Assembly: GCA_025354645.1 (NCBI GenBank)
Contig: JANXML010000158.1
Location: 19,316-83,315 of the forward strand
Length of the DNA stretch: 64,000 nt
Source of the DNA: Arcicella sp.
GTDB taxonomy: Bacteria; Bacteroidota; Bacteroidia; Cytophagales; Spirosomataceae
Direction of reading: 5' to 3'
Shown: positions 1-64,000 of the stretch, in pieces
Layout of the letters: every line of letters begins with the position of its first letter
Position numbering within the stretch: the stretch's first letter is position 1
Translations under genes and position numbers: made by a program
The notes under the pieces: generated by a model
What the model was told of the DNA's origin: nothing
Seen by the model: the letters and a program-made list of their open reading frames with translations, nothing else
The model's database searches: none

Positions 1-187
1 CCATAATAAAATCCTCTACGGCAAACACATCAGGGGCTAAAAAGGGGACATCCGATAACTTAGCGAGGGCTTGTTTGAAGTATAAAACCCCTCGTCGAGA
101 AGGCAACACAATGCATACTTTTGATAATTGTGCGTGGTTATGTTTTGAATAAATGTGTTCTGCTGAACGTTCAAGAAAAGTTTGCAT
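1..187 (-). CDS. PD-(D/E)XK nuclease family / AddB-like protein, N-terminal part only (runs off window start)
   Basis: Not in ORF track. Read by hand from ATG at 187: MQTFLERSAEHIYSKHNHAQLSKVCIVLPSRRGVLYFKQALAKLSDVPFLAPDVFAVEDFIM. The 'IVLPSRR...F.VEDF' pattern resembles the N-terminus of Bacteroidota AddB-like proteins. Starts 13 nt after the miaE stop. Confidence 0.65.
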   Translation of the reverse strand, partial: MQTFLERSAEHIYSKHNHAQLSKVCIVLPSRRGVLYFKQALAKLSDVPFLAPDVFAVEDFIM

Positions 188-199
188 ATTTTTAAATAA

Positions 200-817
200 T
201 CAATGAACTCTGTCGCCTCTAACTTCCAAATTTTTAAGTACATCCGCTTCCATTTCCAACCACTCTGCCCATCTTTTCTTAACGTACGTTGCGGATAGAT
301 ATTCTTTGGCAAGATCAATAAAATTCATGTAATGTCCAGCTTCTGAAATCATTAATTCATGATAAAATTCTCTAAGACTTACCTCTGATATTTCTTGGGA
401 TAAAATTCTAAATCGCTCACAACTTCTGGCTTCAATCATGGCATTCATAAAAAGTCTTTCGCCTAATTGTTCCTCTCGACTGCCTCCACGTTTCATTCCT
501 GCGTATAAATGATGGACATAATCATCTTTTCGAGGGTTGCCAAATTTAATTCCACGAGCATCCATTTCCTTCAAAACCATTCTAAAATGAGTCCATTCTT
601 CGGATACAACTGGCATCAAAACTTCTCGTAATTTTTCTTTTTCAGGAAATTGAATAATCAACGAAATACAGGAAGAAGCGGCTTTCTGTTCACAATAAGC
701 ATGATCAATTAGGATTTCGTCGATACTTTTTTCAGCCACGTTCGCCCATCGTGGATCAGTTGGGAGTTTTAAACCTAATATGGTTCTACTGGCGTTATGT
801 CTTTGTTCATTGTTCAT
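200..817 (-). CDS. miaE: tRNA-(ms2io6A37) hydroxylase, ferritin-like di-iron enzyme
   Basis: LKLPTDPRW, DHAYCEQKAA, EEWTHF, IEARSCERF, SEAGHY motifs. Confidence 0.93.
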   Translation of the reverse strand: MNNEQRHNASRTILGLKLPTDPRWANVAEKSIDEILIDHAYCEQKAASSCISLIIQFPEKEKLREVLMPVVSEEWTHFRMVLKEMDARGIKFGNPRKDDYVHHLYAGMKRGGSREEQLGERLFMNAMIEARSCERFRILSQEISEVSLREFYHELMISEAGHYMNFIDLAKEYLSATYVKKRWAEWLEMEADVLKNLEVRGDRVH

Positions 818-868
818 TCAAGAATCTTTTACCTAAATTTCGTAATAAAAATAGTGTATCTTCATATT

Positions 869-1570
869 ATGAAAAAAATACTTCTTTTCTTTTTACTCAT
901 TCTCCATTTTTCAGTTAAAGCACAAGATGCTGATTCTATATTCATTACACCAGCAAATCGTGCTGTTTTGATGCAACAATTGATCCGTTTACCTTGCAAA
1001 ATAGAACTGAAAGACAAGGTAAAAACTATCTGTGATAAAATTGAAAAATATTTAATTTCCTATAAAAATGACCCCAATTTTGCCGATGATAAATTTGCAA
1101 AAGTTGCCAATCTACAAGCCTTAAAATCAGTTAAAATGGGTGGATATGGAATTGGAGCCTTGATTTATGAAAACAAATCTCGAAAAATTCTTTATGCCGC
1201 TCATAATGCTCAAATGACAAAATTGAGGTCTGATTTACACGGAGAAATGGCTGTATTAAATGATTTTGAAGATAATCCCAAGAATAAAAAATATCGGAAT
1301 AAATACGTTTTTAAGGAAGGATTGACCATTTTCAGTTCGGCTGAACCGTGTCCAATGTGTTTTATAAGAATCGCCACGGTTGGAGCAAACACAAAATTTT
1401 GTACGGCTGGACCCGATGATGGTATGACTCAACGAGTACAGTGTTTACCGCCTTATTGGAGAGATTTAGCTTCAAAAATTTCTATTAAAAAAGCACAATC
1501 TTCGCCTATCATGCAAATGATTGCCCACGTTTTGTTTTATTCATATTTGCTTGATAATCGGCACATTTGA
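869..1570 (+). CDS. Zinc-dependent nucleoside/nucleobase deaminase (CDA/TadA fold) with N-terminal signal peptide
   Basis: HGEMAV (HxE) and SAEPCPMC (PCxxC). Likely start at ATG 869 (MKKILLFFLLILHFSVKAQ), not 797, which overlaps miaE. Confidence 0.8.
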   Translation: MKKILLFFLLILHFSVKAQDADSIFITPANRAVLMQQLIRLPCKIELKDKVKTICDKIEKYLISYKNDPNFADDKFAKVANLQALKSVKMGGYGIGALIYENKSRKILYAAHNAQMTKLRSDLHGEMAVLNDFEDNPKNKKYRNKYVFKEGLTIFSSAEPCPMCFIRIATVGANTKFCTAGPDDGMTQRVQCLPPYWRDLASKISIKKAQSSPIMQMIAHVLFYSYLLDNRHI

Positions 1571-1652
1571 AGTTAATAAAAAGTTAAAAATTTACTTCAA
1601 TTCATTATTTTAAGTATTTTTCTATGTAACCTATCCTCCCCATATGGTTGCT

Positions 1653-3866
1653 CTAATCAAACAACAACCAATGAACCCCAAATGCCAAAACCCTTCCCAT
1701 TCCTGAAAAACCTGGAGAAGCATAATAACCTCCATTAAATAATCCTTGATTAACATGAGCAAATTTTACAAATATTCTCACTCGATTGATGCGTAAATCT
1801 GCAAAAACATCTGCTTGAACGTAGCCTTCTATGTTCTGTTTATCCTGTAAATGAAATTGTTGAATCGCAGGCATGTATCCATCGGCGTAAAAACTTGATT
1901 TATAATGTAATTCTACGCCTGTTTGAATGTATAGTTTTTTCTTGTAAAGTAAATCAAAGGCAAGTCTGGAATTAACGAAAATCTTTGGGAAACGGATTAA
2001 ATCTGGTCCTGTACTTTCAGTATAAAAAATTTGATTGGTTGTTGAAAATTTTCCTCTTCGATAGTCGAACCCCAAACCCATTCTTAAAATACCAATGGCT
2101 GATGCTTTATTTTGACGCACAAAGGCAAGCGTATCAAAATAAATATAATTGGTAATAACATTAAAATCTACGCTTGGATGAAAAATCAACCCGCCAAATT
2201 TCACACTGCCATATCCATAAATATTATTTGTTTGAACCTTATCATTCACGCCTCTTGACCGTGAATAATTTAAAAAAGTAGAATAATCCTCCCATCTTAA
2301 CCCATTATTGAAATTGGCTCTCTGAATCAATGTTGGCGATGAGGATTGACTTTTATAACCTATATTTAACCATTTACCTTGATATTCAAATTTGAATTGA
2401 TAATCATTTCCTATAAAGTATTCTGCCTCCGCAAATGCTCTGGTACTATCTCGAAAATATTGGTTCAACCAAATTCCAACCATGTTTTCTGTACTTCCGT
2501 ACACTTTTGCAGTATCACTGGTATATTTATACAACTGCGTCTCCGAAGGAGAAGTAATTGGAATATCCTTATATTTTAATACAGGAATATTTTGGTAACT
2601 ATTGAATGGATTTTGATACGTGTAAAAACGTTGTCTGATATGTAAACGATAATTAAAACCTTTATAGAATCCTTTAACGCCTGATTTATGCTCAAAAAGT
2701 GTATAACGAGTTTCATTATTTATTGAATCATTTTGTGGACTAATATAATAGTAATTCGGATCAAATTTGGTTGCTTGGGAGAGTTCATCACCAACTCGGC
2801 TGTAAATCGGATAATGTCTAAAACTTAAATTTTTATACTCTTTTGGATAAAATCCATTTGTTAAACCAGAGGCAAAACTGTTATCTTTGAATTGCACCTT
2901 ACGAGTCTGAAAATCAAAGACTTGATATAATTGAAACGCCTTATATCCAGCATATTCATGATAAACGTGAAGGTTATATGATTTGTCTCGGGTGGAAGCA
3001 TTGGTCAAAAGAGGACGATTACCCGTGAAAGATAACATCTCTTGTAAAGTTCTCGTTTTTTGTACTTCTACCCCATTTTGAGTTACGGCATAATTCTCTT
3101 GCACAACCCCACCTTGATCATTCGAATTGTGATCTGAAAGATTAAAATAAGCTAAAACAGAATACTTTTTATTTTTCGTTTGATAATTTGAATGAATCAT
3201 GAAATCCCAATGATTGATGGCTGCATTATCAGCAATTGCCGACTTATCAATCAATTGTTTGTTTGCAGTTATTCGTTGAACGTTGATGCCAACATTCCAA
3301 AGTGAATCAATATTTCTACTTAATTCAAATTGCAATAAATCCTGATCGTTGCCTCCTGGTACGTAAATAATATTTGAAAAAGGAGATTTTGTGTTGAAAT
3401 AACGAACCTGAGAGGGTTTGAATGAATATAGTGAAAAGGCATCATAGCCCAACATTGTTCCAATTTGTTCGGGTGCTTTATAAAAAACAGGATGGATTGC
3501 TGTTCCAATATTCCCTAAATCCTGATAAAGGTTTTTATACCGTTGCACAAAATTATAATTATGCACACCGTCGATAGTTGTGTCTATATTATAAAGTCTT
3601 TTACGATTATTAAAAACATCTTCTTCCAAAAAATATTTGGTTGAAGTGGGTCCATAAATCACTTTCGTGGAATCATCAAGACCAATTCTACCATCAGAAT
3701 TTTGCTTACTTTTATCTTTGGGTGTGGGTTGCGGAAAACCTTGTTGCTGATTTCCCGTCGGAAAACCGCTGCCACCTTGTTGAGGAAGATTCGTAGGAAA
3801 TTGGGCTTTCAATGAGCCTGAAAACAAAAGTCCAATCGTGGTAAGGATATATATACTTAATTTCAC
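1653..3866 (-). CDS. Bacteroidota 'putative porin' outer-membrane beta-barrel
   Basis: Signal peptide, QDLGNIGTA motif, alternating beta-strand pattern, C-terminal FGVHWLLFD; downstream of lpxK. GTG start. Confidence 0.8.
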   Translation of the reverse strand: MKLSIYILTTIGLLFSGSLKAQFPTNLPQQGGSGFPTGNQQQGFPQPTPKDKSKQNSDGRIGLDDSTKVIYGPTSTKYFLEEDVFNNRKRLYNIDTTIDGVHNYNFVQRYKNLYQDLGNIGTAIHPVFYKAPEQIGTMLGYDAFSLYSFKPSQVRYFNTKSPFSNIIYVPGGNDQDLLQFELSRNIDSLWNVGINVQRITANKQLIDKSAIADNAAINHWDFMIHSNYQTKNKKYSVLAYFNLSDHNSNDQGGVVQENYAVTQNGVEVQKTRTLQEMLSFTGNRPLLTNASTRDKSYNLHVYHEYAGYKAFQLYQVFDFQTRKVQFKDNSFASGLTNGFYPKEYKNLSFRHYPIYSRVGDELSQATKFDPNYYYISPQNDSINNETRYTLFEHKSGVKGFYKGFNYRLHIRQRFYTYQNPFNSYQNIPVLKYKDIPITSPSETQLYKYTSDTAKVYGSTENMVGIWLNQYFRDSTRAFAEAEYFIGNDYQFKFEYQGKWLNIGYKSQSSSPTLIQRANFNNGLRWEDYSTFLNYSRSRGVNDKVQTNNIYGYGSVKFGGLIFHPSVDFNVITNYIYFDTLAFVRQNKASAIGILRMGLGFDYRRGKFSTTNQIFYTESTGPDLIRFPKIFVNSRLAFDLLYKKKLYIQTGVELHYKSSFYADGYMPAIQQFHLQDKQNIEGYVQADVFADLRINRVRIFVKFAHVNQGLFNGGYYASPGFSGMGRVLAFGVHWLLFD

Positions 3867-3870
3867 GCAA

Positions 3871-3878
3871 CAAATTTA
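3871..3878 (-). promoter_or_regulatory. Possible Bacteroidota -7 promoter element directly before the porin GTG (possibly leaderless mRNA)
   Basis: TAAATTTG on the minus strand, 4 nt before the GTG. No matching -33 TTTG seen. Confidence 0.4.
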
Positions 3879-3900
3879 GGTAAAAAGAGGTACTTAATAA

Positions 3901-3928
3901 TGAATTCTGAATGTTGAATTATGAATTA
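3901..3928. repeat. Heptamer tandem array (TGAATTN x4)
   Basis: TGAATTC TGAATGT TGAATTA TGAATTA between lpxK and the porin gene. Confidence 0.7.
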
Positions 3929-3951
3929 CTACGCCTTCGAGTGCCTCTGTT

Positions 3952-5001
3952 TTAATTATGAAGGGTATTCTTGTTTATGTTTGAGAGAACCAACTTGTCA
4001 AAGTTTGCCTTCATTTCTTCATTTAAAAATTTAATTTCAATTGGCAAATAATATAATTCGATTCCTATTAATAAATCATTATTCAAAAATGGAATAAATT
4101 TTACCATATCTTTTTCAGTCATCAAAATAACCGTTCCAGGTTTAATATTTTGATTTTTAATTTTTGCAATATCATTTTCAGTAAAATCATGATGATCTCT
4201 GAATATCAGGTGGTTAACTACCTCAAACTGAGTATTTGCATACATTTCAAATTGTTTAGGATTTGCAATACCTGATAATAAAATTGCCTTTTTAAAATCA
4301 TTATTTCCTAATTCTGAACGACAATTTTGAGGTTTTCCGTACATTATCTTTGTAAAAATTAAAAACGTATTTTCAGTTAAATATGGACGAATTTTTTTTT
4401 CAATTTCACCTTGCATTTTATCAGACAAATTCTCGGGACATTTCGTAATTATTATTGCATCCGCTCTTTTTGCCCCATGTCTTCGCTCACGTAAACGCCC
4501 CGCAGGAAAAGTAAAGTCTTCATAAATTGGTCTGGAATAATCTATTAGTAGCAAATTTAAAGAAGGTTTTATGGCTCGATGTTGAAAGGCATCATCAAGA
4601 ATAATTATGTCATTGTTGAATTTTTGTTTTATTATTTCACGAACCGCTTCAACTCTATTTTCACCTACTGCAATGTCAATTATATCATTGAATTTTTGAA
4701 AATATTGGTAAGGTTCATCGCCAATAGTTTGAGCATTTGCATCGGAATCAGCTATGATAAATCCTTTGGTTTTTCTTCCATAACCTCTACTTAATGTCGT
4801 GAGGCTATATTTATCATTCAATAATCGAATCAGATATTCAACATGAGGGGTTTTTCCAGTGCCGCCAACCGTCAAATTTCCAACATTTATTATCGGAAAA
4901 TCAAAACGATATTCTTTCCAAAAACCTTTATCATATAAGTAATTACGAACATCAGTAACGATTCCATATAAAATTGAAAAAGGTAAAAGAAAATATTTCA
5001 T
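3952..5001 (-). CDS. lpxK: Tetraacyldisaccharide 4'-kinase
   Basis: VGNLTVGGTGKTP, LSRGYGR, GDEP, LDDAFQH, PAGRLRE, MTEKD. Confidence 0.97.
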   Translation of the reverse strand: MKYFLLPFSILYGIVTDVRNYLYDKGFWKEYRFDFPIINVGNLTVGGTGKTPHVEYLIRLLNDKYSLTTLSRGYGRKTKGFIIADSDANAQTIGDEPYQYFQKFNDIIDIAVGENRVEAVREIIKQKFNNDIIILDDAFQHRAIKPSLNLLLIDYSRPIYEDFTFPAGRLRERRHGAKRADAIIITKCPENLSDKMQGEIEKKIRPYLTENTFLIFTKIMYGKPQNCRSELGNNDFKKAILLSGIANPKQFEMYANTQFEVVNHLIFRDHHDFTENDIAKIKNQNIKPGTVILMTEKDMVKFIPFLNNDLLIGIELYYLPIEIKFLNEEMKANFDKLVLSNINKNTLHN

Positions 5002-5032
5002 TAAGTTTTAAAATTGATAATTATATTCAAAT

Positions 5033-5067
5033 ACTGTTTACTGATAACTGTTCACTGATAACTGATC
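5033..5067. repeat. Heptamer tandem array (ACTGWTN x5)
   Basis: ACTGTTT ACTGATA ACTGTTC ACTGATA ACTGATC. Same unit family as the array inside mutS at 37378-37412. Confidence 0.8.
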
Positions 5068-5305
5068 AACTACCGTTTAATAAAAAAATATGAATTACGT
5101 TACAAAATTCAGAAAGAGTTGCGACTTTTTAGTATATTCACACCCCTTTTAAGAAACTTTAACGCCCTTACTTTCAGTAAAAGTTTCCTCCCAATTGCCT
5201 AACGCACATAAAATCAGACGATTAATTATTTATTTTAGCTATTATTAATAAAATCATAACCTTGATTTTATATCCCAATACCCCTAACCAAATAGGATTT
5301 TTAAA

Positions 5306-6400
5306 ATGAGTCTCAAAGCTGTCTTTACAAAACATACACTGGATTTTAAATTCGAGGCAGGAACGTCTCGGGGCGTACTCACGCATAAAGATAGTTACTT
5401 TGTTAAGATTTTTGACCACGAAAACCCTTCTGTCTTTGGTTTAGGAGAATGTTCCCCTTTAAAAGGATTAAGTATTGACGATCGTCCTGATTTTGATTTG
5501 CAATTACTAAGTATTTGCGAAAATTTTAATACACTCGATTTAGAAGTTTATCCTTGGAATTTGAATATAATCCTTGACCAAGTACTTGACAAAACTTTCC
5601 CATCCATCGTTTTTGCCTTCGAAACTGCCATGCTTGATTTAATGAATGGGGGTAAAAGAGTCGTTTTCAACAATGCTTTTGCCAAAGCCGAACGAACAAT
5701 TAATATCAATGGTTTGGTGTGGATGGGTAATCGAGATTTTATGCTGAAACAAATTGATGAGAAATTAGAATCTGGATATGATACGATAAAAATGAAGGTT
5801 GGGGCAATAGATTTCAAAAAAGAATGTGAAATTTTAGCTTACATCCGTGACCGCTATGATGAAAGTAAAATTACGCTCAGAGTGGATGCCAATGGTGCAT
5901 TTTCAATTCATGAGGTCTTATCTAAACTTCAAAAATTAGCTGAATTCAAACTTCATTCTATCGAACAACCCATCAAACAAGGTAATGAAGATTTGATGGC
6001 AGAACTTTGTCAGAATACACCCGTACCAATTGCTTTGGATGAAGAATTGATTGGTGTTCGTGAATATACCGATAAATATAAATTATTGAAGAAAATCATG
6101 CCTCAATATATCATTTTGAAACCTACGCTTGTTGGTGGTTTTCAGCAATGTAGAGAATGGATTGAGAATGCTAACCGCTTGAAAATTGGTTGGTGGATGA
6201 CATCCGCTTTGGAATCGAACGTTGGATTAAATGCGATTACTCAATTTACTGCCGAATTTAATAATATCATGCCCCAAGGACTTGGAACTGGACAATTATA
6301 CCACAACAATATCCCATCTCCGCTTGAAATTAGAAATGGGAAAATCTTTCACAATGCTCAAAATCCTTGGAATTTAGGAGTTTTGGAATTTTTGGTTTGA
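5306..6400 (+). CDS. menC: o-succinylbenzoate synthase (enolase superfamily)
   Basis: FEAGTSRG, KMKVG, RVDANG, SIEQP, ALDEEL, ILKP, TSALESNVGL. Confidence 0.9.
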   Translation: MSLKAVFTKHTLDFKFEAGTSRGVLTHKDSYFVKIFDHENPSVFGLGECSPLKGLSIDDRPDFDLQLLSICENFNTLDLEVYPWNLNIILDQVLDKTFPSIVFAFETAMLDLMNGGKRVVFNNAFAKAERTININGLVWMGNRDFMLKQIDEKLESGYDTIKMKVGAIDFKKECEILAYIRDRYDESKITLRVDANGAFSIHEVLSKLQKLAEFKLHSIEQPIKQGNEDLMAELCQNTPVPIALDEELIGVREYTDKYKLLKKIMPQYIILKPTLVGGFQQCREWIENANRLKIGWWMTSALESNVGLNAITQFTAEFNNIMPQGLGTGQLYHNNIPSPLEIRNGKIFHNAQNPWNLGVLEFLV

Positions 6401-6569
6401 GTTTTTTTTGTTGTATCACAAGATTGCATGCCTTCTAATCTGAATCCAAATACGTGAATCAATTCTATATTACTTTAAAAATTCACAAAATAAAAACCCC
6501 TCAAATCTTTGTCTTTAAGTCAGTAGTTTGCAAATTTGCAAAAACAAACCATCGAAAAATCAAATTTCA

Positions 6570-6986
6570 ATGAATATTCAAGCACTTGACAAAGACCTTA
6601 TTTCTTTATTTGAAAAAAGAGTAGCATTAAGCCAAATGGGCTATGATCATCGTGATTATGATGATGTAGAAGAAGTACTACACGATTTAGAAGATGATTT
6701 CAATGAGAAATATGGCAGTTATTTAGAAGGCGTTCTTTCAGATATACATAAAGAATATTGTCCAGAATCTGACGTTTTATTACCAACTGCCTACTTGGCA
6801 AAATCTTTCAAAGAAACTGCCGACGGTGGAATTGAAGTAGGAAAAGATGCAGGAGTTTTAGTTGAATTGGAAGCCGACCCAGATGCAAAAGCAAAATTGA
6901 TTCTATTACCAACGCCAACTCGTATTGTTTTGCAGGTTGGGAAAAAGAAAAATATTGTTTGGGAAGCCGAAGAAATTGATTTTTAA
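6570..6986 (+). CDS. Acidic hypothetical protein
   Basis: Clean ORF with likely start at ATG 6570 (MNIQALDK); no recognisable family. Confidence 0.7.
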   Translation: MNIQALDKDLISLFEKRVALSQMGYDHRDYDDVEEVLHDLEDDFNEKYGSYLEGVLSDIHKEYCPESDVLLPTAYLAKSFKETADGGIEVGKDAGVLVELEADPDAKAKLILLPTPTRIVLQVGKKKNIVWEAEEIDF

Positions 6987-7158
6987 GAAGTTATCAAATA
7001 ATCAATTTTAAATGCCTCGAACAGACGAATTTTTTTTAAATTATTTGTTTGTTCGTGGCATTATTATATAAAAAAACTTCTGTCGAAATGATCAACAGAA
7101 GTCTGAAACATTAACCATTTTATTTATTATTGATTATTTCAAATGTGTAAATGATATT

Positions 7159-8748
7159 TTATTGAACACCATCGCTTTGCCCTCTAAGAATTGCTTTATC
7201 TCCCAGCATTTTTCCAATTTTCAAGCCTCCTTCGCAATCCATTTTGTAATGAATACCTCCGTATAATCTCGATTTAGAAGCCTCGTCAGCTTGTGCTTGA
7301 AAAGTAGTTGCACCATCTGGAAACAAATAACTTAGAACCGTTGAAGCAGCCGCTGAAAACGTTGAATGTCCCGAAGTATATGAGGGGAAATTTGGTAATC
7401 CTGTTAAGGTTTTAATGCTATTATCAATTTGTGAAGGGCGTGGACAATAATAGAAACTCTTTGTGTACCAACAACTTACGGAAGCATCCATCATGGCGGT
7501 ATTTAAAAGTGCTAAGTTACGAGCCATTCTGACCTCCGATTGTTTTGCCGCAACAATATACTTTTCTGCGATTTGATTCCAATGTCCAGGTGGTGTTTGA
7601 GTACCTGCACCATCAGCCCAATAATGTACAATAGCAATGCGTTCACGAGTTGGATTATCAGTGTAGCTTTTTACTTCCGCCACTTGAGCTTTAAACCCTT
7701 CAGAATTAGTTGAAAGTGGAGGAACGGACGTGCTTATATCAGTTAAATTCTTTTTATCCATATTCCACGTCATTACGTTTCCGAACAAAGCTAACATAGG
7801 AGGACGGGGAGATGTTTCCATTGATTTCCAAGCAATTTCTCCTCTTTCTTCACAACGTTTTGTAAGACTATCCCACTTGGATTGAGCACCAACAGCATTT
7901 GCCATTCCATCGGTTCTAAATCGAGCAAAAACCTTTGCAAAAACTGCTTTACCTAATTTTTCGCCTGCCTCAATATCAGAACGAGTTGAAACTCCAGCCC
8001 ATAATTTAAACCATTTTTGTTCTTCTTTCTTTTTATACAAAAATAAAGTATCGGCTGACTGTGGAAATAATCTTTTCAAGAACTCATAACTAACTGCCGC
8101 CATCACTGCGTCTTCGGAAGGAAAAGAATTTAGTTTCGGAGCCGCCAAAATTACAGGAACAATATTCACATCAACCGCATTTGGCGATTTACGAGCATAT
8201 TTTGCTTTTAATGCCATTGCGATAACGAGTGCATCGTACTGAGCCACAGACACGTATGAGTAAGCACGAGCCGCATAAGGAGGATTTGAAAAAGGGAAAG
8301 CCGTTCCAGTTCCATTCAAATTATTTGGGTCTGCTGAACTTGGAATCGGATAAAACCCTTGTTCATTCTCGGCGGGTGGCAAATTATTCTTCGCCACTAA
8401 TTCACGCATGATTTGATTCCAACGTAAAACACCGCCACCACTCCAATAACGAATAGCATCACGGCGAGCATCATCTATTTTACTAACTTCGGTTTTAACC
8501 TCTTCAATTTCTTGCTTGTATTTGTCCGAAGTTACTGCATCTGGTGTTGTCACAACGGATGCATAATCTGCAAGGGTTGTTGCTGTGTAAGTCTTCCAAC
8601 TTCCTGCGTTTGCGTCAAGGTTGGTTGGTGAAAGAGCTGGCAGTTCCGTTCCGTCACGATCAAGATATTTCTCACAAGAAGACATCACAGCTACTAAAAG
8701 CATTGCTGACAGCGTTAATTTTATATTTTCAGTAATTATCATTTTCAT
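7159..8748 (-). CDS. Vanadium-dependent haloperoxidase / PAP2-superfamily lipoprotein
   Basis: Lipobox VMSSC; C-terminal K-x6-RP (KSFYYCPRP), PSYTSGHS and SRLYGGIHY motifs. Start likely at 8748 or 8742. Confidence 0.85.
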   Translation of the reverse strand: MKMIITENIKLTLSAMLLVAVMSSCEKYLDRDGTELPALSPTNLDANAGSWKTYTATTLADYASVVTTPDAVTSDKYKQEIEEVKTEVSKIDDARRDAIRYWSGGGVLRWNQIMRELVAKNNLPPAENEQGFYPIPSSADPNNLNGTGTAFPFSNPPYAARAYSYVSVAQYDALVIAMALKAKYARKSPNAVDVNIVPVILAAPKLNSFPSEDAVMAAVSYEFLKRLFPQSADTLFLYKKKEEQKWFKLWAGVSTRSDIEAGEKLGKAVFAKVFARFRTDGMANAVGAQSKWDSLTKRCEERGEIAWKSMETSPRPPMLALFGNVMTWNMDKKNLTDISTSVPPLSTNSEGFKAQVAEVKSYTDNPTRERIAIVHYWADGAGTQTPPGHWNQIAEKYIVAAKQSEVRMARNLALLNTAMMDASVSCWYTKSFYYCPRPSQIDNSIKTLTGLPNFPSYTSGHSTFSAAASTVLSYLFPDGATTFQAQADEASKSRLYGGIHYKMDCEGGLKIGKMLGDKAILRGQSDGVQ

Positions 8749-8865
8749 TTTATCTTTTAAAAAATTTAGGATTTTAAATTTCAATTCAAAATCATTAAGT
8801 TTCGTAATTTATTTTATGCCTGAAATTTGGGCATTGAAAGTTGCAGATTTAAAATTTAACAATTT

Positions 8866-9864
8866 TTATTTATGCTCCTCTTTTTTCACTTCCATTCCCC
8901 CACTTTTATGATTCATATCTCCTGGACGGCAAATTGGACCGCTTGGTATTCCAGCCGTTTTATTCTTACGAAAATCGATATACTTTGAGATTCCGATTGA
9001 ATACGTTGTTGACTCTCCCACATTACGCCCCGACAAAATCTTTCCGCCTGTAACCATAATTTGCAAATCTTTCAAAACTGGAACACGGTAGGCAGCAATA
9101 AATCCGACTTTATTATAATCAAATTTATCACAAAGTCCAGGCATATCATTCCGACGAATATCAAGTGTTCCCTGAGTGATTTGTTGGTCATAAGTGGCTT
9201 CTAATTGCCATCTATATGAATAATGACCAAACTTTCCACCAAAGTTTACGATGTCTGGCATTATCATTTCGCTTGTGAAATAGCCTTTACCTGCATAATA
9301 CATTTCACGGTCGGCTTTCATATTTGAACGAGCCGTGTAGGTTCCATGAACGGTTAAAGCCAAATTTGCAGGTAAAGTATAATATAAAATTCCTCTCGCA
9401 AAACCCGTCTTAGATTGCATTCCAATCGCAAAAGGAAGATAATCAGCCACGTAGTTATTGGTTGGAATTGAACCACCAATTGAACCAATTACTGAAAGAT
9501 TGTGTGCCTGAATTAAACGATATTTAACTGACATCGTCAAATCTTGAACCCCACTCATTCCCTGAGAAGTACCAGCTGAGGCTTTCGTAGAGATGTATGG
9601 CAGTGAGAACATCAAATTGAATCGGTCAGAGATTCCGTAGTTTCCCATTAAAACTACTGATTGGATTGTGAGCGTTCCAAGATTTTTATTTTCTCTGTAT
9701 AATGCACCTTCCCAGTATTTATTCCAAGAATCATTCATGTAAGTGATTCCTCCACAAAGGTTACCTTTCGCCATAAAAATCCCATCATTCATCATTTGGG
9801 CATTAGCTAAAAAAGTGGTGAAAGTAAGAAGAGTCCAAAGACTAAATTTTGTAAATGTTTTCAT
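8866..9864 (-). CDS. Uncharacterised outer-membrane beta-barrel / transporter-like protein
   Basis: Signal peptide ending in ANAQ, amphipathic strands, YSIGISKYIDF followed by a Cys/Met/His-containing tail. Confidence 0.65.
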   Translation of the reverse strand: MKTFTKFSLWTLLTFTTFLANAQMMNDGIFMAKGNLCGGITYMNDSWNKYWEGALYRENKNLGTLTIQSVVLMGNYGISDRFNLMFSLPYISTKASAGTSQGMSGVQDLTMSVKYRLIQAHNLSVIGSIGGSIPTNNYVADYLPFAIGMQSKTGFARGILYYTLPANLALTVHGTYTARSNMKADREMYYAGKGYFTSEMIMPDIVNFGGKFGHYSYRWQLEATYDQQITQGTLDIRRNDMPGLCDKFDYNKVGFIAAYRVPVLKDLQIMVTGGKILSGRNVGESTTYSIGISKYIDFRKNKTAGIPSGPICRPGDMNHKSGGMEVKKEEHK

Positions 9865-9903
9865 GTTTATCTTAATAATGTATGTGATTCGATTTTAAAA
9901 AGA

Positions 9904-9938
9904 ACTCATAACTAACAATCAGTTACGAATAACTAATC
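9904..9938. repeat. Degenerate heptamer array
   Basis: ACTCATA ACTAACA ATCAGTT ACGAATA ACTAATC between the two barrel genes. Confidence 0.4.
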
Positions 9939-9939
9939 T

Positions 9940-11046
9940 CTAAAATCTATGTGAATAAGTTGCTGAAATAAAATAATCAGCAAATGCCGCATCGCCTTGT
10001 CCGCCATACTTCAAATCTGAGTAGGAACGAGTACGATTTCTTGATGTTGCAATCGGAACATTCAATGCAAAAGTGTTGTGTTTGTTCATGTATGAAACGC
10101 CTGGTTCAACAGAAATTATATAGCCTGGGCGACGAAAGCCTTCACTTTTACCCAAAATATCTTCCGAAGGAACACCCTCAATTCTACCACCAAAACTTAC
10201 TGCAATTCCAGCCTTTGGAATTAGAGCGTAAGCAATTCCTGCACGTGCAGCAAATTGGTCAGAAATTGAATGTTTAACAGTGATTGGGTTTTGAACATTA
10301 TCGCCCAAGATGTTATTAAAGGTGTTATTTGTGTTTTGAGGATTAAATAAATAAAAGGCATTGTAATAAAATGACGCCTTTGAAAGGATTCGTTGGTAAC
10401 CTTGAATTTCAACATTCACACCCCAACCGCCATCACCTAATTGAATTGATTGGTCAACGGCTTTGGTTTGTATAAATTCTACTCCTTCTTTTGATAATTT
10501 ATGGAAATCTCCTTGGACATTTGAATTACCAGTTGGTGCTTTCACACCCAAACCCAAAGAAACATTTCCATTCAAGTGTTTCATTGGCTCGAAAAGCCAA
10601 TAGTTTGCCCCAACACGAATATCACCCAAACCAGAAGATTTTGTTGAAAAATAGGGCGATGGAGCAGCCAATGTACCATTCCCATAATGTTCGTACTTGG
10701 AATCACGAACGTTCATCGCCAATGGAATATTTACAGAAACGCTTAAGCGGTCGGTAACGGAATAAGTTATTCCGATATCTAAACCTTGAGAATAGTTTTT
10801 CACTTCTGTATCATTAATTAAACGCTGTTCTTGATATTCAGTACCCACAAAATGACGATGAGAATAAAGACTACGAAAGCCCGAAGAAACTTGCCATTGA
10901 CCTGGACGCATCATTGAAGTTGCATTTGCACCAGTCCCAGCTGCACAACTCATATGACGAACCGCCACACAACCTTGTGCCAAAACATTTTGAGCTGCCA
11001 ATGATATTCCAAACATGACAACAATTAACTGTAAAGTTTTATACAT
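9940..11046 (-). CDS. Uncharacterised outer-membrane beta-barrel / transporter-like protein
   Basis: Signal peptide (VLAQ), GLGDIRVG and LGVKAPTG strand motifs, C-terminal YSHRF (BAM-type terminal Phe). Confidence 0.7.
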   Translation of the reverse strand: MYKTLQLIVVMFGISLAAQNVLAQGCVAVRHMSCAAGTGANATSMMRPGQWQVSSGFRSLYSHRHFVGTEYQEQRLINDTEVKNYSQGLDIGITYSVTDRLSVSVNIPLAMNVRDSKYEHYGNGTLAAPSPYFSTKSSGLGDIRVGANYWLFEPMKHLNGNVSLGLGVKAPTGNSNVQGDFHKLSKEGVEFIQTKAVDQSIQLGDGGWGVNVEIQGYQRILSKASFYYNAFYLFNPQNTNNTFNNILGDNVQNPITVKHSISDQFAARAGIAYALIPKAGIAVSFGGRIEGVPSEDILGKSEGFRRPGYIISVEPGVSYMNKHNTFALNVPIATSRNRTRSYSDLKYGGQGDAAFADYFISATYSHRF

Positions 11047-11101
11047 ATTGAATTGTGTTATTACTAATTAACAAGATTAAACTAATGCTTTGTCTAATTT
11101 T

Positions 11102-11206
11102 TTCCAGAAATCAGGAATTTTACTTATATTGCAGTACAAAGAAAATAAATTTTATAATAATTTCCAACTTTTTGGAAAAATAATACAAAATTCCTGTTTA
11201 ATGGAA
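11102..11206. promoter_or_regulatory. Three palindromic operator-like sites TTCC-N8-GGAA
   Basis: Sites at 11102-11117, 11162-11177 and 11191-11206; the last overlaps the XRE gene ATG at 11201. Confidence 0.7.
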
Positions 11207-11650
11207 AATAAGTTTGGAGCTAATCTTAAAATTTTAAGAAAAAAGAATAAATTGACTTTGGAAGTTTTAGGTGCGACTTTGGGAGTTAGTAAGAGTGCTT
11301 TATCTGATTATGAGAATGGACATACACTTCCGTCGTTGAACGTTTGTGAATCAATTAGTCAGTATTTTGGATCAAATTTGAACGATTTGCAAAATTTCGA
11401 TTTCTCGGAAATGAGTATTGAAGAAATAAAAGAAAGTGCGTCAAATAGATCTGTTGAAAGAAATAATGAGAACAAAAATGATTACAGTGATCCAATAAAG
11501 CAGTTAGAATTTCAAAATAAATTATTGCATCAACAAGTTCAAGGATTGGAAATTCAGTTACAATTAATAAAACAATTAACGGAGAGTAAGATTTCAGAAA
11601 TCAAGTCATTACAAATTCAGATTAGATTGTTAGAAGAGAAATTAAGTTAA
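11201..11650 (+). CDS. XRE/Cro-CI family HTH regulator with C-terminal coiled coil
   Basis: FGANLKILRKKNKLTLEVLGATLGVSKSALSDYENGHTLPS. Likely start at ATG 11201. Confidence 0.9.
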   Translation: MENKFGANLKILRKKNKLTLEVLGATLGVSKSALSDYENGHTLPSLNVCESISQYFGSNLNDLQNFDFSEMSIEEIKESASNRSVERNNENKNDYSDPIKQLEFQNKLLHQQVQGLEIQLQLIKQLTESKISEIKSLQIQIRLLEEKLS

Positions 11651-12055
11651 TTACAAAGTCGATGATTCATTCAAATTTTGCCCTTTCCTGTTTTCTTCAC
11701 TTGCTTTTCTAATATCGGCAACAAATTTTTGGGTATTTTCAAAGGGTTCGTCAGAGCCTGAAAGTTTCTTTACTAAATTCAATAAATACGTTTGAGTTTG
11801 TTGAATAACATCCAACGTAACCTGATTTTGAGCAATTTGCTTTTGATTTCGAACAATATTCATTTGATTATTAACGATAATTTCTTGGTTGCGAATAATA
11901 GTTGATTGATTCTGAATTACCATCTCGTGATTGTCAGCATTTTGTTGCTGATTTTTAATCATAATATCATAATTATCCACAATTCGTCCTTGAATACTTT
12001 TCAAAAAGTCTTGTTCATCCACTAATTTTTGTAATACTTCATCAAAATTTTTCAT
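11651..12055 (-). CDS. Coiled-coil hypothetical protein with (I/V)xxNQxx heptads
   Basis: Eight consecutive heptads with Asn at the fourth position, residues 25-80. Confidence 0.8.
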   Translation of the reverse strand: MKNFDEVLQKLVDEQDFLKSIQGRIVDNYDIMIKNQQQNADNHEMVIQNQSTIIRNQEIIVNNQMNIVRNQKQIAQNQVTLDVIQQTQTYLLNLVKKLSGSDEPFENTQKFVADIRKASEENRKGQNLNESSTL

Positions 12056-12132
12056 TGCCTAATTTTATAATCTGTTTTATTCTTAAATTTGTGATAGACC
12101 CTTACCAAGTAGTAAATTAACGCAAAAACTTT

Positions 12133-13116
12133 ATGCAATCCAATAAAATCCAGAAAACGAGAATTCCTTGGATATACTTAATTTTTCTAACGGTTGTATT
12201 GTGCGGATGGACTTGGTATATGTTTGAACACAATAGTTTTGAAATATATACTCGTCAATGGGCAACCGTAGTAACCATGATTTTTGGTTCATTTATCGCA
12301 GGAGCCAGCCCAGAAGGAAGTGCCGCCGTTGCTTATCCCATCTTTACATTAATACTTAAAATCGCCCCAGCCGTTGCTCGAAATTTTGCCTTCGCCATTC
12401 AAAGTATTGGGATGACCTCCGCCAGTTTATTAATCATCGGAATGGGTTTGAAAGTAGATTGGAATTATATTATTTTCGTCACAATTGGAGGTGTATTTGG
12501 CTTATTTTTAGGAACCTACTACGTTGTTCCATACATTTCTCCTGTACAAGCTAAGCTATTTTTTGTATCACTTTATCTAAGTTTTGGGATTGCTCTATGG
12601 CTACAAAATCGTCGTCCACAACGAGAAGTATTTGAAAAAATAGAAAGTTTCCAGAATTCTGATAAAGTACGATTGATTGCTTTCGGATTGGTTGGAGGGA
12701 TAATTTCGTCTATTTTTGGAACGGGAATCAATATTTTTACTTTCTGTTTAATGACGATTTACTACAGAGTTTCTGAGAAAGTTGCCACACCTTCGTCCGT
12801 AATTATCATGACGGCTGAGACAATTTTAGGACTATTTATTCATACACAATTAAAGAAAGACTTTCAACCCGAGGCTTTTGAGATTTGGTTAGCTTGCGTA
12901 CCTTTTGTGGCTGTGTTTGCTCCGTTGGGAGCTTTTGTAATTAGCAAAATGGCTCGAAAAGGAATTGCAACGATACTCTATTTCATTTTAATTATTCAAT
13001 TTTTTGGGGCTATGATTGTTATTAAACCTACTTTATTTCAATTTTCATTGTGTATGTTAGTTTTAGCTTCAGGAATTGGATTGTTTAGTTATTTGGCAAA
13101 AGTTCGGAAAGTATAA
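12133..13116 (+). CDS. TauE/SafE (sulfite exporter) family membrane protein
   Basis: About 9 TM segments; GSFIAGASPEGSAAVAYP, GGIISSIFGTG, APLGA. Confidence 0.8.
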   Translation: MQSNKIQKTRIPWIYLIFLTVVLCGWTWYMFEHNSFEIYTRQWATVVTMIFGSFIAGASPEGSAAVAYPIFTLILKIAPAVARNFAFAIQSIGMTSASLLIIGMGLKVDWNYIIFVTIGGVFGLFLGTYYVVPYISPVQAKLFFVSLYLSFGIALWLQNRRPQREVFEKIESFQNSDKVRLIAFGLVGGIISSIFGTGINIFTFCLMTIYYRVSEKVATPSSVIIMTAETILGLFIHTQLKKDFQPEAFEIWLACVPFVAVFAPLGAFVISKMARKGIATILYFILIIQFFGAMIVIKPTLFQFSLCMLVLASGIGLFSYLAKVRKV

Positions 13117-13123
13117 TTTCGCT

Positions 13124-13897
13124 TTACAGATACCACCACGATTGCAAATCTTCCCAATTCAAGTTTAAATAAACATTCAACTGAACTAAATTTAGATTAC
13201 GTAACTCCAATTTTCTATTCCTTATTAAGGTTTGGTAACAATAGCCTAATTCAACTCTTGCCTTACCCAAATTATATCCTCCTGCGAGATGCAACCAGTT
13301 TTCAGAGCAATTAGATGTTTCAAAAACGCCATTTTTTGAACTTACTGGACCATTAGTTGCACCTTCCAAATACCAAAATGCTTCATTAGAAGCGGATAAA
13401 TAAAAGCCTTTTTTTGTCTCTTTGGGATTAAAAAGTTGGAGCGTAACAAAGGTTTGATACCTCAAAATGGAAGCATCATCGAGTACGTTTGTTTTCGTGT
13501 TCAAAGGCATTCTGTACTCGTAACGAAAACGATGGTTTACAACAAATTTTCCAATAGTATGCAGATAAGCAACTTGTCCCAAAAACCGATTTTCTGTTTG
13601 CTTTAAGCCAAAGATATTATGACTTCCATATCCGTAGCCCAATCCAGCGTTCAAGTGTTTATTGAATTTTTGAATTAACATCAATTGAGCGACTAAATGA
13701 GCCTGTGTACCGATAAACTCCTTATTATCAACGTTTTCAGTTAATAATGAAACGGATGAGACACTCAAATTATACCCAAGATTTTTATAAATACTTCCCG
13801 TTTGGTAGTAGTTTGGATTAAAACCTTCGAGATTTAGATTTTGAGCAATTGATTGAAATGAGGTAAGAAAAATTATTCCACATAAGAGTATCTTCAT
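13124..13897 (-). CDS. DUF2490-like outer-membrane beta-barrel
   Basis: Signal peptide from M at 13897; ENRFLGQ, NHRFRYEYR, SASNEAF motifs. Confidence 0.65.
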   Translation of the reverse strand: MKILLCGIIFLTSFQSIAQNLNLEGFNPNYYQTGSIYKNLGYNLSVSSVSLLTENVDNKEFIGTQAHLVAQLMLIQKFNKHLNAGLGYGYGSHNIFGLKQTENRFLGQVAYLHTIGKFVVNHRFRYEYRMPLNTKTNVLDDASILRYQTFVTLQLFNPKETKKGFYLSASNEAFWYLEGATNGPVSSKNGVFETSNCSENWLHLAGGYNLGKARVELGYCYQTLIRNRKLELRNLNLVQLNVYLNLNWEDLQSWWYL

Positions 13898-13923
13898 AAA
13901 AGTTATTGAAATAAAGTGGTAAC

Positions 13924-13954
13924 AAAAAAAGATAGCCAATTGCTTGACTATCTT
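13924..13954 (-). terminator. Intrinsic terminator after hemF
   Basis: Stem AAGATAGCCAA/TTGACTATCTT followed by a U-tract on the minus strand. Confidence 0.6.
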
Positions 13955-13982
13955 ATATTTCGCAAATAATATGCCGATATTT

Positions 13983-14876
13983 TTAAATCCAATTAATTCC
14001 TTTTTTCAATAAATTTAAAGTCTTCTCTTCTTCTGAATCTTTTAAGGCTTCGTAATTATAAACCCAATTCGCCACAGGAGGCATCGACATTAAAATTGAC
14101 TCCGTTCTTCCATTGGTTTCAAGCCCGAATTTTGTTCCTCTATCGTGTACTAAATTAAACTCAACGTATCGTCCACGACGAAGCATTTGAAACGTTTTCT
14201 CATTTTCTGAATAAGGTAAATCCCTATTTTTTTTCATAAAATACGTATAAATCGGAGCAAAAGATTCTCCAATTTCTTTCACAAAATCAAATAACTGTTC
14301 TTTATTTCGAGTTTCATCCGTTTTCTGATAATCAAAAAATATTCCCCCAATTCCACGGGTTTCGTTACGATGCGTATTGAAAAAATAATCATCCGCCCAA
14401 GTTTTAAATTTTGGATAATATTCCTCATTGTGCTTATCACACGCATTTTTCAAGGTTTTATGAAACCAAATTGCATCCTCTTCAACTACATAATGTGGCG
14501 TTAAATCAATACCACCACCAAACCAAAAACTTCCGTTAGACATCTCAAAATATCTAATATTCATGTGTATAATAGGCATTCTTGGACTTTCTGGATGCAA
14601 AACAATCGAAACGCCCGTTGCAAAAAAATCTACTTTTTCAGTAAGCCCCATTGAAGCCAACATTTTTTCGTGTAAATCTCCCCAAACCGCCGAAAACATT
14701 ACGCCTCCTTTTTCAATAATTTTCCCGTTTTGTATAACTCTACTTCTTCCACCGCCTCCGCCTTCACGTTGCCAATAATCTTCATAGAATTTTCCAGATC
14801 CATCGGCTTTTTCCAAGGATTTGCAAATGCTATCTTGTAATTCTTGGAAGTAAGTGGATATGTATTCTTTGGTCAT
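13983..14876 (-). CDS. hemF: Oxygen-dependent coproporphyrinogen III oxidase
   Basis: GGGGRSRV, IEKGGV, HMNIRYF, WFGGGIDLTP, RGIGGIFFD, RRGRYVEFNL, RTESILMSMPP. Confidence 0.97.
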   Translation of the reverse strand: MTKEYISTYFQELQDSICKSLEKADGSGKFYEDYWQREGGGGGRSRVIQNGKIIEKGGVMFSAVWGDLHEKMLASMGLTEKVDFFATGVSIVLHPESPRMPIIHMNIRYFEMSNGSFWFGGGIDLTPHYVVEEDAIWFHKTLKNACDKHNEEYYPKFKTWADDYFFNTHRNETRGIGGIFFDYQKTDETRNKEQLFDFVKEIGESFAPIYTYFMKKNRDLPYSENEKTFQMLRRGRYVEFNLVHDRGTKFGLETNGRTESILMSMPPVANWVYNYEALKDSEEEKTLNLLKKGINWI

Positions 14877-14939
14877 GTTTTTAAATATTTTGCAACCACA
14901 TCGGAAAACAGTTAATACAATAAAAAGAGTAAGGCATCA

Positions 14940-17543
14940 TTATTTTATCGTTGAATCAGGTTTTGCGTCCGCTGGTCGAATCGGAGGCAAAACAATGGAA
15001 TCAGGACGAACGTAAGTGCTGTCATAATAAAGTGTATCAGCTCTTGGAATATAAGCAGAGGTACATGTAAATTCCTTATTAATTCGCTTCGGATCAAGTT
15101 TTTCAAACGGAACGGGATGATATGCTTCTAAACTCGGGTCATTCACAATCTTGGTCATGTATCGTCCAAAAAGAGGTAAGGCAGATTTTGCTCCTTCGCC
15201 ATATTGACCACTTCGGAAATGAATCGAACGGTCATCACCTCCAACCCAAGTTCCCGTAACTAAATTACTTGTCAAACCCATATACCAACCATCTGAATGA
15301 TTTGAAGTTGTTCCTGTTTTTCCTGCAAATCTTGATTTATAGCGATCTTTTCCTCCAAATAAGTCTTTAAATGACCATAAATTCTGCGAAGTCCCGCCTT
15401 GTTCTTCCAAACCACCCTCCAACATATATCGCATCAATTGAGCAGATTCTTTTCTGATTGCCGTGCGACGTTGAGGCTCAAAAGTGAAAATTATATTCCC
15501 ATTTCTATCCTGAATTTCAACCACCAACATCGGCTCGGTGAAAACGCCTTCATTTAAAAAACAACCGTAAGCACCCACCATTTCTAAAAGTGTAACATCA
15601 TTTGAACCTAATCCAATGGATGCCACAGGAGCAATTGGGCTTTTGATTCCCATTTGTTTTGCATACCAAGCAACCGTGTCAGGACCAACTTCATCCGTTA
15701 ATCTGGCAGCACATGAATTAATTGAACGTGCCATTGCTCTTCGTAAAGACATGGTTGCATAACTGAATCGACCATCCGCATTTTGTGGTCGCCATATCTT
15801 TTTCTCGCCATTTTCTTCATATTCTTTTTCAAAAGGAGCATCCTTAATTTGAGAACATGGCGACATATCCTTAGGTCCATCAATGGCGGCTGTATAAACA
15901 AAAGGTTTAAAAGTTGACCCAGGTTGCCGACGCCCTTGGCTGACGTGGTCATATTTGAAATACTGAAAATCAAGTCCCCCAACCCATGATTTAATATGTC
16001 CCGTGAATGGATCCATTGACATCATACCAGCTTGCAAGAAACGTTTATAGTAAACAATTGAGTCGTAAGCACTCATCGTTTTTTGTTCTTCACCCGCTCC
16101 ATTACGTGAATAAACCCACATTTTTCGCTTCACATTTTTCATGTAATGCCAAATAGAATCTGAATTATTCTGGTATTTCTTAGCCAAAAATCTATAATAC
16201 CCTGTCCTTTTCGCCACTGTATCCACAAATCCAGGAATTTCAACGCCCTTTTCATCCGCCCACGGATTTTTGCCCGACCATTGATTATCAAAACTTTTCT
16301 GTAAAAGCTTCATTCCATCTTGCACAGAAGTTTCTGCATAGGCTTGCATACGAGAATCAATGGTAGTTTTAATTATCAGACCATCACGATATAAATCCAA
16401 ATCTACATCACTGGAATCTGCCCATTTTTCCAAAGCTCGGGCAACGGCAGTTTTAAAATAATTACTCGTGCCGTCGTAAGGCGTTTCTTCGTTTACTTTT
16501 AAAACGATTGGCAATTTTATCAGTGATTCATATTCATTCTTTTTTAAATAATTATACTTCAACATTCTTGACAAAACCGTATTCCGTCTTGCAAGAGATT
16601 TTCCGTAATTTCTTCTTGGATTATACGTATTTGTCGCTTTTTGCATACCCACCAAAACCGCTGCTTCTTGCACATTTAAACTATCAGGAGAAGTATTAAA
16701 ATAAGTCTTTGCCGCCACTTTTATTCCGTAAGAATTACTGCCAAAATCAACCGTATTCAAATACCACAGAATGATTTCTTCCTTTGTATAATAACGTTCT
16801 AATTTAACGGCGGTAAGCCACTCTTTCGTCTTGATTACCAGCGTTTTAACTCCTGGAATATAAGCCAATAATCCTTTTTTTTCAATTCCTTCTTTCTTGC
16901 GAGTCTTAAATAAATTTTTCGCTAATTGTTGTGTAATTGTGCTACCTCCCCCACGCTCACTTGCACCAGTAACAACACCAAATGCAACACCAAATAATGC
17001 CCTAAAATCAATGCCAGAATGTTGATAGAAACGTGAATCTTCGGTTGCAACTAAGGCTTTTACTAAATAAGGAGAAAGTTCATCATAATTTTTAACGGGC
17101 GTTCTATTTTCCAAGAAATATTTTCCCATTAAAACGCCATCAGCAGAATAGATTTCAGAAGATTGTGATAATTTAGGATTTTGAAGTTCCCCAACGGATG
17201 GCATTTCACCCGTGAGGTATAAGAAGTTTGTGTTAATACAAAATAGATAGAAAAAACCTGCAAAAACTGTCCAGCCAAAAATTTTCCAATATTTTTTAAT
17301 TCGATTAAAATAGGTAGAATCCTTATCAATTCGCTGAACTACGGCATTTTTTACCTTACCTTTTGTATCCCAATAAGTGTCTTTTGCAACGTCAAGTTTT
17401 TTATACAAAGTGGCTACTTTCTCTTCTCCAAAGATTTTTACCAGCAAAATATCTAACTGAAACCAAATCCAATGTAAAGCATTTGAAATAGTAATTTTGA
17501 GGTTAATCCAAAGATTTTGAATGAGTTGCTTTATTTTGTCCAT
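14940..17543 (-). CDS. mrcA: Class A penicillin-binding protein (PBP1A; transglycosylase + transpeptidase)
   Basis: EDSRFYQHSGID, GGSTITQQLAKNL, QPGSTFKP (SxxK), SIN (SxN), GKTGTT. Confidence 0.9.
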   Translation of the reverse strand: MDKIKQLIQNLWINLKITISNALHWIWFQLDILLVKIFGEEKVATLYKKLDVAKDTYWDTKGKVKNAVVQRIDKDSTYFNRIKKYWKIFGWTVFAGFFYLFCINTNFLYLTGEMPSVGELQNPKLSQSSEIYSADGVLMGKYFLENRTPVKNYDELSPYLVKALVATEDSRFYQHSGIDFRALFGVAFGVVTGASERGGGSTITQQLAKNLFKTRKKEGIEKKGLLAYIPGVKTLVIKTKEWLTAVKLERYYTKEEIILWYLNTVDFGSNSYGIKVAAKTYFNTSPDSLNVQEAAVLVGMQKATNTYNPRRNYGKSLARRNTVLSRMLKYNYLKKNEYESLIKLPIVLKVNEETPYDGTSNYFKTAVARALEKWADSSDVDLDLYRDGLIIKTTIDSRMQAYAETSVQDGMKLLQKSFDNQWSGKNPWADEKGVEIPGFVDTVAKRTGYYRFLAKKYQNNSDSIWHYMKNVKRKMWVYSRNGAGEEQKTMSAYDSIVYYKRFLQAGMMSMDPFTGHIKSWVGGLDFQYFKYDHVSQGRRQPGSTFKPFVYTAAIDGPKDMSPCSQIKDAPFEKEYEENGEKKIWRPQNADGRFSYATMSLRRAMARSINSCAARLTDEVGPDTVAWYAKQMGIKSPIAPVASIGLGSNDVTLLEMVGAYGCFLNEGVFTEPMLVVEIQDRNGNIIFTFEPQRRTAIRKESAQLMRYMLEGGLEEQGGTSQNLWSFKDLFGGKDRYKSRFAGKTGTTSNHSDGWYMGLTSNLVTGTWVGGDDRSIHFRSGQYGEGAKSALPLFGRYMTKIVNDPSLEAYHPVPFEKLDPKRINKEFTCTSAYIPRADTLYYDSTYVRPDSIVLPPIRPADAKPDSTIK

Positions 17544-17588
17544 ATTAAGCTTATTTGTGTATCTAAAATAATGGACAATTTACGAATA

Positions 17589-17700
17589 AAGTTTAAGAAG
17601 TTTAAGAAGTTGAAGAGTTATAAAGTTAGAGAGTTACAAGTCTTCATCTTTTAACCCTACGACTCTTTAACTTTTTAACCCTATAACTTTTCAACTTTAA
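17589..17700. repeat. Paired inverted octamer-repeat cassette
   Basis: Left arm AGTTANAG-like units at 17589-17640; right arm YTNTAACY-like units at 17648-17700. Confidence 0.75.
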
Positions 17701-17704
17701 TACC

Positions 17705-18178
17705 TCATTTCTTAACAAAACTCAGCGAAGCCGAATTCATGCAGAAACGTTTTCCAGTTGGCTTTGGACCATCATCAAAAACGTGACCCAAGTGGGCTCC
17801 ACAACGATTACACAACACCTCATCACGTGACATTCCCAGAGAATTATCACTTGAAATTAAAATGTTTTCTTTCTTTACAGGAGCGTAAAATGAAGGCCAA
17901 CCCGTTCCAGATTCAAATTTCGTATCGGAACTAAACAATTCTTGCTTACAACAAACACAATCGTATTTTCCTTTTTGGTGATTATCCCACGTATCACCTG
18001 TGTAAGGACGTTCGGTACCTTTCTGACGAGTAACGGTGTATTGTTCAGGTGTTAATTGCTTTTTCCACTCCATTTCCGTTTTCACTACCTCAAATTTTTT
18101 GGGCTTATCTTGTTGAGTATAACTACTACAAGCGAAAATAATAACTGCAATAAATAAAATTACTCCTAAATTTTTCAT
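17705..18178 (-). CDS. msrB: Peptide-methionine (R)-S-oxide reductase, lipoprotein form
   Basis: Lipobox IFAC; [38 protein letters not shown]. Confidence 0.95.
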
Positions 18179-18361
18179 GTTGATATTTGTGTTTTTAAAT
18201 TAAAAATAAAAAAATTCCAAAATTGGTGAAATACCCTAAATCTCTTTCCTAATACTATATACGAAATAATGGAAGAAAAAGTTTTTACAAATTTATCTAC
18301 TTGATAATCAGCCATTGGTAAGCAAAATGACCAATTTTATAAAAAATATTTTCCTTTTAGA

Positions 18362-18393
18362 TTTGTATGGAAAGAAAGAAAGACCTAATTTTG
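18362..18393 (+). promoter_or_regulatory. Bacteroidota housekeeping promoter for tRNA-Ser
   Basis: -33 TTTG (18362-18365), 20-nt spacer, -7 TAATTTTG (18386-18393). Confidence 0.8.
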
Positions 18394-18406
18394 CATCATC
18401 AAACAA

Positions 18407-18491
18407 AGAGAGCTGGCAGAGTGGTCGATTGCGGCAGTCTTGAAAACTGTTGACTGTAACAGGTCCTGGGGTTCGAATCCCTAGCTCTCTA
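18407..18491 (+). tRNA. tRNA-Ser (anticodon TGA), long variable arm, CCA not encoded
   Basis: Acceptor stem AGAGAGC/GCTCTCT; D-arm GGCAGAGTGGTCGATTGC; anticodon stem GCAGT-CTTGAAA-ACTGT; T-arm TGGGG-TTCGAAT-CCCTA. Confidence 0.97.
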
Positions 18492-18502
18492 CTGACAATT
18501 GA

Positions 18503-18535
18503 AAAGAATTACCTAATAGGTGATTCTTTCTTTTT
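18503..18535 (+). terminator. Intrinsic terminator after tRNA-Ser
   Basis: AAAGAATTACCT-AAT-AGGTGATTCTTT followed by a T-tract. Confidence 0.7.
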
Positions 18536-18869
18536 GTTTTAAATAATTAGTTAAAATAGCTTCTCTTCAATTTTCCAATCATCCCTTTAACTTCTTTAAA
18601 GTTTTTTTTCACGATGTAAATAATTTATTTTTTAGAAATAGTTTTTAAACTACAACTTAAAAAATATTTTATCACCATATAACACAGAAAAATAATAAAA
18701 TATTTATATAATCCGTTATTTTTAGTAGTTTAGTAAATAAATTTGAATTGATATTTTTTAAGAATTGAAAATGGTATGAATGCTTAATTCAACATTATTT
18801 CATCTCAATTTGAATTGAAAAACAAATAATCATTATTATAAGAATCAGTAAAAACCCACTATTTTTATC

Positions 18870-19877
18870 ATGTTACAGCACAAAGCCCTTCAATGGACTC
18901 CAGAAAAAGCTAATGACTGGTATGTTAAACAACCGCTGTTAGTTGGAGCCAACTTCGTTCCAAGCACTGCCATCAATGAACTCGAAATGTGGCAAGCCGA
19001 AACTTTTGACCCTCTTACAATCGATCGAGAATTAGGTTGGGCAAAGGTCTTGGGCATGAACATTATGCGTGTCTTCCTTCATAACATTCCTTACGAAAAC
19101 GACAAGGAAGGATTTATTGACAGAATTAATCAATTCTTAACGATTGCCGACAAATATCAAATCAAAATTATGCTTGTTTTGTTTGATTCTTGCTGGAATG
19201 ATGACCCAAAACCAGGTAAACAAATGCCTCCGAAAGCAGGTGTTCATAACTCGGGTTGGGCGAGATGTCCTGGTTCTAAAATGCTTTTTGATGCCCGTAC
19301 TTGGGATAAATTAGAGGATTATACCAAGGGAATTATAGGCACTTTTGCTCATGACGAAAGAGTGATTATTTGGGATATATTCAATGAACCTTCTAATTCG
19401 GGATATATGGATGCGGTAATGCCTCTTTTGAAAAAATCTTTTGAATGGGCAAAAGAAGTTCATCCTTCTCAACCAATCACATCTGGATGGTGGCACGATC
19501 ATGAAGTAAGTAATGAATTTATGCTTTCATATTCTGACATTATCACTTTCCATAATTATTGTACATCTGAAAACTTGGAAAGTTGTATTAAAAATTTTCA
19601 AGAACGGTATAAACGCCCTGTAATTTGTACAGAATATATGGCTCGGAAGCACCAAAGCACGTTCGAGGCTTGTTTACCAGTTTTTGAAAAATACAAGGTT
19701 GGAGCCATCAATTGGGGACTCGTTCAAGGAAAAACAAATACTATTTATGCTTGGGATGAACCAATTTCAAATGGAGAAGAACCTAAATTATGGTTTCATG
19801 ATATTTTTAGACCAGACGGTTCTGTTTACAAACAAAGCGAGATTGATGCCATTAAGATGGTAACGAGAAGTAACTAA
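18870..19877 (+). CDS. Clan GH-A glycoside hydrolase (GH5-like), no signal peptide
   Basis: GANFVPSTAINELEMWQ, WDIFNEP (acid/base Glu), CTEYMAR (nucleophile Glu). Confidence 0.8.
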   Translation: MLQHKALQWTPEKANDWYVKQPLLVGANFVPSTAINELEMWQAETFDPLTIDRELGWAKVLGMNIMRVFLHNIPYENDKEGFIDRINQFLTIADKYQIKIMLVLFDSCWNDDPKPGKQMPPKAGVHNSGWARCPGSKMLFDARTWDKLEDYTKGIIGTFAHDERVIIWDIFNEPSNSGYMDAVMPLLKKSFEWAKEVHPSQPITSGWWHDHEVSNEFMLSYSDIITFHNYCTSENLESCIKNFQERYKRPVICTEYMARKHQSTFEACLPVFEKYKVGAINWGLVQGKTNTIYAWDEPISNGEEPKLWFHDIFRPDGSVYKQSEIDAIKMVTRSN

Positions 19878-19895
19878 TTTTAAAATAATTTAATT

Positions 19896-19930
19896 AATCC
19901 GCAGCTACTTAGAATAGCTGCGGATTTTTA
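19896..19930 (+). terminator. Intrinsic terminator
   Basis: 12-bp stem AATCCGCAGCTA/TAGCTGCGGATT plus T-tract. Confidence 0.8.
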
Positions 19931-20002
19931 ATTTGTAGTGATTTTTGCTTGTAAAATGGCTTATTTGAAGTAATTTTATTTAAAATTAAATCCTTTAAAA
20001 CT

Positions 20003-20233
20003 ATGTGGAAAGAAGAAAACAATAAATTGAAAAGAACCTTTGAATTTAAAGATTTTTCAGAGGCTTTTGCCTTTATGACAAGGGTAGCGTTGATAGCAGA
20101 AAAGCAAAATCATCACCCTTGGTGGTCAAATGTTTATAACAAAATTGAAATGGAACTCAACACCCATGATGCTGGTGATGTTGTTACAGAAAAAGATTGG
20201 AAATTAGCGAAAGCAATTGATAAATTAATTTAA
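20003..20233 (+). CDS. phhB: Pterin-4-alpha-carbinolamine dehydratase
   Basis: [26 protein letters not shown]...VTEKD. Confidence 0.9.
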
Positions 20234-20907
20234 TGAAATTATACCTCGTGCCAACCCCCATTGGCAATCTTGATGATATTACTTTGCGAGCTATAAAAGT
20301 ATTGCAATCTGTTGATGCCATTTTGGCAGAAGATACTCGCAATTCGGGCGTTTTGATGAAACATTTAGGCATTCAAAAGCCTCTCTACGCTCACCATGCT
20401 CACAATGAACATCATGGAACGATGGGAATTATCAAATTGTTGAAAGAGGGAAAAACCTTAGCATTGGTTTCAGATGCTGGTACACCCGCTATCTCGGACC
20501 CAGGTTTTTTGTTGGTTAGAGAATGTTTAAAACAAGGTATTGAAATTGAATGCTTGCCTGGTGCAACCGCCTTCGTGCCTGCCTTAGTTAATTCTGGACT
20601 ACCGTCTAATCGTTTCACTTTTGAAGGTTTTCTACCACACAAAAAAGGGAGACAAACGCATTTAAAAAGTTTAGTTGAAGAAGAACGAACGATGATTTTT
20701 TATGAATCTCCCCACCGATTGCTCAAAACCCTTGAACAATTTGGCGAATATTTAGGAACCGATCGACAAATTTGCGTTTCTCGTGAACTTACAAAGATTT
20801 TTGAGGAAAATAGAAGAGGAAGTGTTCTGGAAATATTGACCCATTATCAGCAAAATCCCAATACAATAAAAGGAGAAATTGTAATTATTGTTGCAGGTAA
20901 AGCGTGA
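20233..20907 (+). CDS. rsmI: 16S rRNA (cytidine1402-2'-O)-methyltransferase
   Basis: LYLVPTPIGNLDDIT, AEDTR, SDAGTPAISDPG, FYESPHR, RELTK. TAATG overlap with the upstream stop. Confidence 0.97.
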   Translation: MKLYLVPTPIGNLDDITLRAIKVLQSVDAILAEDTRNSGVLMKHLGIQKPLYAHHAHNEHHGTMGIIKLLKEGKTLALVSDAGTPAISDPGFLLVRECLKQGIEIECLPGATAFVPALVNSGLPSNRFTFEGFLPHKKGRQTHLKSLVEEERTMIFYESPHRLLKTLEQFGEYLGTDRQICVSRELTKIFEENRRGSVLEILTHYQQNPNTIKGEIVIIVAGKA

Positions 20908-20952
20908 AATCATTATTTTAGAGTTGCAATGGCAATAATCCATTATTAATTT

Positions 20953-22248
20953 ATGAAAAATCTCCATTTAATTTCAAGAATTTTTTATGTATGCCTTTTT
21001 TTGTATTTGGCAAACTCTCCTATTGTTGCCCAAAAACTTTCTGGAAGTACAAAAGTAAGCCTTATTACTATTGCCCCAGGAAATGAACTCAACGATTCTT
21101 TTGGCCATACCCTTTTATGGATTTATGACCCTGCTAATAGAGTAGATAAAGCCTATAATTTCGGAGGATATGACTACGATACAAAAGATTTTTATTGGAA
21201 ATTTGTTAAAGGTCAATTGCCTTATGAGATGTCATATGCTTCATTGGATGCTTATAAAGAATACTATCAAAAGAATAACAGAAAAATGACCGAGCAAATT
21301 ATGAGCTTGGCAATGGGACAAAAACAATTATTATTCGATAATTTAGAAAAAACATATAATAATCCAAAAACAAGAAATTATATGTATAAATTTTATACCG
21401 ATAATTGTTCAACTCGCATTCGAGATGCTTTGATGGAGGCTTGTTCAGATAGTATGCACTTGCAGAATATCCCTGGTATGAATGATAGTACTTACCGTCA
21501 ATGGATGAACAAATGTTTATTAAGAAAACATCATTATTGGGCTGCTGTGGGCATGAATGCGGGTTTAGGCACACCCGCTGACGAGCGAGTATTACAAATT
21601 AATGCTTGTTATATTCCAGAGAATTTGATGAAGAGTATGGCTTCTGCAAGACGAATGGCTGCACAACATCATCTCTATTATTTCGTGAAGAGTACAAAGG
21701 AATTATTTCCAACCAAAGAAATTGATGATGAACCTTCATTCTTTTTAACGCCCCGTTTTTGGTTTTTTTTACTTCTGATTTTTACCTTTTATAGAACTTT
21801 TAGACATTGGAAAAAACGCCAAAAAGGATATTTATTCGATAAAATATTATTCGGTTTTGTCGGGTTATTGGGATGGGTATTATTATTCTTGTGGTTTGGC
21901 ACTGATCATGGCGTAACTAACAATAATATGAATTTGCTCTGGGCTTTTCCATTTCATTTACCCATAATTTTTTGGCTTTCGCAGGAAAAAGCCGCCAGAG
22001 ATTATTGGTACGGCTATTATTTTATCTTAATTGGGCTAATGATTATCATGGGACTAATCTTTGTTGTTCAATATTCCTACGACACAGTTCCGTTGGTTTT
22101 AACTTTATTTGTAAGAGCATTATACCATGCAGCCTTTGAACGTGAACATCGTATGACAAATACCAAATTTCGTAAAATTATTAAAGGAAGACATTTGGAA
22201 GTAATCCATTTGGAACATGAACAAAGCATGGAAGACGGAACAGAATAA
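20953..22248 (+). CDS. DUF4105 / Lnb-type lipoprotein N-acyltransferase-like membrane protein
   Basis: Signal peptide; SFGHT, YNFG, FYTDNCSTR motifs; C-terminal TM bundle. Confidence 0.75.
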   Translation: MKNLHLISRIFYVCLFLYLANSPIVAQKLSGSTKVSLITIAPGNELNDSFGHTLLWIYDPANRVDKAYNFGGYDYDTKDFYWKFVKGQLPYEMSYASLDAYKEYYQKNNRKMTEQIMSLAMGQKQLLFDNLEKTYNNPKTRNYMYKFYTDNCSTRIRDALMEACSDSMHLQNIPGMNDSTYRQWMNKCLLRKHHYWAAVGMNAGLGTPADERVLQINACYIPENLMKSMASARRMAAQHHLYYFVKSTKELFPTKEIDDEPSFFLTPRFWFFLLLIFTFYRTFRHWKKRQKGYLFDKILFGFVGLLGWVLLFLWFGTDHGVTNNNMNLLWAFPFHLPIIFWLSQEKAARDYWYGYYFILIGLMIIMGLIFVVQYSYDTVPLVLTLFVRALYHAAFEREHRMTNTKFRKIIKGRHLEVIHLEHEQSMEDGTE

Positions 22249-22290
22249 AAATAAGGGTGAGATAATTAATTTATTTCACCCTTATTTTTT
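22248..22290. terminator. Bidirectional terminator between convergent genes
   Basis: AAAATAAGGGTGA...TCACCCTTATTTT. Confidence 0.75.
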
Positions 22291-22838
22291 TACATTTTTA
22301 ACATCAGATAATAATAGTTATTGCCATTAAATTGAAAATCTTTAACAATTTTCCAACCTAATTTTTCTACATGAGCTTTTCTTGAACGTTCATTTATTTT
22401 GTTGATAAAAGTTACACTAATTGGAAATTTATTGACCATATTAATTCTCATAAACTCAAAAAGCAAATTAATCAATCCTGAACCTCTAAATTCCAAATCA
22501 ATACAAATTGGACCGTATTGAAAGCTATTCTCAAACGTAACTTCTTGATTTTCAAAGTTAATAGGCAACATTTTACCCATCTCTTCAATTATTTTCCATT
22601 GCGAAAAATAAGCCCAAGTTCCTGCAAAAGCATATCCAATCACTTTTTCTCGGATTTTTGCTACAAATAATCCCTCTGTTTTAATAATTTCTTTAAGTTG
22701 TTCAATAGTAAATGGCGTTGTTACGAAACCATCTTTTCTTTGCTCTTCCGAAAGATTTGAAACAAGATATTTTGCTTGTAATTCAAGGAAACTTTCAATA
22801 TCATCAACAAATGCAATTTGCATTTTTATATCGTTCAT
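22290..22838 (-). CDS. GNAT family acetyltransferase
   Basis: GPICIDLEFRGSGL acetyl-CoA loop; NERSRKAH. Confidence 0.8.
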   Translation of the reverse strand: MNDIKMQIAFVDDIESFLELQAKYLVSNLSEEQRKDGFVTTPFTIEQLKEIIKTEGLFVAKIREKVIGYAFAGTWAYFSQWKIIEEMGKMLPINFENQEVTFENSFQYGPICIDLEFRGSGLINLLFEFMRINMVNKFPISVTFINKINERSRKAHVEKLGWKIVKDFQFNGNNYYYLMLKM

Positions 22839-22850
22839 TTTATTTTTCTT

Positions 22851-22880
22851 AAAAAAAGCCTTGTTTATAAATCAAGGCTT
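22851..22880 (-). terminator. Intrinsic terminator after fumC
   Basis: AAGCCTTG/CAAGGCTT stem plus U-tract on the minus strand. Confidence 0.65.
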
Positions 22881-22902
22881 CAACTAATTTTATTCAAGTT
22901 TT

Positions 22903-24300
22903 TTAAAGCTCCCCAACCATTTCCTCAGGTTTTACCCAAGCATCAAATTCGTCGGCCGTTACGTAACCCAAAGCAATTGCCGTTTCTTTCAACGTAGAAC
23001 CATTTTTGTGGGCAGTTTGAGCAATTTCGGCTGATTTATAGTAACCAATTTTAGTATTTAAAGCTGTTACTAACATCAAAGAATTATTGACGTGCTTTTT
23101 AATATTTTCGTGCAATGGCTGAATTCCCAAGGCACATTTATCATTAAAAGCCACACACACATCGCCAATCAAACGGGCTGAATGCAAGAAATTAAAAATC
23201 ATAACGGGCTTAAATACATTTAACTCAAAATGTCCCATCGAACCGCCAATCCCAATCGTAACGTCATTTCCCATTACTTGTGCCGATACCATCGTCATTG
23301 CCTCACATTGCGTTGGATTCACTTTTCCTGGCATAATTGACGACCCTGGCTCATTATCGGGAATATGAATTTCACCAATCCCTGAACGTGGACCCGAAGA
23401 CAACATACGAATATCATTGCCAATTTTCATCAAACTCACCGCAACAGTTTTTAAGGCTCCGTGGGTTTCAACAATCGCATCGTGAGCCGCCAAAGCCTCA
23501 AATTTATTTTCTGCGGTGATAAAAGGTAAACCCGTTAATTCAGCAATATGCCTTGCCACGTTCTCAGAATATCCTTTTGGTGTATTTATTCCCGTTCCAA
23601 CTGCCGTGCCACCCAATGCCAATTCAGACAAATGAGATAAAGTATTATTGATGGCTCGAAGACCGTGATCCAATTGGGAGACATAACCAGAGAATTCTTG
23701 TCCGAGCGTCAAAGGTGTTGCATCCATAAAATGCGTTCGACCAATTTTTACCACATTTTTGAATTCCTTTGCTTTGGCATCCAATGTATTTCTCAATTTT
23801 GTAATTCCAGGAATGGTCACTTCCATCAAAATTTTATACGCCGCAATGTGCATTGCCGTTGGAAAAGTATCATTGGAAGATTGAGATTTATTAACATCAT
23901 CATTCGGATGTACATATTTTGTTTCATCCATCAAATTTCCACCATTGATAACGTGGGCTCTATACGCAACAACTTCATTACAGTTCATGTTCGACTGTGT
24001 TCCCGAACCTGTTTGCCAAACGACTAACGGGAATTGGTCATCTAATTTTCCTTCTAAGATTTCATCACAAACTTGTCCAATAAGATTTTTTTTATCTTCT
24101 GGTAAAATTCCTGCCTCAAAATTGGTATTTGCCGCTGCCTTTTTTAAGTAAGCAAACGCACGAATGATTTCCTTTGGCATTTTATTAATGTCCTGTGCAA
24201 TCGGAAAATTCATGATTGAGCGTTGCGTTTGGGCTCCCCAATACACATTGGCAGGCACTTCCACCTTACCCATCGTATCTTTTTCTATTCTGTATTCCAT
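22903..24300 (-). CDS. fumC: Class II fumarate hydratase
   Basis: [48 protein letters not shown]. Confidence 0.98.
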
Positions 24301-24325
24301 GTTTTGTTAAATTTTTTAATTGATA

Positions 24326-24333
24326 CAAAGGTA
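24326..24333 (-). promoter_or_regulatory. -7 promoter element for fumC
   Basis: TACCTTTG on the minus strand, 25 nt upstream of the ATG. Confidence 0.55.
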
Positions 24334-24614
24334 AAGATGAAAGAGATTTCCGAGTAATTTTACTTAAAATAAAGTTCTGAAATTTATTGAAGATTAAAGG
24401 GGGAGGAATTTAGAAAGTATTGAAATACATGAAAACAAAAAAGAGTACAAACCATAAAGTTCGTACCCTTTCAATTCAACCTTTCAAAACACAATTTTCA
24501 TTATGCAAAACTTACGTTTTTACAATGAAAAAATAATTGTACTCTTTATAAATTATCAACTATAAAAATGGTTAATGATTAGGATACAAATTTATGCAAA
24601 CTTTTTTGTATTTT

Positions 24615-24650
24615 ATAAATTATTTTGCAAATATTTGCAAAATAATTTAT
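24615..24650. promoter_or_regulatory. Perfect 36-bp palindrome upstream of the DeoR gene (candidate operator)
   Basis: ATAAATTATTTTGCAAATATTTGCAAAATAATTTAT. The core TGCAAA-NN-TTTGCA recurs at 25448-25461. Confidence 0.6.
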
Positions 24651-24693
24651 TCATATTCATAGAAAAAATTGTACGCTATTTAAAATTTCTAAA

Positions 24694-25443
24694 ATGTTAA
24701 AAGAAGAAAGGCAACAGGTTATATTAGAAAAATTAGGCACTGATAAAAAAGTGACCCTCGTAGATTTAGGTCAAATTTTGAATGTTTCTTATGACAGCGT
24801 GCGTAGAGACGTGATTGAATTGGAAGACAGAGGGCTTTTGAAGAAGGTTCATGGTGGTGCGATTGCCCATTCTTATCTTGCTATGAAGTCGAGTAAAGGT
24901 TTGGGTGTTGTTAATACTGAGTTTGTAACGATTGCAAAAAAAGCTTTGAAATTAGTTGAAAACAACAAAATAATTTTGATGGATGGCGGTACTACAAATT
25001 TTTATATTGCCGAACAACTACCTAAAAATCTGGAAGTTACAGTAGTTACTAATAATCCCCATTTAGCTACTGTTTTATCAGAACACCCCAAAATTGAAAT
25101 AATTTTATTGGGTGGTTCCTTCTATAAAAGATACCAAATCACCTTAGGAAGCAAGACAATCCAAGATTTAGAAAACATCCAAGCTGACCTTTATTTTATG
25201 GGAACAAACAGCATCAGTATTGAATCTGGATTAGCGATTAGACATTATGAGGAATCTATCTTAAAACAAAAAATGATGAGTATTTCAAGAAAAACGATTG
25301 TTTGTGCTTTGGAAGAAAAAATTAACCGAGAAGAAAACTACAAAGTTTGCAATTTTACTGATTTAGATTGTTTAATCACCAGTTTGAATTCATCCGATGA
25401 TCAATTATCTGGATTTTGGAATAAAGGAGTTGACATTTTATAA
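24694..25443 (+). CDS. DeoR/GlpR family transcriptional regulator
   Basis: MLKEERQQVIL, SVRRDVIELE, VHGGA, MDGGTT, TNN. Confidence 0.93.
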   Translation: MLKEERQQVILEKLGTDKKVTLVDLGQILNVSYDSVRRDVIELEDRGLLKKVHGGAIAHSYLAMKSSKGLGVVNTEFVTIAKKALKLVENNKIILMDGGTTNFYIAEQLPKNLEVTVVTNNPHLATVLSEHPKIEIILLGGSFYKRYQITLGSKTIQDLENIQADLYFMGTNSISIESGLAIRHYEESILKQKMMSISRKTIVCALEEKINREENYKVCNFTDLDCLITSLNSSDDQLSGFWNKGVDIL

Positions 25444-25462
25444 AACTTGCAAAAATTTGCAT

Positions 25463-25502
25463 AAAAAAAGAGCGTAAATTAGTTTACGCTCTTTTCGTTT
25501 TT
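25463..25502. terminator. Bidirectional terminator
   Basis: 13-bp stem AAAAGAGCGTAAA/TTTACGCTCTTTT between convergent genes. Confidence 0.75.
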
Positions 25503-25517
25503 ATGGTTTTGTTTCTT

Positions 25518-25982
25518 TTATAACATTAATAAAATACTTGCTAATAATAATCCAGTTCCTAAAACAAAAAATACCGATGGCTTTATACCTGGAATATTTC
25601 TTTCTCCCAAGGCAGATTCATAAGGGTTTTCTGGATTATATCGTACTTGCATTTTTTGTCCCACCTTGCTCAAAATGGACATCCCTTTGTCTGCTTCAAT
25701 TTTGAATTGTCTTTCATTAACGATGAATGAAACTACTGGGAAGAAAATTGGATGTTGTCCACGACGGTCGCTTCTGTCATAACGCTTGCTCACTTCCACA
25801 ATTTCTCCCTGCGTAAGTTGAGAATGTTGAAGCCACGCTTTACGTTTTTGACTAAGAAAAATTCCTAATAAAATTAAAGCTGTTGAGACTACTGCAAAAC
25901 CAGCCATAACCATTGGAGGTACGCCAGTGAAAGCACCATGTCTTCCCGAAATTAAAAATATTGAATTTAATATGTTTAACAT
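25518..25982 (-). CDS. DUF3592-like membrane protein
   Basis: TM, then 'TQGEIV...FPVVSF...GQKMQVRYNPENP', then TM. Confidence 0.75.
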   Translation of the reverse strand: MLNILNSIFLISGRHGAFTGVPPMVMAGFAVVSTALILLGIFLSQKRKAWLQHSQLTQGEIVEVSKRYDRSDRRGQHPIFFPVVSFIVNERQFKIEADKGMSILSKVGQKMQVRYNPENPYESALGERNIPGIKPSVFFVLGTGLLLASILLML

Positions 25983-26399
25983 TTTATTTAAAGCTATTGC
26001 TAATTACGTTCTAAAAACTTGAAGGATTGAATCATTAATACGTAAAAATCGTGCAAAAGTTATTAATAGTCAAGTAGTTGTACCTGAAGTGCCAAGTTGT
26101 TGAAAGTTGAGAAATGAAGTGTTTTTTTATAAATTTTCTACTTTTTATTAAATAAATTTAAAATATTAAAGTCATTTTTTGGCTATTTACACTTTTTGAA
26201 GATTGAAGACATTATTTACAAACTTGCTTGTCCAAAAAAAGTATTTTCAAAAATATCAAAAACATTATATAGCATTATTTTAATAAAAAGTTTAATTTTA
26301 ATACTATTTTAACTTTAAAAATTATTTTATCAATAAATCAGGTTCAATAATTAGTTTCTACGTGGGTTTTTAATAGGTATTTGCATAAAAGAGGTCAAA

Positions 26400-26450
26400 A
26401 AAATGGGTAGTTTCTCTAAAAATATTTTTTTTAGAGAAACTACCCATTTT
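26400..26450 (-). terminator. Long (23-bp) perfect hairpin terminator after corA
   Basis: AAAATGGGTAGTTTCTCTAAAAA / TTTTTAGAGAAACTACCCATTTT. Confidence 0.75.
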
Positions 26451-26474
26451 AATATCATTGGACAAAATTTGTAA

Positions 26475-27545
26475 TTACAACCAATCTTTTCTCTTAAAAT
26501 AAATTAACATTCCTAATACCAGAATAATCATAAAACCCCAGACATAATAATAACCGTTGTGCCAGTGAAGTTCAGGAATATTATCAAAATTCATTCCGTA
26601 TATGCCTGCAATAAAAGTTAAAGGCATGAAAATTACCGAAATAACTGTCAGTACTTTCATTACATTATTCATCCGATTGCCCGCTTGGGAGAGGTATAAA
26701 TCCATCAAAGAAGCCACCAATTCTCGGTATGAATCAATGGTTTCAATTACTTGTGAAACGTGATCATGAACATCTCGTAGATACAAAACTGTATTGGCAG
26801 TGATAAGTGGTGCATCCTCACGAATTAAATTTGAGAGCATTTCTCGGAGTGGAAAAATTACTTTTCGCATTAACATTAACTCTCGTTTCATCGAATATAT
26901 TTCAGTCATCGATTTTTGCCTTGTTGTTTTAATGATTGTATCTTCAAGGCGTTCAATATTTTCAGAAATTTGTTCCAAGACGGTGAAATAATTATCAACC
27001 ACTAAATCCATCAAAGAGTAGAGGAGATAATCGGCTCCATTTTTTCGGGTCTTACCTGCGGATGTTTTCAATCTTGTGGTAATAGCTTCAAAAATATCCC
27101 TCGAACGTTCTTCTTGAAAAGAAATCAAATAGTTTTTTCCTAAAATAAAACTCAAATGTTCCACCTCAATTTCACCAGTGTGAGGGTTATATTCAATCAT
27201 TTTGAGGGTGATAAACAATTGATTATCATTGTAATACTCGAATTTGGGTTTTTGTTGAGAATTCAAAATATCTTCCATCACTAAAGGATGTAAATCAAAA
27301 ATTTTCCCTGCCGTTTCAATAACTTTTGGTTCGTGAATGCCATCTATATTTAACCAATAGGTTTTATCTGGGTCTAATTTAAATTGAAAATCTAAGAGTT
27401 TCGGAAAGATATGAGTCTTATAGTTTTCAAGATTATATTCAGTCCAATATACTTTTGTATCGAATTTAACTTCATCACCGACATAAGTAAGCGTGCCAGG
27501 CGAAGTGCCCAGATTTGTATTTTTAATTTTGAAGCGATTTGACAT
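26475..27545 (-). CDS. corA: Magnesium/cobalt transporter
   Basis: GTSPGTL, HPLVMEDI, PLTFIAGIYGMNF (GMN signature). Confidence 0.96.
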   Translation of the reverse strand: MSNRFKIKNTNLGTSPGTLTYVGDEVKFDTKVYWTEYNLENYKTHIFPKLLDFQFKLDPDKTYWLNIDGIHEPKVIETAGKIFDLHPLVMEDILNSQQKPKFEYYNDNQLFITLKMIEYNPHTGEIEVEHLSFILGKNYLISFQEERSRDIFEAITTRLKTSAGKTRKNGADYLLYSLMDLVVDNYFTVLEQISENIERLEDTIIKTTRQKSMTEIYSMKRELMLMRKVIFPLREMLSNLIREDAPLITANTVLYLRDVHDHVSQVIETIDSYRELVASLMDLYLSQAGNRMNNVMKVLTVISVIFMPLTFIAGIYGMNFDNIPELHWHNGYYYVWGFMIILVLGMLIYFKRKDWL

Positions 27546-27657
27546 AATAATAATTTTGTATTTGTCTAAATTAAAAAAGGATTGGCATTAATCAAATTCA
27601 AACCGTAAATTTACGTTGTAATACATACCACAAAATCATTATAAATCCTTATCAAAC

Positions 27658-28890
27658 GTGATACTTTTGAAGATTACAAAATACGTCCTGATTGTTAGTT
27701 TTTTATTCGGTCTCGGCATACTATCTTGCTCCCATCAACCCAAACAACTCTCAGCGGAACCCACAAGCAGTATCGTGTTTCGAAATGATAGTATTTCACG
27801 ACTTTTCGATGTAAAACTTGCCAACAAAAAGGCAGTTAAGTTGGACACTTTTTTTAAGAAACTTCATAAATTTAGCGGTTTCAACGGAGCTGTTTTGGTT
27901 TCTCAAAACGGAAAAATTATCTATAAACATGCTTTTGGTTTTTCGAGTTTTTCTAAAAAAGATTCAAATACCACGCAAACCCAGTTTCAATTAGCCTCTG
28001 TTTCTAAACAATTCACGGCGGTTGCAATTATGCAATTGCATGAAAAAGGATTAGTCAACTACGATACTCCTGTGTACAAATATATTCCAAGTTTTCCGTA
28101 TGATTCTTCCATTACGATTAGAAGTTTGCTCACTCACCGTTCGGGCATACCTAATTATGTGTATTGTTTAGATAAAATTGTGGACAAAAAAGTACCAATG
28201 TCAAATGATCAAGTGGTTAATCTTTTTGCTCAATATCATCCTGGAATTAATTATTTGCCTAATTCAAGATTTAGCTACAATAATTCTAATTACGTTTTAT
28301 TAGCTTACATTGTTGAGAAACTATCGGGCATGAACTTTAGAGATTATGCCCAAAAACATCTTTTTGCACCCGCAGGAATGTCTCATAGTTTTATTTATGA
28401 CCCATATAAATCTGACCAAATGGCAACTGCAGCCGTTGGATATATGCCAAGAAGAAATGGTTTTTGGCAAGTTCCATTTGATCACTTAGACGGAGCAACT
28501 GGCGACAAAGGGGTTTATTCAACCGTTGAAGACCTTTTTAAATGGGATATGGCATTGAATTCCGAGAAATTAGTTAAAATGCAAACTTTGAATGAAGCAT
28601 TTCAACCTGCTCATACTTTCAAATTTGCTACAAACAGAAATTATGGTTTTGGCTGGCGTTTGCAATTAATGGATGATGGTTCGTGGTTAACTTTTCATAC
28701 GGGATGGTGGCATGGTTTCAAGAATTATTACATGCACAATAATCGTGATAATTCTTCAATAATTATTCTTCAAAACGTTGCTAACCGTGCTTTAGGACGT
28801 ATTAAAGTTGCCCAATCAATTCTGTATCCAGACAAGGCTTGGTATTTTATGAGCGGTGAAGGCTTGCCCGAGGAATTGGAAGGAGAATAA
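27658..28890 (+). CDS. Serine hydrolase, beta-lactamase/AmpC-like family, lipoprotein
   Basis: Lipobox ILSC; ASVSK (SxxK), YNN (YxN), HTG. GTG start. Confidence 0.88.
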   Translation: MILLKITKYVLIVSFLFGLGILSCSHQPKQLSAEPTSSIVFRNDSISRLFDVKLANKKAVKLDTFFKKLHKFSGFNGAVLVSQNGKIIYKHAFGFSSFSKKDSNTTQTQFQLASVSKQFTAVAIMQLHEKGLVNYDTPVYKYIPSFPYDSSITIRSLLTHRSGIPNYVYCLDKIVDKKVPMSNDQVVNLFAQYHPGINYLPNSRFSYNNSNYVLLAYIVEKLSGMNFRDYAQKHLFAPAGMSHSFIYDPYKSDQMATAAVGYMPRRNGFWQVPFDHLDGATGDKGVYSTVEDLFKWDMALNSEKLVKMQTLNEAFQPAHTFKFATNRNYGFGWRLQLMDDGSWLTFHTGWWHGFKNYYMHNNRDNSSIIILQNVANRALGRIKVAQSILYPDKAWYFMSGEGLPEELEGE

Positions 28891-28968
28891 ACAATAAAAA
28901 GTCTAATAACTTCGTTTAATCACAAAATAATACTAATTTTAGGCGTAAAACCTAAACGCAATCCAATC

Positions 28969-29514
28969 ATGAAGATTTCAAAAATTATCCTCTTTTTGTT
29001 TTTTATTTCGGTAAGTATCGTGTCTGTCAAAGCACAGTCTGAAGACGAAGCCGTGAAAATGTGTGTCAATAATTACCTTGATGGTGTTTCAAAAGGAGAT
29101 GGTGCTAAATTGAATCAGGCTTTTCACCCAACGGCAATGCTTAGAACAGTTAGTGCTACGGGTGCAATTCAAGATATTCCAGTGGCAAAATTTGTGGCAT
29201 CAATGCCCGCAGGAGGTATTTCAACGAAAGGTGGTTCAACAAAAATGGTTTCATATTCTTATGTAGGCGTTTCTGCCTTAGCGACGGTTGAACTTATTTT
29301 TGGTGATTTCAAATACATTGACTTATTGAGTATGTTGAAGTTTGGCAATGAGTGGAAAATCGTTAGTCGTGTATTTAGCCGTGCTGAATTGGATGCTCAA
29401 GTGAAAGGCATGGGAGCAAGTTCTTCAACGGTTGTGGCAAATGCACCTATGAAAGCTGCCCCTAAGAAATCTTCAACCGCAAATGTTAAGCCTAAATCGG
29501 ATGATGGTTGGTGA
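28969..29514 (+). CDS. Secreted NTF2-like (putative lumazine-binding / SnoaL-like) protein with low-complexity tail
   Basis: Signal peptide; 'NYLDG...LNQAFHP...YIDLLSMLK...WKIVSRVF'. Confidence 0.75.
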   Translation: MKISKIILFLFFISVSIVSVKAQSEDEAVKMCVNNYLDGVSKGDGAKLNQAFHPTAMLRTVSATGAIQDIPVAKFVASMPAGGISTKGGSTKMVSYSYVGVSALATVELIFGDFKYIDLLSMLKFGNEWKIVSRVFSRAELDAQVKGMGASSSTVVANAPMKAAPKKSSTANVKPKSDDGW

Positions 29515-29518
29515 TTTT

Positions 29519-29546
29519 TCAATGAACAATTATCAATGAGCAATCA
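29519..29546. repeat. Heptamer array
   Basis: TCAATGA ACAATTA TCAATGA GCAATCA, just after the stop codon. Confidence 0.55.
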
Positions 29547-29572
29547 GCAAAAAATAAAATATTACTTTCTCT

Positions 29573-29600
29573 AAGCCCATTTTTTAATGGGCTTTTTGTT
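29573..29600 (+). terminator. Intrinsic terminator
   Basis: AAGCCCATT/AATGGGCTT plus T-tract. Confidence 0.75.
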
Positions 29601-29606
29601 TTTGTT

Positions 29607-29638
29607 TTTGCGAAAAAAAGGATTAATTTCTAACTTTG
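29607..29638 (+). promoter_or_regulatory. Bacteroidota promoter for yebC
   Basis: TTTG (29607-29610), 20-nt spacer, TAACTTTG (29631-29638). Confidence 0.7.
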
Positions 29639-29728
29639 TTAAATTGCAAAAAAACAATTTTTTAATAATAAATAATTTCAATCTAAAATATTTTAAGTCA
29701 CTGATTATAAGTTAATTACGTAATTTTT

Positions 29729-29763
29729 ACCAATAACTAATAACCATTAACTAATCACCAACC
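29729..29763. repeat. Heptamer array abutting the yebC start codon
   Basis: ACCAATA ACTAATA ACCATTA ACTAATC ACCAACC, then A-ATG. Confidence 0.7.
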
Positions 29764-29764
29764 A

Positions 29765-30481
29765 ATGGGAAGAGCATTTGAATTTAGAAAAGCCAGAAAA
29801 TTTAAGAGATGGGGACAGATGGCAAAAACGTTTACCAAAATAGGTAAAGATATCGTAATTGCTGTAAAATCAGGTGGACCTGATCCACATTCAAATTCAC
29901 GTTTACGAGCCATTATTCAAAATGCAAAGGCAGTAAATATGCCTAAGGACAACGTTGAAAGAGCGATTAAAAAAGCGTCTTCAAAAGAACAAGAAGATTA
30001 TAAAGAAATTGTTTACGAAGGATATGCGGCTCACGGAATTGCAATTTTAGTAGAATGTACTACTGATAACACCAATCGAAGCATTGCCAACATAAGAAAC
30101 CATTTTACGAAATGCGGAGGGACTATTGGAACAACTGGAATGTTAGATTTTATCTTCGACCGTAAATGTGTTTTCAAAATTGCTAAAACAGAAGATATAG
30201 ACACAGAAGAATTGGAATTTGAATTAATTGACTATGGTGCAGACGAAGTTTTCTTGGATTTAGAGTCTAATCAAATCAATATTTATGGAGAATTTACGGC
30301 GTATGGTTCCCTTCAAAAAGTTTTAGAAGAGAAAGGATTTGAGCTTTTGGGAGCTGATTTTGAGCGTATCCCTAATGATTCAAAAGAAGTAACAGAAACG
30401 CAAATGGCTGATGTTGATAAACTTTTAGAACGATTGGAAGAAGATGATGATGTGCAGAATGTTTATCATAATATGAGATAA
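29765..30481 (+). CDS. yebC: YebC/PmpR family protein
   Basis: MGRAFEFRKARK, NMPKDNVERAI, YEGY, TDNTNRS, DDDVQNVYHN. Confidence 0.95.
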   Translation: MGRAFEFRKARKFKRWGQMAKTFTKIGKDIVIAVKSGGPDPHSNSRLRAIIQNAKAVNMPKDNVERAIKKASSKEQEDYKEIVYEGYAAHGIAILVECTTDNTNRSIANIRNHFTKCGGTIGTTGMLDFIFDRKCVFKIAKTEDIDTEELEFELIDYGADEVFLDLESNQINIYGEFTAYGSLQKVLEEKGFELLGADFERIPNDSKEVTETQMADVDKLLERLEEDDDVQNVYHNMR

Positions 30482-30482
30482 G

Positions 30483-30512
30483 AAAAAAGCCAGAAAATTA
30501 TCTGGCTTTTTT
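30483..30512 (+). terminator. Intrinsic terminator after yebC
   Basis: AAAAAAGCCAGA/TCTGGCTTTTTT. Confidence 0.75.
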
Positions 30513-30662
30513 GCTGTATTGCTTCTTGCTATTATTTGATAAAGATTCTGTTAAGAAAATTTATCGTACACAAAAATAACAATTATCTTAACAATTGATT
30601 AGTTTTTATTGTGGATGACCATATTTTGTATGTAAAAGTGGCTCATAATTTATTAAACGTAT

Positions 30663-31394
30663 ATGCGATACTTCATAGAGTGTGCTTATCGAGGTACAAA
30701 TTACAGTGGATGGCAAATTCAAAATAATGCTTTAACCGTCCAAGAAGAAATTGAAAAGGCATTATTTACGCTTCTAAAACAAAAAGTTGACATTACAGGA
30801 AGCAGTCGAACCGATGCTGGTGTACATGCTGTACAACAGATTGCCCATTTTGAATTGGAGGATGAAATAATTGATTGCGAAAATTTGGTTTATAGAATGA
30901 ACAAGTTATTGACTCATGAAATATCTGTTCAAAAAATATTTAAGGTTGCTGATTACTACCATTCAAGATTTGAGGCAATTTCACGGAAATATGAATATAG
31001 AATATCGAGAAAAAAGAATCCATTTCAAAGAGGAATTTCTTATGAATTTAATGGAGATTTGGACATTAAATTAATGAATAATGCTTGTAAAACTCTTTTT
31101 AAATTTGTTGATTATCAATGTTTTAGTAAAATAAATACTGATGTTTTAACATTTAACTGCACAATTTCAGAAGCCTATTGGATAGAAGAGTCAAAAGATT
31201 TATTAGTATTTAAAATTAAAGCAAATCGTTTTCTTCGTGGCATGGTTAGGGCAATAGTTGGAACACTTTTGGAAGTTGGAATGGGAAAACTTTCTGATTT
31301 AGATTTTGAAGAAATTATTCTTTCAAAAGATAGAAAAAATGCTGGAAGGGCTGTGCCAGCCGAAGGATTATTTTTGATGGAAGTAAACTACTGA
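30663..31394 (+). CDS. truA: tRNA pseudouridine(38-40) synthase
   Basis: YRGTNYSGWQIQ, GSSRTDAGVHA, FLRGMVR, PAEGLFL. Confidence 0.96.
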   Translation: MRYFIECAYRGTNYSGWQIQNNALTVQEEIEKALFTLLKQKVDITGSSRTDAGVHAVQQIAHFELEDEIIDCENLVYRMNKLLTHEISVQKIFKVADYYHSRFEAISRKYEYRISRKKNPFQRGISYEFNGDLDIKLMNNACKTLFKFVDYQCFSKINTDVLTFNCTISEAYWIEESKDLLVFKIKANRFLRGMVRAIVGTLLEVGMGKLSDLDFEEIILSKDRKNAGRAVPAEGLFLMEVNY

Positions 31395-31428
31395 ATGTTA
31401 TATAAAACGGCGTTTAATAAATTTTTTC

Positions 31429-31514
31429 AGAAAAGGATTTTAAAGATTATCAAGAACAATAGGATTAGTACTTTTTAATCCTGTTGTTCCTGATAACCTT
31501 TAAAATCCTTTTCT
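31429..31514. repeat. 39-bp inverted repeat (36/39) between convergent truA and T9SS esterase genes
   Basis: AGAAAAGGATTTTAAAGATTATCAAGAACAATAGGATTA, 8-nt loop, then its near-perfect reverse complement. Confidence 0.9.
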
Positions 31515-31536
31515 AATTTTTACGTAAGAAAACCTT

Positions 31537-34500
31537 TTAATTAATGATTAGTTTTTTACTAAAAAGCAAATCTTGATTTTGAAAAATTAAAATGTAACTT
31601 CCTGATTGATAATAATTTAACTGGATTACTAATTCATTAGTTTTCGTAATATCTTTACTAAAAATCTCGGTTCCTCTCAAATCTATAATCTTAACTTGTC
31701 CTGTTGTCGGTTTTGAAAATCTTAACATTACTTGCGTATTTGAAGGATTTGGGAACAATTCAAATACACCAAATATCTCTTGCTCATTCGCTAAAATCGT
31801 TGCCGTTGTGCCTTTTGCTGTAATGAAATCAGATTCTGTTTTGTCACCGTATGCTTTTAAACGATAGAAATAAGTTGTTTTTCCTTTCAACGATATATCA
31901 ACGTATTCGGTTTTTGAAGCATCTAATTTCGTTAATTCTATGTAATCTTCGCTTTCAGAATTCTTTTTTTCTAAAATGTATTGGGTGGCATTTGGAATAG
32001 GTTTCCAAGCAATTTTTAGAGCATCAAATGAAGTTGAGGTAATGGTTAATTCTGGGATTGAAAGTAAACTTGGTGTTGTTGCCTCAACCGTCAATGGAAG
32101 TGATTCCGTTAAGCCTCCAACCGCCTTGATCCTGTATGAATAAAGTGTGTTGGGAGCTAAATCTTTATCCGTAAATGATAATACAGTTGGTTCATAAGTT
32201 CCTAAAACTTTATAATCTTGGGTTGGTGATTTTCTTTCTAAAATGAAAGAACTTGAATTTGGAACTGCTTTCCAATTTAATCTTATTGAATTGTAATATA
32301 AAACTGTTATTATTGGTTCGGGACTTTGAAGAGGAACAAGCGTTTTTACCTCAATGTTGGCAAACGCAGATTCTGTAAATGCTCCAATTGCTTTAACCCT
32401 ATAAGTGTATAATGTGCTGCTTTTCAATGACTTATCATCATATTCAAGAGTTTTTGCATCAATTTTTATAATATTTTCAAAAGTATTTGATGTTAAGTTT
32501 TTCCTTTCAATTACATAATTAATTGCTTCTCCAACCGCTTTCCAAGATAGTTTTACTGATTCAGTTCCTGTGGCAGTTGCCGTTAAATTTGGTAAATCTA
32601 AGGCTTTGGGTGTTATGATTTGAACATTTGAATATTCCGATTCTACATTATCTGCTATTGCCCTAATTCTAAAAGTATAATTGGTATTTCCAGCTAAGTT
32701 ATCTATTAAAAATGAAAGCGTTCCTCTTGGAATAGATTTCACAAAAGTGTATTTATCAACCTGCAAATCCTTGATTTCTACTTGGTAAGAATTTGCATTT
32801 GCAACCTCTTTCCAGGTCAATTGAACAGATGAAGCCGTTTGAATTTTTGCCGATAATGTGGGAATACTTAACGGGTCAGCAATGGCTTGTTTATGGAATG
32901 AAAAAGCACTCATACCTCGCTGATTCTTCAAAAATGGACCACCAAAAAAACCTCTTAAATCTGTTGAGTAATTCAGTGGATAATAAGGTGGTAAATACGT
33001 AAGTGTCTGATTACCAGTATATTCAGAAGTTTTTATAATGATTTTATTATTTTCTGCACGACCCGATAAAACTTTATCCGTTGCATTATTCAAATAAATA
33101 TAATCCTTCATAAAATACTTTCGAGAAGTTCCGTCATCCTGTTTATAAGTTGAATCAGAAGTCCAAACCATCTTTTGGGAATCTTCAAAAAGTATCGTTA
33201 TTTCATCTTTTGCTACTGTAGAATAATAAACTTTCTGAACGTTTGGTGAGGTAATTTGAAGCGTATCGGTTGCTCCATAAAAGTCACGAGAAACCAGTTT
33301 AAACACATCAGAGGCTATCTTTTTATAGCCATCAACGGTATAATGACCGCCATCATATCCGTTATTTCCAACGGTTGAAACGACTTCAGTTTTAGGAAAT
33401 ATTTTTTTAATTTGACGTTGATAATCACGCAAATCTGCGGCTTCGGCAAAAGGGAAAGCAGTGATATTTATTTGAAAAACATAAAACTTTCCAACGGTTG
33501 GATAATCCGTTTTCCAGAAATTATATAATTTTTCAAATTCAGGTTTCCAAATTGAAGGTTTGTCAATCGCTTCCGCTTCGCCTTGCCAAAAGAAAAATCC
33601 TTTCAAATCATTAAAATGACCAGATTTTTTTGCTCTGTATAAAAGCCTTCCGTAAACATTTGAAACATTACTTGGATTTGAAGCATCACGATTAGCGTGT
33701 TCTGTAATGGACGAACCGCTGATGGCTTCATTAATAAAACAAATTGGAATACCATATTTTTCAACCAATTGTCTTTGCAATTCTATCCCCCAAACACCCA
33801 CAAAAGGCTTTGCATTATTGGATAAAGCCCAAGTGGTATCCGCTTCAGTAATGAAAGCATTACCACTTTTTGCCTGACCAAAAGTTCTACAAAAATCGTT
33901 TCTATAATCTGAATTTGGAAAATTATTTGAAACATTCCACGATGCTGCATTCGATTGTCCATTAATGAGGTAACTATCACCAGCCACAATATTCTCACGG
34001 GACGTAACTAACACAGAATCAGCACCTTTGATGGCGTAAAGTCTGAAATTATAATTTGCTAATTCTGATTTTATCGTCTGTGAAAAAGAGAAATTTGCAG
34101 AATTGCCAGTATAATTTAAGGTTGATTTGAAGTATTTTAGAGATGAATTATTTCGTAGTACCAAAAGCGATAAAGCATTATAACCTGTGGTTTCAATCTT
34201 TCCAACAATTGAAACTATTGCTTCATTTTTTCCATTTCGAGGAAACACCTGAAAATTTTGTGGGACAGATGAAAAATTTACTTTTGGAACTTCAACAATG
34301 ATAAATGGATCAATCTTAACTTCATAAAAAGACAAAGCTCGTAAGCCTTTTTTATTTTTAATATAGGGTCCTGTATATGGAAAATCTGGACTTTTTGAAT
34401 CAATAAAAGGTGGTAAATAAGAAATCAAAGTAGCAATAGTCGGGGCATTTAATTTTAAAATAACTTGATTTCCAGAAGCAAATCCCGATGAAACAACGCC

Positions 34501-35745
34501 ATTAATTCCGTTCAAATAATATTGATTTTTCATTAACAAATTTCTTTCTTGGTCAATCCAACTCAAATCTTGTCCAATGTCAAATTGAAGCGTTATTTCT
34601 GTTTTTTCTTTATTGGAGAAAAACGCTTTTCTAATATTTGGAAAGTTAATATTGTCTGTATCAATTGAGTTATAAAAGTCTCGTCCAACCAATCTTGAAA
34701 ACTCTTGTGCATTCTGATTATATCCGTCAGATGAATAATGCAAACCATCAAAACCAAGCGTTCCAACGGATGCAACTACTTGAATATCAGGGTATTTATC
34801 GGCTTCTTTTCTTTGAATATCTCTCACCTGTGGAGCATCAGGACGGGCAAAATCAATGATGTCAATTTGAAAAAGATAGATTTTTTTGATGGAAGGTAAA
34901 TCAGTTTTTAGATTTTTATAATATATATCAAAATTACCTCCCCAATCTGAACCTTCTCCATAGGCTTCTGTTTCTCCTTGTCGGTAAATCATTGCTTTCA
35001 CTGATTGAGTAACCCCCGCTTTTTGGATTCTATACAACATTCTGCCGTATCCATTCGTCAAATCTGTTGGATTATTTGCAGTTCTGGTGGCGTGCTGTTT
35101 CATAGAAGACCAATTGAATCCACCATTAATTAAGCAAGTAGGAATTCCGTATTTCTCTAAAATAGTCTGTTGAAATTCAAAACCCATTGTTCCAACGCCT
35201 TGATTATAAGCATCTTGGTTGGATAATGCCCAAAGTGTGTCAGCTGGATTTGTGTTTTCTGTTCCCCAAGTACCAGAAATTTTTCCGAAGGTTCGGCAAA
35301 ATTCATTTTTCCGAATATCATTAAAAAATACGGTTGCATTTGATTGCCCAGACATGATATATACATCTCCTGAAACAACGTTCTCACGATTAATCAGATT
35401 TAGAGAGTCTTTTGCTCTAACTGCATAAATTTTAAAGTCATATTCGGCTTTCTCAGCCTTAATTTTTATGGAAGAAAAAGAAAATTTTCCGATTGAATTG
35501 GAGTAAGTAATTGGAGCTTTTTGATAACCTATTAATTGTTTATTTCTAAAAATTTGTACCGAAAAATAATCCCAACCCGTTTCTTCAATCTTTCCAGAAA
35601 TTGGCACAAAAGCTTCATTCAGTTCATTTCGAGGGTATAATTGATAATTTTGCGGAAGTTTATCAAAGGTTGTAGCAAAGTATTTTTGTGCTTTGATGGA
35701 TGCACAAAAAAGTAAAAAGAAAAAGAGTGTGTTGTAAATTTTCAT
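31537..35745 (-). CDS. T9SS cargo: two tandem SGNH (SASA/CE6-like) O-acetylesterase modules + four FN3 repeats + type A C-terminal domain
   Basis: GQSNA...QGE...DGLHY and GQSNA...QGE...DGGHY; four W-containing FN3 repeats; LFPNP...GSYIL...KKLII C-terminal domain. Confidence 0.85.
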   Translation of the reverse strand: MKIYNTLFFFLLFCASIKAQKYFATTFDKLPQNYQLYPRNELNEAFVPISGKIEETGWDYFSVQIFRNKQLIGYQKAPITYSNSIGKFSFSSIKIKAEKAEYDFKIYAVRAKDSLNLINRENVVSGDVYIMSGQSNATVFFNDIRKNEFCRTFGKISGTWGTENTNPADTLWALSNQDAYNQGVGTMGFEFQQTILEKYGIPTCLINGGFNWSSMKQHATRTANNPTDLTNGYGRMLYRIQKAGVTQSVKAMIYRQGETEAYGEGSDWGGNFDIYYKNLKTDLPSIKKIYLFQIDIIDFARPDAPQVRDIQRKEADKYPDIQVVASVGTLGFDGLHYSSDGYNQNAQEFSRLVGRDFYNSIDTDNINFPNIRKAFFSNKEKTEITLQFDIGQDLSWIDQERNLLMKNQYYLNGINGVVSSGFASGNQVILKLNAPTIATLISYLPPFIDSKSPDFPYTGPYIKNKKGLRALSFYEVKIDPFIIVEVPKVNFSSVPQNFQVFPRNGKNEAIVSIVGKIETTGYNALSLLVLRNNSSLKYFKSTLNYTGNSANFSFSQTIKSELANYNFRLYAIKGADSVLVTSRENIVAGDSYLINGQSNAASWNVSNNFPNSDYRNDFCRTFGQAKSGNAFITEADTTWALSNNAKPFVGVWGIELQRQLVEKYGIPICFINEAISGSSITEHANRDASNPSNVSNVYGRLLYRAKKSGHFNDLKGFFFWQGEAEAIDKPSIWKPEFEKLYNFWKTDYPTVGKFYVFQINITAFPFAEAADLRDYQRQIKKIFPKTEVVSTVGNNGYDGGHYTVDGYKKIASDVFKLVSRDFYGATDTLQITSPNVQKVYYSTVAKDEITILFEDSQKMVWTSDSTYKQDDGTSRKYFMKDYIYLNNATDKVLSGRAENNKIIIKTSEYTGNQTLTYLPPYYPLNYSTDLRGFFGGPFLKNQRGMSAFSFHKQAIADPLSIPTLSAKIQTASSVQLTWKEVANANSYQVEIKDLQVDKYTFVKSIPRGTLSFLIDNLAGNTNYTFRIRAIADNVESEYSNVQIITPKALDLPNLTATATGTESVKLSWKAVGEAINYVIERKNLTSNTFENIIKIDAKTLEYDDKSLKSSTLYTYRVKAIGAFTESAFANIEVKTLVPLQSPEPIITVLYYNSIRLNWKAVPNSSSFILERKSPTQDYKVLGTYEPTVLSFTDKDLAPNTLYSYRIKAVGGLTESLPLTVEATTPSLLSIPELTITSTSFDALKIAWKPIPNATQYILEKKNSESEDYIELTKLDASKTEYVDISLKGKTTYFYRLKAYGDKTESDFITAKGTTATILANEQEIFGVFELFPNPSNTQVMLRFSKPTTGQVKIIDLRGTEIFSKDITKTNELVIQLNYYQSGSYILIFQNQDLLFSKKLIIN

Positions 35746-35867
35746 TCAGATTCTATAGGTTTATTTTTTTGAATTAATTATGACATTACTTATCAATTAA
35801 TATACGTAATTTTTTTACTATGAGATTGTTAATTTAAGTTTTGGAATTTCAAAACGCTAATAATCAA

Positions 35868-38753
35868 CTATTTACCCTCAAAAATCCGTTTCACTTCATT
35901 CAATTTTAATAACGCTTCAATGGGAGACATCGTATTAATATCCAAATTTTTTAAAAGGCTTTCAATTTTTTCAGTCTTCGGATTTTTTTCAGCCTCAAAA
36001 ATTGCCATTTGAAAATTCTGTTTAGGCATTTCTCTGATGGTCTGTCTATGTTGTTCTTTTGAACGATTTTTCTCTAATTCCACCAAAATTTCACTGGCAC
36101 GATACACCACATTTTGTGGGATTCCAGCCAATTGAGCCACGTGAATTCCAAAACTATGTTCCGAACCACCTTCTTGCAACTTACGCATAAAAATTACTTT
36201 CCCATTGATTTCTTTTACAGAAACATTGAAATTCTTAACCCTCGAAAAATCATTTGCCAATTCATTCAATTCGTGATAATGCGTAGCAAAAAGCGTTTTC
36301 GGACGACAATCCGAGTGGTTATGCAAGTATTCAGCAATCGCCCAAGCAATCGAAACGCCATCATACGTACTGGTTCCACGACCAATTTCATCCATTAAAA
36401 CGAGACTTCTATCGGAAAGGTTGTTTAGAATACTGGCAGTTTCTGTCATTTCAACCATAAAAGTTGATTCTCCTTTCGAGAGATTATCGCTCGCTCCAAC
36501 TCGGGTAAAAACTTTATCGACTATCCCAATCTTTGCTTCGGTGGCAGGAACAAAACAGCCAATTTGAGCCATTAGAACTATCAATGCGGTTTGCCGTAAA
36601 AGGGCTGATTTCCCTGCCATATTTGGACCCGTAATAATGATAATCTGTTGCGTTACATCATCCAAATATAAATCGTTCGGAACGTATTTTTCACCCAATG
36701 GCAATTGTTGTTCGATTACGGGATGTCGTCCATTAATTACGTTAAGTATCTTACTATCAGTAACTTCTGGCTTTGAATAATTGTTTTTAACCGCCACTTT
36801 TGCAAAATTTGTTAACACATCAAGCACTGCAATTATCTTGGCATTTTGTTGAATTTGGTGGATATATTCGTTCGCAACGTTTACTAATTCGTTAAAAATT
36901 CGTTGCTCGATTACATTGATTTTATCCTCCGCACCCAAAATAGTTTCCTCATATTCTTTGAGTTCGGGCGTGATGTATCTCTCCGCATTTACAAGCGTTT
37001 GCTTACGAATCCAATCTTCGGGAACTTTATCTTTGTGTGAATTAGTCACTTCTAAGTAATATCCAAAAACTCGATTAAACGAAATCTTCAAAGAAGTGAT
37101 ACCCGTACGTTCAATTTCACGGTTTTGAATTTGCATCAAAAAGTCCTTTCCCGTAAAAGCAATAGATAAAAGGGAATCTAAATCTTCATCAATGCCCTGA
37201 CGAATCATCCCGCCCGCATTGCTCAAAACTGGTGGGTCGTCACGAAGTTCTTTCTGGATTTTATCCAATAAAAATTGACAAGGATTTAATTGGTCGGCGT
37301 ACTTAATCAGGATTTGGGATTTAGGATTTGGGATTTGGGATTTGGTAAAATTATTCTCTAAATTATTATCTTCTTTAACTGTTAATTGTTCACTGTTAAC
37401 TGTTAACTGTTTATATTCTGGATTCAAAACTTCATTTAAAAAATCGTCACTACTAATTTCATTTCTTTCAGTATCATCGTCAAAAATGCCTCCACCCACT
37501 GCTAATTCACGAGCATCTTTTTCTGACCGAAAACCTCCTAAAACCTCCAAAGGCTTTCCATTAATCAATTGCCAACGGATGGGCTCGATGTGAAGTAAGG
37601 CTTTTTTAAGCGATAAAAGTTCTCTTGGATTAATTCTTCTCACAGCAACCTTGGAGATAAGTCGCTCTAAATCACCAATTTGCTTCAAATGTGATTCTAA
37701 ACTTTCTCGTAATTCTTCATTTTCTTTAAAGTAAGAAACCGTATTTAATCTTTCTTGAATTTGTGATTTTTCTTTGAGGGGCAAAACCAACCATTTTCTC
37801 AATAACCTTGCCCCCATGGGAGTCATGGTGTTGTCCAAAATCTGAATTAACGGAATGCCGCCTTCTTGCTGTGCCGATACCAATTCCAAGTTCCGAATCG
37901 TGAATTTATCTAACCATACATATTTTTCTTCCTCTAAACGATTGATGCGAGAAATGTGTCCTACTTGCTTGTGTTCAGTCTCCGATAAATAGTGCATAAT
38001 CACACCCGCCGCAATGATTCCTTCGGTGAGCGATTCAATGCCAAAACCTTTTAAGTTGTTAGTTTTGAAGTGATTAGTTAAAAGTGGATACGCAAAATCG
38101 TGTTTGAAAGCCCAATCATCTAAGCCAAATGTTAGGTATTTCTCGCCAAATATTTGGGTATATTCCTGACGATTTTTTTTACAAAATAAGACTTCCGAAG
38201 GGGAAAAACTTTGTAATAATTTTTCAATATAAGACACATTTCCTTGCGAACATAAAAACTCTCCCGTTGAAATATCTAAGAATGCAATCCCCACAACTTC
38301 CTTTGAAAACGATGAAAAACTGATTGAAGCCAAGTAATTATTTTGCTTCATGTCCAACACATTATCGTTGTAGGAGACCCCAGGCGTAACCAATTCCGTA
38401 ACCCCTCTTTTCACGATTCCTTTTGCCGTTGCGGGGTCTTCTAATTGGTCGCAAATCGCTACTCGTTCGCCCGCACGCACCAATCTGGGGAGATAATTGT
38501 CCAAGGAATGATGAGGAAAACCTGCCAAATGATCGTCGGCATTTCCGTTATTTCGTCGGGTTAAAGTAATGTTCAGAATCTTTGAAGCACGAACGGCATC
38601 TTCCCCAAAAGTCTCATAAAAATCACCCACCCGAAACAGCAACATTGCCCCAGGATATTTAAGTTTTATCTGGTTGTATTGTTTAGAGAGGGGCGTTTCG
38701 TGGGATTTTTTCTCTTTATTTTTATCGTTAGGATTATTGGAAGGTCTTGCCAT
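35868..38753 (-). CDS. mutS: DNA mismatch repair protein MutS with an internal insertion
   Basis: FRVGDFYE, TGPNMAGKS, STFMVEM, MDEIGRGTST, FATHYHEL, SFGIHVA. Confidence 0.97.
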   Translation of the reverse strand: MARPSNNPNDKNKEKKSHETPLSKQYNQIKLKYPGAMLLFRVGDFYETFGEDAVRASKILNITLTRRNNGNADDHLAGFPHHSLDNYLPRLVRAGERVAICDQLEDPATAKGIVKRGVTELVTPGVSYNDNVLDMKQNNYLASISFSSFSKEVVGIAFLDISTGEFLCSQGNVSYIEKLLQSFSPSEVLFCKKNRQEYTQIFGEKYLTFGLDDWAFKHDFAYPLLTNHFKTNNLKGFGIESLTEGIIAAGVIMHYLSETEHKQVGHISRINRLEEEKYVWLDKFTIRNLELVSAQQEGGIPLIQILDNTMTPMGARLLRKWLVLPLKEKSQIQERLNTVSYFKENEELRESLESHLKQIGDLERLISKVAVRRINPRELLSLKKALLHIEPIRWQLINGKPLEVLGGFRSEKDARELAVGGGIFDDDTERNEISSDDFLNEVLNPEYKQLTVNSEQLTVKEDNNLENNFTKSQIPNPKSQILIKYADQLNPCQFLLDKIQKELRDDPPVLSNAGGMIRQGIDEDLDSLLSIAFTGKDFLMQIQNREIERTGITSLKISFNRVFGYYLEVTNSHKDKVPEDWIRKQTLVNAERYITPELKEYEETILGAEDKINVIEQRIFNELVNVANEYIHQIQQNAKIIAVLDVLTNFAKVAVKNNYSKPEVTDSKILNVINGRHPVIEQQLPLGEKYVPNDLYLDDVTQQIIIITGPNMAGKSALLRQTALIVLMAQIGCFVPATEAKIGIVDKVFTRVGASDNLSKGESTFMVEMTETASILNNLSDRSLVLMDEIGRGTSTYDGVSIAWAIAEYLHNHSDCRPKTLFATHYHELNELANDFSRVKNFNVSVKEINGKVIFMRKLQEGGSEHSFGIHVAQLAGIPQNVVYRASEILVELEKNRSKEQHRQTIREMPKQNFQMAIFEAEKNPKTEKIESLLKNLDINTMSPIEALLKLNEVKRIFEGK
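37310..37344. repeat. In-frame heptamer array inside mutS (GGATTTR x5)
   Basis: GGATTTG GGATTTA GGATTTG GGATTTG GGATTTG; encodes KSQIPNPKSQI. Confidence 0.9.
37378..37412. repeat. In-frame heptamer array inside mutS (ACTGTTN x5)
   Basis: ACTGTTA ATTGTTC ACTGTTA ACTGTTA ACTGTTT; encodes KQLTVNSEQLTV. Confidence 0.9.
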
Positions 38754-38932
38754 TGGGGGAATTGGATGGTATATTTTTGTTTGTAACTCTCAATGATAAA
38801 TATTCAATTTTCAAGTAAATGTTACTTAAATAATTATCACTTTAACAAAAATACAAACAGCAAGGCAAAGAGTTTATAAAGTGAAGAAAAGAATTAGGCT
38901 TTAAGTAATTATATTGTTAACTCATTTTCTTT

Positions 38933-38965
38933 ACTTCCCGAAAGTTATTTCTACTTTCAGGAAGT
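38933..38965. repeat. REP-like palindrome, ACTTCCCGAAAG family
   Basis: ACTTCCCGAAAGT-TATTTCT-ACTTTCAGGAAGT; related copy at 51152-51197. Confidence 0.6.
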
Positions 38966-38980
38966 TCTCAATCTGATATT

Positions 38981-39694
38981 CTACAAATTATTTTTATGCC
39001 GAATACTAACCGCCGAACCTTTCGCCATAAACACACTATCAGCTTGATTTTTATTCAAAAAGGCAAACTGGTTTCCGTATAATTTCTCGAAATCACATTC
39101 AATATTATAGTTTTTGACCTTATGAATTAACCATGAAGGATGTTCAACGCCATATTCAAAAGTGGTTTTCTCGCTATATTTTGCATAGCCCCAATAGTGT
39201 TCCGCAATGAATTGTTCCTTGCTTCCTGCAATTAATGATGAGGTGGTTTTCTCAGTGGTTGCTTCTAATTTATTCCAAATTCCTTTAAACTTCCAATGAT
39301 ACCCCAAATTGATTTCATTTTCTGTTTCTTTGTGAAAATGATTCATCGGTAATGTTACGTATTTCTCTCGATATAACGTATTGGCAATTAGTGTAATAGC
39401 AAATTTTGGTACGATTTCTTTAATAAAAACTGCTCCTCTTTTCCAAATATTTCCATCTTTAACTCGAACATAAAACCTAAGATTTACCTCTTCAAAATTG
39501 ATGTGAAAAGGAAAAGACAAACCTAAAATTTTCGTTTTTTCAAACATGAAACCAATCAAACTAACGTAGCACACACCATTAAAAAAGTCTAATTCTGTTT
39601 TGGGAGGTAGATAGGGTACTAATATTTTGGGGTCAATAACGTAATTCGCCATGATGAGATTATTCCATTCGGCGGTTAAAAATTTGTTTGGCAT
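38981..39694 (-). CDS. YqjF / DUF2071 family protein
   Basis: FLTAEWNNLIMANY, FEEVNLRFYV, EHYWGY, VEHPSW. Confidence 0.85.
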   Translation of the reverse strand: MPNKFLTAEWNNLIMANYVIDPKILVPYLPPKTELDFFNGVCYVSLIGFMFEKTKILGLSFPFHINFEEVNLRFYVRVKDGNIWKRGAVFIKEIVPKFAITLIANTLYREKYVTLPMNHFHKETENEINLGYHWKFKGIWNKLEATTEKTTSSLIAGSKEQFIAEHYWGYAKYSEKTTFEYGVEHPSWLIHKVKNYNIECDFEKLYGNQFAFLNKNQADSVFMAKGSAVSIRHKNNL

Positions 39695-39828
39695 GATGTT
39701 TTTTATTGTTGATGTATATAGAAAACTACGTAATGATAAAAGTGTTTTAAATCCTTTAATTCGTATTTTTTGATAGATAAATTGTGTAAATTGTATTTAA
39801 AATTGTTGTCCCTCTAAAATTTAAAGCT

Positions 39829-40398
39829 ATGAAAAAAATATATTCTATCGCCTTTCTGGTCATTGTCAGCATTATTTTAATAAGCATAAGTTCCTTTCAA
39901 ATTCAGAATGAATCTTCGCTAAAAAAAGAAAAATCCTTAGCATCTTTCAAGCAAATGCTCACGGTTATTAAGCACCCTCGTTGTATGAATTGCCATCCTT
40001 CCGACGATAGCCCAAGACAAGGAGATGACCGACACGTTCATCTTTTTAATGTTCAACGGGGAAATGATAATGAAGGATTAGCAGCAATGCGATGTAATGC
40101 TTGTCACCAAAAAACAAACAATCCATATTCAAACGTACCAGGAGCTCCAAAATGGCATTTAGCACCCATAGGAATGGCTTGGCAAGGACTCACGGACGAA
40201 CAAATTGGCGAATCCATCTTGAATGAGAAAACAAATGGAGGTAAAAATTTGGAAGAATTAGTACACCACATGACCGAAGATACGTTAGTATTGTGGGCGT
40301 GGAATCCTGGAAAAGGACGTGCATTACCTCCACTAAATCAAGCACAATTTGCCAAAGCCGTGAAAGATTGGGCGGAGAACGGGGCGGTGGTGAAGTAA
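39829..40398 (+). CDS. Exported di-heme c-type cytochrome associated with an IorAB-type oxidoreductase
   Basis: Signal/TM segment; HPRCMNCH and CNACH heme motifs; first gene of the operon. Confidence 0.8.
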   Translation: MKKIYSIAFLVIVSIILISISSFQIQNESSLKKEKSLASFKQMLTVIKHPRCMNCHPSDDSPRQGDDRHVHLFNVQRGNDNEGLAAMRCNACHQKTNNPYSNVPGAPKWHLAPIGMAWQGLTDEQIGESILNEKTNGGKNLEELVHHMTEDTLVLWAWNPGKGRALPPLNQAQFAKAVKDWAENGAVVK

Positions 40399-40416
40399 GT
40401 TATTTGGTTGAAAGTT

Positions 40417-40449
40417 AACGCAGGCAGGGTTTTGAACCCTGCCTGCGTT
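40417..40449. repeat. GC-rich perfect 15-bp hairpin (REP-like) inside the operon
   Basis: AACGCAGGCAGGGTT-TTG-AACCCTGCCTGCGTT; no U-tract. Confidence 0.8.
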
Positions 40450-40485
40450 CTCACAATAAATTTAAGAAAATTAAACTTCCCCAAA

Positions 40486-40941
40486 ATGAAAATTGATTTT
40501 ACCGTTAATGGCAATCCCCAAACAGTTGATGTGCCTGAAAATATGCCTCTTTTGTGGGTGATTCGTGATGTTTTGGATATGAAAGGCACAAAGTTCGGTT
40601 GTGGACAAGCGGCTTGTGGATCTTGCACGATTCATATTGACGGTGATGCCGTGCGTTCGTGTTCTTTTGCGGCACAATATGCTCAAAATAAGCACATTAC
40701 GACAATTGAAGGGCTTTCAACTGCTGAAAAATTACACCCCGTTCAACAGGCTTGGATTGAGGAAATTGTGCCTCAATGTGGGTATTGCCAGCCAGGTTTT
40801 ATGATGTCAGTAGCTAATTTACTGGATAAAATACCAAATCCTACCGATGAAGAAATTGATGACTATATCACGAATATTTGTCGTTGTGGAACGTATTATC
40901 GTATGCGAAAAGCCATTCATCGGGCAGTTCAACTGAAATAA
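40486..40941 (+). CDS. 2x[2Fe-2S] small subunit (IorA/CoxS-like)
   Basis: [36 protein letters not shown]. Start at ATG 40486. Confidence 0.93.
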
Positions 40942-40942
40942 G

Positions 40943-41179
40943 GATGTTCGTTTTTCGATGTTCGATGTTCGATGTTTGGGATTCGATGTCCGTTTTCGAT
41001 GTTTGGGATTCGATGTTCGATTTTTGATGTTCGGATTATCAATATTTAGAAACGTAAATAATATCAAATAACAAACATCGTAAACTCGAATATCGAAAAA
41101 CAAACATCGAAACTCTAATATCGAAAAACGAATATCGAAAACTCGAACATCTAACATCGAAAAACAAGCATCGAAAAAA
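40943..41179. repeat. Large paired inverted heptamer cassette (GATGTTC / GAACATC)
   Basis: About 13 GATGTTC-like units (40943-41032), ~40-nt spacer, about 15 GAACATC-like units (41073-41179). Confidence 0.92.
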
Positions 41180-41182
41180 AAT

Positions 41183-43363
41183 ATGAAAAAGAAAACGGTA
41201 AATCGTCGAGGTTTTATCCTCAAAACGGGCGTTGGTCTGGGGGTTTTGTTGGGCGTTGGCGTAATTGCTTGCGGACCTCTAAGAAGAACTAGTGCACAAA
41301 AAGTTGATGAAGGTCCCCCTGGATATAAAAATGAATACGAAGCCTTCATTTGGTTTGAATTACAACAAGATGGAAGCATAATTCTACATTCTCCGAAAGT
41401 TGAAATGGGGCAAGGAATTTTTACAGCCTTAGCTCAAATTGCCGCTGATGAACTTGAAATGGATTTTAAAAATATTAAAGTTGTTCATGCAACTACCGCT
41501 CACGGACCGATTGATTCGCTTTCAACGGGTGGTAGCTTAACGGTTTCGAGTCTTTATCAACCGCTTCGTGAATTGGCTGCCACCATGCGAGAAATGATTA
41601 AAATGAATGCAGCAACCATTATGGGCGTTTCTGCCAATACCTTAACCGTAAAAAACGGTGAAGTAATTGGAACAAATGCAAAATTGTCTTTTGCAGAAAT
41701 TGCCACAAAATCAACTAATTGGAATCTTAAAATAAAGGAGTCAGTACTGAAATCACCGAAAGATTTTACAGTTATTGGCAAACCACTTCCACGCATTGAT
41801 TTAGTGCCAAAGGTGAAAGGCGAAACGTTGTATGGCATTGATTCAACTTTTCCTGATATGCTTTTTGGGTCGGTTGTTCGCCCACCCGTTTTTGGAGCAA
41901 TTTTTAAAAGTGCCGAGGTTGGAAATGCTTCAAATATGCCTGGCGTAGTGAAAGTGGTGATTGAAAAAGATTTTGCAGGGGTCGTTGCAAAGTCTCGTGT
42001 GCAAGCCGAAGATGCGAAAAAAGCCTTGAAAATTAATTGGGGAATGCCCAAGAAATTAGTCAAACAAGCCGATGTTGATGCTTTGGTAAAAGTAGGAGTT
42101 GGAAAAGATGTTAAAATTCAAAAAGAAGGAAATACTGACATTTTGAAGGGGGAGGGAACAATTACCAGAGAATATTTTAGTCCGTTGGGTGTTCATGGAC
42201 ACATTGAACCAAATGGTGCAGCGGCTCATTTTCAAGGTGATAAAGTAGTTATAAAAATGAGTACCCAAGTTGCCAGTATTACCCGTGATGAAGTGTCAAA
42301 AGCGTTGAAATTAGATAAAGAAAATGTTGATATTCAGTCACAATTTTTGGGTGGAGGTTTTGGTAGGAGATTGCAAACACCTCATGCCATCGAAGCCGCT
42401 TTAATGTCAAAAGCAGTTGGAAAGCCCGTTCACGTGTTTTTTGAGCGTACCGAAGAATTTCAAAATGGGGTTTTGCGTCCACCAACGCACAATATTCTAA
42501 AAGCAAAATTAGATGCCAATGGAACTATTGAAGCAATCGAACATCATACTGCGAGTGCCGATGTTGCTTTTAATTCCTCCATTTTAGCCAACGTTTTCAA
42601 ACCATTAAGTGCTTCTTTAGCAGAAGGAATTGTTGGGGCAGATTTTGGTGCTTGGCGAGGCGGCATGATTCATTACAAAAATATCAAAAATTACAGCACA
42701 ACCGCCTACCACAAAGAACTCCCTTTTCAAACCAGTTGGTGGCGTGGTTTAGGACTTTTGGCAAACACATTTGCGATAGAATCTTTCATGGACGAACTCG
42801 CTCATCAATCTAAACAAGATCCTTTGGCTTTCAGATTAAAACACCTTGCCGATGATGAACGAGGGCAATCTATTAAAAATGTTTTAAAGGCAGCTTGTGA
42901 AAAAGCGGGTTGGGGAAAATCCCTCCCAGAAGGGCGTGGAATAGGTTTAGCCTGTTCGATTGACGTAAATACGCCTGTGGCACAAGTGGCAGAAGTTGAA
43001 ATTAAAAATGGTCAAATTAAGGTTAAAAAAGTTACCTGTGCGATTGACCCTGGAATTATTATTAATCCAGATGGCGTAAAAGCACAGTCGGAAGGAGCAA
43101 TTATTATGGGTTTGAGTGCCACACTTTTTGAGGAAGTTACCATTAAAGATGGAAAAGTAATACCAAATGCTTTTGGGTATTATCCAATTGCATACATGCG
43201 TGATGCTCCAGAAATCGAGGTCATTTTATTATCAAGCGGCGATAAACCCCGTGGTGTTGGCGAACCCCCAATTGGACCAATCGGAGCAGCAATTGCCAAT
43301 GCAGTTTTTAATTTGACAGGAAAAAGATTAAATAAAATTCCTTTGCAAATGGATATTTCGTAG
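41183..43363 (+). CDS. Molybdopterin-binding large subunit (IorB / xanthine dehydrogenase family) with Tat-like signal
   Basis: NRRGFILK, KVEMGQG, LGGGFGRR, WWRGLG, NPDGVKAQSEG, GVGEP. Confidence 0.92.
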   Translation: MKKKTVNRRGFILKTGVGLGVLLGVGVIACGPLRRTSAQKVDEGPPGYKNEYEAFIWFELQQDGSIILHSPKVEMGQGIFTALAQIAADELEMDFKNIKVVHATTAHGPIDSLSTGGSLTVSSLYQPLRELAATMREMIKMNAATIMGVSANTLTVKNGEVIGTNAKLSFAEIATKSTNWNLKIKESVLKSPKDFTVIGKPLPRIDLVPKVKGETLYGIDSTFPDMLFGSVVRPPVFGAIFKSAEVGNASNMPGVVKVVIEKDFAGVVAKSRVQAEDAKKALKINWGMPKKLVKQADVDALVKVGVGKDVKIQKEGNTDILKGEGTITREYFSPLGVHGHIEPNGAAAHFQGDKVVIKMSTQVASITRDEVSKALKLDKENVDIQSQFLGGGFGRRLQTPHAIEAALMSKAVGKPVHVFFERTEEFQNGVLRPPTHNILKAKLDANGTIEAIEHHTASADVAFNSSILANVFKPLSASLAEGIVGADFGAWRGGMIHYKNIKNYSTTAYHKELPFQTSWWRGLGLLANTFAIESFMDELAHQSKQDPLAFRLKHLADDERGQSIKNVLKAACEKAGWGKSLPEGRGIGLACSIDVNTPVAQVAEVEIKNGQIKVKKVTCAIDPGIIINPDGVKAQSEGAIIMGLSATLFEEVTIKDGKVIPNAFGYYPIAYMRDAPEIEVILLSSGDKPRGVGEPPIGPIGAAIANAVFNLTGKRLNKIPLQMDIS

Positions 43364-43393
43364 ATTCTAAGCATCCAAAATGGAGTTAATAAA

Positions 43394-43498
43394 AATAGGT
43401 CGGTTTTCCCACTAAGGCTTGATAAAATGCAAAAATCAAGCACTTTACCAAGTTCCAACGAGACAACCGACTTATTGACAACGGATTTCAACCCGTTG
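43394..43498. repeat. Composite REP-like element
   Basis: AATAGGTCGGTT/AACCGACTTATT stem enclosing CTTGAT/ATCAAG, followed by the hairpin CAACGG-ATTTCAAC-CCGTTG. Confidence 0.5.
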
Positions 43499-43714
43499 AG
43501 ATGTGCAAGTAACTATTAATCAAGTACTTATAATTTCAATTATTTTTTAATATAAAATAAGTATTTCAATTTAATTTTATCCTACAACAATATCTTCAAT
43601 TCATTTTTTTCGTAATTTTATATTATTACTGGTAAAATATTTTTAACCAATAATTATACAGCCACCAAAAAACGGCATAATTTTAGGTTACATTAATCGT
43701 GTAACGTAAAATTA

Positions 43715-44962
43715 TTGATGAATATGAAAAAACTACTTTTGGTAGCTTTTGTAATCCTTACAAACTCAACTTTCGCTCAAACTTTCATGGCACAAACAGA
43801 CCCACCGATGTTAGGGAAAGTTTGTCCTGAATTCAACATGTCTGTCATAACACCCAATGGCACCGAAAAAAATCTTTCATTAAGTGACCTTCGAGGAAAA
43901 ATTATTGTGATGGAATTTTGGGCAACTTATTGTGCTCCTTGTATTCCTTCCTTAAAACACTTTGATAAACTGCAAGCCCAATTTGGCGATGCCGTAAAAT
44001 TCATTGCAATTTCTGAGGAAAATAGAGATAAAGTTGATGCGTTTATGGCAAAAAGAGGAAACACAAATATTACTTATGCAATGGATTGGGGACGAAAATT
44101 GAATGCGATGTTTTATCACCATTTTATTCCTCATACGGTTGTGATTGACCAAGATGGCGTGGTGCAAGCATTTTGTTCGCCCGATGAAATTGACCAGTTT
44201 GTCATTGGTAAATTAATCAACCGTGAACCCGTTGCTTTCACGATGAAACATGAATATCAAGAAGCCTCATACTCGCAATCAACGGGGATTTTGCAAAATT
44301 ATGACCAACCAATTATTGTTAATAAACCCAAAAACCAGACTTACAAAATTGAGTTTTCAAATTATAAAGAAGGATACGCTACTGAATTTGTGAAAGAATC
44401 TTCAACCGAATACAAGTTTGTGAATTGCCCGTTGACCTTAATTTACCAAATTTTATACGATCAAAAGACCAGTAGAGTTTTATTGGATGTCAATGATAAA
44501 TCGAAATATTCATTTGAAAATCAAAATCTTTACTGTTTAGAATTAAGTGTCCCAGATTATTTAGGGAAAAATATTCAAGAAGTAGGATTGCAACAATTAG
44601 AATCACTTTTTCCTTTAAAATCAAAGATTGAAGCCAGAATACAAAAAGTTTTTTCTATTCAAAAATCAGATTTACAAAGAGCAACTAAAAGCGTTGATAG
44701 TACTGGAATTATTCAGAAAGGCTTGACAATCAAAGACTTGATGAATTATTTGGAAAGTAATCCGCAATTAGTTGGAAATTTGCCAATAATTAATGAGTCA
44801 GGTTTACCAGATAACACGCTTTTAGATTTGGATTGGTTTCAAAATTACCCTGATTCTGTCGAAAATCGATTGCGTACACTTGGTTTAAAAGGGGAGTTTA
44901 AGATGGCAGATATTGCTTGTTTAGTTCTTTTTGAACCGAGATTGGTAAGTAAAAATGAATAA
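43715..44962 (+). CDS. TlpA-family thioredoxin-like protein with C-terminal extension (DUF3738-like)
   Basis: Signal peptide; LRGKIIVMEFWATYCAPC; IPHTVVID. The C-terminal family assignment is tentative. Confidence 0.75.
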   Translation: MMNMKKLLLVAFVILTNSTFAQTFMAQTDPPMLGKVCPEFNMSVITPNGTEKNLSLSDLRGKIIVMEFWATYCAPCIPSLKHFDKLQAQFGDAVKFIAISEENRDKVDAFMAKRGNTNITYAMDWGRKLNAMFYHHFIPHTVVIDQDGVVQAFCSPDEIDQFVIGKLINREPVAFTMKHEYQEASYSQSTGILQNYDQPIIVNKPKNQTYKIEFSNYKEGYATEFVKESSTEYKFVNCPLTLIYQILYDQKTSRVLLDVNDKSKYSFENQNLYCLELSVPDYLGKNIQEVGLQQLESLFPLKSKIEARIQKVFSIQKSDLQRATKSVDSTGIIQKGLTIKDLMNYLESNPQLVGNLPIINESGLPDNTLLDLDWFQNYPDSVENRLRTLGLKGEFKMADIACLVLFEPRLVSKNE

Positions 44963-44963
44963 T

Positions 44964-45092
44964 TAATTAGTTGTTAGGTGTTATAAATTAGTTTTCAAAT
45001 CGTTGATTAATGAAATAAATTTGTTTTAAAATAGTTGATAATTAGAGTTTTACAATTATTTTTTACCAATAACCGATAACCAATAACTAATT
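44964..45092. repeat. Degenerate paired heptamer cassette
   Basis: Weak left arm TTAGTTG TTAGGTG; right arm ACCAATA ACCGATA ACCAATA ACTAATT (45065-45092). Confidence 0.5.
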
Positions 45093-45154
45093 ACTACTAA
45101 ATATTCGGTTCTCGTTTCTTATCTTTACCACCATAATTAATTTTAAGTTTAAAT

Positions 45155-45523
45155 ATGAAAAAAGTCTTAATTGCCGAAGATAGCTCTGTTATTCAAAACC
45201 TTGCTAAGAAAATATTAGAATTTCAGAACTTTGAAATTCATTCAGTAAAAAATGGTCAGCAAGTATTAGATGCTCTTGAAAAAGAAGATTTTGATATTCT
45301 ATTGCTCGACATCAATATGCCCGTGATGGACGGAATGGAGTGTGCAAAAGCCGTTCGTGGGTTGAAAGATGAAAAGAAAGCGAAATTGCCAATGATTGCT
45401 ATTACTGGTAATGCCCGCAACTATTCAATGGACGATTTTAAAGAAGCGGGTTTTGACGATATGTTGGCAAAACCATTAAATTTCGATGCCTTAGTGGCAC
45501 AAGTTAAAGCCTTAACGGAATAA
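45155..45523 (+). CDS. Single-domain response regulator (CheY-like)
   Basis: IAEDS, LLDINMPVMDG, AITG, LAKP. Confidence 0.93.
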   Translation: MKKVLIAEDSSVIQNLAKKILEFQNFEIHSVKNGQQVLDALEKEDFDILLLDINMPVMDGMECAKAVRGLKDEKKAKLPMIAITGNARNYSMDDFKEAGFDDMLAKPLNFDALVAQVKALTE

Positions 45524-45529
45524 TTTTTC

Positions 45530-45666
45530 AGGTATGAGATATGAGGTTGTAGGTATGAGGTAGTAAAAATAAGGTATTAAAAAATTGCAGAAAATGAAAA
45601 TTCTGTAATTTTTGCCTAAAACTTCACATCTATGACCTCATACCTTATACCTACAACCTCATATCT
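45530..45666. repeat. Paired inverted heptamer cassette (AGGTATG / CATACCT)
   Basis: Left arm AGGTATG AGATATG AGGTTGT AGGTATG AGGTAGT; the right arm contains the exact reverse complement ATACCTACAACCTCATATCT. Confidence 0.88.
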
Positions 45667-45672
45667 AACATC

Positions 45673-46437
45673 ATGCAAATCACCTTCTTAGGCACTGGTA
45701 CATCGCAGGGCGTTCCCGTAATTGCCTGTGGATGCGAGGTTTGCCAATCCCTTGATTTTCGAGATAAAAGACTTCGAGTTTCCATTCACATTGAAGTGGA
45801 TGGAAAAAGTTTTGTTGTGGATACAGGTCCCGATTTTAGACAGCAAATGTTGCGTGAAAGAGTTAAAAATGTTGATACAATTCTGTTTACCCACGAACAT
45901 AAAGATCATACTGCTGGATTGGACGACGTGAGAGCCTATAATTTTTTCCAAAAACGTGATATGCCTATTTACGCAAGAAAACACGTTTTGGAGCAAATTA
46001 AGCGTGAATTTCATTATGCTTTTACGGAAATAAAATATCCAGGAACTCCTCAAATTACTTTAAATGAAATCGAAAATCAACTTTTTCAAGTAGAAGGAAT
46101 TGATATTTTGCCCATTGAAGTGATGCACTATAAACTACCTGTTTTTGGGTTTCGGATAAAAGATTTTACGTATATAACGGATGTGAATTTTATTTCAGAG
46201 GAAGAACTTGAAAAAGTAAAAGGCTCAAAAGTAGTTGTGATTGGGGCTTTGAGAAAACAAGAACATCTTTCTCATTTTACGCTCTTGGAAGCAGTTGAGG
46301 TTTTAGAAAAAATTGCTCCCGAACAAGCATACATTACACACATAAGTCATCAAATGGGCTTGCATCGAGAAGTCAATGAAGAATTACCAGCATATATCAA
46401 TTTAGCCTACGATGGGTTGGTCATTAATTTAGATTAA
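45673..46437 (+). CDS. MBL-fold metallo-hydrolase (PhnP-like)
   Basis: LGTGTSQGVP...C.C..C, DTGPD, THEHKDH, HISH. Confidence 0.9.
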   Translation: MQITFLGTGTSQGVPVIACGCEVCQSLDFRDKRLRVSIHIEVDGKSFVVDTGPDFRQQMLRERVKNVDTILFTHEHKDHTAGLDDVRAYNFFQKRDMPIYARKHVLEQIKREFHYAFTEIKYPGTPQITLNEIENQLFQVEGIDILPIEVMHYKLPVFGFRIKDFTYITDVNFISEEELEKVKGSKVVVIGALRKQEHLSHFTLLEAVEVLEKIAPEQAYITHISHQMGLHREVNEELPAYINLAYDGLVINLD

Positions 46438-46443
46438 CAAAAA

Positions 46444-47202
46444 ATGAAAAATATCCTATATTCCATTGCATTTTTAAGTTTGGTAACTTCTTGTACTCAA
46501 ACCAAAACTACCATCGAAACGACTGATACAGACGTCGTAACTAAAATTAATACTGTTGCAACGGACTCATCTACTTCAAAAGTTATGTATGTTGAAGAAG
46601 TTTTGGAATGTGTTGATTTACAAGGACTTGAGAAAAAATACGGGGCTAAAAATATTGTAAAAATTGATTCTATTGAATCTGGTGAAGGTTCTTTTGAAAC
46701 GACAAAGCTTTACGGAAATACAAACAAAGAAGTTGATATTTATTGGCAAGATGGTCATAAATTTAAACAAATTCAAGATGTTGTCATCAAAGGAAGATTG
46801 GATGAAAATGCCAAGTTGAAAAAAAATAGTCCGTGGGTTTCAAAACTTGGTTTGCGTTTAGGCATGAAAATGTCGGAAGTGATTGCTTTGAATGGTAAAA
46901 CTTTTACCATCACAGGAATCGGCTGGGATTTAGGAGGAAATGTAGTGAGTTGGGAAGGAGGAAAATTAGCCAATAAAAATGCAAATGTTCGTTTTAATGA
47001 TTATTCAGACAATATGGGAGGTTTAAAAGAATCTGAATATAGTTCCATTAGCGGTGACAGAGAATTTGACACGAAACATCCTGCTATTCAAAAATTAAAT
47101 CCAACAGTTGATGAATTTTCAATCTATAAAACTTTTGAAATTACGCCTGAATTAGGGCAAAAAATGACAAAAGAGGTTGAAAAAAAGCAAAATAAACGAT
47201 AA
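46444..47202 (+). CDS. Hypothetical lipoprotein
   Basis: Lipobox VTSC; no family recognised. Confidence 0.7.
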   Translation: MKNILYSIAFLSLVTSCTQTKTTIETTDTDVVTKINTVATDSSTSKVMYVEEVLECVDLQGLEKKYGAKNIVKIDSIESGEGSFETTKLYGNTNKEVDIYWQDGHKFKQIQDVVIKGRLDENAKLKKNSPWVSKLGLRLGMKMSEVIALNGKTFTITGIGWDLGGNVVSWEGGKLANKNANVRFNDYSDNMGGLKESEYSSISGDREFDTKHPAIQKLNPTVDEFSIYKTFEITPELGQKMTKEVEKKQNKR

Positions 47203-48519
47203 TTAATACATTACAAAATTTAAAAGCATCACGCCTATAATTCCTACCACCGAAACTATACTTTCCATCATCGACCACGAGCGAATAGTGTCCTTGATAC
47301 TCAAATTAAAATACTCCTTAAATAGCCAAAATCCAGGGTCATTCACGTGCGAAAACATTAAACTTCCTGAGCCAATTGCCAGCACCATTAATTCAGGATT
47401 CGCACCCGTTTGTTGAACCATCGGGGCAATTATGCCTGCCGTAGTCAATCCCGCTACTGTGGCGGACCCAACGCATATACGTATAACAGCAGCAGCTAAC
47501 CACCCGACAATCAGAGGATTAAGTGGTAATGTTTTTAAAATATCCGCAATTTCATTACTAACGCCACTCTCAACCAACACTTGTTTCAATGCTCCTGCCC
47601 CAGCAATAATCAGTATTATCATTGACACATCTTTGACGGCATGGGTATAATAATCCATGATTTTTTTCATGGTAAATCCCATATTTATTCCGAGTGTATA
47701 AGTGGCAACGGTAACCGAAATTAACATTACAATTTGAGGGTCGCCGATAAATGAACTGATGGATTTCAGTGTCGGATTGTTTTTAGTGTAAACAGAAATT
47801 ATAGTTGTGAAAGCTAACAAAAATACGGGTAAAAGAGCCGTAAAAAAACTGTTAATAGTACTTGGTAAATGCTCTTCTGCAAGGGTTTCGTTTTGAAAAG
47901 TTTTTAAGGGATTTGAAGGGATTTTCTTTAAAGTAGTGGCAAAAAGCGGTCCACCGATGATAATGGCTGGAATGGCAATGGCAAATCCATATAATAAAGT
48001 AACACCCATATTGGCACTAAATTGAGCCACCAAAGCCGCTGGCGATGGATGAGGAGGCAAAAACCCGTGAGCGACTGACAACGAAGCCAACATGGGAAGC
48101 CCCACATAAACGGCAGGCAGTTTGTATTGATTAACAACTGAAAAAATCAAAGGAATCATCAACACAAAACCAACATTATAGAAGAGAGGAATTCCAATAA
48201 TAAAACCCGTACAGACCAATCCCCAGTGAATATTTTTCTCTCCAAAAATGCCCATCATTACCGATGCAATCCGCTGAGCTGCTCCACTTTCAGCCACTAT
48301 TTTACCTAACATTGCACCCAAAGCAATCACAATCACTAACGACCCCAACATATCTCCAATGCCTTTTTGGAGGGATTTACTGATATTTTCGATGGGAATT
48401 CCTGTGAAAATTCCTGCAATAATTGAAACGACAAGGAAAGCTAAGAATGGATTTATTTTTCCCCAGGTTATTAATAAAACTAAGAGTCCGATACAGATGG
48501 CAATGGTTAGTAGGGTCAT
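47203..48519 (-). CDS. gntP: Gluconate:H+ symporter (GntP family)
   Basis: HGFLPPHPSP, GSATVA, SHVNDPGFWLFKEYF. Confidence 0.93.
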   Translation of the reverse strand: MTLLTIAICIGLLVLLITWGKINPFLAFLVVSIIAGIFTGIPIENISKSLQKGIGDMLGSLVIVIALGAMLGKIVAESGAAQRIASVMMGIFGEKNIHWGLVCTGFIIGIPLFYNVGFVLMIPLIFSVVNQYKLPAVYVGLPMLASLSVAHGFLPPHPSPAALVAQFSANMGVTLLYGFAIAIPAIIIGGPLFATTLKKIPSNPLKTFQNETLAEEHLPSTINSFFTALLPVFLLAFTTIISVYTKNNPTLKSISSFIGDPQIVMLISVTVATYTLGINMGFTMKKIMDYYTHAVKDVSMIILIIAGAGALKQVLVESGVSNEIADILKTLPLNPLIVGWLAAAVIRICVGSATVAGLTTAGIIAPMVQQTGANPELMVLAIGSGSLMFSHVNDPGFWLFKEYFNLSIKDTIRSWSMMESIVSVVGIIGVMLLNFVMY

Positions 48520-48598
48520 TTTGTTTTGGTTTTGTTCCGCATAAACCCATAAAGACTCAAGGAAAATTTAGAATTAAAAGTGTCTAATTGAATCAATC

Positions 48599-50017
48599 TT
48601 ACAAATCTTTTAAAGCCTCATATACTTTGCTGAATTTCCTAAAATTTTCTTGATATATACGTTGATTGTCTTTATTCGGATAAAATATTTTTTCTTCAAT
48701 ATCGTGATGATTGGTTTGTAAGTTTAAAGCCATAAATCCAATAAGAACAGCTCCCCAAGCTGAACCTTCAACTTTTTGAGAGACTGCCACTTTCATTTGA
48801 AAAATATCAGCAGCAATCTGTAACCAAACATCATTTTTTGTAAATCCTCCACTCGCCATGATGATGATTTGTTCCCGTTCTTTTTGAATTGGAAGTAATA
48901 TTTCAGTTATACTCCAAAGTCCGAATAAAATTCCTTCGAGTGTTGCACGAATGAGATGGGCTTTTGTGTGATTTATGGTGATTCCGAGGAGAGTTCCTTT
49001 TACGGAGGCATCCCAAATTGGTGCCCTTTCTCCCAATAAATATGGCACAAATATTAATCCGTTGGAACCTGCAGGAGCATTTTGGGCTTGTAAAATTAAT
49101 TCATCAAACGATTCATTGGTATGCAAAATGGATTCTTTTAACCATTGCAATATGATGGCACCATTATTAACAGCTCCTAATGTAAGATACTGACTATCAA
49201 CGAGATGATAACACTGAGTTCTCATTTTTGCATCAATAAATGGTTTCTCAATCGGCAAGCGAACGGCTCCGCTTGTACCAATCGTCAAGGACATTCTACC
49301 TTTTTTCATAGCTCCTGTTCCCAAATTTGCCAAAGCTCCATCTCCCCCTCCCAAAATTAAAGTGTGATTTTTTGTTAGACTTTTAGCTGTATGAGTTGGC
49401 GAAACAACCGTAGAAAGTTTATCCCGTGAAATGCCTAAATGATTCAAAATTTGTTCATTCCAACATAAACATTCAATATTCAACATTCCAGTACCAGAAG
49501 CCAATGAAGAATCAATCACATATTCCCCTGTAAAATGATGCCAAATATACTCTTTCAAACTGATGAACTTATACGTTTTTGCGAAGATTTCGGGTTCATT
49601 TTCTTTCAACCAAAGAATTTTGGTCATCGGGCAAAATGTATGAATTGGAATACCTGTTTTTTCGTAAAATTGTTTGCCTAAATCACTTTCTCGCAGGTTT
49701 TGGGCAATTTCGGAAGCTCGATTATCAGCCCATAGAATTACATCAGTCAGCGGTTTTCCGTTAGTGTCAATAGCGATAAGACTTTGCATGGCGGCACTAA
49801 AACTGATGAATTGAGGCGTAATTTTATAGGTTAAATTTTCGATACAATCAACAACAGCCTTCAAAACAACGAATGGTTTTTGAATGCTCCAATCGGGTTT
49901 AGGATGGTGCATTTCGTAGCTAATACACTGATAATCAACCACTTTCCCTTCTTTGGTAAAAACCATAGCTTTCGTTGCGGTCGTCCCAATATCTATGCCT
50001 ATATAAAATTGATTCAT
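48599..50017 (-). CDS. gntK: Gluconokinase, FGGY family
   Basis: GIDIGTTATK, SAAMQS, TGIPIH, GDGALAN, TIGTSGA, PYLLGERAP, SGGF. In an operon with gnd and gntP. Confidence 0.88.
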   Translation of the reverse strand: MNQFYIGIDIGTTATKAMVFTKEGKVVDYQCISYEMHHPKPDWSIQKPFVVLKAVVDCIENLTYKITPQFISFSAAMQSLIAIDTNGKPLTDVILWADNRASEIAQNLRESDLGKQFYEKTGIPIHTFCPMTKILWLKENEPEIFAKTYKFISLKEYIWHHFTGEYVIDSSLASGTGMLNIECLCWNEQILNHLGISRDKLSTVVSPTHTAKSLTKNHTLILGGGDGALANLGTGAMKKGRMSLTIGTSGAVRLPIEKPFIDAKMRTQCYHLVDSQYLTLGAVNNGAIILQWLKESILHTNESFDELILQAQNAPAGSNGLIFVPYLLGERAPIWDASVKGTLLGITINHTKAHLIRATLEGILFGLWSITEILLPIQKEREQIIIMASGGFTKNDVWLQIAADIFQMKVAVSQKVEGSAWGAVLIGFMALNLQTNHHDIEEKIFYPNKDNQRIYQENFRKFSKVYEALKDL

Positions 50018-50029
50018 TGAGTAAATATT

Positions 50030-50200
50030 GGAACGCAGATGACGCAGATGCCTTCGGCAACGCAGATTTACGCAGATTTTAATTTTGTGTGTCCATAAAC
50101 TAATTTACAGTAAATCAAATTTTGAACAATTGGAAACCTAATAATTTTCAAAAAATTTGTGAAAATCTGCGTTGCGAAGCATCTGTGTCATCTGCGTGCC
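50030..50200. repeat. Paired inverted nonamer cassette (ACGCAGATN)
   Basis: ACGCAGAT at 50033, 50042, 50060 and 50070; ~40-bp near-perfect inverted arm at 50162-50200. Confidence 0.9.
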
Positions 50201-50211
50201 ATTTTACAGTT

Positions 50212-51108
50212 TTATTTTTTTTCAACCGCATGACCGCCAAATTCATTTCTTAACGCAGCCACTACTTTTCCTGAAAAAGTATCGGTCATTTGGGAACGGT
50301 AACGCATCATTACTGACATGGCAATCACGGGCGTTGGTACACCTAAATCTAATGCTGTTTCCAACGTCCATTTTCCTTCTCCAGATGAGTGCATGATGCC
50401 TTTTATGGTATCTAAATTGGGGTCTTTTGAAAAAGCATTTTCAGTTAATTCCATCAACCAACCTCTCACCACTGAGCCATGATTTAACATTTTGGCAGTT
50501 TTTTGAAAGTCAATATTAAATTCTGAATGTTCAAAAACCTCAAATCCTTCGGCAATTGATTGCATCATTCCGTATTCAATTCCGTTATGAACCATCTTTG
50601 TGAAATGACCACTTCCTGCTTCGCCTGTGTGCAAGTATCCGTCCACAACTGAAATATCTTTGAATACTTTTTCAACGTACTTAAACACTTCGTCGTCTCC
50701 ACCAACCATCGTGCAGGCACCTTTCAATGCTCCCGATGTTCCTCCCGAAGTTCCACAATCCAAAAAGTCTAATGATTTGGTTTTAAGATAGTTATACCGT
50801 TTTTTGGAATCTTTGTAATTTGAATTTCCCCCATCAATAATGATGTCATGAGGATTTAGAAAGGGTATTAATGATTCAATCACATCATCCACAATTTTAC
50901 CCGCAGGAACCATTAACCAAATCACTTTTCTTTTCGTTAATTGCAGGCATAAATCTTGAATAGAACGTGCAATTTTGATGTTTTCAGCGGCTATATTCTG
51001 AATAAAATCTGTATTGACATCATTAGCAATTACTTCATAACCATTTCTTTTAAAATTTAGGGCAAGATTAAAACCCATTTTACCCAATCCAATTATTCCT
51101 ATTTGCAT
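50212..51108 (-). CDS. gnd: 6-phosphogluconate dehydrogenase, decarboxylating, short (GntZ-like) form
   Basis: IGLGKMG, WLMVPAG, IDGGNS, DCGTSGG, KMVHNGIEYG, SGEGKW, RNEFGGHAV. Confidence 0.95.
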   Translation of the reverse strand: MQIGIIGLGKMGFNLALNFKRNGYEVIANDVNTDFIQNIAAENIKIARSIQDLCLQLTKRKVIWLMVPAGKIVDDVIESLIPFLNPHDIIIDGGNSNYKDSKKRYNYLKTKSLDFLDCGTSGGTSGALKGACTMVGGDDEVFKYVEKVFKDISVVDGYLHTGEAGSGHFTKMVHNGIEYGMMQSIAEGFEVFEHSEFNIDFQKTAKMLNHGSVVRGWLMELTENAFSKDPNLDTIKGIMHSSGEGKWTLETALDLGVPTPVIAMSVMMRYRSQMTDTFSGKVVAALRNEFGGHAVEKK

Positions 51109-51139
51109 TTTCTATTTTATTACTGATATTTTACTATTT

Positions 51140-51147
51140 CAAAGGTA
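51140..51147 (-). promoter_or_regulatory. -7 promoter element upstream of gnd
   Basis: TACCTTTG on the minus strand, 31 nt upstream of the ATG. Confidence 0.45.
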
Positions 51148-51151
51148 GTTC

Positions 51152-51197
51152 AACTTCCCGAAAGATTCCCATTACGAGCTCAAACTTTCGGGAAGTT
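51152..51197. repeat. REP-like palindrome, ACTTCCCGAAAG family
   Basis: AACTTCCCGAAAG-N20-CTTTCGGGAAGTT, perfect 13-bp arms. Confidence 0.7.
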
Positions 51198-51232
51198 ATT
51201 AAGAGTTATACCGCTTCTATAAAATACTATTT

Positions 51233-52771
51233 TTACTTATCCCACCAAACTCTTGTATCTAAATCATCCGCACCCATTCTGGTTATTGCTTCGCCAACAA
51301 GTTTACTATTAACCGATATTTCAGAATTTGGGTAGGTCAATCTTCTGATAAAATTCCCTTTGATGCCCTTACCTGGGAATGGATTAGGAGAAAGATTTGG
51401 AAATCCACTTCTTCGGAAATTAGCAAATGCTTCGGGTCCATTTAAGAAAGATGAAATCCAATATTGCGTATTTATTTGCTCTAATGCTGTGCTTGCATTG
51501 TAAGGATTTGCTTTCTGATAAGCATCAATTGCAGAGGCAGAAACCGCTGAATTGCCATCATATAAAGCCATTTGTTCCATGTGCAATCTTGTACCTTTAT
51601 TGAAAAATGTTTCCGCAGTAGTTCCAGTAATCCATCCTCTTTGTGTTGCCTCTGCTAATAATAATTGTGTTTGAGACGCTGTGACCAAGAACATTGGAGA
51701 AGTGGTCTTCGCCATTCTGGTTCTATCTAACTGACTATAATCATAAAAACTCGCCAATTTCGATTTGTTAACTTCCGAACTTATTGAAGCGTTATCGAAT
51801 CCGAAAGGCATTCCAATTTGTAGGGATGGGTCGCTGGTTGCACGAGCGTTTGTTTGGTCATTTCCAGATTTTGCTCCGACATAACGTAAGGCAATGGATT
51901 TTAATCTTGGGTCGTTGGTTTGTTGTAGATAATTCACAAATGGAGCTCCCAAATATATATTACTTGATTCTGTTGAATTCAATGTTGCACCAATACTGTT
52001 CAAATAATTGGCATCGTGTTTTATAAAAGCATTTTCAGAATTCAATTCCATCACTCCTGCTTGAAATGCTTTTTGGACTAATTGTTGAGCCTGTGCAGCA
52101 TCAATTTTTGTGAGTCTCATGCCTGCACGAAGCAAAACCGAATTACCAAATTTCTTCCAAAGATTTACATTTCCACCGTATAAAATATCCGCAGTTTCAA
52201 TCGTTTTTGAGGCATCCAATGCAGCAGTTGCCTCAGTTAATTCCTTGATAATTCCTGCATAAACTGCTTGCTGGGTATCATATTTCGGAAAAGTTAATTG
52301 ATCAGTATATCCTTTTCCAGCCTCTGAATAGGGAATATCACCGTAAGAGTCTGTTAAAACCAAAAACGCATAAGATTGCAATATGCGAGCCATGTTGAAT
52401 AGGTTACTCCGATTCGTAAGCGACTTAGTTGTATTAATCACATCATACGTATTGCGGATTACCGAACGATAATACCGTTGCCAATTTTGTGCAGTATTAT
52501 CTCTAATATCCTGATTAAAATTTGCACCCGCCAAAACCCCAGAATTAGGCGAAACCATTTGTTGAACAATGCCCATTTCATACAAAACTGTGCCCGTTGG
52601 AAACGATAAATTTACCGTTGCATTATTAAGCGTAAAGGCTGGATTGAGAGAAGTTGGAGCGGTTTTATTGACATTTAATTCATCAAAACCTTTGTCGCAA
52701 CTACTTGCCAAAAAGCAAAGCAAGAAGCTGATAATCAATGTTTTAGTAAAATATTTATACCTAAGTTTCAT
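51233..52771 (-). CDS. SusD/RagB family surface lipoprotein
   Basis: Lipobox ASSCDK; YGDIPYSEA, W.KFGNS..LR, EAFANFRRSGFP, TRVWWD. Confidence 0.93.
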   Translation of the reverse strand: MKLRYKYFTKTLIISFLLCFLASSCDKGFDELNVNKTAPTSLNPAFTLNNATVNLSFPTGTVLYEMGIVQQMVSPNSGVLAGANFNQDIRDNTAQNWQRYYRSVIRNTYDVINTTKSLTNRSNLFNMARILQSYAFLVLTDSYGDIPYSEAGKGYTDQLTFPKYDTQQAVYAGIIKELTEATAALDASKTIETADILYGGNVNLWKKFGNSVLLRAGMRLTKIDAAQAQQLVQKAFQAGVMELNSENAFIKHDANYLNSIGATLNSTESSNIYLGAPFVNYLQQTNDPRLKSIALRYVGAKSGNDQTNARATSDPSLQIGMPFGFDNASISSEVNKSKLASFYDYSQLDRTRMAKTTSPMFLVTASQTQLLLAEATQRGWITGTTAETFFNKGTRLHMEQMALYDGNSAVSASAIDAYQKANPYNASTALEQINTQYWISSFLNGPEAFANFRRSGFPNLSPNPFPGKGIKGNFIRRLTYPNSEISVNSKLVGEAITRMGADDLDTRVWWDK

Positions 52772-52849
52772 AAGAATTTCTGTTAAATTTTTTAAATAAT
52801 TTATTTGATTTGAAAACTATCAAAAGTATAATTTTATCAAATCTTTCCT

Positions 52850-52887
52850 AAAATATGCGTTGCGAATTATCTGAATCATTAGCGTAC
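52850..52887. repeat. Decayed solo copy of the nonamer cassette arm
   Basis: 30/38 identical to 50162-50199, same orientation, in the susC-susD spacer. Confidence 0.65.
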
Positions 52888-52892
52888 TAAAT

Positions 52893-55800
52893 TTAAAACT
52901 TAGCATTTAAGTTAAATCCAATACTGCGTGTTGTTGGCAAACCCGTTGATTCCATGCCGACAAGATTATCCGAAGAATATCCAAAAGAGTCTGGATCAAT
53001 ATTTGGAACCCATTTTTTAAGGATAAATACGTTGTTGGCTGTTATGCTTAATTTCAAAGATTTTAAAGGAAAACTTTTGGGTAAAAGTTTACTCAAATTG
53101 TACCCAGCCGTTATTTGGCGTAATTTCCAATATCCTCCGTCATAAACCACTGGTTCAACAATGGCTTGTGAACGCACAACCGACCAGTAATCCTGAACGG
53201 GAGCTTTAACGGTATTTGGCTCACCTTTATCATTAACACCAATACCTAAAACGCCTCCTTCACGCCCCTCTAACGTGATTTGATGCAAACCATGACGAAC
53301 TGCGTTGAAATTAGAACCCGAAAGCATCATGTTTCCTAATTTAAAATCAATCAAAAATGATAACGAAATGCCTTTATAATTGAAAGTGTTTGTGATTCCA
53401 CCAACCCATTTTGGCAAGGCACTTCCGTAAGAAATTAAGTCTGATGTTCTTAATGGAATTCCGTTTGCCCCAAAAATCATTTGCCCTTGAGCATTTCTTT
53501 TAAAGCCAAAACCATAGATTTGACCCATTTCTTGTCCAACAACTTGTCGGAGTTCGCCATTGAAAACGTGCGTTCCAGTGGTGATTCTTTCTCCTTCTTT
53601 ATCAGTTGTTAAACTCAGTACTTTTGTGATATTATATGACCCATTAACGGTTACGTTCCACTGAAAATTTTTCATTTTGACAGGCGAAAAACCAACTAAC
53701 ATTTCAAAACCATCATTTTGACTTACTCCACTATTGATTAATGTGTTTGTGAAACCCGAAGCGTCCGATACCTGTGCAGACACAATTTGATCTCTCGTAA
53801 CTTTGTGATAAGCCGCCATATCAAGTGAAACACGATTGTCGAATAATTTCAATTCCAGACCAACCTCTGATTCTGACGTTCTACTCGGTTTTAAATTAGC
53901 ATTGGGTAAGATAGTTCCCTGAGAACCTCCAACGGGTTGCAAAAGCCCAGAAGGGTTTGCGAGTAGATTGGAATTAATACCGTAAAATAAATTATTAGAA
54001 TATGGACTCACAGAACCATCCGTCCCCACTTCTGCATAAGCCAATCTTAGTTTTCCAAAACTTAGCCAAGTCGGAAGGTTTGAAATTGACTGAGAAAAAA
54101 CATAACTACTTGATATTGAAGGATATAAAATACTTCTATTATCTTTTGAAAGCGTTGAAAACCAATCATTTCTGGCAGTTGCATTGATGAATAATACGTT
54201 TTTATAAGAGAATTCAGCCGCTCCGTAAATTGAATTTACGGCATTTTCAGTAAGTCCGTAATAAGTATCTCTTACTCGTGAATACGTGACAGTATATAAA
54301 TCCCGTACTGGAAAATCAGTCGCTTGCGTTGAATTCACATCAGAACGTCTATACATTTGATTCCCTCCAACGTTCAAATCTATCCCAAAATTTCCAAAAG
54401 TTTTATTGGCTGTTATCAATATATCGGTATTAATTTCACGAAATCTGCGAGCTTCTTGTGTATAAACTCCATTCACAAAACCTGCTGGAGCGGGTCCGAG
54501 CGATGCTTGACCCGTTGGAAAATTGTTATAATCTTGATCACGAGACCAATAATCCTGACCGATTCGTCCTTGAACGGCAAGCCAATCCAGAAACTTATAT
54601 TTTAGGGATATATTTCCAAAAATTCTATCACGAATAATGTTTTGGAATTGTTGAGAAAGAGTAAAATATGGATTGGTTCTATTTTTGAATCTTGAATAAA
54701 CGTATTCGTCACCGTTGGCATCAAATTTCTTAGCTTCCAATAAATCCAAAGGCATTGAATTGGCTAAATTTGCAATGGTTGTTGGAATAGAGTTATCCTG
54801 ATTTGCAATATTGGGAGGATTCTTATTGGACTCGTTTGAATAGTTAATATTACCCGCAAAACTGAGTTTTTTATTAACTTCATAAGCAAAACCTAAATTG
54901 ATGGTTTTACGGTTGAAACTGTTATTTGGAACAATTCCTCGGTTGTCGGCATTTGCAAAAGAGAGAGTCAAACCACCTTTTTCGGAAGTAGATGAAAGGG
55001 AAATTGTATTCGTAAAATTAGTACCATTTCTATAAAATTTGCTAATTCTGTTATAAACTGGTTCGTAAGGAACCGTTACATTATCAAACAAAACCTGGGT
55101 CATTCCTGGTTGAAATTTTTCTCCAAACGACCATTGTCCCGACGTTGGATTGGCAGAAGTTGGACGAATTCCATTTTCTCCTTGCCCATAAATGTATTGA
55201 TAGTCTGTGAAATCTAAGGGAGAATCATTTGTAAAATTGGCATTGTAAGTAACGCCAATTCCGTTGGAATCTCCCTTGGTTTTTGTCGTGATGATTATTA
55301 CACCATTGCTGGCACGAGAACCGTAAAGTGCAGAAGCTGCCGCTCCTTTTAAAACCGACATAGATTCAATATCGTCTGGATTTATACTCGAAAGTCCATC
55401 GCCTCCATCAGAAGTATTCCCCCCCCCACGAACAACAATTGAATTATCCGAACCCGAATTTCCAGGGTTTGTTCCGAAGTTGGTATTATCAATCGGAACA
55501 CCGTTAACAACGATTAAAGGGCTATTTTGCCCTGAAATAGAACTTTGACCTCTGATTCTAATTTTGGAAGTTCCTGCTGGTCCCGTTCCCAAGGGAGAGA
55601 TATTCACCCCTGCAATTTGCCCTTGCAAGGCATTCATAAAGTTGGGCGTTCGGTTTTCGGTTAATGCTTCACGGGTGATGGTTGAAACTGAATAACCCAA
55701 CTTTTTAGCATCCTTTTTAATCCCCAAAGCCGTCACGACTACTTCTCCTAAATTCTGAACTTCATCTGAAAGTGAAATGTCAATTGTTGTTTTACTACCA

Positions 55801-56087
55801 ACCGTAACTTCTTTTGTTCCATAACCAATGGCACTAAAAATTAAAGTTGTATTTTTTCCAACGGATAATTTATAATTCCCTGTGGCATCGGTGCTTGTTC
55901 CCCGAGTGGTTCCCTTAATCTTAACGGCAACTCCTGCAATTCCACTGTTGGATTTATCAGAGATTGTACCTTTTAAAGTAATATCTTGGGCAAAAGTTGC
56001 GATGGAAAGAAGGGCAAAAACTAATCCTAAGCCTATTCTGGATAGCTTTTGAAATATTATAAAAGCATTTAGTCTAATTTTTTTCAT
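52893..56087 (-). CDS. SusC/RagA family TonB-dependent transporter
   Basis: N-terminal CarboxypepD-like domain, EVVVTALG, PLIVVNGVP, INPDDIES.SVLKG..A.ALYGSRA..GVIIITTK, C-terminal FNLNAKF. Confidence 0.96.
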   Translation of the reverse strand: MKKIRLNAFIIFQKLSRIGLGLVFALLSIATFAQDITLKGTISDKSNSGIAGVAVKIKGTTRGTSTDATGNYKLSVGKNTTLIFSAIGYGTKEVTVGSKTTIDISLSDEVQNLGEVVVTALGIKKDAKKLGYSVSTITREALTENRTPNFMNALQGQIAGVNISPLGTGPAGTSKIRIRGQSSISGQNSPLIVVNGVPIDNTNFGTNPGNSGSDNSIVVRGGGNTSDGGDGLSSINPDDIESMSVLKGAAASALYGSRASNGVIIITTKTKGDSNGIGVTYNANFTNDSPLDFTDYQYIYGQGENGIRPTSANPTSGQWSFGEKFQPGMTQVLFDNVTVPYEPVYNRISKFYRNGTNFTNTISLSSTSEKGGLTLSFANADNRGIVPNNSFNRKTINLGFAYEVNKKLSFAGNINYSNESNKNPPNIANQDNSIPTTIANLANSMPLDLLEAKKFDANGDEYVYSRFKNRTNPYFTLSQQFQNIIRDRIFGNISLKYKFLDWLAVQGRIGQDYWSRDQDYNNFPTGQASLGPAPAGFVNGVYTQEARRFREINTDILITANKTFGNFGIDLNVGGNQMYRRSDVNSTQATDFPVRDLYTVTYSRVRDTYYGLTENAVNSIYGAAEFSYKNVLFINATARNDWFSTLSKDNRSILYPSISSSYVFSQSISNLPTWLSFGKLRLAYAEVGTDGSVSPYSNNLFYGINSNLLANPSGLLQPVGGSQGTILPNANLKPSRTSESEVGLELKLFDNRVSLDMAAYHKVTRDQIVSAQVSDASGFTNTLINSGVSQNDGFEMLVGFSPVKMKNFQWNVTVNGSYNITKVLSLTTDKEGERITTGTHVFNGELRQVVGQEMGQIYGFGFKRNAQGQMIFGANGIPLRTSDLISYGSALPKWVGGITNTFNYKGISLSFLIDFKLGNMMLSGSNFNAVRHGLHQITLEGREGGVLGIGVNDKGEPNTVKAPVQDYWSVVRSQAIVEPVVYDGGYWKLRQITAGYNLSKLLPKSFPLKSLKLSITANNVFILKKWVPNIDPDSFGYSSDNLVGMESTGLPTTRSIGFNLNAKF

Positions 56088-56236
56088 AATTTTTACAATT
56101 GTTTTAATGAGTGAATATTTCGATGATGCAAAGTTTTATTATTATTCAAAGAAAAACTTTCATTTTTTTACAGCGGTGAATTTTGTAATATTTTTATGAA
56201 AAATTGACCTAATTTTACTTTCAGAATAAAAAACAA

Positions 56237-57115
56237 ATGAATCCATTTATACTGTACCAAGAAAAGTCAAAGGAATTAGCGACTTTTCCGTACATTATTG
56301 AGTTTGCCAATCATAAAATTCAACATATTCAACTTCATTCTCAGGAAATAAAACGCAGTAAAGGCATTAAAATTTGTTTTATTACAGAAGGAAAATTTGA
56401 CTGGAATATCGACGGACAGCAATATTTGCTTTATCCAAATGACACTTCTGTGACTTGTCCTTGGCAAATGATTGGTGGAAATAGAGGCGTTTTTGACATT
56501 GGTTCTTTGATGTGGATAACGATTAAACCACAAGTTTTTGAACAAAATGGCGAATTAATTTTGGGAGAGTGGAGTGGTATTTCTGAAACTGACCAACGAG
56601 TAATTGGTAAAATTTTAACCCTCAATAAAAAACCGATTTTAACCCGTTTGAAATCTTGTCAACAAATTTTCCAAAACCTGGAAATGGAATTTTATAACAA
56701 AGAATTAGGCTATCGAACTCGGATAAATCATTTAATTGATGAACTTTTAATTACGGCTATAAGACATTTAAGCAAGCAAGATAACCTCAGAAGGGACTTT
56801 CCGCAGACATTTTTAAAATTAGAACAAACCCTTAGAAATAATTTGTCTGACCCTTGGACGGTTGAAGAAATGGCAGGTTTAGTAGGCTTAGGAACAACCG
56901 CTTTCACGGAAAAAGTTAAGGCATTTTCAGGCTTTTCACCCTTAAATTATTTGATAAATATTAGAATTTCGGAAGCTATTAAATTACTCAATAGAAAAGA
57001 TTTGAGCTTGACAGACATTGCCTTAGAAACAGGGTTTTATTCATCCCAACATTTTTCCTCAACATTCAAAAAACTCACAGGTTACACGCCTCGGGAATTT
57101 AGGAAAAAAGAGTAG
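56237..57115 (+). CDS. AraC family transcriptional regulator
   Basis: C-terminal double HTH: WTVEEMA...IRISEAIKLL...LTDIALETGFYSSQHFSSTFKK..G.TP. Confidence 0.93.
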   Translation: MNPFILYQEKSKELATFPYIIEFANHKIQHIQLHSQEIKRSKGIKICFITEGKFDWNIDGQQYLLYPNDTSVTCPWQMIGGNRGVFDIGSLMWITIKPQVFEQNGELILGEWSGISETDQRVIGKILTLNKKPILTRLKSCQQIFQNLEMEFYNKELGYRTRINHLIDELLITAIRHLSKQDNLRRDFPQTFLKLEQTLRNNLSDPWTVEEMAGLVGLGTTAFTEKVKAFSGFSPLNYLINIRISEAIKLLNRKDLSLTDIALETGFYSSQHFSSTFKKLTGYTPREFRKKE

Positions 57116-57208
57116 GACAGGTTTCCAACCTGTTTTAAAAACTTTGAACTGACAGGTTAGAAACCTGTTTAAAAAACTTTGAACTGACAGGTTAGAAACC
57201 TGTCCTAC
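57112..57208. repeat. GTAG-type REP doublet with internal 35-bp tandem duplication
   Basis: GTAGGACAGGTTTCCAACCTGT ... ACAGGTTAGAAACCTGTCCTAC; 57134-57168 and 57169-57203 are 34/35 identical. Confidence 0.85.
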
Positions 57209-57218
57209 TTAAAAAAAT

Positions 57219-58739
57219 ATGGATTGTCTTCTTACTATCGACATCAATACATCAGCAGTCAAAATTCACGCATTTGATATGAATGGACGGGTAATTTGCT
57301 GGAAAAAAGGCTCGTACCCAACCTTTCACCCACAACCAGATTACAGCGAACAAGACCCCGAACAAATATTTATAACAACTTTATACATCCTTAAAAATCT
57401 CTTGAATGAGCATATTCATCCGAAAAAATTTAAGGTTAAAGCCATCTGTTTCAGTTCGTCCATGCACAGCGTTCTTCCAGTCGATAAAAGTGGCAATCCG
57501 CTTGGTAATGCCATTATTTGGGCGGATAATCGAGGTGTAAAAGAGGCTGAAATATTGAAGAAATTACCACAACATGAAAGCATTTTTCATACAACGGGAA
57601 CGCCTATTCACCCGATGTCCCCATTAATAAAAATCTCTTGGTTAAAAAATCATGATAAAGAAAGGTTTGCTCAAACCTATAAATTTATTTCCGTTAAAGA
57701 ATACGTGATTAAACAATTAACGGGTGAATATGTAATCGATCACAGTATTGCATCTTCGACAGGGCTTTTTGATATTCATAAACTCAAATGGCATCAAGAA
57801 TCCCTCAATTTTGCAGGAATTTCAACGGAAAATCTATCAGAACCAGTTTCGGTTTTTAATGATGATTTAATGCTAAAAAAAGAATATTGTGTAACCTTAG
57901 GCTTATCTCAGAAAACTAAATTAATTATTGGTTCAAGTGATGGCTGTTTGGCAACTCTGGGAGCAGGAATTATGGGCGAAGGAAAAGCAACCATTACCAT
58001 CGGTTCAAGTGGGGCTGTGAGGGTTGCAGGCAGACAAGTTTTAAGAGACGAAAAGCAACGGTTTTTCAATTATTTGTTAACAGATGGTTACTATATTTCG
58101 GGTGGTCCAACCAACAATGGAGGAGTAGTCTTTGAATGGTTTGCAAGACAATTTGGCGATTTTTCGGAGGGTTTAGAATTTGACGACGTTTTGAATGATT
58201 TGTTTAAAATAGCCTCTCAGGTAAAATTAGGAGCAGATGGACTATTATTTTTGCCTTATTTATTAGGAGAAAGGGCACCACTCTGGAACGCAAATGCTCG
58301 TGGAATGTATTTCGGATTGAATATTAATCACGAACAAAAACATTTTGTGCGAGCAACGTTGGAAGGCATTTTATTTGAAATATACAGCATCGGGAAAATT
58401 CTTGAAACGCATCGAAATTTTGAAGATATTTATATTAATGGTGCCTACGCTTCGTTGCCTTTGTGGACTCAAATACTGGCAGATATGTTCGGCAAAACTG
58501 TTCATATTAACGATAATCATGACAGTGTAGCAATGGGTGCTGCACTTTTAGGACTCACAAAATTAGGAATTTATAGTAATTTGGAAGAAGCAGCAACAAC
58601 GGTAAAATCAATTGAAACTTATTATCCGAACCTCAAAAATCATGATATTTACATGAAATATTTCAAGATTTTTGAAAGGTTAAGTCATAAACTTTCCGAA
58701 GATTTTGAGGAGATTGTCTTATTGCAACAAGGTTTTTAA
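57219..58739 (+). CDS. Second gluconokinase-like FGGY protein with atypical ATP-binding motifs
   Basis: TGTPIHPMSP, TIGSSGAVR, PYLLGERAP conserved. DIGT is DINT and SGG is NGA. Confidence 0.8.
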   Translation: MDCLLTIDINTSAVKIHAFDMNGRVICWKKGSYPTFHPQPDYSEQDPEQIFITTLYILKNLLNEHIHPKKFKVKAICFSSSMHSVLPVDKSGNPLGNAIIWADNRGVKEAEILKKLPQHESIFHTTGTPIHPMSPLIKISWLKNHDKERFAQTYKFISVKEYVIKQLTGEYVIDHSIASSTGLFDIHKLKWHQESLNFAGISTENLSEPVSVFNDDLMLKKEYCVTLGLSQKTKLIIGSSDGCLATLGAGIMGEGKATITIGSSGAVRVAGRQVLRDEKQRFFNYLLTDGYYISGGPTNNGGVVFEWFARQFGDFSEGLEFDDVLNDLFKIASQVKLGADGLLFLPYLLGERAPLWNANARGMYFGLNINHEQKHFVRATLEGILFEIYSIGKILETHRNFEDIYINGAYASLPLWTQILADMFGKTVHINDNHDSVAMGAALLGLTKLGIYSNLEEAATTVKSIETYYPNLKNHDIYMKYFKIFERLSHKLSEDFEEIVLLQQGF

Positions 58740-58787
58740 TGGGTAAAAATTTCAATTAAGTTCTAAATAAACTAATTTATAAAAAAT

Positions 58788-58840
58788 AATGCTAACAAAT
58801 TGTAGAGCGTATTGCACATTCTCTACAATTTGTTAGCATT
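58788..58840. terminator. Perfect 20-bp hairpin between convergent genes
   Basis: AATGCTAACAAATTGTAGAG-N13-CTCTACAATTTGTTAGCATT. Confidence 0.75.
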
Positions 58841-58854
58841 GTTTCAATCCACTT

Positions 58855-59850
58855 TTATTCCTCACTCTTTCCCTTACGAGCCTGCAAGAGACCATTTTTA
58901 ATCAATTCATTATTCTTCCAAATTTTCTTTTCAGATTTTAATTTCACTTTGTCTTCATCGCTAAACGCTTGTAGATCAGACAAATCTGGACAACCCGCAT
59001 CCACCCATGCCGTAAACCAAAAGTCAGCAACCGTTTTGGAAGCATCTAACATTCTTTCGTTAACAGTATTTCCTAATTTTAAAGCATACGCTTTTGCAAA
59101 ATCACCAGTGTAATTCTTACGCATTTGCCCAAATCTTTCCGAACGCTTAAACTTCTTTTCATCCGTAAACCCTTCCGAAGCTGATATTTCATCTGAAAGC
59201 ACTTTTTCTAACATCGTATTCGACTCTCTTATTTTCACCCAGATTACTTCCAAAGGTTTTTTTAAATATTTTGCTTTATGATTTTGATAAAGATTGTAGC
59301 TCTCAATGTTCATTTCAGGAACCGTACTTTCCCAGAGTGAATGCAAACCCCTTTGATTACTCATTTGCCCATCATAATTAACCGTCGTGTGCAAGGGTAC
59401 GTGTGAGTCGGCAATATAATGTCCCAAATCGGCTGAGTAATATAAGATGCTGTCTTTCAACTTATTACGAAAGGCATTTGTAAGTTTTTCCTGCAATTTC
59501 ATAATTTCCCAAGGCACAGTTCCATATTTTCTCAGGGTATCAATGGAATATTTTTTGACGGCTTCATTCCAAGTTTTTGGCATTGAATCTAAGGGGTTTT
59601 TTCCAAAAATAGGTGCATCAATGTCAATAAAATGTTTAGTTGCCTCGGTTGGGTCGTCTTTACGTCGAACGTCTGGTCTAACGGAATTATAGACTAAATA
59701 ATCCACATTTTTAAAGAAAAAAGTTTGAAGTTTTTTCGGAAGGGAATAAATGGCAAGTTGATGAATTGTTTTATGGGCTAAAAAACCCCACGAACAACAA
59801 CTTAACACAACAACTAAGGTCGTGATTTTCAATAAAAGCGGATATCTCAT
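58855..59850 (-). CDS. Zinc-dependent phospholipase C / S1-P1 nuclease family protein
   Basis: Signal, then WGFLAH (W1/H6); HFIDID, HYIADSHVPLH, LHSLWE. Confidence 0.82.
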   Translation of the reverse strand: MRYPLLLKITTLVVVLSCCSWGFLAHKTIHQLAIYSLPKKLQTFFFKNVDYLVYNSVRPDVRRKDDPTEATKHFIDIDAPIFGKNPLDSMPKTWNEAVKKYSIDTLRKYGTVPWEIMKLQEKLTNAFRNKLKDSILYYSADLGHYIADSHVPLHTTVNYDGQMSNQRGLHSLWESTVPEMNIESYNLYQNHKAKYLKKPLEVIWVKIRESNTMLEKVLSDEISASEGFTDEKKFKRSERFGQMRKNYTGDFAKAYALKLGNTVNERMLDASKTVADFWFTAWVDAGCPDLSDLQAFSDEDKVKLKSEKKIWKNNELIKNGLLQARKGKSEE

Positions 59851-60000
59851 ACTAAAATAATAAGGTAATTTTGTTAAGAAAAGGAATATATTAAAAAATT
59901 GAATAATGAATTATCAGTAGAATGCAGTCAAAATAATGCACAATAAACGACCTATGTTTTTAATGACTTATTTAAACCTATTTGACTTTGTAGTTCAATA

Positions 60001-60465
60001 TCAAAAGGTTAGTTCAAAATAAAGCACATCAGAAAGCGGATTATAAACATACGGTTCGGTTTTGACAAAACCTTTTGATTGGTATAGATTAATTGCCTCT
60101 TTTAAGGAAGAAATGGTATCTAATTTCATGGTTTTATAACCTACTTTTTTAGCAAAATCGATTAGTTCTTCCACCAACTTTTTCCCCAAACTTTTGCCTC
60201 TTGCACCAGGACGAACGTACAACCTTTTCATCTCGCAAACCCCTTCTCCAATAGGTTTCAAAGCAATGCACCCTAAAACTTGAGAATGGTCTTTTGCTAA
60301 AATTATGCAACCCATTGGTGGAACATAAACTTGGTGCAAGGTTTCTAACTCTTTCTCGAAATCTTGAAAACTTAAATCAACTTTTAAGAATTCCGCATAT
60401 TCAATAAATATTTCTCTCACCTCTTGCAACTCTACAATCGAATATTTTACGTAATGTAATTGCAT
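60001..60465 (-). CDS. GNAT family acetyltransferase
   Basis: CEMKRLYVRPGARGKSLG, LDT, AINLY...GF. Confidence 0.9.
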   Translation of the reverse strand: MQLHYVKYSIVELQEVREIFIEYAEFLKVDLSFQDFEKELETLHQVYVPPMGCIILAKDHSQVLGCIALKPIGEGVCEMKRLYVRPGARGKSLGKKLVEELIDFAKKVGYKTMKLDTISSLKEAINLYQSKGFVKTEPYVYNPLSDVLYFELTF

Positions 60466-60945
60466 TATGTGATTAATATTTTTTAATAATCAAAGAAGTG
60501 AAAATCATTCAAAAACAAAGAATTACTTTTGAAAATGAAATTACAACAAATATTCCGAACAATCATTTACGACAATAAAATTCATCCCAAGTTTTTAAAC
60601 AATTTGTCGCTCATGGAAAATTCAATATAAACAAAAAAATTTCTTCCGAACATAAAACTATGATTTTTAATTGAGTTAAAATGTGCTGATTAAGAGTTTA
60701 AAATGTATTTTGTCTTAAAAAAGAGTTTCCGAAGAAAGGAAATTTTATAATTTGTCTTTTTCTATAATTATATATAATTCGACATCTTTCGCCAGTTATA
60801 CAAATTTGAAATGTTGAAATATTTAAGTTTATAAATTTTGAAAATACGTTGAAATTGATACAAAAGTGATCGTTTTTTTAATATTTATTGACTCCCATCT
60901 TTCACCTTTTTTACTTTTTCTCTCACTTTTAAACCAAAAATAATC

Positions 60946-60980
60946 TAATTTTGCAGATTCAAAACCTGTCAATCTGACAG
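60946..60980 (+). promoter_or_regulatory. grpE promoter -7 element followed by palindrome CTGTCA-ATC-TGACAG
   Basis: TAATTTTG at 60946-60953; palindrome at 60966-60980. Confidence 0.55.
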
Positions 60981-60991
60981 AAAATCAAGAT

Positions 60992-61594
60992 ATGGCAAAA
61001 CTTTTGAACATCATAGAGAATTATAAAAATAAAGCGAAAAGTGCATTTAAAATGGAAAATAAAGACGAATTGCCAATCGATAGCGAAGAAGTAACACAAA
61101 GTACTGACATTGTTTCAGAAGAAATTGAAACACCAATAGAGGAAGTACCTGAATTGACGGAGGCAGAAAAACTCCAAGCTGAATTGTACGAATTGAAGGA
61201 TAAATATTTAAGACTTTATTCAGATTTTGATAATTTCAGAAAACGTACTGCCAAAGAAAAATTAGAAATGATTCAGTCGGCTTCTGAAAGAGTAATTGTG
61301 GATATAATTCCTGTGATTGACGACATCGAAAGAGCAACTGCAAACGCACAAGAAGGAGAAATTACAGAAGGTATATCTCTGATTTTCAACAAGTTATTCA
61401 ATACGTTGGCAGTAAAAGGTTTAAAAGTGATGGATGCCAAAGGAGCAGTTTTTAATGCTGATTTACATGAAGCCATTACACAATTTCCCGCCCCAACCGA
61501 GGAAGACAAAGGTAAGGTTTTTGATGTAGTTGAAAAAGGATATTTTTTAAATGATAAAGTAATTCGATTTGCAAAAGTCGTAGTCGCTAATTAG
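60992..61594 (+). CDS. grpE: Nucleotide exchange factor GrpE
   Basis: LRLYSDFDNFRKR, IPVIDDIERA, FNADLHEAI, KGY...DKVIRFAKVVV. Start could be the later ATG (MENKDE). Confidence 0.96.
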   Translation: MAKLLNIIENYKNKAKSAFKMENKDELPIDSEEVTQSTDIVSEEIETPIEEVPELTEAEKLQAELYELKDKYLRLYSDFDNFRKRTAKEKLEMIQSASERVIVDIIPVIDDIERATANAQEGEITEGISLIFNKLFNTLAVKGLKVMDAKGAVFNADLHEAITQFPAPTEEDKGKVFDVVEKGYFLNDKVIRFAKVVVAN

Positions 61595-61686
61595 GTTTTA
61601 GGGCTTAGGTTTTAGGGGTTAGTTGTTCAAGTTATTGAATGATTTAACTTTTATCTAAAACCTAATCCCCAACACCTAACCCCTAA
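61591..61686. repeat. Paired inverted heptamer cassette (TTAGGNN / NNCCTAA) between grpE and dnaJ
   Basis: TTAGGTT TTAGGGC TTAGGTT TTAGGGG TTAG ... CTAAAAC CTAATCC CCAACAC CTAACCC CTAA. Confidence 0.85.
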
Positions 61687-61693
61687 TAAAGTT

Positions 61694-62854
61694 ATGGCAA
61701 AAAGAGATTTTTACGAAGTTTTAGAGATTTCTAAATCAGCTTCGGAAGACGAAATAAAGAAGGCTTATCGAAAGATGGCAATTAAGTTTCACCCTGATAA
61801 AAACCCTGGCGATAAAGCCGCAGAGGAAAAATTCAAGGAAGCTGCGGAAGCGTATGAAGTTTTATCGGATGATAAGAAAAAGGCTCAATACGATCGTTTT
61901 GGACATGCTGGCATGGGCGGAGCCGCTGGTGGTGGAGGTTATGGAGGGCAGGGAATGAATATGGAAGATATTTTCAGTCAATTTGGAAATATTTTTGGTG
62001 GTGGCGATGAAAGTCCTTTCGGCAATATGTTTAGTGGCGGTGGTCAGCAACAACGTAGAATGCGAAAAGGAACTGACCTAAGAATCAAACTAAAACTCAA
62101 CTTAGAAGAAGTTGCGAATGGCGTTGAGAAAAAAATCAAAGTTAAACGCCATGTCACCTGTAAAGCCTGCACAGGGAATGGTGCAAAAAATGGAACTGAA
62201 TTAAGCACTTGCCAAACCTGTGGTGGGGCGGGTCAAGTTCGTCGAGTGCAACAAACCATGTTAGGGCAAATGGTTACTACTTCTCCGTGTCCAACTTGTA
62301 ATGGTGAAGGCAAGCAAGTGAAAACACGTTGCGATGTGTGTTTTGGCGAAGGTCGTGTTTTAGAAGAAGAAATCATTCCAATCAAGATTCCAGCGGGTGT
62401 TGCCGATAACATGCAATTGTCGATGTCGGGCAAAGGAAACGTTCCTCCACGTGGTGGTGTTGCGGGAGATTTATTGATAATCATAGAAGAAGAACCAGAT
62501 GAAGTTTTGCACAGAGATGGCACAAACGTAATATTTGACCTTTATTTGAACTTTGCCGATGCTGCCCTGGGAACATCAATTGAAGTGCCAACCATTGGTG
62601 GAAAAGCCCGAATAACGATTGAACCTGGCACACAAGCAGGAAAAATTCTACGTTTGAAAGGCAAAGGAATAAAAGAATTGAATGGTTATGGCGTTGGTGA
62701 TGAATTGATTCATGTGAATTTGTGGACTCCCAAAAATCTCACAAAAGAAGAAACCGATATGTTGGAAAAAATGCGTACTTCGCCAAATTTTGAACCCAAG
62801 CCAAGCAAAACTGATAAAAATTTCTTCGAGAAAATGAAAGATTTTTTTAATTAA
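61694..62854 (+). CDS. dnaJ: Chaperone DnaJ
   Basis: J-domain with HPD, G/F region, four CxxCxGxG repeats. Confidence 0.98.
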
Positions 62855-62942
62855 ATAACCCTTTAAAAAACATAGATATTATTTATTTAGAGAATTAATA
62901 TTATGATTGAAGTTTCATCTAATTCTATAAGCATTTAATCAT

Positions 62943-62977
62943 AAATGCCCTGAAATTACAATTTGAGGGCATTTTTT
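62943..62977 (+). terminator. Intrinsic terminator after dnaJ
   Basis: AAATGCCCT/AGGGCATTT plus T-tract. Confidence 0.65.
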
Positions 62978-63148
62978 ATGGACTTTTCTTAGAAATGAAA
63001 CTAAACATTTGATTTTTCGTTATGTATTCGGAAAACAATTTTCCAATAATCATCAAATCAATCAACCACTTATTAGTGAGATATAGAACAACTATTAAAA
63101 CAATTGTTCCTAAATCTTTCTATGTGGTTTCAAAATCCATTAACAAAA

Positions 63149-63673
63149 ATGAAAAAATTACTTTTATTGGCAACATTTGCCCTTGGTGCTTTCATGAGCA
63201 ATGCTCAACACGACATGAGTAAAGACAAAGCAAAGATGCCTTCACCTCCAGCCTCTGCTTCGGCAACTGTTTCGAGTGGTGCAAATCTTACAATCAATTA
63301 TTCTCAACCAGCTGTGAAAGGGCGTAATGTATGGGCGGGTGACCTTGCTCCTTACGGGAAAGTATGGCGTACAGGGGCAAATGATGCAACAACTTTCGAT
63401 GTAAGCAAAGATGTAATGATTAACGGGAAAGCCTTAAAAGCTGGCAAATATGCCCTTTTTACTATTCCTGGCGAAAAAGAATGGACAATTATTTTCAATA
63501 AAACGCCAAAACAATGGGGTGCATATAGCTATAAAGAAGCGGATGATGTTTTGCGTGTAACGGCAAAATCAGAAGCAAATGAAATGATGGAGAGATTCAC
63601 GATTAAAGCTGAAAATTCAGGCATGGTAATGATGATGTGGGATAAAGTGAAAGTTGGTTTTATGGTTAAGTAA
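63149..63673 (+). CDS. DUF2911 family secreted protein
   Basis: Signal peptide from ATG 63149; PSPPA, YSQP.VKGR, PYGKVWRTGAN, AGKYALFTIP, WTIIFN. Confidence 0.88.
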   Translation: MKKLLLLATFALGAFMSNAQHDMSKDKAKMPSPPASASATVSSGANLTINYSQPAVKGRNVWAGDLAPYGKVWRTGANDATTFDVSKDVMINGKALKAGKYALFTIPGEKEWTIIFNKTPKQWGAYSYKEADDVLRVTAKSEANEMMERFTIKAENSGMVMMMWDKVKVGFMVK

Positions 63674-63692
63674 TTAATTGGTTATTCTTCAC

Positions 63693-63730
63693 AAAAAGGG
63701 TCGTTTGATTAAATCAAGCGACCCTTTTTT
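63693..63730 (+). terminator. Intrinsic terminator
   Basis: AAAAAGGGTCG..TTGATT/AATCAA..CGACCCTTTTTT. Confidence 0.8.
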
Positions 63731-63856
63731 GTGTATTATTTTAATTAATATTGGGTTTTAATGAATGTTTTTCTACTTTTGAACATCAATTAAAATTTTG
63801 AAGTAATAAAAAAACATTTTATATTTCTTCATTTGTTATATTTAAAAACTACTGGT

Positions 63857-64000
63857 TTGAAATATTTTTATTCTGTTTTTACAACTCAACAAAATAATAG
63901 AGTTTTCGGTCTCGATTTATTAAGAGCAATTGCTATTTTACTTGTATTATTTATTCATGGATTTGATCCTTTTTTGGCTGAATACTTTCCGAATCTCCGA
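63857..64000 (+). CDS. Acyltransferase family 3 (OafA-like) protein, N-terminus only (runs off window end)
   Basis: Not in ORF track. Read by hand from a TTG: ...NNRVFGLDLLRAIAILLVLFIHG, matching the family's R..GLD.LR..A...V...H start. Confidence 0.75.
   Translation, partial: MKYFYSVFTTQQNNRVFGLDLLRAIAILLVLFIHGFDPFLAEYFPNLR

Follow-up and report, generated by a model that had tools for sequence, protein, structure and literature searches.

Short intergenic spacers in a 64,000-nt stretch of the Arcicella sp. genome (contig JANXML010000158.1, positions 19,316 to 83,315; hereafter, the window) carry cassettes made of a tandem array of a short unit followed by the reverse complement of that array. 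The design is the same from site to site and the unit is not, which raises the question of what these cassettes are and how they came to lie between the genes.

Paired and solo arrays in the window

Five clear cassettes, each a tandem-unit array followed by its reverse complement, were recovered by TRF and an inverted-repeat search at the positions proposed in a preliminary description of this DNA (Table 1). Their folding is well below that of dinucleotide shuffles, with z-scores from about -4 to -10. Inspection of the flanking ORFs, whose earlier gene names proved correct by Pfam, confirmed that every one of the five lies between co-directional genes. The gaps to the neighbouring stop and start codons are 1-12 nt, or the cassette overlaps the stop codon; the exception is the mrcA start, 45 nt away. 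In the largest cassette, TRF revealed a higher-order repeat of 27-29 nt that is separate in each arm, and both arms of the composite cassette at 50029-50201 contain a GC(C)-TTCG-(G)GC mini-hairpin.

Table 1. Repeat arrays and hairpins of the window, with flanking ORFs, folding z-scores (MFE versus dinucleotide shuffles) and numbers of loci in the genome matched by the arm (BLAST)
Feature	Coordinates	Structure or context	Flanking ORFs (strand) and gaps	z	Loci
AAGTTNAG cassette (8-nt unit and complement)	17589-17700	between msrB and mrcA/PBP1a	mrcA/PBP1a 14940-17543 (-), start 45 nt away; msrB 17705-18178 (-), stop 4 nt away	-4.2	1
Largest cassette	40943-41179	GATGTTC heptamer array 40943-41036, spacer, GAACATC-type array 41060-41179	2Fe-2S subunit gene 40408-40941 (+), 1 nt; Mo-binding subunit gene 41183-43363 (+), 3 nt	-10.4	48
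AGGTATG / CATACCT cassette	45530-45666	arms 26 nt, complementarity 96%	response-regulator gene 45155-45523 (+), 6 nt; MBL-fold gene 45673-46437 (+), 6 nt	-9.9	14
ACGCAGAT composite-arm cassette	50029-50201	left arm 50029-50080, unique loop, right arm 50152-50201	gntK-like 48599-50017 (-) and gnd-like 50212-51108 (-); gaps 11 nt and 12 nt	-9.9	77
TTAGGNN / NNCCTAA cassette	61591-61686	first unit overlaps grpE stop codon	grpE 60992-61594 (+); dnaJ 61694-62854 (+), starts 7 nt beyond cassette end	-4.8	3
Degenerate cassette, GTTATTGG-like / CCAATAAC arrays	44964-45100	between AhpC-like gene and response-regulator gene		-0.6
ACGCAGAT family, decayed solo right arm	52850-52887	compared with family consensus AAAATCTGCGTTGCGAAGCATCTGCGTCATCTGCGTGCC
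Two non-complementary solo heptamer arrays	29519-29761	29519-29544 and 29729-29761
AATTATG-like solo heptamer array	3896-3928	found by TRF
Solo array ACTGTTCACTGATA, TAACTGA-related	5033-5071	found by TRF
Two heptamer arrays within mutS	37310-37411	minus strand; translated, non-complementary, domain III
Plain 39-bp hairpin	31429-31514	92% complementary, 8-nt loop	convergent genes

Two weaker cassettes had also been proposed. The one at 44964-45092 does contain degenerate unit arrays, of which TRF detected the right arm only (45065-45100), but it folds no better than its shuffles. The other, at 31429-31514, we rejected as a member of the system: it is a plain hairpin with no repeat unit or periodicity detectable by TRF, is unique in the genome and has convergent flanks.

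The solo arrays noted earlier at 3901, 5033, 29519 and 29729 and the two inside mutS are real, as judged by TRF and the sequence; an array at 9904 was visible by eye as a weak run but went undetected by TRF at score 30. The array at 29519-29544 directly follows a stop codon and the C/A-rich array at 29729-29761 directly precedes a start codon, the two being separated by an ordinary terminator-like hairpin. The mutS arrays (AACAGTT x5 and CAAATCC x5 on the coding strand) form part of an in-frame insertion in a protein of 961 aa, in which the domain III match is stretched across residues 285-651.

Unit families and copy numbers in the genome

Some 170-200 palindromes with arms of 7-10-base units occupy short intergenic spacers of this genome, and 167 paired inverted arrays were counted at a gap of less than 200 nt. 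Genome-wide, at an equal threshold, arrays had an inverted partner within 3 kb in 216 cases and a direct one in 77. The period is 7 or 14 in 132 of the 167 hairpins (79%); period 6 was found neither among these nor among the intergenic arrays. The median distance to the flanking ORF is 9 nt on either side. The polarity first noticed in the window holds throughout, with the G-rich arm coming first in 127 hairpins versus 27 of the opposite order, and the rule is the same in every gene context, polarity and pairing being unchanged at convergent and divergent gene pairs. Neither T-tracts nor target-site duplications were found at the cassettes, and no remnants of passenger genes were seen in 111 loops.

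The 167 hairpins comprise 76 canonical units, as expected from the earlier view that a dispersed shared design, rather than one MITE family, is at work. The accompanying statement that each site has its own unit is true only at the scale of the window, since in the genome as a whole the units recur as families. The AGGTATG family has 28 loci and the GATGTTC arm about 31 occurrences, the GATGTTC dimer being present 0 to 44 times per genome of the genus. One family, with 15 hairpins in which the TAACTGA-sense array adjoins the downstream start codon, has the published TAACTGA heptamer as its unit, which upholds the suspected kinship with heptamer repeats of the cyanobacterial type. In the ACGCAGAT arm, about 50 nt with defined ends are conserved as a core, which is found some 58 times in the genome, and the central loops of the 47 copies compared are unrelated. 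G007 has 65 of these cores, G000 58 and G002 9; the six species that are most distant have none, giving a range of 0 to 65 per congener.

Association with two protein families and turnover at the junctions

The preliminary description had suggested that TIGR02436 four-helix-bundle and GxxExxY genes often lie between such arms. This is indeed the case: all six four-helix-bundle genes and all four GxxExxY genes of the genome lie inside or beside inverted unit arrays (10/10), with 7-nt units at the former and 8-10-nt or composite units at the latter, which encode PD-(D/E)XK proteins. Inverted heptamer arms were present at every one of 30 four-helix-bundle loci drawn from the phylum and at 30 in the genus; their unit differs locus by locus, and GATGTTC arms are found in G012 and G008. 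A GxxExxY gene on contig C177 is bracketed by the same arms as the window cassette at 50029-50201. The ACGCAGAT arms are kept in homologues of this gene at 85% and 72% identity, and homologues at 65-67% and 60-61% carry two related yet distinct arm types. CRCNGAT-type arms, defined by at least two motifs upstream and at least two inverted ones downstream (chance expectation, about 0.1 per 200 nt), flank 55 of 76 loci of the GxxExxY subfamily in Bacteroidota and Methylococcaceae. Since arms and protein diverge together and arm motifs are conserved across phyla, the units are probably what the cognate small protein recognizes. Bacterial heptamer repeats, for which an explanation has long been lacking, are by this link connected with two orphan protein families.

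Two observations count against the reading favoured below. No gene-bearing copy was found in this assembly (95% complete, 392 contigs) for GATGTTC and AGGTATG, the two largest heptamer families of the genome. The ACGCAGAT copy number does not cleanly track the detected cognate gene: in G007, which has the most arms, only a 61% GxxExxY homologue with different arms was found (assembly 75% complete).

The five junctions were compared in up to 24 genomes of the genus, and in fewer where the orthologue was present or viewed in fewer. A hairpin is present at grpE-dnaJ in most of the 24, being small or weak in six distant ones (z -0.7 to -2.2); its unit drifts between species and both arms change together. 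The response-regulator/MBL-fold junction has a hairpin in all 19 congeners viewed, with units that differ and in places have been replaced outright. Most congeners likewise have one at msrB-mrcA; several build it from AAGTTNAA units, G029 and G004 from unrelated ones, and outright replacement is seen here too. The iorA-iorB site, that of the 40943-41179 cassette, is filled in two of the eight genomes with the orthologue (G000 included) and empty in six of the seven relatives; the sole filled relative, G005, has a shorter cassette with the GATGTTC unit, and at the filled site the last codons and the spacer are lost. At gnd-gntK, G029 is empty and G001 retains only a remnant of the right arm. 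No ORF was found between the arms at any of the five junctions in any relative examined. Together with the lack of gene remnants in the loops, this speaks against the idea that the cassettes are emptied insertion sites; gene-less family members is the better description.

We favour, with a probability of roughly 0.55, the view that the cassettes belong to a superfamily of palindromic ('foldback') DNA repeat elements, of which they are copies without a gene. A full-length member has a small gene in the loop between inverted arms of tandem short units, and gene-less copies far outnumber those with a gene. The elements occupy intergenic spacers of 20-30 nt, mainly within operons, and multiply in lineage-specific bursts; they can be kept at a single junction throughout a genus and are now and then lost, halved or replaced, and their arms grow or shrink by local tandem duplication. 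Mobility is suggested by the differences in copy number and by presence or absence among species at 85-95% protein identity; no insertion event between near-identical strains was caught. With no target duplication and no conserved interior, the elements match no known transposition mechanism, and we know of no transposase-like activity in the four-helix-bundle or GxxExxY family. The complementarity of the arms was probably kept by a strand-symmetric process acting on DNA, and not by selection on the sense RNA; template switching within the palindrome and gene conversion are candidates. As they lie between co-transcribed genes, the cassettes must be transcribed into long hairpins, which, by analogy with the intervening sequences of 23S rRNA, would be RNase III substrates.

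Alternative explanations and related systems

The cassettes could instead be RNA hairpins selected by the host, with a stem that is cut by RNase III or blocks exonucleases and so sets the ratio of upstream to downstream products, tandem units being the easiest route for stem growth. The strong folding, the placement exactly between stop and start codons and the retention of a hairpin with changing sequence at grpE-dnaJ, the response-regulator/MBL-fold junction and msrB-mrcA all agree with this; for these three junctions, where all or most species have a hairpin, a host function fits equally well. RNase III also cuts the similarly designed 23S rRNA intervening sequences (PMC4990558). We nevertheless consider this explanation rather unlikely. 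In one test, which would miss selection if it acted on DNA structure or on the two strands alike, sense-strand G·U pairs were not in excess over A·C among the transition mismatches of the stems, either genome-wide (174 versus 196) or in 42 sequences of two junctions (64 versus 64), and thus gave no hint that the sense RNA is under selection; the MFEs of the sense and antisense strands are similar. Moreover, RNA selection does not account for the equal polarity and pairing at convergent and divergent gene pairs, for arm sequences conserved, beyond pairing, over dozens of unlinked loci and across species, for copy numbers of 0 to 65 among congeners, or for the empty junctions of close relatives, where no compensation is visible.

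It is improbable that the cassettes are purely a by-product of mutation, in which AT-rich spacers gain units through replication slippage and one arm is copied onto the other by quasi-palindrome correction, with no dispersal, protein partner or function. Such processes would explain the arm-specific higher-order duplications at 40943-41179, the variation of unit counts from arm to arm and species to species, the strand symmetry of the mismatches and the gradual drift of units, which form a continuum at one site. They leave unexplained the recurrence of one composite arm, its ends fixed and its mini-hairpin co-varying, at some 58 unlinked places, the scarcity of the opposite polarity, the tight tie to two protein families across phyla and the restriction to periods of 7-10, with period 6 absent.

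Still less probable is a role of the arrays in the chromosome as G-quadruplexes, cruciforms or sites for nucleoid or regulatory proteins. Such a role has been suggested in Xanthomonas, where 70-75 pairs of GGGAATC arrays per genome, with one array per strand in convergent orientation, lie between aligned ORFs, and 83% are conserved in position between two species (PMC4692102). The TTAGGG-type units found here could form G4, but the units of most families contain only one or two G (GATGTTC, AGGTATG, TCAGTTA, AATTAAA) and could not, and a single binding protein is unlikely for 76 different units. We give least credence to repair scars, i.e. spacer breaks healed by reiterative templated addition of units to both 3' ends and then joined, which would place the G/T-rich strand 5' on both strands around an unrelated filler and would account for the strand-symmetric polarity, unrelated loops, unequal arm lengths, lack of target duplications, loss of codons and spacer at the filled iorA-iorB and the nuclease gene carried in some cassettes, but not for composite families with fixed outer ends and internal order in place of free-running arrays or for the gradual joint change of arms at one site over long times, and for which no polymerase or template has been identified.

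The foldback elements that we favour have counterparts among known repeats. In the 23S rRNA intervening sequences of Coxiella and Leptospira, a TIGR02436/PF05635 gene (S23p) likewise sits in the loop of a terminal-inverted-repeat stem; these ORF-bearing sequences lie within a transcribed region and have been termed selfish, their mechanism of spread being unknown (PMC4990558). They differ in residing in helices 25 or 45 and in having plain inverted repeats, whereas the cassettes occupy mRNA spacers between protein genes, have arms of tandem 7-10-nt units, are mostly gene-less and number in the hundreds per genome; RNase III cutting has been demonstrated for the former and is predicted by analogy for the latter. 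REP/REPIN elements with the RAYT transposase are also numerous short extragenic palindromes with a cognate gene bracketed by repeats, inverted doublets that form hairpins, no target duplication and lineage-specific copy numbers. Here, in contrast, the cognate gene does not code for a Y1 HUH transposase, there is no GTAG/CGTC end tag, the arms consist of tandem units, the interiors are not conserved and there are dozens of families in place of one or a few.

The Ssn nuclease with its NTS/SRM repeats offers another parallel: a small nuclease gene has its own hairpin repeat on both sides, hundreds of gene-less copies lie near other genes, and repeat variants follow protein variants (PMC11893778). 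Ssn is a GIY-YIG enzyme whose NTS consists of one short hairpin motif; the genes considered here encode PD-(D/E)XK (GxxExxY) proteins or a non-enzymatic four-helix bundle, and their repeat is a pair of phased unit arrays.

The GGGAATC arrays of Xanthomonas and the GGGGA(C/T)T arrays of Nostoc are intergenic heptamer arrays, lie between co-directional ORFs near stop and start codons and often form convergent pairs on opposite strands, which appears equivalent to the G-rich-first polarity; they are transcribed and conserved in position between species with changes in length (PMC4692102). Each genome has one unit, read as a G-quadruplex former, and no gene association was reported (PMC4692102), in contrast to the many, mostly G4-incompetent units and the cognate-gene link described here. 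Finally, the cyanobacterial STRR and the TAACTGA repeats of Beggiatoaceae, Cyanobacteria and Bacteroidetes are tandem intergenic heptamers, the latter again with a TAACTGA-sense array beside the downstream start codon; the published account has them as direct repeats standing alone, one of 170 sets being inverted, and proposes that they are sites of a translational regulator (PMC4679880). In this Arcicella genome, by contrast, most high-scoring arrays (143 of 263) form one arm of an inverted pair.

Inverted unit-array cassettes in the window and across the genome

The five clear cassettes of the preliminary description were confirmed in place by TRF and an inverted-repeat finder (see the table, where gene neighbours are assigned by Pfam and folding z-scores are relative to dinucleotide shuffles). 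Each consists of 7-10-nt units in tandem, a spacer and the reverse-complement array, and all five lie between co-directional genes, with arms ending 1-12 nt from a stop or start codon; the sole exception is a 45-nt promoter-like block before mrcA. Fold energies of the sense and antisense strands are alike. Most of the solo arrays, as well as two arrays in mutS, proved real from TRF and the sequences, while the two weaker cassettes that had been proposed did not hold: one is a plain unique hairpin between convergent genes and the other is degenerate, with a fold no more stable than expected by chance.

Positions of repeat elements and associated features in the window
Position (nt)	Strand	Feature	Location	Fold z-score
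17545-17588		Genus-conserved block CAAACTTTTATCGTAAATTGTC...TTATTTTAGATA	Between msrB-mrcA hairpin and mrcA start	
17589-17700		Cassette	msrB-mrcA	-4.2
18407-18491		tRNA		
29574-29600		Terminator-like hairpin with T-run AAGCCCATTTTTTAATGGGCTTTTTGTTTTTG	Between two solo heptamer arrays	
31429-31514		Plain 39-bp hairpin	Between convergent genes	
37300-37560	minus	In-frame insertion, ~90 aa	Domain III of MutS (961 aa)	
40943-41179		Cassette, GATGTTC unit; the largest	iorA-iorB (2Fe-2S and Mo-binding subunits)	-10.4
44964-45100		Degenerate array		
45530-45666		Cassette, AGGTATG unit	Response regulator-MBL-fold protein (RR-MBL)	-9.9
50029-50201		Cassette, composite ACGCAGAT arms	gnd-like-gntK-like (gnd-gntK)	-9.9
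52850-52887		Decayed solo arm, ACGCAGAT family		
57111-57209		Intergenic repeat, 2.5 copies of a 35-nt unit	Between co-directional genes 56237-57115 and 57219-58739	
61591-61686		Cassette	grpE-dnaJ	-4.8

The genus-conserved block before mrcA (alignment A2) looks like a promoter of the Bacteroidota type, and the msrB-mrcA hairpin would therefore lie between two transcription units rather than inside one.

Every TRF array of period 5-14 was collected from the whole assembly (5.36 Mb in 392 contigs, 36% G+C; the window is C83:19316-83315). A partner within 3 kb was inverted for 216 arrays vs direct for 77 at the same threshold, and 167 pairs have a gap of less than 200 nt. These hairpins lie a median of 9 nt from the flanking ORF on either side; 103 are between co-directional genes, 26 between convergent and 13 between divergent ones, with three inside ORFs, which roughly matches how many intergenic gaps of each kind there are, except that divergent gaps are under-used. 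Period 7 dominates (n=114), followed by 14 (n=18), 8 (n=13), 10 (n=10) and 9 (n=7), and no hairpin has period 6; among strong intergenic arrays, 232 of ~338 have period 7. In short-read assemblies of relatives, contigs break inside or beside cassettes (G007:C304, G007:C776 and G030:C385). Thus, the repeats fragment assemblies and cassette numbers are underestimated.

The first arm contains more G than C in 127 of the 167 hairpins and less in 27, the exceptions to G-rich-first polarity being mostly units in which G and C are equal in number. Either strand of a palindrome begins with the same arm, so this polarity is strand-independent. It also persists between convergent (19:4) and divergent (11:2) genes; start-codon context is therefore not its cause, which rules out the idea that starts require a leader rich in A and poor in G.

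The preliminary description held that the cassettes are not one MITE family and that each site has a different unit. The former stands, with 76 canonical units among the 167 hairpins; the latter is true only within the window, and units recur genome-wide as families. At least 16 hairpins are of the GATGTTC type and 16 of the AGGTATG type, for which motif clustering gives 28 loci; TCAGTTA, the published TAACTGA read on the opposite strand, accounts for 15 and TTAGTTA for nine. TRF mostly missed the composite family of the gnd-gntK cassette, whose arm reads (A/T)TGG(A/C)ACGCAGAT(G/A)ACGCAGAT-GC(C)TTCG(G)GC-AACGCAGATTT(TCGCAGATTT or AAGAGGATTTT). There are ~58 such arm cores in the genome; their outer ends are fixed, and the pair that closes the mini-hairpin co-varies (GC..GC or AC..GT). 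The repeats end in (A/T)TGG(A/C)ACGCAGAT in this family and in TAGGTATGAG in the AGGTATG family. The loops of 47 complete ACGCAGAT copies are unrelated, with just two marginal 14-nt hits, and loops differ among AGGTATG copies too; direct repeats at the ends of 46 ACGCAGAT copies do not exceed their frequency in shuffled pairings. Unrelated interiors and the lack of a target-site duplication rule out a classical MITE.

In some ACGCAGAT copies a 22-nt insert, GAGACTCGCCGTCCGCCTTGAT, interrupts the left arm, the right arm or both (contigs C70, C86, C291, C302, C382 and C60), which suggests either insertion followed by copying between arms or subfamily structure.

Association with four-helix-bundle and GxxExxY genes

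The best-supported reading is that the cassettes are gene-less members of palindromic repeat families whose full-length members carry a four-helix-bundle or a GxxExxY gene. The genome encodes ten such genes: six are TIGR02436 four-helix-bundle genes, of which two contain stop codons, and four are TIGR04256 GxxExxY genes. Inverted unit arrays enclose eight of the ten, another follows directly on a complete hairpin and the last sits in a complex repeat cluster. Units are of 7 nt at 6/6 four-helix-bundle genes and of 8-10 nt or composite at 4/4 GxxExxY genes. On contig C177 the GxxExxY gene lies between the same ACGCAGAT arms as those of the gnd-gntK cassette, and the GATGTTC unit of the largest window cassette forms the arms around four-helix-bundle genes in two congeners (G012 and G008).

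Across the genus, all 25 genomes contain four-helix-bundle copies (1-13 per genome, about one-fifth with stop codons), and at 30 loci studied each copy has its own heptamer, with the G-rich arm first in 29. Inverted heptamer arms were likewise present at 30/30 four-helix-bundle loci sampled across the phylum. The arms of GxxExxY genes change with the protein within the genus: homologues with 85% and 72% identity to the C177 protein (G003 and G008) have ACGCAGAT arms, those with 67% and 65% (G026 and G001) have TAGACCACGGATT... and those with 61% and 60% (G007 and G009) have ATGGCACACGGATTTAACGGATT... arms. Beyond the genus we sampled 80 GxxExxY loci with proteins 57-85% identical, from Flavobacterium, Brumimicrobium, Draconibacterium, Chitinophagales and Bacteroidales and also from Methylobacter and Chloroherpetonaceae. 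Half of the loci have inverted repeats in their own flanks above the 95th percentile of cross-locus controls, and at 55 of 76 two or more CRCNGAT motifs precede the gene and two or more inverted ones follow it (chance expectation ~0.1 per 200 nt). Non-coding arms that are still recognisable at 57-85% protein identity are constrained jointly with the gene.

The notion that gene-less cassettes are emptied ones keeping gene remnants was dropped, as tblastn of ten passenger proteins against 111 loops gave no matches.

The five junctions in congeners and the pairing of arms

In relatives, no ORF lies between the arms at any of the five junctions, each of which was compared in 7 to 24 genomes. At iorA-iorB, six relatives have an empty 21-30-nt spacer and a cassette occurs in G005 alone, shorter and with the GATGTTC unit; in both filled genomes the upstream gene has different final codons. 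The ACGCAGAT cassette at gnd-gntK is shared by the genome under study (G000), G002 and G007, G029 is empty and G001 retains a right-arm remnant. In three other genomes (G013, G034 and G026) the cassette has drifted to a ACAGATTTA/ACGGATTAA version that looks like the arms around the GxxExxY gene of G026; the flanks of the G013 GxxExxY gene yielded no ACAGATTTA/ACGGATTAA-like arms. The distant subclade has other hairpins here or none. Copy numbers also vary widely: G000 has 58 ACGCAGAT arm cores and G007 has 65, but the next relatives have 5-9 and the distant subclade has 0, while counts of the GATGTTC dimer lie between 0 and 44 per genome. ACGCAGAT copy number does not follow detection of the cognate GxxExxY gene cleanly among these assemblies, many of which are 75-85% complete. 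No insertion event of a copy was caught among the genus genomes compared.

The other three junctions have a hairpin in all or most congeners. That of grpE-dnaJ is present in most of 24 genomes, six distant ones having only small or weak versions (z -0.7 to -2.2); its units run from TTAGGGN through TTAGAGA and ATAGAGA to ATGAATT, and arms fit their partner in the same species (mean score 25.7) better than other species' arms (16.7). Most genomes have a hairpin at msrB-mrcA, with wholly different units at the same spot in G029 and G004. All 19 genomes have one at RR-MBL, of the AGGTATG, TTAGGG, GGTTATT or ATGAATT type. Such persistence is what a host function at these three junctions would explain, a proposal that we consider unlikely. 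Selection on the stems as RNA should leave more G·U than A·C mismatches on the sense strand, and there is no such excess at the 103 co-directional hairpins (174 vs 196) or at the grpE-dnaJ and RR-MBL hairpins (64 vs 64 in 42 sequences); with no bias relative to the flanking-gene strand, selection on the sense RNA was set aside. Intrinsic terminators are discounted too, since a T-run (TTTT) follows only 2/103 co-directional hairpins and AAAA follows 30/103. Rfam at the gathering threshold matches only a tRNA in the window.

Among stem mismatches, transversions are as common as transitions. In the largest cassette TRF found a 27-29-nt higher-order repeat private to each arm; thus, the arms grow independently by local duplication. 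On the combined evidence their complementarity probably comes from a strand-symmetric process at the DNA level, e.g. template switching within the palindrome.

In the closest relative, G007 (L128, contig C361), an unrelated GC-rich hairpin, CCCCCTGCCCCCGATGGGGGAG...CCCCCTTCGGGGGTTAGGGGGC, replaces the AGGTATG cassette at RR-MBL; it is a different kind of intergenic palindrome.

Comparison with known systems and other repeats in the window

Gene-less palindromic families of this kind would be analogous to REP/RAYT, Ssn/NTS and ORF-bearing 23S rRNA intervening sequences. Like REP/REPIN elements, they comprise many extragenic palindromic copies (167 pairs and ~58 ACGCAGAT arms) and hairpins formed as inverted doublets, but the cognate gene there is RAYT, a Y1 HUH transposase, rather than TIGR04256 GxxExxY or TIGR02436, and the GTAG or CGTC terminal tetranucleotide is not found at the repeat ends here. 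The Ssn/NTS pair (PMC11893778) likewise has a small nuclease gene with its own repeat on both sides and repeat variants tracking protein variants (55/76 loci here); its nuclease is of the GIY-YIG type and cuts single-stranded DNA at the repeat, whereas TIGR04256 GxxExxY is PD-(D/E)XK-like. The ORF-bearing 23S rRNA intervening sequences (PMC4990558) share terminal inverted repeats, a long stem and a loop in which an S23p/four-helix-bundle ORF can lie; here such an ORF occurs in gene-bearing relatives of the families and not in the five window cassettes. RNase III excises the intervening sequences from their transcript, and they are sited in a 23S rRNA helix, whereas 5/5 of our cassettes are between protein genes. 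STRR and TAACTGA-type repeats are also intergenic tandem 7-nt units, and the TAACTGA family itself is present here. Solo TAACTGA arrays are known from Beggiatoaceae, Cyanobacteria and Bacteroidetes (PMC4679880), and in Xanthomonas heptamer arrays occur as inverted pairs whose polarity appears to be G-rich-first, as here (PMC4692102).

A tentative joint reading, to which we give a probability of about 0.3, is that both protein families read their own arm units sequence-specifically, GxxExxY also cutting them, and act in trans on the gene-less copies, which are far more numerous. This would be a transposase-less palindromic class parallel to REP/RAYT and Ssn/NTS, in which the protein sets the period (7 nt for a four-helix-bundle ring, 8-10 nt for GxxExxY). 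Heptamer repeats from Cyanobacteria, Xanthomonas, Beggiatoaceae and Bacteroidota would then belong to this single system, as would the 23S rRNA intervening sequences. The searchable literature, including that on heptamer and STRR repeats, yielded no paper tying a GxxExxY or IVS protein to unit-array arms; paired and solo heptamer arrays are already published, but the multi-family version tied to two protein families was not found in print. The literature examined gives no mechanism or function for the heptamer repeats of Cyanobacteria, Xanthomonas, sulfur bacteria and Bacteroidota, and the four-helix-bundle '23S rRNA IVS protein' and GxxExxY are abundant orphan families. The present genome places these repeats and both families in one system with measurable rules of period, polarity, placement, bursts and arm-protein co-divergence, giving both proteins a candidate substrate that can be tested at the bench. 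Cassettes occupy junctions within operons, grpE-dnaJ among them, and disrupt short-read assemblies; both annotation pipelines and models of operons should take them into account.

The insertion in mutS contains two translated, non-complementary heptamer arrays (AACAGTT ×5 and CAAATCC ×5) from intergenic repeat families, and the segment matched 14 loci by BLAST. The 35-nt repeat at 57111-57209, absent from the preliminary description, has a small palindrome, ACAGGTTnnAAACCTGT, in each unit and 23-nt inverted ends. The T-run hairpin between two solo heptamer arrays appears to be an ordinary terminator; canonical terminators thus coexist with unit-array elements.

Follow-up and report, generated by a model that had tools for sequence, protein, structure and literature searches.

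Organization of the locus

The window analysed here, a stretch of 64,000 nucleotides from a freshwater Arcicella, harbors three co-directional genes, encoding a PAP2-type lipoprotein and two outer-membrane barrels, and a divergent gene for an XRE regulator. The four genes listed in a preliminary description of this DNA all exist at their coordinates, and the features of the locus are as follows:

7074..7104, minus strand: terminator-like hairpin of 13 pairs with a T run, 55 nt past the lipoprotein stop codon
7159-8784, minus strand: lipoprotein enzyme, PAP2-type, open reading frame confirmed (7159..8748 from the shared start)
8866-9864, minus strand: barrel 2, open reading frame confirmed
9940-11046, minus strand: barrel 1, open reading frame confirmed
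11102-11117, 11162-11177 and 11191-11206, no strand assigned: three predicted palindromic operators, TTCC-N8-GGAA
11090-11650, plus strand: XRE regulator as listed, open reading frame confirmed (11201..11650 when trimmed)

According to the comparison with homologues, the listed start codons of the XRE and lipoprotein genes need trimming. The TTG start of the XRE gene is probably over-extended, since the alignment with more distant homologues begins only near Met38 (ATG 11201), and the lipoprotein shares with its homologues a start at M13 (base 8748), from which a length of 529 aa is counted. The spacer between barrel 1 and barrel 2 is 75 nt long, and the one between barrel 2 and the lipoprotein 81 nt if the listed TTG start is used, or 117 nt if M13 is. 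Neither of these internal spacers contains a hairpin comparable to the one at 7074..7104. Sigma-70-type promoter matches were no commoner than in shuffled sequence, the Bacteroidota -7 motif TAnnTTTG did not exceed its chance frequency and was missing from the spacers, and an Rfam search of positions 6400-12400 returned no RNA family.

At the regulation level, the XRE protein matches Pfam HTH_3 (E 2.4e-13) and carries a C-terminal coiled-coil. All three matches to TTCC-N8-GGAA in the 64-kb window fall in the divergent intergenic region, which measures 154 nt from ATG 11201; the outer sites form a 22-nt inverted repeat and the one at 11191-11206 overlaps the XRE start codon. Two to three copies occupy the same position in every XRE-bearing locus (L012-L016, L018, L023), whether barrel 1 is present or not. 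The clustering and conservation of these predicted operators make control of the module by XRE plausible, as had been proposed, but this applies to a single clade: the regulator and its operators are conserved only in the Arcicella clade, where XRE takes the place of a small membrane-anchored protein whose gene comes first in the operon of other lineages.

A conserved pair of barrel and lipoprotein

The comparison of 80 related loci from five orders showed barrel 2 directly upstream of the lipoprotein, and co-directional with it, in 76 cases, the remaining 4 being cut by contig ends. In an even sample of 300 Bacteroidota genomes, each of the two genes was found in the same 18, side by side in all 18, and even distant barrel 2 relatives (36-38% identity) are still paired with the lipoprotein. 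The conserved core is formed by barrel 2 and the lipoprotein, strictly 1:1, adjacent and in fixed order. This strict co-inheritance and adjacency make it very likely that both constitute a functional envelope module. Within the window genome, barrel 2 is single-copy and no paralogous barrels were detected elsewhere by tblastn or family HMMs, whereas eight paralogues resembling vanadium-dependent haloperoxidases (VHPOs) are present and just one of them is paired with a barrel.

The co-occurrence expected for three genes thus held for barrel 2 and the lipoprotein but not for barrel 1, a facultative add-on channel that is found in 29 of the 80 loci, but not in L012, L013 and L018, which are close Arcicella loci, and that also occurs with the small anchor protein alone, without the enzyme. 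This small N-terminally anchored protein, which has no Pfam or NCBIfam match, is encoded in 55 of the 80 loci and is missing from the window; it also accompanies barrels and a TonB-dependent receptor at loci devoid of the enzyme. The idea of a self-contained three-gene module had to be abandoned, given that barrel 1 is facultative, XRE is clade-specific and most lineages have an extra partner. The locus is instead a lineage-specific form, putatively XRE-regulated, of a module conserved across Bacteroidota. Neither the barrel-enzyme pair nor the trio was described in the papers covered by a full-text literature search.

The genes around the pair vary between lineages. In 11 Flavobacterium loci, the next gene downstream encodes a DUF417/RclC-like membrane protein, and AhpD-like CMD genes adjoin the pair in Terrimonas and some other species of Arcicella; both are weak hints of peroxide or halogen chemistry. 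About 12 loci sit within alpha-glucoside sugar islands (GH65, trehalase), with a GH65 kojibiose hydrolase directly upstream in 12 loci and a trehalase nearby, a context that is no less compatible with a phosphatase. In about 10 loci, the pair is followed by a gene for a siderophore-type TonB receptor. Most other conserved neighbors (ATP synthase, biotin genes, sugar islands) reflect lineage-specific synteny.

The lipoprotein is of the VHPO type by fold and active site

The lipoprotein matches Pfam PAP2 (E 2.8e-12), and its homologues carry PF22778 (VCPO_2nd) together with PF01569; PF22778 is not reached by the window protein itself in hmmscan. Its AF2 model (pLDDT 89.3) retrieved only VHPO-family structures among the top 17 Foldseek matches, headed by Zg-VIPO1 (4USZ, E 2e-13), and aligns to 4USZ, 9L8X, 8CXL, 1VNC and 3W36 over 430-600 columns. 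Only two-bundle VHPOs match the model over its full length, acid phosphatase structures being confined to about 185 columns of the C-terminal bundle. In agreement with this, the family profile covers both bundles of Zg-VIPO1 (E 2e-28). Class A acid phosphatases are the second-best sequence matches, but they consist of a single bundle of about 230 aa, whereas the lipoprotein has 529 aa and two bundles.

The complete vanadate/phosphate-binding motifs reported earlier were corroborated: K442-x6-R449-P450, S471-G472-H473 and S505-R506-x5-H512-x3-D516 are invariant in 13 family members. The invariant residues of the family comprise D391, W439, K442, R449, F466, S471, G472, H473, R506 and H512, and all vanadate ligands are thereby present (K442, R449, S471-G472-H473, R506 and the covalent-His position H512). 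Because these ligands are common to acid phosphatases, they do not discriminate between the two enzyme types, and the PAP2 phosphatase signature KX6RP / PSGH / SRX5HX3D is likewise complete, its final Asp516 included. The second-sphere residues specific to VHPOs (Asp292, Trp350 and Phe397 in CiVCPO) have their counterparts in the invariant D391, W439 and F466. D391, W439 and K442 align to D292, W350 and K353 of CiVCPO in a short alignment that is weak alone (E 0.8) and reaches E 9e-6 with the family profile. W439 and F466 align in turn to W321 and F353 of Zg-VIPO1, and the counterpart of the latter in CiVCPO, F397, is a suspected halide acceptor (PMC10427571). The VHPO-type Trp and Phe are absent from acid phosphatases in the alignments with the lipoprotein or its family profile. 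The haloperoxidase-type label given earlier to the lipoprotein consequently holds for fold and active site, as judged from the structural matches, the family profile and the CiVCPO alignment, while its chemistry is predicted.

The closest known enzyme is Zg-VIPO1, described as a vanadium-dependent iodoperoxidase of Zobellia galactanivorans (PDB 4CIT/4USZ; Fournier et al. 2014, as cited in PMC5064120), which belongs to the same phylum, shares the two-bundle architecture and is the best match in both sequence and fold. Common to both are the vanadate ligands, a Cys-Trp before the Lys and a Phe before Ser-Gly-His. However, identity is only 20-23%. The lipoprotein is longer at its N-terminus by about 100 residues, which include an invariant helix RWNQIMRELVAK and a Pro-rich loop, and it also differs in an invariant Cys438/Cys517 pair and in keeping the HxxxD aspartate that Zg-VIPO1 lacks. 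Unlike Zg-VIPO1, moreover, the lipoprotein, whose activity is predicted, is always accompanied by a dedicated barrel.

The lipobox of the protein is VMSSC, and the sequence from the lipid Cys reads CEKYLDRD in the window. The family consensus past this Cys is C-[SN]-K-[DE]-[ILV]-[DE]-[DE]; of 63 sequences, 45 have Lys at +3 and 41 have two or more acidic residues within +2..+7. In Bacteroidota, the lipoprotein export signal consists of K-(D/E)2 or Q-A-(D/E)2 directly past the lipid Cys (PMC5080379), to which the family motif is a loose match. This resemblance leads us to infer a surface location.

Both barrels are divergent COG4313/PF13557 members

The window barrels, which match no Pfam family up to E 10, had been regarded as unknown. 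This is not so, as many homologues of both carry PF13557 and both can be related to characterized channels. The AF2 model of barrel 2 (12 strands, pLDDT 78.4) has the COG4313 channel 4RL8 as first Foldseek match (E 3e-11, TM 0.77), followed by FapF, and barrel 2 is on this model a 12-stranded, FapF-like outer-membrane channel of the COG4313/PF13557 type. Barrel 1 matches the NCBIfam FapF model with E 2e-12 and 46.6 bits, below the NF058560 equivalog cut-off of 700, and the FapF structure 5O65 with E 1.6e-5; judged by sequence, it is a COG4313/FapF-like barrel from a sister subfamily of barrel 2. Barrel 1 is predicted to have 12 strands as well, its assignment following from its FapF sequence matches.

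COG4313 channels include Pput2725 (4RL8), TcpY (trichlorophenol uptake) and SphA (sphingosine uptake) (PMC4493636). Barrel 2 has in common with them a signal peptide, 12 strands, a similar size and, ahead of strand 1, an N-terminal segment probably located in the lumen; identity is 16-18%. In contrast to them, barrel 2 has its loops as the most conserved part, a C-terminal tail past the terminal strand and an obligatory enzyme-lipoprotein partner. Mean column identity reaches 0.71 in the predicted extracellular loops, against 0.56 in the strands and 0.41 in the periplasmic turns, with a loop topology taken from an AF2 model of moderate confidence. FapF, for its part, is the secretion channel for amyloid subunits in Pseudomonas (PDB 5O65; PMC5557850). 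It belongs to the same barrel family as barrel 1, as their sequence match indicates, but its N-terminus bears a coiled-coil and a plug helix in place of the QGCVA motif, and no fap genes were found near the window barrels.

The Cys/His/Met sites formerly ascribed to the barrels are largely unconserved. The QGCVAVRHMSC segment is indeed present at the mature N-terminus of barrel 1, but His31 occurs in 8 and Met32 in 17 of 30 members, and Q24-G25-C26-V27-A28 is the sole invariant stretch of this segment. Similarly, the barrel 2 tail continues past YIDF (residues 299-332), but its motif GPICRPGDxNH is restricted to one clade, comprising 13 of 75 orthologues. The only invariant cysteines are Cys26 of barrel 1 (n=30) and Cys37 of barrel 2 (n=75), the latter together with four Met positions kept in at least 82% of the aligned orthologues. 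Cleavage of barrel 1 before the Gln fits signal peptidase I and the Bacteroidetes Q-rule (PMC5837995); a lipoprotein nature of barrel 1 (AQGC) was ruled out, Gln at -2 being unfit for a lipobox.

Proposed function of the pair and alternative explanations

The reading that we tentatively favor, at a little under an even chance, is that of an enzyme of the haloperoxidase type which is placed at the surface, docked to a channel of its own, and repressed by XRE in the Arcicella clade. The lipoprotein would be flipped to the cell surface and sit on the extracellular loops of barrel 2, which are unusually conserved. There it would act on a small and probably hydrophobic molecule, either with H2O2 and a halide or through a related peroxo-vanadate reaction. 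The treated molecule, or the oxidized halogen itself, would then go through barrel 2. In the Arcicella clade, XRE would repress both the operon and its own gene by means of the three TTCC-N8-GGAA operators. Against a haloperoxidase, some VHPO homologues, NapH3 among them, do not halogenate, and the hosts inhabit fresh water and soil, where halides and vanadate are scarce.

It is less likely, though a fair possibility, that the enzyme is instead a PAP2-type phosphomonoesterase acting at the outer membrane on sugar or lipid phosphates or other organophosphates, with barrel 2 taking up phosphate or the dephosphorylated, possibly hydrophobic product. The Pfam match with its full signature, the second-best matches to class A acid phosphatases and the sugar islands with GH65 kojibiose hydrolase and trehalase agree with such an activity, as do the uptake of the lipid sphingosine by SphA (PMC4493636) and the dephosphorylation of substrates by apo-chloroperoxidase stated in the title of PDB entry 3BB0. 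Against it speak the two-bundle rather than single-bundle architecture and the invariance of the Asp292, Trp350 and Phe397 equivalents, for which a phosphatase has no need; we know of no dedicated phosphatase with a two-bundle VHPO architecture.

There is a small chance that barrel 2 has no small-molecule cargo and, like FapF, translocates a polypeptide, namely the lipoprotein, or holds it at the surface. The FapF-family fold, the conserved extracellular loops and the strict pairing with only one of eight VHPO-like paralogues would all be expected, but Bacteroidota export surface lipoproteins through a general pathway (PMC5080379), other VHPO-like lipoproteins have no barrel, and the same enzyme has an unpaired paralogue, C231. 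Furthermore, the occurrence of the small anchor protein beside barrels and a TonB-dependent receptor without the enzyme points to small-molecule transport. Least probable of all is the cofactor import originally suggested, by which the barrels would bring vanadate, another metal or an oxyanion through Cys/His/Met sites to a periplasm-facing enzyme. The invariant Cys26 and Cys37, the conserved Met positions and the siderophore-type TonB receptor behind the pair are compatible with it. Nevertheless, the barrel 1 His/Met residues and the entire barrel 2 tail motif are unconserved outside one clade, and a cofactor needed in catalytic amounts hardly accounts for a strict 1:1 barrel. No specific pointer to vanadate or metal import was found; characterized COG4313 channels take up hydrophobic molecules, and the structurally characterized one was judged unlikely to serve hydrophilic solutes (PMC4493636).

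Within the favored reading of a surface haloperoxidase-type enzyme on a channel, a bolder version, which we consider unlikely as a whole, would have barrel 2 and the VHPO-fold lipoprotein physically joined at the surface in a new type of complex: a passive channel capped by an enzyme, and a TonB-independent, 12-stranded counterpart of SusCD. A halide such as iodide would be oxidized, or a hydrophobic substrate halogenated, at the pore mouth, with the product entering directly, and the small N-anchored protein would act in the periplasm as a new factor for hand-off or coupling. SusCD-type complexes of Bacteroidota combine a TonB-dependent transporter with a surface lipoprotein (10.1101/2022.08.15.503959; 10.64898/2026.09.03.749221). 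As in the present pair, a barrel and a probably surface-exposed lipoprotein are encoded by neighboring, co-inherited genes; however, barrel 2 has 12 strands and neither TonB box nor plug domain, its partner is an enzyme in place of a binding lid, and the complex is a predicted one. Should the enzyme sit on the barrel, a new outer-membrane uptake arrangement would stand beside SusCD-type systems in Bacteroidota, with a bearing on freshwater microbial halogen (iodine/bromine) cycling.

Most of what is known of bacterial VHPOs concerns soluble enzymes of marine bacteria and of natural-product pathways. Copies are numerous in ordinary soil and freshwater Bacteroidota genomes, and the co-inherited channel gives this subfamily a testable physiological context. 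Conversely, since nearly all COG4313 barrels are, to our knowledge, without a known substrate, the enzyme partner provides a functional handle on the channel family. If the enzyme proves to be a phosphatase, the pair would represent a new organophosphate-scavenging route. A related precedent is the H2O2-dependent iodine uptake of Arenibacter sp. C-21, a member of the Flavobacteriaceae (Amachi et al. 2007, as cited in PMC5064120), whose model is alike in that a membrane-bound haloperoxidase oxidizes the halide outside the cell and so enables its entry. This bacterium differs in being marine, and the account given there assigns no gene and proposes no channel. An enzyme-capped channel, if true, would supply a molecular basis for such H2O2-dependent halogen uptake in Flavobacteriaceae, and the Arenibacter sp. 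C-21 genome is reported in the same source to carry five Zg-VIPO-like PAP2 genes (PMC5064120).

Organization of the locus

The preliminary description had placed two outer-membrane barrels and a lipoprotein in one co-directional run divergent from an XRE regulator. This arrangement is confirmed by the ORF listing, which contains every sequence quoted there (QGCVAVRHMSC in barrel 1, the tail after YIDF in barrel 2 and the phosphate/vanadate motifs of the lipoprotein), although two gene starts need correcting. The lipoprotein is shortened because its homologues all begin at Met13 of the window protein, and the regulator probably starts later than listed, since its more distant homologues align only from about Met38.

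Features of the locus
7104-7074, minus strand, terminator-like hairpin of 13 pairs with a T run, shortly past the lipoprotein stop and the sole strong site of this kind in the operon
7159-8748 (listed as 7159-8784), minus strand, PAP2-type lipoprotein
8866-9864, minus strand, barrel 2
9940-11046, minus strand, barrel 1
11090-11650 as listed, likely start ATG 11201, plus strand, XRE regulator

After correction, barrel 1 is separated from barrel 2 by 75 nt and barrel 2 from the lipoprotein by 117 nt, and the divergent intergenic region spans 154 nt. A 22-nt AT-rich inverted repeat (8758-8779 / 8847-8868, 77% complementary, 67 nt apart) takes up the greater part of the barrel 2-lipoprotein spacer.

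Co-inheritance of barrel 2 and the enzyme

The distribution of the module was followed in 80 related loci, obtained by scanning one genome per species with the family alignment and covering Cytophagales, Saprospirales, Sphingobacteriales, Chitinophagales and Flavobacteriales. Species in culture that carry the enzyme family include Flectobacillus roseus, Pseudarcicella hirudinis, Flavobacterium xinjiangense and Mucilaginibacter roseus. The enzyme is directly preceded by a same-strand barrel 2 orthologue in 76 of them, and the remaining four end at a contig edge. In an even sample of 300 Bacteroidota genomes, barrel 2 and enzyme orthologues are carried by the identical 18 genomes (15 of 144 genera) and are adjacent in all 18. 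Only one unpaired enzyme copy was found, a paralogue with 42% identity in the same Arcicella genome (contig C231, 5896-7428), where barrel 2 remains single-copy despite eight VHPO (vanadium haloperoxidase)-like paralogues, the seven besides the window enzyme lying on contigs C231, C232, C213, C216, C177, C238 and C60. Barrel 1 is present in just 29/80 loci, where it may precede or follow the pair; L012, L013 and L018, which are close Arcicella loci, lack it, and elsewhere it occurs without any enzyme. Therefore, the three-gene module initially proposed holds for barrel 2 and the enzyme, which constitute the obligatory unit, but not for barrel 1, which is optional. The component families are already known and the barrel-enzyme pairing was not found described in a literature search; what is new is this strict partnership together with its local XRE-regulated variant.

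Fold and active site of the enzyme

At the structural level, the lipoprotein is haloperoxidase-like and more than a PAP2 protein. Its AlphaFold model (pLDDT 89.3) matches two-bundle VHPO structures along its whole length, with Zg-VIPO1, XhnO11, NapH3, CiVCPO and NapH1 as best matches, whereas class A acid phosphatase structures align with the C-terminal bundle only. The family profile matches Zg-VIPO1 over both bundles (E 2e-28). The family also has an N-terminal region of its own, composed of a RWNQIMRELVAK helix and a Pro-rich loop.

The seven vanadate ligands are all invariant in the family, but these are also common to phosphatases. Three further residues are more informative: in alignments, D391 and W439 correspond to Asp292 and Trp350 of CiVCPO, and W439 and F466 to Trp321 and Phe353 of Zg-VIPO1. 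The counterpart of this Phe353 in CiVCPO is F397, a suspected halide acceptor (PMC10427571). D391, W439 and F466 are invariant across the family, and neither this Trp nor this Phe is found in the acid phosphatases aligned alongside, which favours, short of proof, a real haloperoxidase-type chemistry.

Family and sequence features of the barrels

Both barrels are members of a known family of the PF13557/COG4313 type. Neither has a direct Pfam match, but PF13557 is borne by many homologues of each. Barrel 1 resembles FapF in sequence; the AlphaFold model of barrel 2 (12 strands, pLDDT 78.4) finds its best structural match in the COG4313 channel Pput2725 (4RL8; E 3e-11, TM 0.77), followed by FapF. 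Those COG4313 channels that have been characterised take up hydrophobic compounds, trichlorophenol and sphingosine among them, and their lumen is occluded by an N-terminal segment (PMC4493636). Both window barrels carry signal-peptidase-I sites whose cleavage leaves Gln at the N-terminus, the common situation in this phylum (PMC5837995).

The Cys/His/Met features initially emphasized stand in part. A Cys is invariant in both barrels, within the mature N-terminus Gln-Gly-Cys-Val-Ala of barrel 1 (30/30 members, with a frequent second Cys) and as Cys37 of barrel 2 (75/75). The His and Met of the barrel 1 segment, however, are not conserved among the same 30 members, and for QGCVA a structural role in the N-terminal plug is likelier than one in metal binding. 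A polar tail extends past the terminal strand in all barrel 2 orthologues (median length 11 residues, Lys content 29%), but the 34-residue GPICRPGDxNH tail is limited to the Arcicella/Flectobacillus/Pseudarcicella clade. Within this clade, 12/13 members combine Cys312 and His319 of the tail with Cys245 of loop 5, which is itself clade-specific; the combination hints at a possible disulfide or local site.

Proposed working and alternatives

In barrel 2, mean column identity is highest in the predicted extracellular loops (0.71), of which L1, L3 and L5 are conserved, followed by strands (0.56) and periplasmic turns (0.41), the reverse of the pattern usual in outer-membrane proteins. In the lipoprotein family, the consensus after the lipid Cys, C-[SN]-K-[DE]-[ILV]-[DE]-[DE], is similar to K-(D/E)2, the signal for lipoprotein export in Bacteroidota (PMC5080379). 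The export-like signal and the conserved loops suggest a surface complex and favour a surface-exposed enzyme docked on the channel. We tentatively prefer, at somewhat below an even chance, a haloperoxidase-type lipoprotein that would dock on barrel 2, with this dedicated channel carrying its substrate or product. A phosphatase served by an uptake channel is appreciably less probable: apo-VHPOs dephosphorylate substrates, non-halogenating VHPO homologues exist and the vanadate ligands are shared, but the invariant Trp and Phe are absent from the aligned acid phosphatases.

Genomic neighbours bear on the same question. In 11 Flavobacterium loci (L028, L053, L058, L060, L066, L069, L071, L073, L085, L087, L089), the next gene after the enzyme, in the same orientation, encodes a 155-aa DUF417/DoxX membrane protein with a resemblance, below the NCBIfam cut-off, to the reactive-chlorine resistance protein RclC. 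Other Arcicella species have a second version of the pair that shows approximately 50% identity and is not accompanied by XRE; beside it are DUF3179, an MFS transporter and two CMD genes of the AhpD-like type. Such neighbours, with two or three CMD proteins, adjoin the pair in L099 (G010:C1:733000-745000), L100 and L072, from other Arcicella species and Terrimonas, and DUF3179 is also near it in L043, L044 and L055. These sporadic RclC-like and AhpD-like neighbours weakly support a peroxide/halogen chemistry, whereas Chitinophagales islands with GH65 and trehalase genes point in the opposite direction. Twelve loci have a GH65 kojibiose hydrolase immediately upstream, within an alpha-glucoside gene island, and a shorter second VHPO-like lipoprotein (441-465 aa) often separates the anchor gene described below from the barrels (this set includes L026, L032, L033, L036, L040, L044, L047, L062, L068, L072, L078, L080 and L090, among others). 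A FapF-like export or anchoring role of barrel 2 is improbable. The cofactor or metal importer of the preliminary description is the least probable reading; the invariant Cys of both barrels speaks for it, the unconserved His and Met of barrel 1 against it.

Anchor protein and local regulator

The first operon gene in 55/80 loci, in the range L019-L090, encodes an anchor protein of about 185 aa, with an N-terminal membrane helix bearing a conserved N..GY motif and a C-terminal PP motif. This family, without Pfam or NCBIfam match, is undescribed. Members are likewise found ahead of a solitary barrel 1 (L098) and, in the same Arcicella genome, ahead of a TonB-dependent receptor (anchor-family gene at C28:3136-3705, minus strand); therefore, the family accompanies outer-membrane transporters and not the enzyme, and looks like a general partner of the former.

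At the barrel-enzyme locus of the Arcicella clade, the anchor gene is absent and its place is taken by the divergent XRE gene. TTCC-N8-GGAA occurs three times in the 64-kb window, always inside the 154-nt intergenic region, and every XRE-bearing relative, with or without barrel 1, retains two to three of them at that position. Convergent with XRE, 11651-12055 (minus strand) encodes a 134-aa Gln/Asn/Ile-rich protein with IxNQ-type repeats and no family match, which is 87-90% conserved and always adjoins XRE in the Arcicella clade. Next come a TauE/SafE-type anion exporter (12133-13116, plus strand) and a DUF2490 protein (13124-13939, minus strand), whose synteny with the XRE module is confined to this clade. 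In L092, L093 and L029, the trio is flanked by a phytoene-desaturase-like FAD oxidase and a phytoene/squalene synthase gene, probably a lineage-specific synteny.

Follow-up and report, generated by a model that had tools for sequence, protein, structure and literature searches.

Heptamer arrays and conserved peptide blocks in a clade-restricted loop of Arcicella MutS

Introduction

Can a tandem repeat whose units do not fill whole codons sit inside a mismatch-repair gene without turning that gene on and off? This question is raised by the mutS gene of a freshwater Arcicella bacterium, which we analysed within a window of 64,000 nucleotides and which carries two heptamer arrays in an in-frame insertion. 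Repeats of related kinds are known elsewhere: the cyanobacterial STRR were reportedly described by Mazel in 1990, and 6-bp repeats in Salmonella mutL are said to provide a mutator switch through repeats in a mismatch-repair gene. A preliminary description of the window read the insertion as selfish repeats domesticated as a protein loop and as a possible reversible mutator switch. We argue here for a different and, in our judgement, likely explanation: a largely disordered loop specific to one clade, in which selected peptide blocks alternate with variable linkers colonised by STRR-like heptamer arrays.

Results

The mutS product contains MutS domains I–V in order (PF01624, PF05188, PF05192, PF05190 and PF00488); in a Pfam scan each exceeded its curated cut-off by a wide margin, with E values from 1e-20 to 1e-84. 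Its top match among solved structures is E. coli MutS (E 1e-187). The translation carries the expected motifs: firstly, the mismatch-binding Phe-X-Glu motif (GDFYE, residues 43–47); secondly, the Walker A motif (GPNMAGKS, residues 709–716); thirdly, the Walker B-region motif LVLMDEIGRGTS (residues 784–795). MDEIGRGTS is likewise present. The open frame, the domains and the motif positions thus bear out the earlier claim that frame and catalytic motifs are intact. The partner MutL is encoded in the genome as well: a 637-aa open frame on contig C71 matches MutL_C with 120 bits. As part of the explanation we favour, these sequence features suggest that the protein is an ordinary functional MutS1, with 961 aa as compared to 859–915 aa for MutS of other Cytophagales families.

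Alignment with E. coli MutS is interrupted between query residues 404 and 494 and chain residues 392 and 402, so that ~10 E. coli residues (392–402) are replaced by an insertion flanked by helices at residues 389–398 and 477–488. This in-frame insert agrees in coordinates and in sequence with the preliminary description, and its features are collected in Table 1. In an AlphaFold model of moderate quality (mean pLDDT 67), the insert is a loop of domain III, the core domain, with pLDDT below 50 over residues 404–477, and it is accordingly predicted to be disordered; the same model, together with the tolerance of different lengths described below, suggests that the loop is surface-exposed. An intein, an intron or another mobile insertion was excluded by the lack of any matching domain, the in-frame translation, the conservation of the peptide and the lack of nuclease or splicing motifs.

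Table 1. Features of mutS and of its insertion, in window coordinates.
Feature	Position	Strand	Residues or sequence	Basis or remark
mutS (MutS1) CDS	35868..38753	(-)	961 aa	five Pfam MutS domains, intact motifs
insertion in domain III	37308..37565	(-)	86 residues, 397-482	alignment break versus E. coli MutS
conserved block A	37521..37562	(-)	NGKPLEVLGGFRSE, residues 398-411	conserved in 58 clusters
variable segment 1	37461..37520	(-)	KDARELAVGGGIFDDDTERN, residues 412-431	length and sequence differ among relatives
conserved block B	37413..37460	(-)	EISSDDFLNEVLNPEY, residues 432-447	near-invariant in 58 clusters
heptamer array 1	37375..37411	(-)	ACAGTTA ACAGTTA ACAGTGA ACAATTA ACAGTTA, encoding QLTVNSEQLTV	Tandem Repeats Finder
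spacer between arrays	37346..37374	(-)	KEDNNLENNF	hypervariable length and sequence in relatives
heptamer array 2	37310..37345	(-)	CCAAATC CCAAATC CTAAATC CCAAATC, encoding KSQIPNPKSQI	Tandem Repeats Finder

Both of the roughly five-unit arrays reported earlier were recovered by Tandem Repeats Finder, array 1 as TTAACTG x5.3 (86% matches, score 60; CAGTTAA on the coding strand) and array 2 as GGATTTG x5.1 (93% matches, score 65; CAAATCC on the coding strand, (GGGATTT)n on the plus strand). Neither contains a long uninterrupted tract: array 1 has two identical units followed by variants, and array 2 has two units plus one, broken by CTAAATC. The CAGTGAA unit of array 1 sits where a perfect array would encode an in-frame TAA. 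As first described, the two arms belong to non-complementary families, and the predicted RNA fold of the window's insert is no better than that of shuffled sequences (z = +0.30). The description of the loop as partly built from repeats stands insofar as both arrays lie inside it, but they supply only ~24 of its 86 residues and the rest is not repeat-derived.

The remainder includes two blocks with the consensus peptides NGKPLExxGGxRSE (block A) and EISSDDFLNEVLNP (block B). Across 13 species, codons of block A depart from the consensus by 50 synonymous and 21 nonsynonymous changes, and the first 14 codons of block B (residues 432–445) by 34 and 5. This pattern indicates, at the sequence level, that both blocks are kept by purifying selection. 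Neither block is derived from repeats. Tblastn found no paralogue of either block in the genome, where only the short array peptides recur; a mobile-element origin of the blocks was set aside for want of a second copy. The AF2 model predicts a short helix at residues 435–443, so block EISSDDFLNEVLNP probably forms a small helix. We infer that the blocks either add a function peculiar to this lineage or meet a structural need of the loop.

These substitution patterns bear directly on the view that selfish repeats simply expanded here, leaving an insert that is neutral junk throughout and constrained by reading frame alone. The predicted disorder of the insert, its wide length range (proteins of 947–990 aa) and its absence, with no apparent harm, from the sister clade and all other families fit that view, but the blocks are near-invariant in 58 clusters while their codons vary synonymously (50:21 and 34:5). 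Constant peptides written in variable codons are not what is expected of junk, and we regard this reading of the insert as unlikely.

We found the insertion in 13 of 18 congeneric genomes and not in the other 5, nor in MutS of 12 other families; a sister clade lacks it. All 58 public MutS clusters that match the insert carry it; these clusters are named Arcicella and are near full length, and their insert-bearing proteins span 947–990 aa. MutS of the cultured species A. aurantiaca is among the carriers. A single gain or loss on the tree explains this distribution.

Within the loop, the same sites hold different heptamer families in different species. Variable segment 1 is an AGTTATC/AGTGAAC heptamer array (SYQLSVNSEQ) in G012 and G016 and a C/G-rich element in G009, and orthologues of array 1 carry different units of the CAGTNNN type (GGCAGTC and AGCAATC, for instance). 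Array 2 is unchanged, interruption included, in G004, whose MutS is 93% identical to that of the window; at the same site the closest public relative (97%-identical protein) has four perfect units (CAAATCA x4), its units homogenised from CAAATCC to CAAATCA, and other relatives have GAAAATC, AAAGCTC or ATCGAAC types. Between the sister species G013 and G017, the gene is 91–93% identical outside variable segment 2 and 47% identical inside it, a wholesale replacement of the cassette; the G017 allele forms a hairpin of complementary arms (z = -4.6) and is the only allele with a significant fold. Loop length is not fixed among relatives: two alleles with good conservation over the rest of their aligned stretch differ by an exact 21-nt deletion (three units), the only change in length that could be resolved in DNA sequence. 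The notion that the repeats were domesticated finds no support here: no part of the protein is less conserved than the segments written by arrays, which are exchanged from species to species, and the parts under selection are not repeats.

The insert shares its units with the rest of the genome. Period 7 was the commonest period among the Tandem Repeats Finder rows (800), and the genome-wide array set comprises 505 period-7 rows (494 once overlaps were merged). Open reading frames of at least 150 aa take up 81% of the genome yet hold only 83 of these 505 arrays, a depletion within coding sequence. Strong arrays number 18 per 1.3 Mb of real genome as compared to none in three second-order Markov simulations, so that arrays of this strength are not products of chance. 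Both insert families recur outside frames of at least 150 aa; the AACAGTT class, to which array 1 belongs, has 20 arrays and the AAATCCC class of array 2 has 5, including 10- to 14-unit arrays on contigs C171 and C194; tblastn matches of KSQIPNPKSQI and LTVNSEQLTV fell on these two contigs and on C101, C291 and C52. The insert units thus belong to dispersed families of the genome, as had been proposed. The AACTGAT class (TAACTGA) is the second commonest in the genome, with 41 arrays. Arrays are typically paired arms, often complementary and ~32 nt long, with a 5'-G / 3'-C polarity of 52:3.

Forty arrays lie well inside open frames of at least 250 aa (26 frames). A Pfam scan gave identities for eight of these hosts: DnaG, a MutS-family paralogue, an acyl-CoA dehydrogenase, Pol I, ValRS, an E2 acyltransferase, an ABC transporter and RNase R. 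Across the genus, the same turnover or presence/absence is seen in the linker of Pol I and the loop of ValRS. Since in-frame arrays occupy DnaG, Pol I, ValRS, RNase R, the E2 acyltransferase and others, MutS is one host among many.

This parallel weighs on the proposed reversible mutator, in which one 7-nt unit gained or lost would frameshift mutS and create a transient mutator subpopulation, until a reverse slip restored repair. Several properties of the locus would suit such a mechanism: 7 is not a multiple of 3, and slippage by one unit would bring array 1 onto its own TAA; the arrays change unit number and homogenise over short evolutionary distances; some alleles hold at least four perfect units (CAAATCA x4); and, mutS being dispensable, null intermediates would be viable. 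Yet none of ~70 mutS alleles (13 genomes and 58 protein clusters) is out of frame, none of the 13 insert-bearing genomes has an internal stop in mutS, and no MutS product ending at the arrays was found among public proteins of 258–822 aa, in a search with query residues 1–482 and words from residues 385–450; the search matched just two shorter pieces, both without the N-terminal domains but with domain V. Moreover, the window's tracts contain at most ~2 perfect units, array 2 is shared intact with G004, the sole resolved length change comprises three units, and the unit family at the mutS sites changes among relatives, so that none of the tracts is being preserved as such. Identical arrays also reside in dnaG and valS, essential genes that a cell could not survive switching off. 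Together, these data leave the switch unsupported and, in our view, very unlikely. Single-unit, frameshifting intermediates may nonetheless arise in non-essential mutS, because the homogenisation of units is hard to explain by three-unit steps alone.

An artefact of assembly or binning, in which a fragmented metagenome-assembled genome had repeats wrongly joined to mutS, has a next-to-nil probability: the genome is in 392 contigs and the mutS contigs of several relatives stop within or near the gene, but the insertion recurs with its conserved blocks in 13 of 18 congeners and in independent JGI, ENA, NCBI and Logan assemblies, with shared synteny (a DUF2071 gene upstream and a large gene downstream, which carries SASA/Por_Secre_tail domains in two ENA contigs).

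Discussion

The anatomy and distribution of the loop, its selection pattern, its turnover with the step of three units, and the parallel across the genome were observed directly, and the mosaic of blocks and array-bearing linkers would bring them together as follows. Two selected blocks are joined by linkers free to vary in sequence, and the genome's abundant STRR-like heptamer arrays would have colonised these linkers. Arrays would be born and turned over through slippage, template switching and/or recombination, and selection would pass only stop-free variants that keep the frame, as multiples of three units or as compensated lengths. Loops and linkers in numerous further core genes would be subject to the same process, MutS being one permissive host among many.

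A bolder proposal is that a dedicated or strongly biased process writes paired, often complementary ~32-nt arrays (5'-G / 3'-C) into DNA, including the loops of essential proteins, and could swap out a whole resident cassette between sister species; domain III of MutS would then serve repeatedly as a landing pad, and the EISSDDFLNEVL block would be a new MutS module. We think this unlikely. If it were true, the process would perhaps be common to many bacteria with heptamer-rich genomes, and the EISSDDFLNEVL block could be, for example, a partner-binding motif on repeat-made flexible linkers.

Arrays of TAACTGA occur in Beggiatoaceae, Cyanobacteria and a few Bacteroidetes, among which Arcicella is not named; they are translatable in one orientation (LSVISYQ) and break assemblies (MacGregor, 2015, PMC4679880). 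Like these, STRR and the long SSRs of Mrazek et al. (2007, as cited in PMC4679880), the Arcicella arrays are tandem 7-nt repeats of several families, in hundreds of copies and mostly intergenic; unlike these, they typically have paired arms of strong polarity and lie in frame in many core genes, mutS included. A further parallel is found in Rickettsia palindromic elements (RPEs), which are inserted in frame within coding sequences (Ogata et al., as reviewed in PMC10969869). To judge from that review, the likeness extends to small selfish repeats in unrelated housekeeping genes, at sites where fold and function tolerate them, which in Arcicella means 40 arrays in 26 frames. By contrast, RPEs in the same account are ~150 bp long, fall into defined families and encode a conserved peptide, and the Arcicella arrays of ~32 nt have no conserved element and a rapid turnover of families; tblastn found no dispersed copy of the insert blocks elsewhere in the genome. 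The G-rich heptamers GGGNATC and GGGGAYT of Xanthomonas and Nostoc (Rehm et al., 2015, PMC4692102) are likewise mostly non-coding with a preferred size of ~four units, and the template strand of array 2 reads (GGGATTT)n, but G-quadruplex potential is not conserved at that site (GAAAATC and ATCGAAC in relatives). As in phase-variable SSR contingency loci and mutator switches through repeats, a tandem repeat lies in a mismatch-repair gene, here with a unit that is not a multiple of three; unlike them, mutS has no long perfect tract, no out-of-frame alleles and no conservation of the tract, and identical repeats occupy essential genes.

The mutS loop thus looks like tolerated, fast-evolving STRR-like repeat DNA in a protein loop and not like an on/off switch for mutation rate, which removes a tempting but unsupported reading of a built-in mutator. 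For annotation, the arrays account for length differences and contig breaks in Arcicella metagenome-assembled genomes. The clade-specific conserved peptide in the loop is flagged as a candidate for a role in mismatch repair. More broadly, the locus illustrates how non-triplet microsatellites can persist in essential and repair genes, only frame-preserving, stop-purged versions surviving, and how arrays make disordered loops into fast-evolving sequence.

A functional MutS1 with a clade-specific loop

The mutS reading frame encodes a 961-aa protein in which all five Pfam MutS domains are present and in order, and whose top solved-structure match is E. coli MutS (E ~1e-187). The preliminary description noted a long insertion within this protein, and the analysis confirms it: the structural alignment is interrupted there, between query residues 404 and 494 and chain residues 392 and 402, which places ~80–85 extra residues in a core-domain (III) loop. 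AlphaFold2, given a 30-sequence alignment, set this loop between confident flanking helices (389–398 and 477–488) and predicted it to be disordered, with pLDDT <50 across residues 404–477 and a short helix, 435–443, within block B. MutL was found in the genome, and the repair pathway therefore looks complete. Tests for MutS1 were positive throughout; the protein encoded here is a functional MutS1 whose disordered loop is clade-specific.

Thirty relatives were searched in six frames, and the resulting alignment revealed the insert, free of internal stops, in 13 congeneric genomes; five congeners forming a well-supported clade have only ~13 extra residues at this site, and none are seen in 12 other families of this order. 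In a tree that excludes the insert columns, a single gain or loss accounts for this distribution. An insert-restricted search of 5.8 billion proteins matched 58 protein clusters, all MutS, of which 56 are 947–990 aa long and two are pieces without N-terminal domains. These clusters derive from JGI, ENA, NCBI and Logan assemblies, source names on related MutS proteins include 'Arcicella aurantiaca' and 'Arcicella sp.', and synteny around mutS is identical in the contigs examined from those assemblies. Recurrence in congeners and across four sources, with flanking synteny kept, excludes an assembly artefact.

Positions of the features discussed (window coordinates, or contig of the window's own genome where one is named)
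Feature	Position	Strand	MutS residues	Detail
mutS reading frame	35868..38753	minus		
MutS insert	37308..37565	minus	397-482	exact span
Block A			398-411	NGKPLExxGGxRSE
Block B			432-447	EISSDDFLNEVLNP(EY)
Array 1	37375-37411			TTAACTG x5.3, score 60 (Tandem Repeats Finder)
Array 2	37310-37345			GGATTTG x5.1, score 65 (Tandem Repeats Finder)
ORF before cassette	40408..40941			
Intergenic cassette	40943-41194			~13 units GATGTTC/GATTTTC, then ~12 complementary units ATCGAAA/ATCGAAC (Tandem Repeats Finder)
35-nt tandem repeat	57116-57203			GACAGGTTACAAACCTGTTTAAAAAACTTTGAACT, 2.5 copies, 92% identity
Mini-hairpin CGGGCGGCGAACCGC, RNase R	C8:~18100-18190			
Mini-hairpin CGGGCGGCGAACCGC, sensor kinase	C83:~98150-98250			
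Mini-hairpin CGGGCGGCGAACCGC	C53			two sites
MutS-family paralogue	C180:6192-8138	minus		648 aa

Conserved blocks and variable segments

The insert is a mosaic. Blocks A and B are nearly invariant among the 58 clusters, and across 13 species their departures from consensus are mostly synonymous (50 synonymous vs 21 nonsynonymous in block A, 34 vs 5 in block B); the peptide of both blocks is under purifying selection. A search for further copies of either block in the genome found none, and they are therefore not repeat-derived. As to their role, the obvious candidates are a motif for partner binding and a small helix that packs against the protein.

Between and after the blocks, the segments are hypervariable among relatives and, in the window, hold two heptamer arrays that are not complementary to each other, as first described. 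On the coding strand, array 1 reads as units ACAGTTA, ACAGTTA, ACAGTGA, ACAATTA and ACAGTTA, and array 2 as CCAAATC, CCAAATC, CTAAATC and CCAAATC. Equally strong arrays number 18 per 1.3 Mb in the actual genome vs 0, 0 and 0 in second-order Markov simulations. The window's insert shows no folding advantage over shuffled sequence (z = +0.30). TAA occurs in every frame of a perfect CAGTTAA array within three units, and CAGTGAA is the MutS unit where TAA would fall in frame; array 1 is purged of stops. The template (plus) strand of array 2 is (GGGATTT)n, a feature that is not preserved in relatives at this position; in Xanthomonas and Nostoc, such G-tract heptamers are capable of folding into G-quadruplexes (PMC4692102).

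DNA comparison revealed that the occupants of both sites turn over. At the array 1 site, ACAGTTA in the window corresponds to GGCAGTC in relative G004, GCAGTCG in G005 and G002, and GATGTTC-type units in G012 and G017; at the array 2 site, CCAAATC is identical in the window and G004, interruption included, and is replaced by GAAAATC in G005 and G002, AAAGCTC in G001 and ATCGAAC in G012 and G017. In G017, complementary arms give a significant fold (-30.4 kcal/mol, z = -4.6), and an AGTTATC array fills variable segment 1 in G012 and G016. The nearest public allele (L111; 97% protein and 87% nucleotide identity) has CAAATCA x4 in place of CAAATCC, and a 15-nt GC mini-hairpin, CGGGCGGCGTTCCGC (SGGVPL), nested within array 1. 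Outside variable segment 2, mutS of G013 and G017 are 91–93% identical in nucleotides vs 47% within it, where G017 resembles the more distant G012 (78%), indicating wholesale cassette replacement in one lineage.

Two other elements were observed. CGGGCGGCGTTCCGC is a variant of CGGGCGGCGAACCGC (peptide SGGEPL), a ~15-nt GC mini-hairpin nested within CAGT-type arrays and in frame in two genes. In G009 mutS (L011), a C/G-rich element (PLTPRGG ... PLGAGG) occupies both variable positions; in all, three genes of three species have it at loop positions otherwise taken by heptamer arrays, the others being polA of G004 (L119) and valS of G007 (L135).

The arrays belong to a genome-wide population

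In the window's genome (5.36 Mb, 392 contigs, 35.8% G+C), period 7 yields more Tandem Repeats Finder rows than any other period (800 rows covering 23.7 kb). Only 83 of 505 arrays of at least 3.5 copies lie inside ORFs of at least 150 aa, though such ORFs make up 81% of the genome. Arrays are typically paired, with complementary units in 81 of 134 adjacent pairs; 52 of these 81 have more G in the 5' arm and more C in the 3' arm, and only three the reverse, a polarity that holds identically on either strand. The MutS unit classes recur, AACAGTT in 20 arrays and AAATCCC in five, including 10- to 14-unit arrays on contigs C171 and C194. The second commonest heptamer class is TAACTGA, described by MacGregor (PMC4679880); TTAGGGA and TTAGGGG arrays (classes AATCCCT and AACCCCT) number 10 each.

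The intergenic cassette immediately follows an ORF whose translated cysteine clusters suggest a putative 2Fe-2S subunit; the cassette's family is the one behind the hairpin in G012 and G017 mutS. Each unit of the 35-nt repeat contains a small palindrome, ACAGGTT.AACCTGT. In several relatives' MAGs the mutS contig stops within or just past the gene (residue 516 in G002, 657 in G009, 273/285 in G005, 78 in G017), as would be expected if dispersed repeats break assemblies.

Arrays well within long ORFs (≥250 aa) number 40, in 26 ORFs. Eight hosts scanned with Pfam are DnaG primase, a MutS-family paralogue, acyl-CoA dehydrogenase, an ABC transporter, RNase R, DNA polymerase I (two arrays), valyl-tRNA synthetase (three) and 2-oxoacid dehydrogenase E2 (three, in linkers); the peptides QLTVNSEQ, QSAVGSQQSAV, AESRKPKA and SGGEPL recur among them. 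The paralogue, with MutS_V and MutS_III matches, carries an in-frame array (SEQLSVNSYQL) within its ATPase domain V stretch (residues 461–632). The Pol I inter-domain linker undergoes heptamer family turnover across the genus as in mutS, and species differ in whether a ValRS loop carries an array insert (15–22 residues where present); the same repeats, with the same dynamics, therefore also reside in essential genes. MutS is not special as a host.

Cassette turnover and an improbable mutator switch

The preliminary description further proposed that slippage of heptamer units could make mutS a reversible mutator switch, which we consider very improbable. Although 7 is not a multiple of 3, none of ~70 mutS alleles is out of frame, and a dedicated search for truncated MutS products found none. 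Arrays do vary in length and become homogenised, but the sole resolved length change, between 963-aa and 956-aa alleles, is an exact 21-nt deletion of three units with aligned flanks otherwise well conserved. Some alleles have at least four perfect units, whereas tracts in the window are short and contain interruptions, array 2 is unchanged through the species split from G004, and the tract itself is not conserved. Finally, mutS itself is dispensable, but genes that the cell cannot afford to silence carry the same arrays. By tract length and by the frame of its alleles, mutS does not qualify as a contingency locus, and we find no evidence for the switch.

The proposal that repeats were domesticated as a loop stands in part: the loop is partly repeat-built, but we find no evidence for domestication. 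The closest known phenomena include heptanucleotide long SSRs and TAACTGA/STRR arrays (PMC4679880) and the G-rich heptamers of Xanthomonas and Nostoc (PMC4692102). The mutS heptamers behave as STRR-like arrays, and the nested mini-hairpins (CGGGCGGCGAACCGC/CGGGCGGCGTTCCGC) are similar to small dispersed repeats found inside the STRR arrays of cyanobacteria; a functional analogy is offered by the palindromic elements that lie in frame in Rickettsia genes (PMC10969869), though the insert failed tests for an RPE-like element. The conserved blocks are selected as peptide, and we propose that the linkers are free-running sequence, occupied and replaced by the genome's STRR-like heptamer cassettes, which are filtered for frame and stop codons. 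The main interest lies in a conserved MutS loop motif and in how clearly cassette turnover and frame filtering can be seen here.

Follow-up and report, generated by a model that had tools for sequence, protein, structure and literature searches.

A gene-less heptamer-repeat hairpin cassette at the iorA–iorB junction of Arcicella, and its relation to a dispersed repeat family

What occupies the junction between two IorA/IorB-like subunit genes in Arcicella, how did it come to lie there, and does the operon need it? In the window, the 64,000-nt stretch of DNA from a freshwater Arcicella bacterium analysed here, a 237-nt cassette of heptamer repeats (40943-41179) separates a small [2Fe-2S] subunit gene (iorA, 177 aa, 40408..40941, + strand; Pfam Fer2_2 7e-29 at residues 99-171, and Fer2) from a large molybdopterin subunit gene (iorB, 726 aa, 41183..43363, + strand; Pfam MoCoBD_2 5e-40 and MoCoBD_1 3e-31). 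The Fer2_2/Fer2 and MoCoBD domains fit the IorA/IorB-type naming of these flanking genes. Read from the sequence, the N-terminus of the IorB-like protein carries an NRRGFIL motif resembling a Tat signal. The iorA TAA (40939-40941) is followed by a single G (40942) and the first GATGTTC at 40943, and the final repeat base (41179) is followed by AAT and the iorB ATG at 41183. Thus 1 nt separates the small-subunit stop from the cassette and 3 nt separate the cassette from the large-subunit ATG, as a preliminary description of the window had placed it.

The cassette consists of two inverted arms and a loop. The 5′ arm (40943..41033, + strand) was delimited by TRF and a repeat search and is built of ~13 degenerate GATGTTC units, overlaid by super-periods of 14 and 27 nt; TRF assigned it a period of 7, 13.1 copies over 40943-41033 and the consensus GATGTTC, which agrees with the ~13 units of the preliminary description. 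The duplication described within this arm is a 19-mer, GATGTTTGGGATTCGATGT, present twice and exactly (40971-40989 and 40998-41016). The 3′ arm (41060..41172, + strand; same methods) holds ~15 (12-17) degenerate GAACATC/ATCGAAA units. Here TRF reported a period of 7 with 12.1 copies of ATCGAAA (GAACATC register) over 41077-41163 and a period of 14 with 9.4 copies over 41070-41194, and the GAACATC-like units and 14-nt super-period of the preliminary description were thereby recovered. This arm also has a 28-29-nt super-period that mirrors that of the left arm, TRF finding super-periods of 27-29 nt in both, and units throughout the cassette are degenerate (64-66% matches by TRF). Between the arms, the MFE structure places an AT-rich loop (41034..41059, + strand) with a small internal hairpin, AUUUA-GAAACG-UAAAU. 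The boundary of the loop with the right arm is soft, and a loop length of ~25-40 nt is consistent with the AT-rich spacer reported previously. An A-rich leader, GAAAAAAAAT (41173..41182, + strand), unpaired according to the pairing probabilities, adjoins the large-subunit ATG. Exact copies of the heptamer CGATGTT number 17 in the window, where 7.5 +/- 2.5 would be expected, and the cassette contains 8 of them. A repeat search returned 25 alternative inverted pairings between the arms at 73-91% complementarity, so the arms are able to pair in many slipped registers, as had been proposed.

Other identities for this sequence were considered. No ORF was present in the loop, and the 186-aa antisense ORF that spans the cassette (40819-41379) has no Pfam match and overlaps both iorA and iorB; the cassette was accordingly rejected as coding sequence. 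An Rfam scan of the window matched a tRNA at 18407-18491 only, with no match in the cassette. Scans for sigma-70 promoters, for terminators and for the Bacteroidetes TTTG-N17-21-TAnnTTTG promoter detected none within it, and no GC-rich stem followed by a U tract, as in an intrinsic terminator, was present in 40943-41179. A run of A follows the 3′ arm whichever strand is read.

The plus-strand RNA is predicted to fold at -90.5 kcal/mol, compared with -49.6 +/- 4.1 kcal/mol for shuffled sequences (z -9.9; 0/200 shuffles as good). The predicted structure is an imperfect hairpin of 89 bp, 83 of them between the arms and just 7 of them G-U, with 40943-41172 as its outermost pair. The ten bases GAAAAAAAAU ahead of the iorB ATG are left unpaired (mean P(unpaired) 0.99 for 41173-41190). 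The minus strand of the cassette gave -85.2 kcal/mol (z -8.4). Since both strands fold nearly equally, there is no strand-specific G-U signature of RNA-level selection, and the strand comparison (-85.2 versus -90.5 kcal/mol) was discarded as uninformative on such selection. The architecture of an IVS-like RNA hairpin, one of two interpretations offered in the preliminary description, is supported by this very strong predicted fold and by the presence of the same repeat family on either side of a PF05635 gene in five congeners, described below.

To place the cassette among relatives, the large subunit was used to find five Arcicella metagenome-assembled genomes with 85-93% amino-acid identity. 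These matches place the organism in the Bacteroidota, order Cytophagales, and a cyanobacterial origin, to which the STRR-like appearance of the repeats had pointed, was rejected. We refer to the Arcicella genome carrying the window as G000 and to its sister genome as G023. Four of the five close relatives (L001-L004), the sister genome included, have a junction of TAA, 24 nt and ATG, and their 24-nt spacer has no predicted structure and no GATGTTC-like seed. The junction had been thought to look like an insertion, and a comparison of orthologous junctions had been suggested; that comparison, run here, found the relatives mostly empty and the insert not conserved, and the unstructured 24-nt spacer in four close Arcicella relatives bears the idea out. 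The small subunit ends in ...HRAVQLK* in the window and in ...HRAASIKSSQQ* in the relatives. This changed C-terminus means that the insert overwrote a tail lying outside the Fer2_2 domain, which (residues 99-171) is intact despite the loss of the four final iorA codons. The comparison shows that the cassette originated in the G000 lineage once this had separated from the sister genome, that it took the place of the ancestral 24-nt spacer and the last four iorA codons, and that it supplied or generated a new iorA stop. The loop had no significant similarity to the ancestral spacer. Local alignments between the two were no better than those with shuffles, and a loop made of retained ancestral spacer was rejected on this basis.

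Two further genomes have a filled junction. In the iorB tree, the 237-nt GATGTTC-family insert of G000 is paired with the empty junction of G023 (support 87/91), the 99-nt spacer of G019 with the empty junction of its sister G020 (100/100), and ~93 extra nt in G017 with the empty junction of its sister G014, a 33-nt spacer (100/100). The G019 spacer holds a GATGTTC-family hairpin, 21 bp long and beginning at the TAG stop, and the G017 insert opens with a different heptamer (TTGGTGA/TTAGTTA/CTGGTTA), the source of its TGA stop. From these pairings of occupied and empty junctions, the simplest history would be that this one junction gained an insert three times independently, with the stop codon overwritten on each occasion. 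By eye, the empty iorA–iorB spacers of ingroup and outgroup look homologous, and because the sister's empty spacer resembles that of the outgroup, the empty state appears ancestral. No target-site duplication was visible at the three filled/empty pairs of this junction.

The cassette is one of many in its genome. G000 is a 5.36-Mb draft (35.8% GC, 392 contigs) in which genes were called with a simple long-ORF heuristic, and all compared genomes are likewise drafts, many of them incomplete. TRF reports a period of 7 most often in G000 (800 rows); lesser peaks stand at 14 and 21, and all three periods are over-represented across the genome. AACATCG (= GATGTTC) is the commonest unit, with 54 arrays, followed by TAACTGA, AACTAAT and ACCTCAT. 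Merging left 747 period-7 arrays, which form 163 neighbouring pairs within 200 nt, 90 inverted versus 7 direct; for 78 of the 90 inverted ones the overlap with called genes is <=20% of their length, and these are thus intergenic and dispersed. Polarity is fixed, GATGTTC preceding GAACATC in 19/19 pairs and AGGTATG preceding ACCTCAT in 9/9. As this arrangement is identical when read on either strand, transcription in both directions yields a G/U-rich 5′ arm and an A/C-rich 3′ arm. The preliminary description had called the iorA–iorB cassette the largest; this is correct within the window, but genome-wide it is second, behind C226:23486-23826 at 341 nt.

The fit of these cassettes to gene ends is precise. 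They fill intergenic gaps between co-directional, convergent and divergent genes (58/14/7), roughly as background. When 51 cassettes between co-directional genes were folded, the median distance from stop codon to stem was 1 nt (IQR -1.5 to 4) and that from stem to ATG was 10 nt; the single-stranded tails left over are 46% A and 7% G. The iorA–iorB cassette matches the family medians exactly (1 and 10 nt). Unpaired arrays upstream of start codons also favour the A-rich strand as sense, by 86:43. Some cassettes lie at housekeeping junctions, namely rpsI-rpsB, ilvB-ilvN and plsX-fabH-like.

Loops are site-specific, 6/57 matching other genome sequence, and the GATGTTC copies share a TTCGATGTTCG...CGAACATCGAAA design and differ in length and unit order. 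The nearest non-self matches to the iorA–iorB cassette in G000 are 69-73% identical, with no close donor copy. At a second site, C119:22742-22907, G000 has a 166-nt cassette where two relatives have TAA, 4 nt and ATG, and again this filled/empty pair shows no target duplication. At 14 other cassette sites most relatives are occupied too, with ~60 to 215 nt, and empty states are found mainly in more distant genomes. This prevalent occupancy with variable length indicates that many sites are old and turning over in place. By comparison, the iorA–iorB copy is relatively young, and part of the family pattern could be in-place turnover, not insertion. The GATGTTC family has 20-35 matches per genome in a subset of Arcicella and is almost absent in the rest; it was detected in only 3/200 other Cytophagales genomes.

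Some relatives of these hairpins enclose a gene. PF05635 is the Avd-like family, some members of which are encoded in 23S rRNA intervening sequences (PMC10053308). G000 has six PF05635 matches, and 6/6 stand between inverted short-unit arrays that lie no more than 160 nt away; the same is true of 1.3% of all called G000 genes, and at that background the probability of finding all six flanked is ~5e-12. The flanking units are AAAAATT, AATCCCT, AAATCAC, AACCAAT and AACTGAT-like, and these units also form gene-less hairpins in G000. No GATGTTC-armed cargo gene was found in G000, where wide inverted pairs enclose ordinary housekeeping genes; its ilvB-ilvN junction is unassembled, contig C37 ending within ilvB and ilvN being missing. 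At that junction in G017, G023, G015, G012 and G009 lies a 119-120-aa PF05635 gene that scores 131.6 bits and also matches bAvd weakly. A GATGTTC/GAACATC hairpin stands on either side of it in these five congeners; the gene's own TAG shares bases with the first unit (TAGATGTTCGTTTTTCGATG...), and the last unit leads into the ilvN ATG. The left arm in the window opens with 27 nt, GATGTTCGTTTTTCGATGTTCGATGTT, that match without a difference the beginning of the hairpin following the PF05635 gene in G015; because the consensus of the family reads likewise, this identity is weak evidence for direct descent.

The association extends across genomes and repeat units. A cognate PF05635 gene was found in 5/14 GATGTTC-rich genomes, several of which are 75-85% complete, compared with 0/11 genomes lacking the family. 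PF05635 genes are also present in genomes without GATGTTC, where every one of them stands between inverted arrays of a 7-9-nt unit of its own. Each deep lineage in a tree of 23 intact PF05635 proteins pairs with its own repeat unit, and proteins with the same unit may be positional orthologues. Stop codons interrupt about one in three of the associated PF05635 genes, which suggests decay rather than maintained function. Together, the PF05635/Avd-like four-helix-bundle protein is the best candidate for a trans-acting partner of the repeats.

We consider it probable that the iorA–iorB element is a gene-less hairpin cassette of a GATGTTC/GAACATC family, nearly confined to one Arcicella subclade, which loops out of the operon mRNA and is probably selfish or near-neutral. 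In the operon transcript, the arms would pair into the imperfect hairpin of ~89 bp, with its base 1 nt past the iorA stop and 10 nt before the iorB ATG. With the base in this position, 230 inserted bases would loop out, and the iorA stop and iorB start would remain spatial neighbours separated by a 10-nt A-rich unpaired leader. Bacteroidota do not use Shine-Dalgarno-led initiation; their initiation is tuned by mRNA structure, which has to be weak, and by particular upstream bases (PMC6847099), so that a 10-nt A-rich single strand would be a workable leader. A ribosome terminating on iorA would melt the stem base, free more of the A-rich 3′ arm and keep translational coupling. Both the loop-out and the coupling are deduced from geometry alone. 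Being long and double-stranded, the stem would probably serve as a substrate for RNase III, as happens in 23S rRNA intervening sequences, and G000 encodes RNase III. Most likely the element is selfish or near-neutral DNA, which persists because its architecture lets it be tolerated and not through any need of the operon: the nearest relatives are without it and there is no sign of such a need, which is why we rate it as tolerated, with side effects on the mRNA.

The strongest competitor of this reading, though we judge it unlikely, is adaptive post-transcriptional control, in which RNase III processing, 3′-end protection or gated initiation would set the small:large subunit ratio. A strong predicted hairpin, the exact stop-to-start placement that recurs family-wide, and the 86:43 preference for the A-rich strand as sense upstream of starts, even for unpaired arrays, would all be expected of such control. 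REP/BIME, Correia or ERIC elements can act in this way, and precedents are RNase III cleavage of Correia elements (PMC2649163) and a heptamer 5′-UTR hairpin in Haemophilus influenzae (PMC12721329). However, the nearest relatives have this operon with nothing but the plain 24-nt spacer between its two genes, and at shared sites the length, and even the repeat family, varies between species. Folding without strand asymmetry and the broken state of about one third of the associated PF05635 genes also argue against it.

A conventional miniature transposon (MITE/REPIN), mobilised in trans by, for example, a RAYT/IS200-type Y1 enzyme, would account for the GATGTTC family at dozens of unrelated sites in several species, for its fixed polarity, for the palindromic termini TTTCGATG...CATCGAAA and for the clean insertion at C119. 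We regard this as very unlikely, because neither the iorA–iorB nor the C119 filled/empty pairs have a target-site duplication, and the copies vary greatly in length and unit order. Nor is there a conserved core: the loops with a non-self match in the genome number 6/57, and two of these share an unrelated 43-nt palindromic repeat. Without target-site duplications and a conserved internal sequence, the cassettes fall outside the MITE class. Y1_Tnp (PF01797) is present in 24/25 Arcicella genomes, including those without the GATGTTC family, and Y1_Tnp genes are fewest in several cassette-rich genomes. A REPIN with a RAYT/IS200 partner was rejected as there is no phyletic correlation across the 25 genomes. 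In short, no transposon signature was found in the loops, at the filled/empty sites or in the RAYT distribution across these 25 genomes.

Could the cassette instead have grown where it stands, by 7-mer slippage and template switching in a small prior palindrome, without dispersal? In many bacteria, no repeat unit is more prone to slippage than the heptamer (Mrazek 2007, cited in PMC4679880 and PMC4692102); a 28-nt super-unit is mirrored between the arms (by eye), arrays differ widely in length among species, and loops are site-specific. Such growth is scarcely more credible than a transposon, and if anything a little less so, given the identical GATGTTC, 14-nt super-period and polarity at 50 or more unrelated sites, an ancestral spacer without a GATGTTC-like seed or structure, and the replacement rather than extension of that spacer. 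The mirrored 28-nt super-units, seen by eye, do suggest copying between arms. They argue against independent synthesis of one unit after another, as in a model of 3′-end extension at double-strand breaks; that model fits the fixed polarity and is offered as speculation.

A role as a contingency locus, with heptamer copy number tuning or switching iorB expression within populations, seems more doubtful still. Array length varies between species at shared sites, and H. influenzae sets its HMW1A expression by the length of a heptamer SSR, through a hairpin targeted by RNase III (PMC12721329). The Arcicella cassettes, however, stand at housekeeping junctions and not at surface or antigen genes, and degenerate units (64-66% matches) lower slippage rates.

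The second interpretation in the preliminary description, the scar of a small passenger gene that once lay between the arms at iorA–iorB and was later deleted, is highly improbable. Gene-bearing versions of the GATGTTC family do exist at ilvB-ilvN, and many PF05635 genes in such cassettes are decaying. Yet no relative has a gene at iorA–iorB, the sister has an empty 24-nt spacer that resembles that of the outgroup (by eye), such that the empty state looks ancestral, and the loop of ~25-40 nt is repeat-like and has no ORF remnant. This interpretation was therefore abandoned, and the iorA–iorB cassette is better termed a gene-less member of a family that has gene-bearing members too. Finally, a chimeric palindrome from metagenome binning or assembly hardly deserves credence: in a 392-contig draft such repeats do break assemblies, and the ilvB-ilvN junction is missing, but the arms are imperfect and unequal in length, both flanks continue into intact coding sequence, and independent Arcicella assemblies show the same architecture at many sites, including iorA–iorB in G019.

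Beyond a probably selfish or near-neutral hairpin at one junction, we tentatively propose a wider reading, which is possible but which we do not expect to be the likelier outcome. The heptamer hairpins may be the gene-less majority of an undescribed cassette class, whose autonomous members encode a repeat-matched PF05635/Avd-like four-helix-bundle protein. Each PF05635 lineage would be matched to its own 7-9-nt repeat, and would bind its arrays or help to make and spread them. New copies would replace the whole stop-to-start spacer, bringing with them a stop codon and an A-rich leader.

To our knowledge, an excess of heptanucleotides in bacterial genomes has been noted since 1990-2007, with no mechanism or function assigned. 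Our literature search found no paper on such cassettes in Arcicella and, the Coxiella IVS observation aside, none that joins dispersed heptamer hairpins to PF05635 genes. The iorA–iorB junction offers a clean natural experiment, with an empty 24-nt spacer and three independently filled states in one genus. The geometry of the family suggests a testable rule, by which 100-350 nt can be fitted into tightly coupled operon junctions without breaking them if the stem runs from the stop codon and leaves ~10 nt of A-rich single strand ahead of the ATG. The consistent PF05635/Avd-like association ties the heptamer repeats to rRNA intervening sequences and makes an old question open to experiment.

Several known systems share features with the cassette. 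The hmw1A 5′-UTR of Haemophilus influenzae contains (ATCTTTC)n, a heptamer array that is one arm of an RNase III-processed hairpin, and this processing affects downstream expression and is required for repeat-number change (PMC12721329). As in Arcicella, a transcribed heptamer array serves as an arm of a long hairpin. In contrast to the Arcicella family, hmw1A is a single locus with perfect repeats and a G-rich, non-repeat right arm, controls a phase-variable adhesin and belongs to no dispersed family.

REP/BIME/REPIN, Correia (nemis) and ERIC elements resemble the cassettes as dispersed intergenic palindromes that are co-transcribed in operons, with hairpins that can be cut by RNase III or can protect mRNA. 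These elements have a defined consensus and length, along with target duplications (Correia) or an associated RAYT (REPIN). The Arcicella arms, in contrast, are open-ended arrays of variable length, with no conserved core and no RAYT correlation. RNA hairpins of Correia elements can be cut by RNase III (PMC2649163), and REPINs are introduced in PMC3116915 as a family of miniature mobile DNA.

Closer in architecture are the GGGAATC repeats of Xanthomonas campestris and X. axonopodis, with 70-75 close convergent array pairs per genome (Rehm et al. 2015, PMC4692102). About 90% of these are intergenic, a mean of 28 nt past the upstream ORF and mostly between co-directional genes (PMC4692102). Like them, the cassette consists of opposed arrays of one unit, lying close together and just past an ORF, with the G/T-rich arm first; length also varies among related species in both. 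The Xanthomonas unit differs in being G-rich and was studied as a G-quadruplex former, which GATGTTC is unable to form, and it occurs in a high-GC proteobacterial host; neither stop-to-start filling nor an association with cargo genes was reported for it.

In its tandem 7-nt units, repeated beyond chance, the cassette also resembles heptamer LSSRs, which include the STRR of heterocystous cyanobacteria and TAACTGA in Beggiatoaceae, Cyanobacteria and five Bacteroidetes (MacGregor 2015, PMC4679880). Heptanucleotide arrays have been described from some bacteria (Mrazek 2007, as cited in PMC4679880 and PMC4692102; MacGregor 2015) and, like those of Arcicella, have no known mechanism or function. 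The likeness includes a nearly exclusive intergenic location, abutment on starts, a fixed 'forward' orientation and repeat-free short spacers at the same site in close relatives, and TAACTGA (= AACTGAT) is itself the second commonest unit in G000. The Arcicella arrays differ in being paired as inverted arms that form hairpins of ~90 bp: TAACTGA in BOGUAY is present as 169 direct sets and one inverted set (PMC4679880), whereas Arcicella pairs are chiefly inverted. Neither the unit GATGTTC nor the genus Arcicella appears in PMC4679880, and no link to PF05635 is described there.

The intervening sequence (IVS) in the 23S rRNA of Coxiella burnetii brings heptamers and a PF05635 gene together. Its flanks form a stem, it is excised by RNase III and an S23p/PF05635 ORF lies inside it (Warrier et al. 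2016, PMC4990558). GACAGAT is repeated 3-4 times upstream of the S23p ORF, with a strain-variable copy number; the 5′ cut of RNase III is at the first heptamer repeat, the ORF is decaying and the element is regarded as selfish (PMC4990558). Tandem heptamers, a stem formed by the flanks and a decaying PF05635 ORF are shared with Arcicella, the last of these in the gene-bearing members of the family. Differences from 23S rRNA IVSs are that the cassette lies in mRNA between protein genes and not in an rRNA gene, that the iorA–iorB copy has no ORF and so stands apart from the ORF-bearing subclass, and that its arms are much longer (~13-15 units each), with a stem that is predicted only. If PF05635 proteins and their matched repeats do form a single class, 23S IVSs, cyanobacterial STRRs, Xanthomonas GGGAATC pairs and TAACTGA repeats would be parts of one system, and the iorA–iorB cassette would have arisen recently from the GATGTTC-specific member at ilvB-ilvN.

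The window contains a second inverted heptamer cassette (45530-45663), in which 4.7 copies of AGGTATG are followed by a spacer and 4.1 copies of ACCTCAT. Across the source genome of the window (G000), the polarity of this family is fixed in nine of nine cases, and its arms bracket PF05635 (23S rRNA IVS protein family) genes in three other Arcicella genomes (G022, G024 and G019). The largest cassette of G000 also belongs to the AGGTATG family (C226:23486-23826; 341 nt), and it starts within the codons that specify the C-terminus of a tyrosine-recombinase-like protein. The matching site in another Arcicella-genus genome (G013) carries a short hairpin built from a different heptamer, GAGTGAT. One repeat family has thus been swapped for another at a fixed position.

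Cassettes also lie at other gene junctions. The G000 contig C37 (end at 1554) breaks off ∼150 nt short of the end of ilvB, and ilvN was not found anywhere in the G000 assembly. As the ilvB–ilvN junction of five congeners is occupied by a PF05635 gene with GATGTTC arms, a repeat at this position probably broke the assembly. Between the genes for ribosomal proteins S9 (rpsI) and S2 (rpsB), G000 has a cassette with AGTTATC and AACTGAT heptamer arms around a 143-nt core (C160:24309-24518). In contrast to other cassette sites, the rpsI–rpsB insert hardly varies in length among all seven relatives (209–228 nt), a constancy suggestive of a conserved leader element within it. Elsewhere in G000, an AATTAAA/AATTTTT hairpin cassette (C201:5359-5511) is located ∼100 nt upstream of the sole RNase III gene match (C201:5618-6001).

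Several other repeats were noted. The loops of two G000 heptamer cassettes (loops at C171:13705-13778 and C341:4770-4816) are occupied by a separate palindromic repeat of ∼43 nt, with three further copies at C56:4122-4163, C358:6283-6325 and C171:22028-22070; matches were found on both strands. Two neighbouring period-7 arrays with mutually unrelated units, GGATTTG (5.1 copies) and TTAACTG (5.3 copies), occupy window positions 37310-37411, within or beside a long minus-strand ORF (35868-38753). The 35-nt tandem repeat at 57116-57203 (2.5 copies, 92% identity; GACAGGTTACAAACCTGTTTAAAAAACTTTGAACT) is not of the heptamer type, and every unit has its own small palindrome. At a locus from a more distant genome (L015; G016:C7, ∼1930-2170), two small ORFs, in place of the large subunit, come after an iorA-like paralogue; on visual inspection, the first of these ORFs resembles a DUF4160-type protein.

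Inverted arrays also flank PF05635 genes in three genomes that do not have the GATGTTC family (G001, G007 and G006). At these loci (L082–L084, respectively), arrays of an 8-nt unit lie on both sides of the gene (GGACTTTA / TAAAGTCC), and a conserved gene follows directly downstream. Because these units are 8 nt long, the inverted-array design around genes of the 23S rRNA IVS protein family is not restricted to heptamers and extends beyond 7-nt units.
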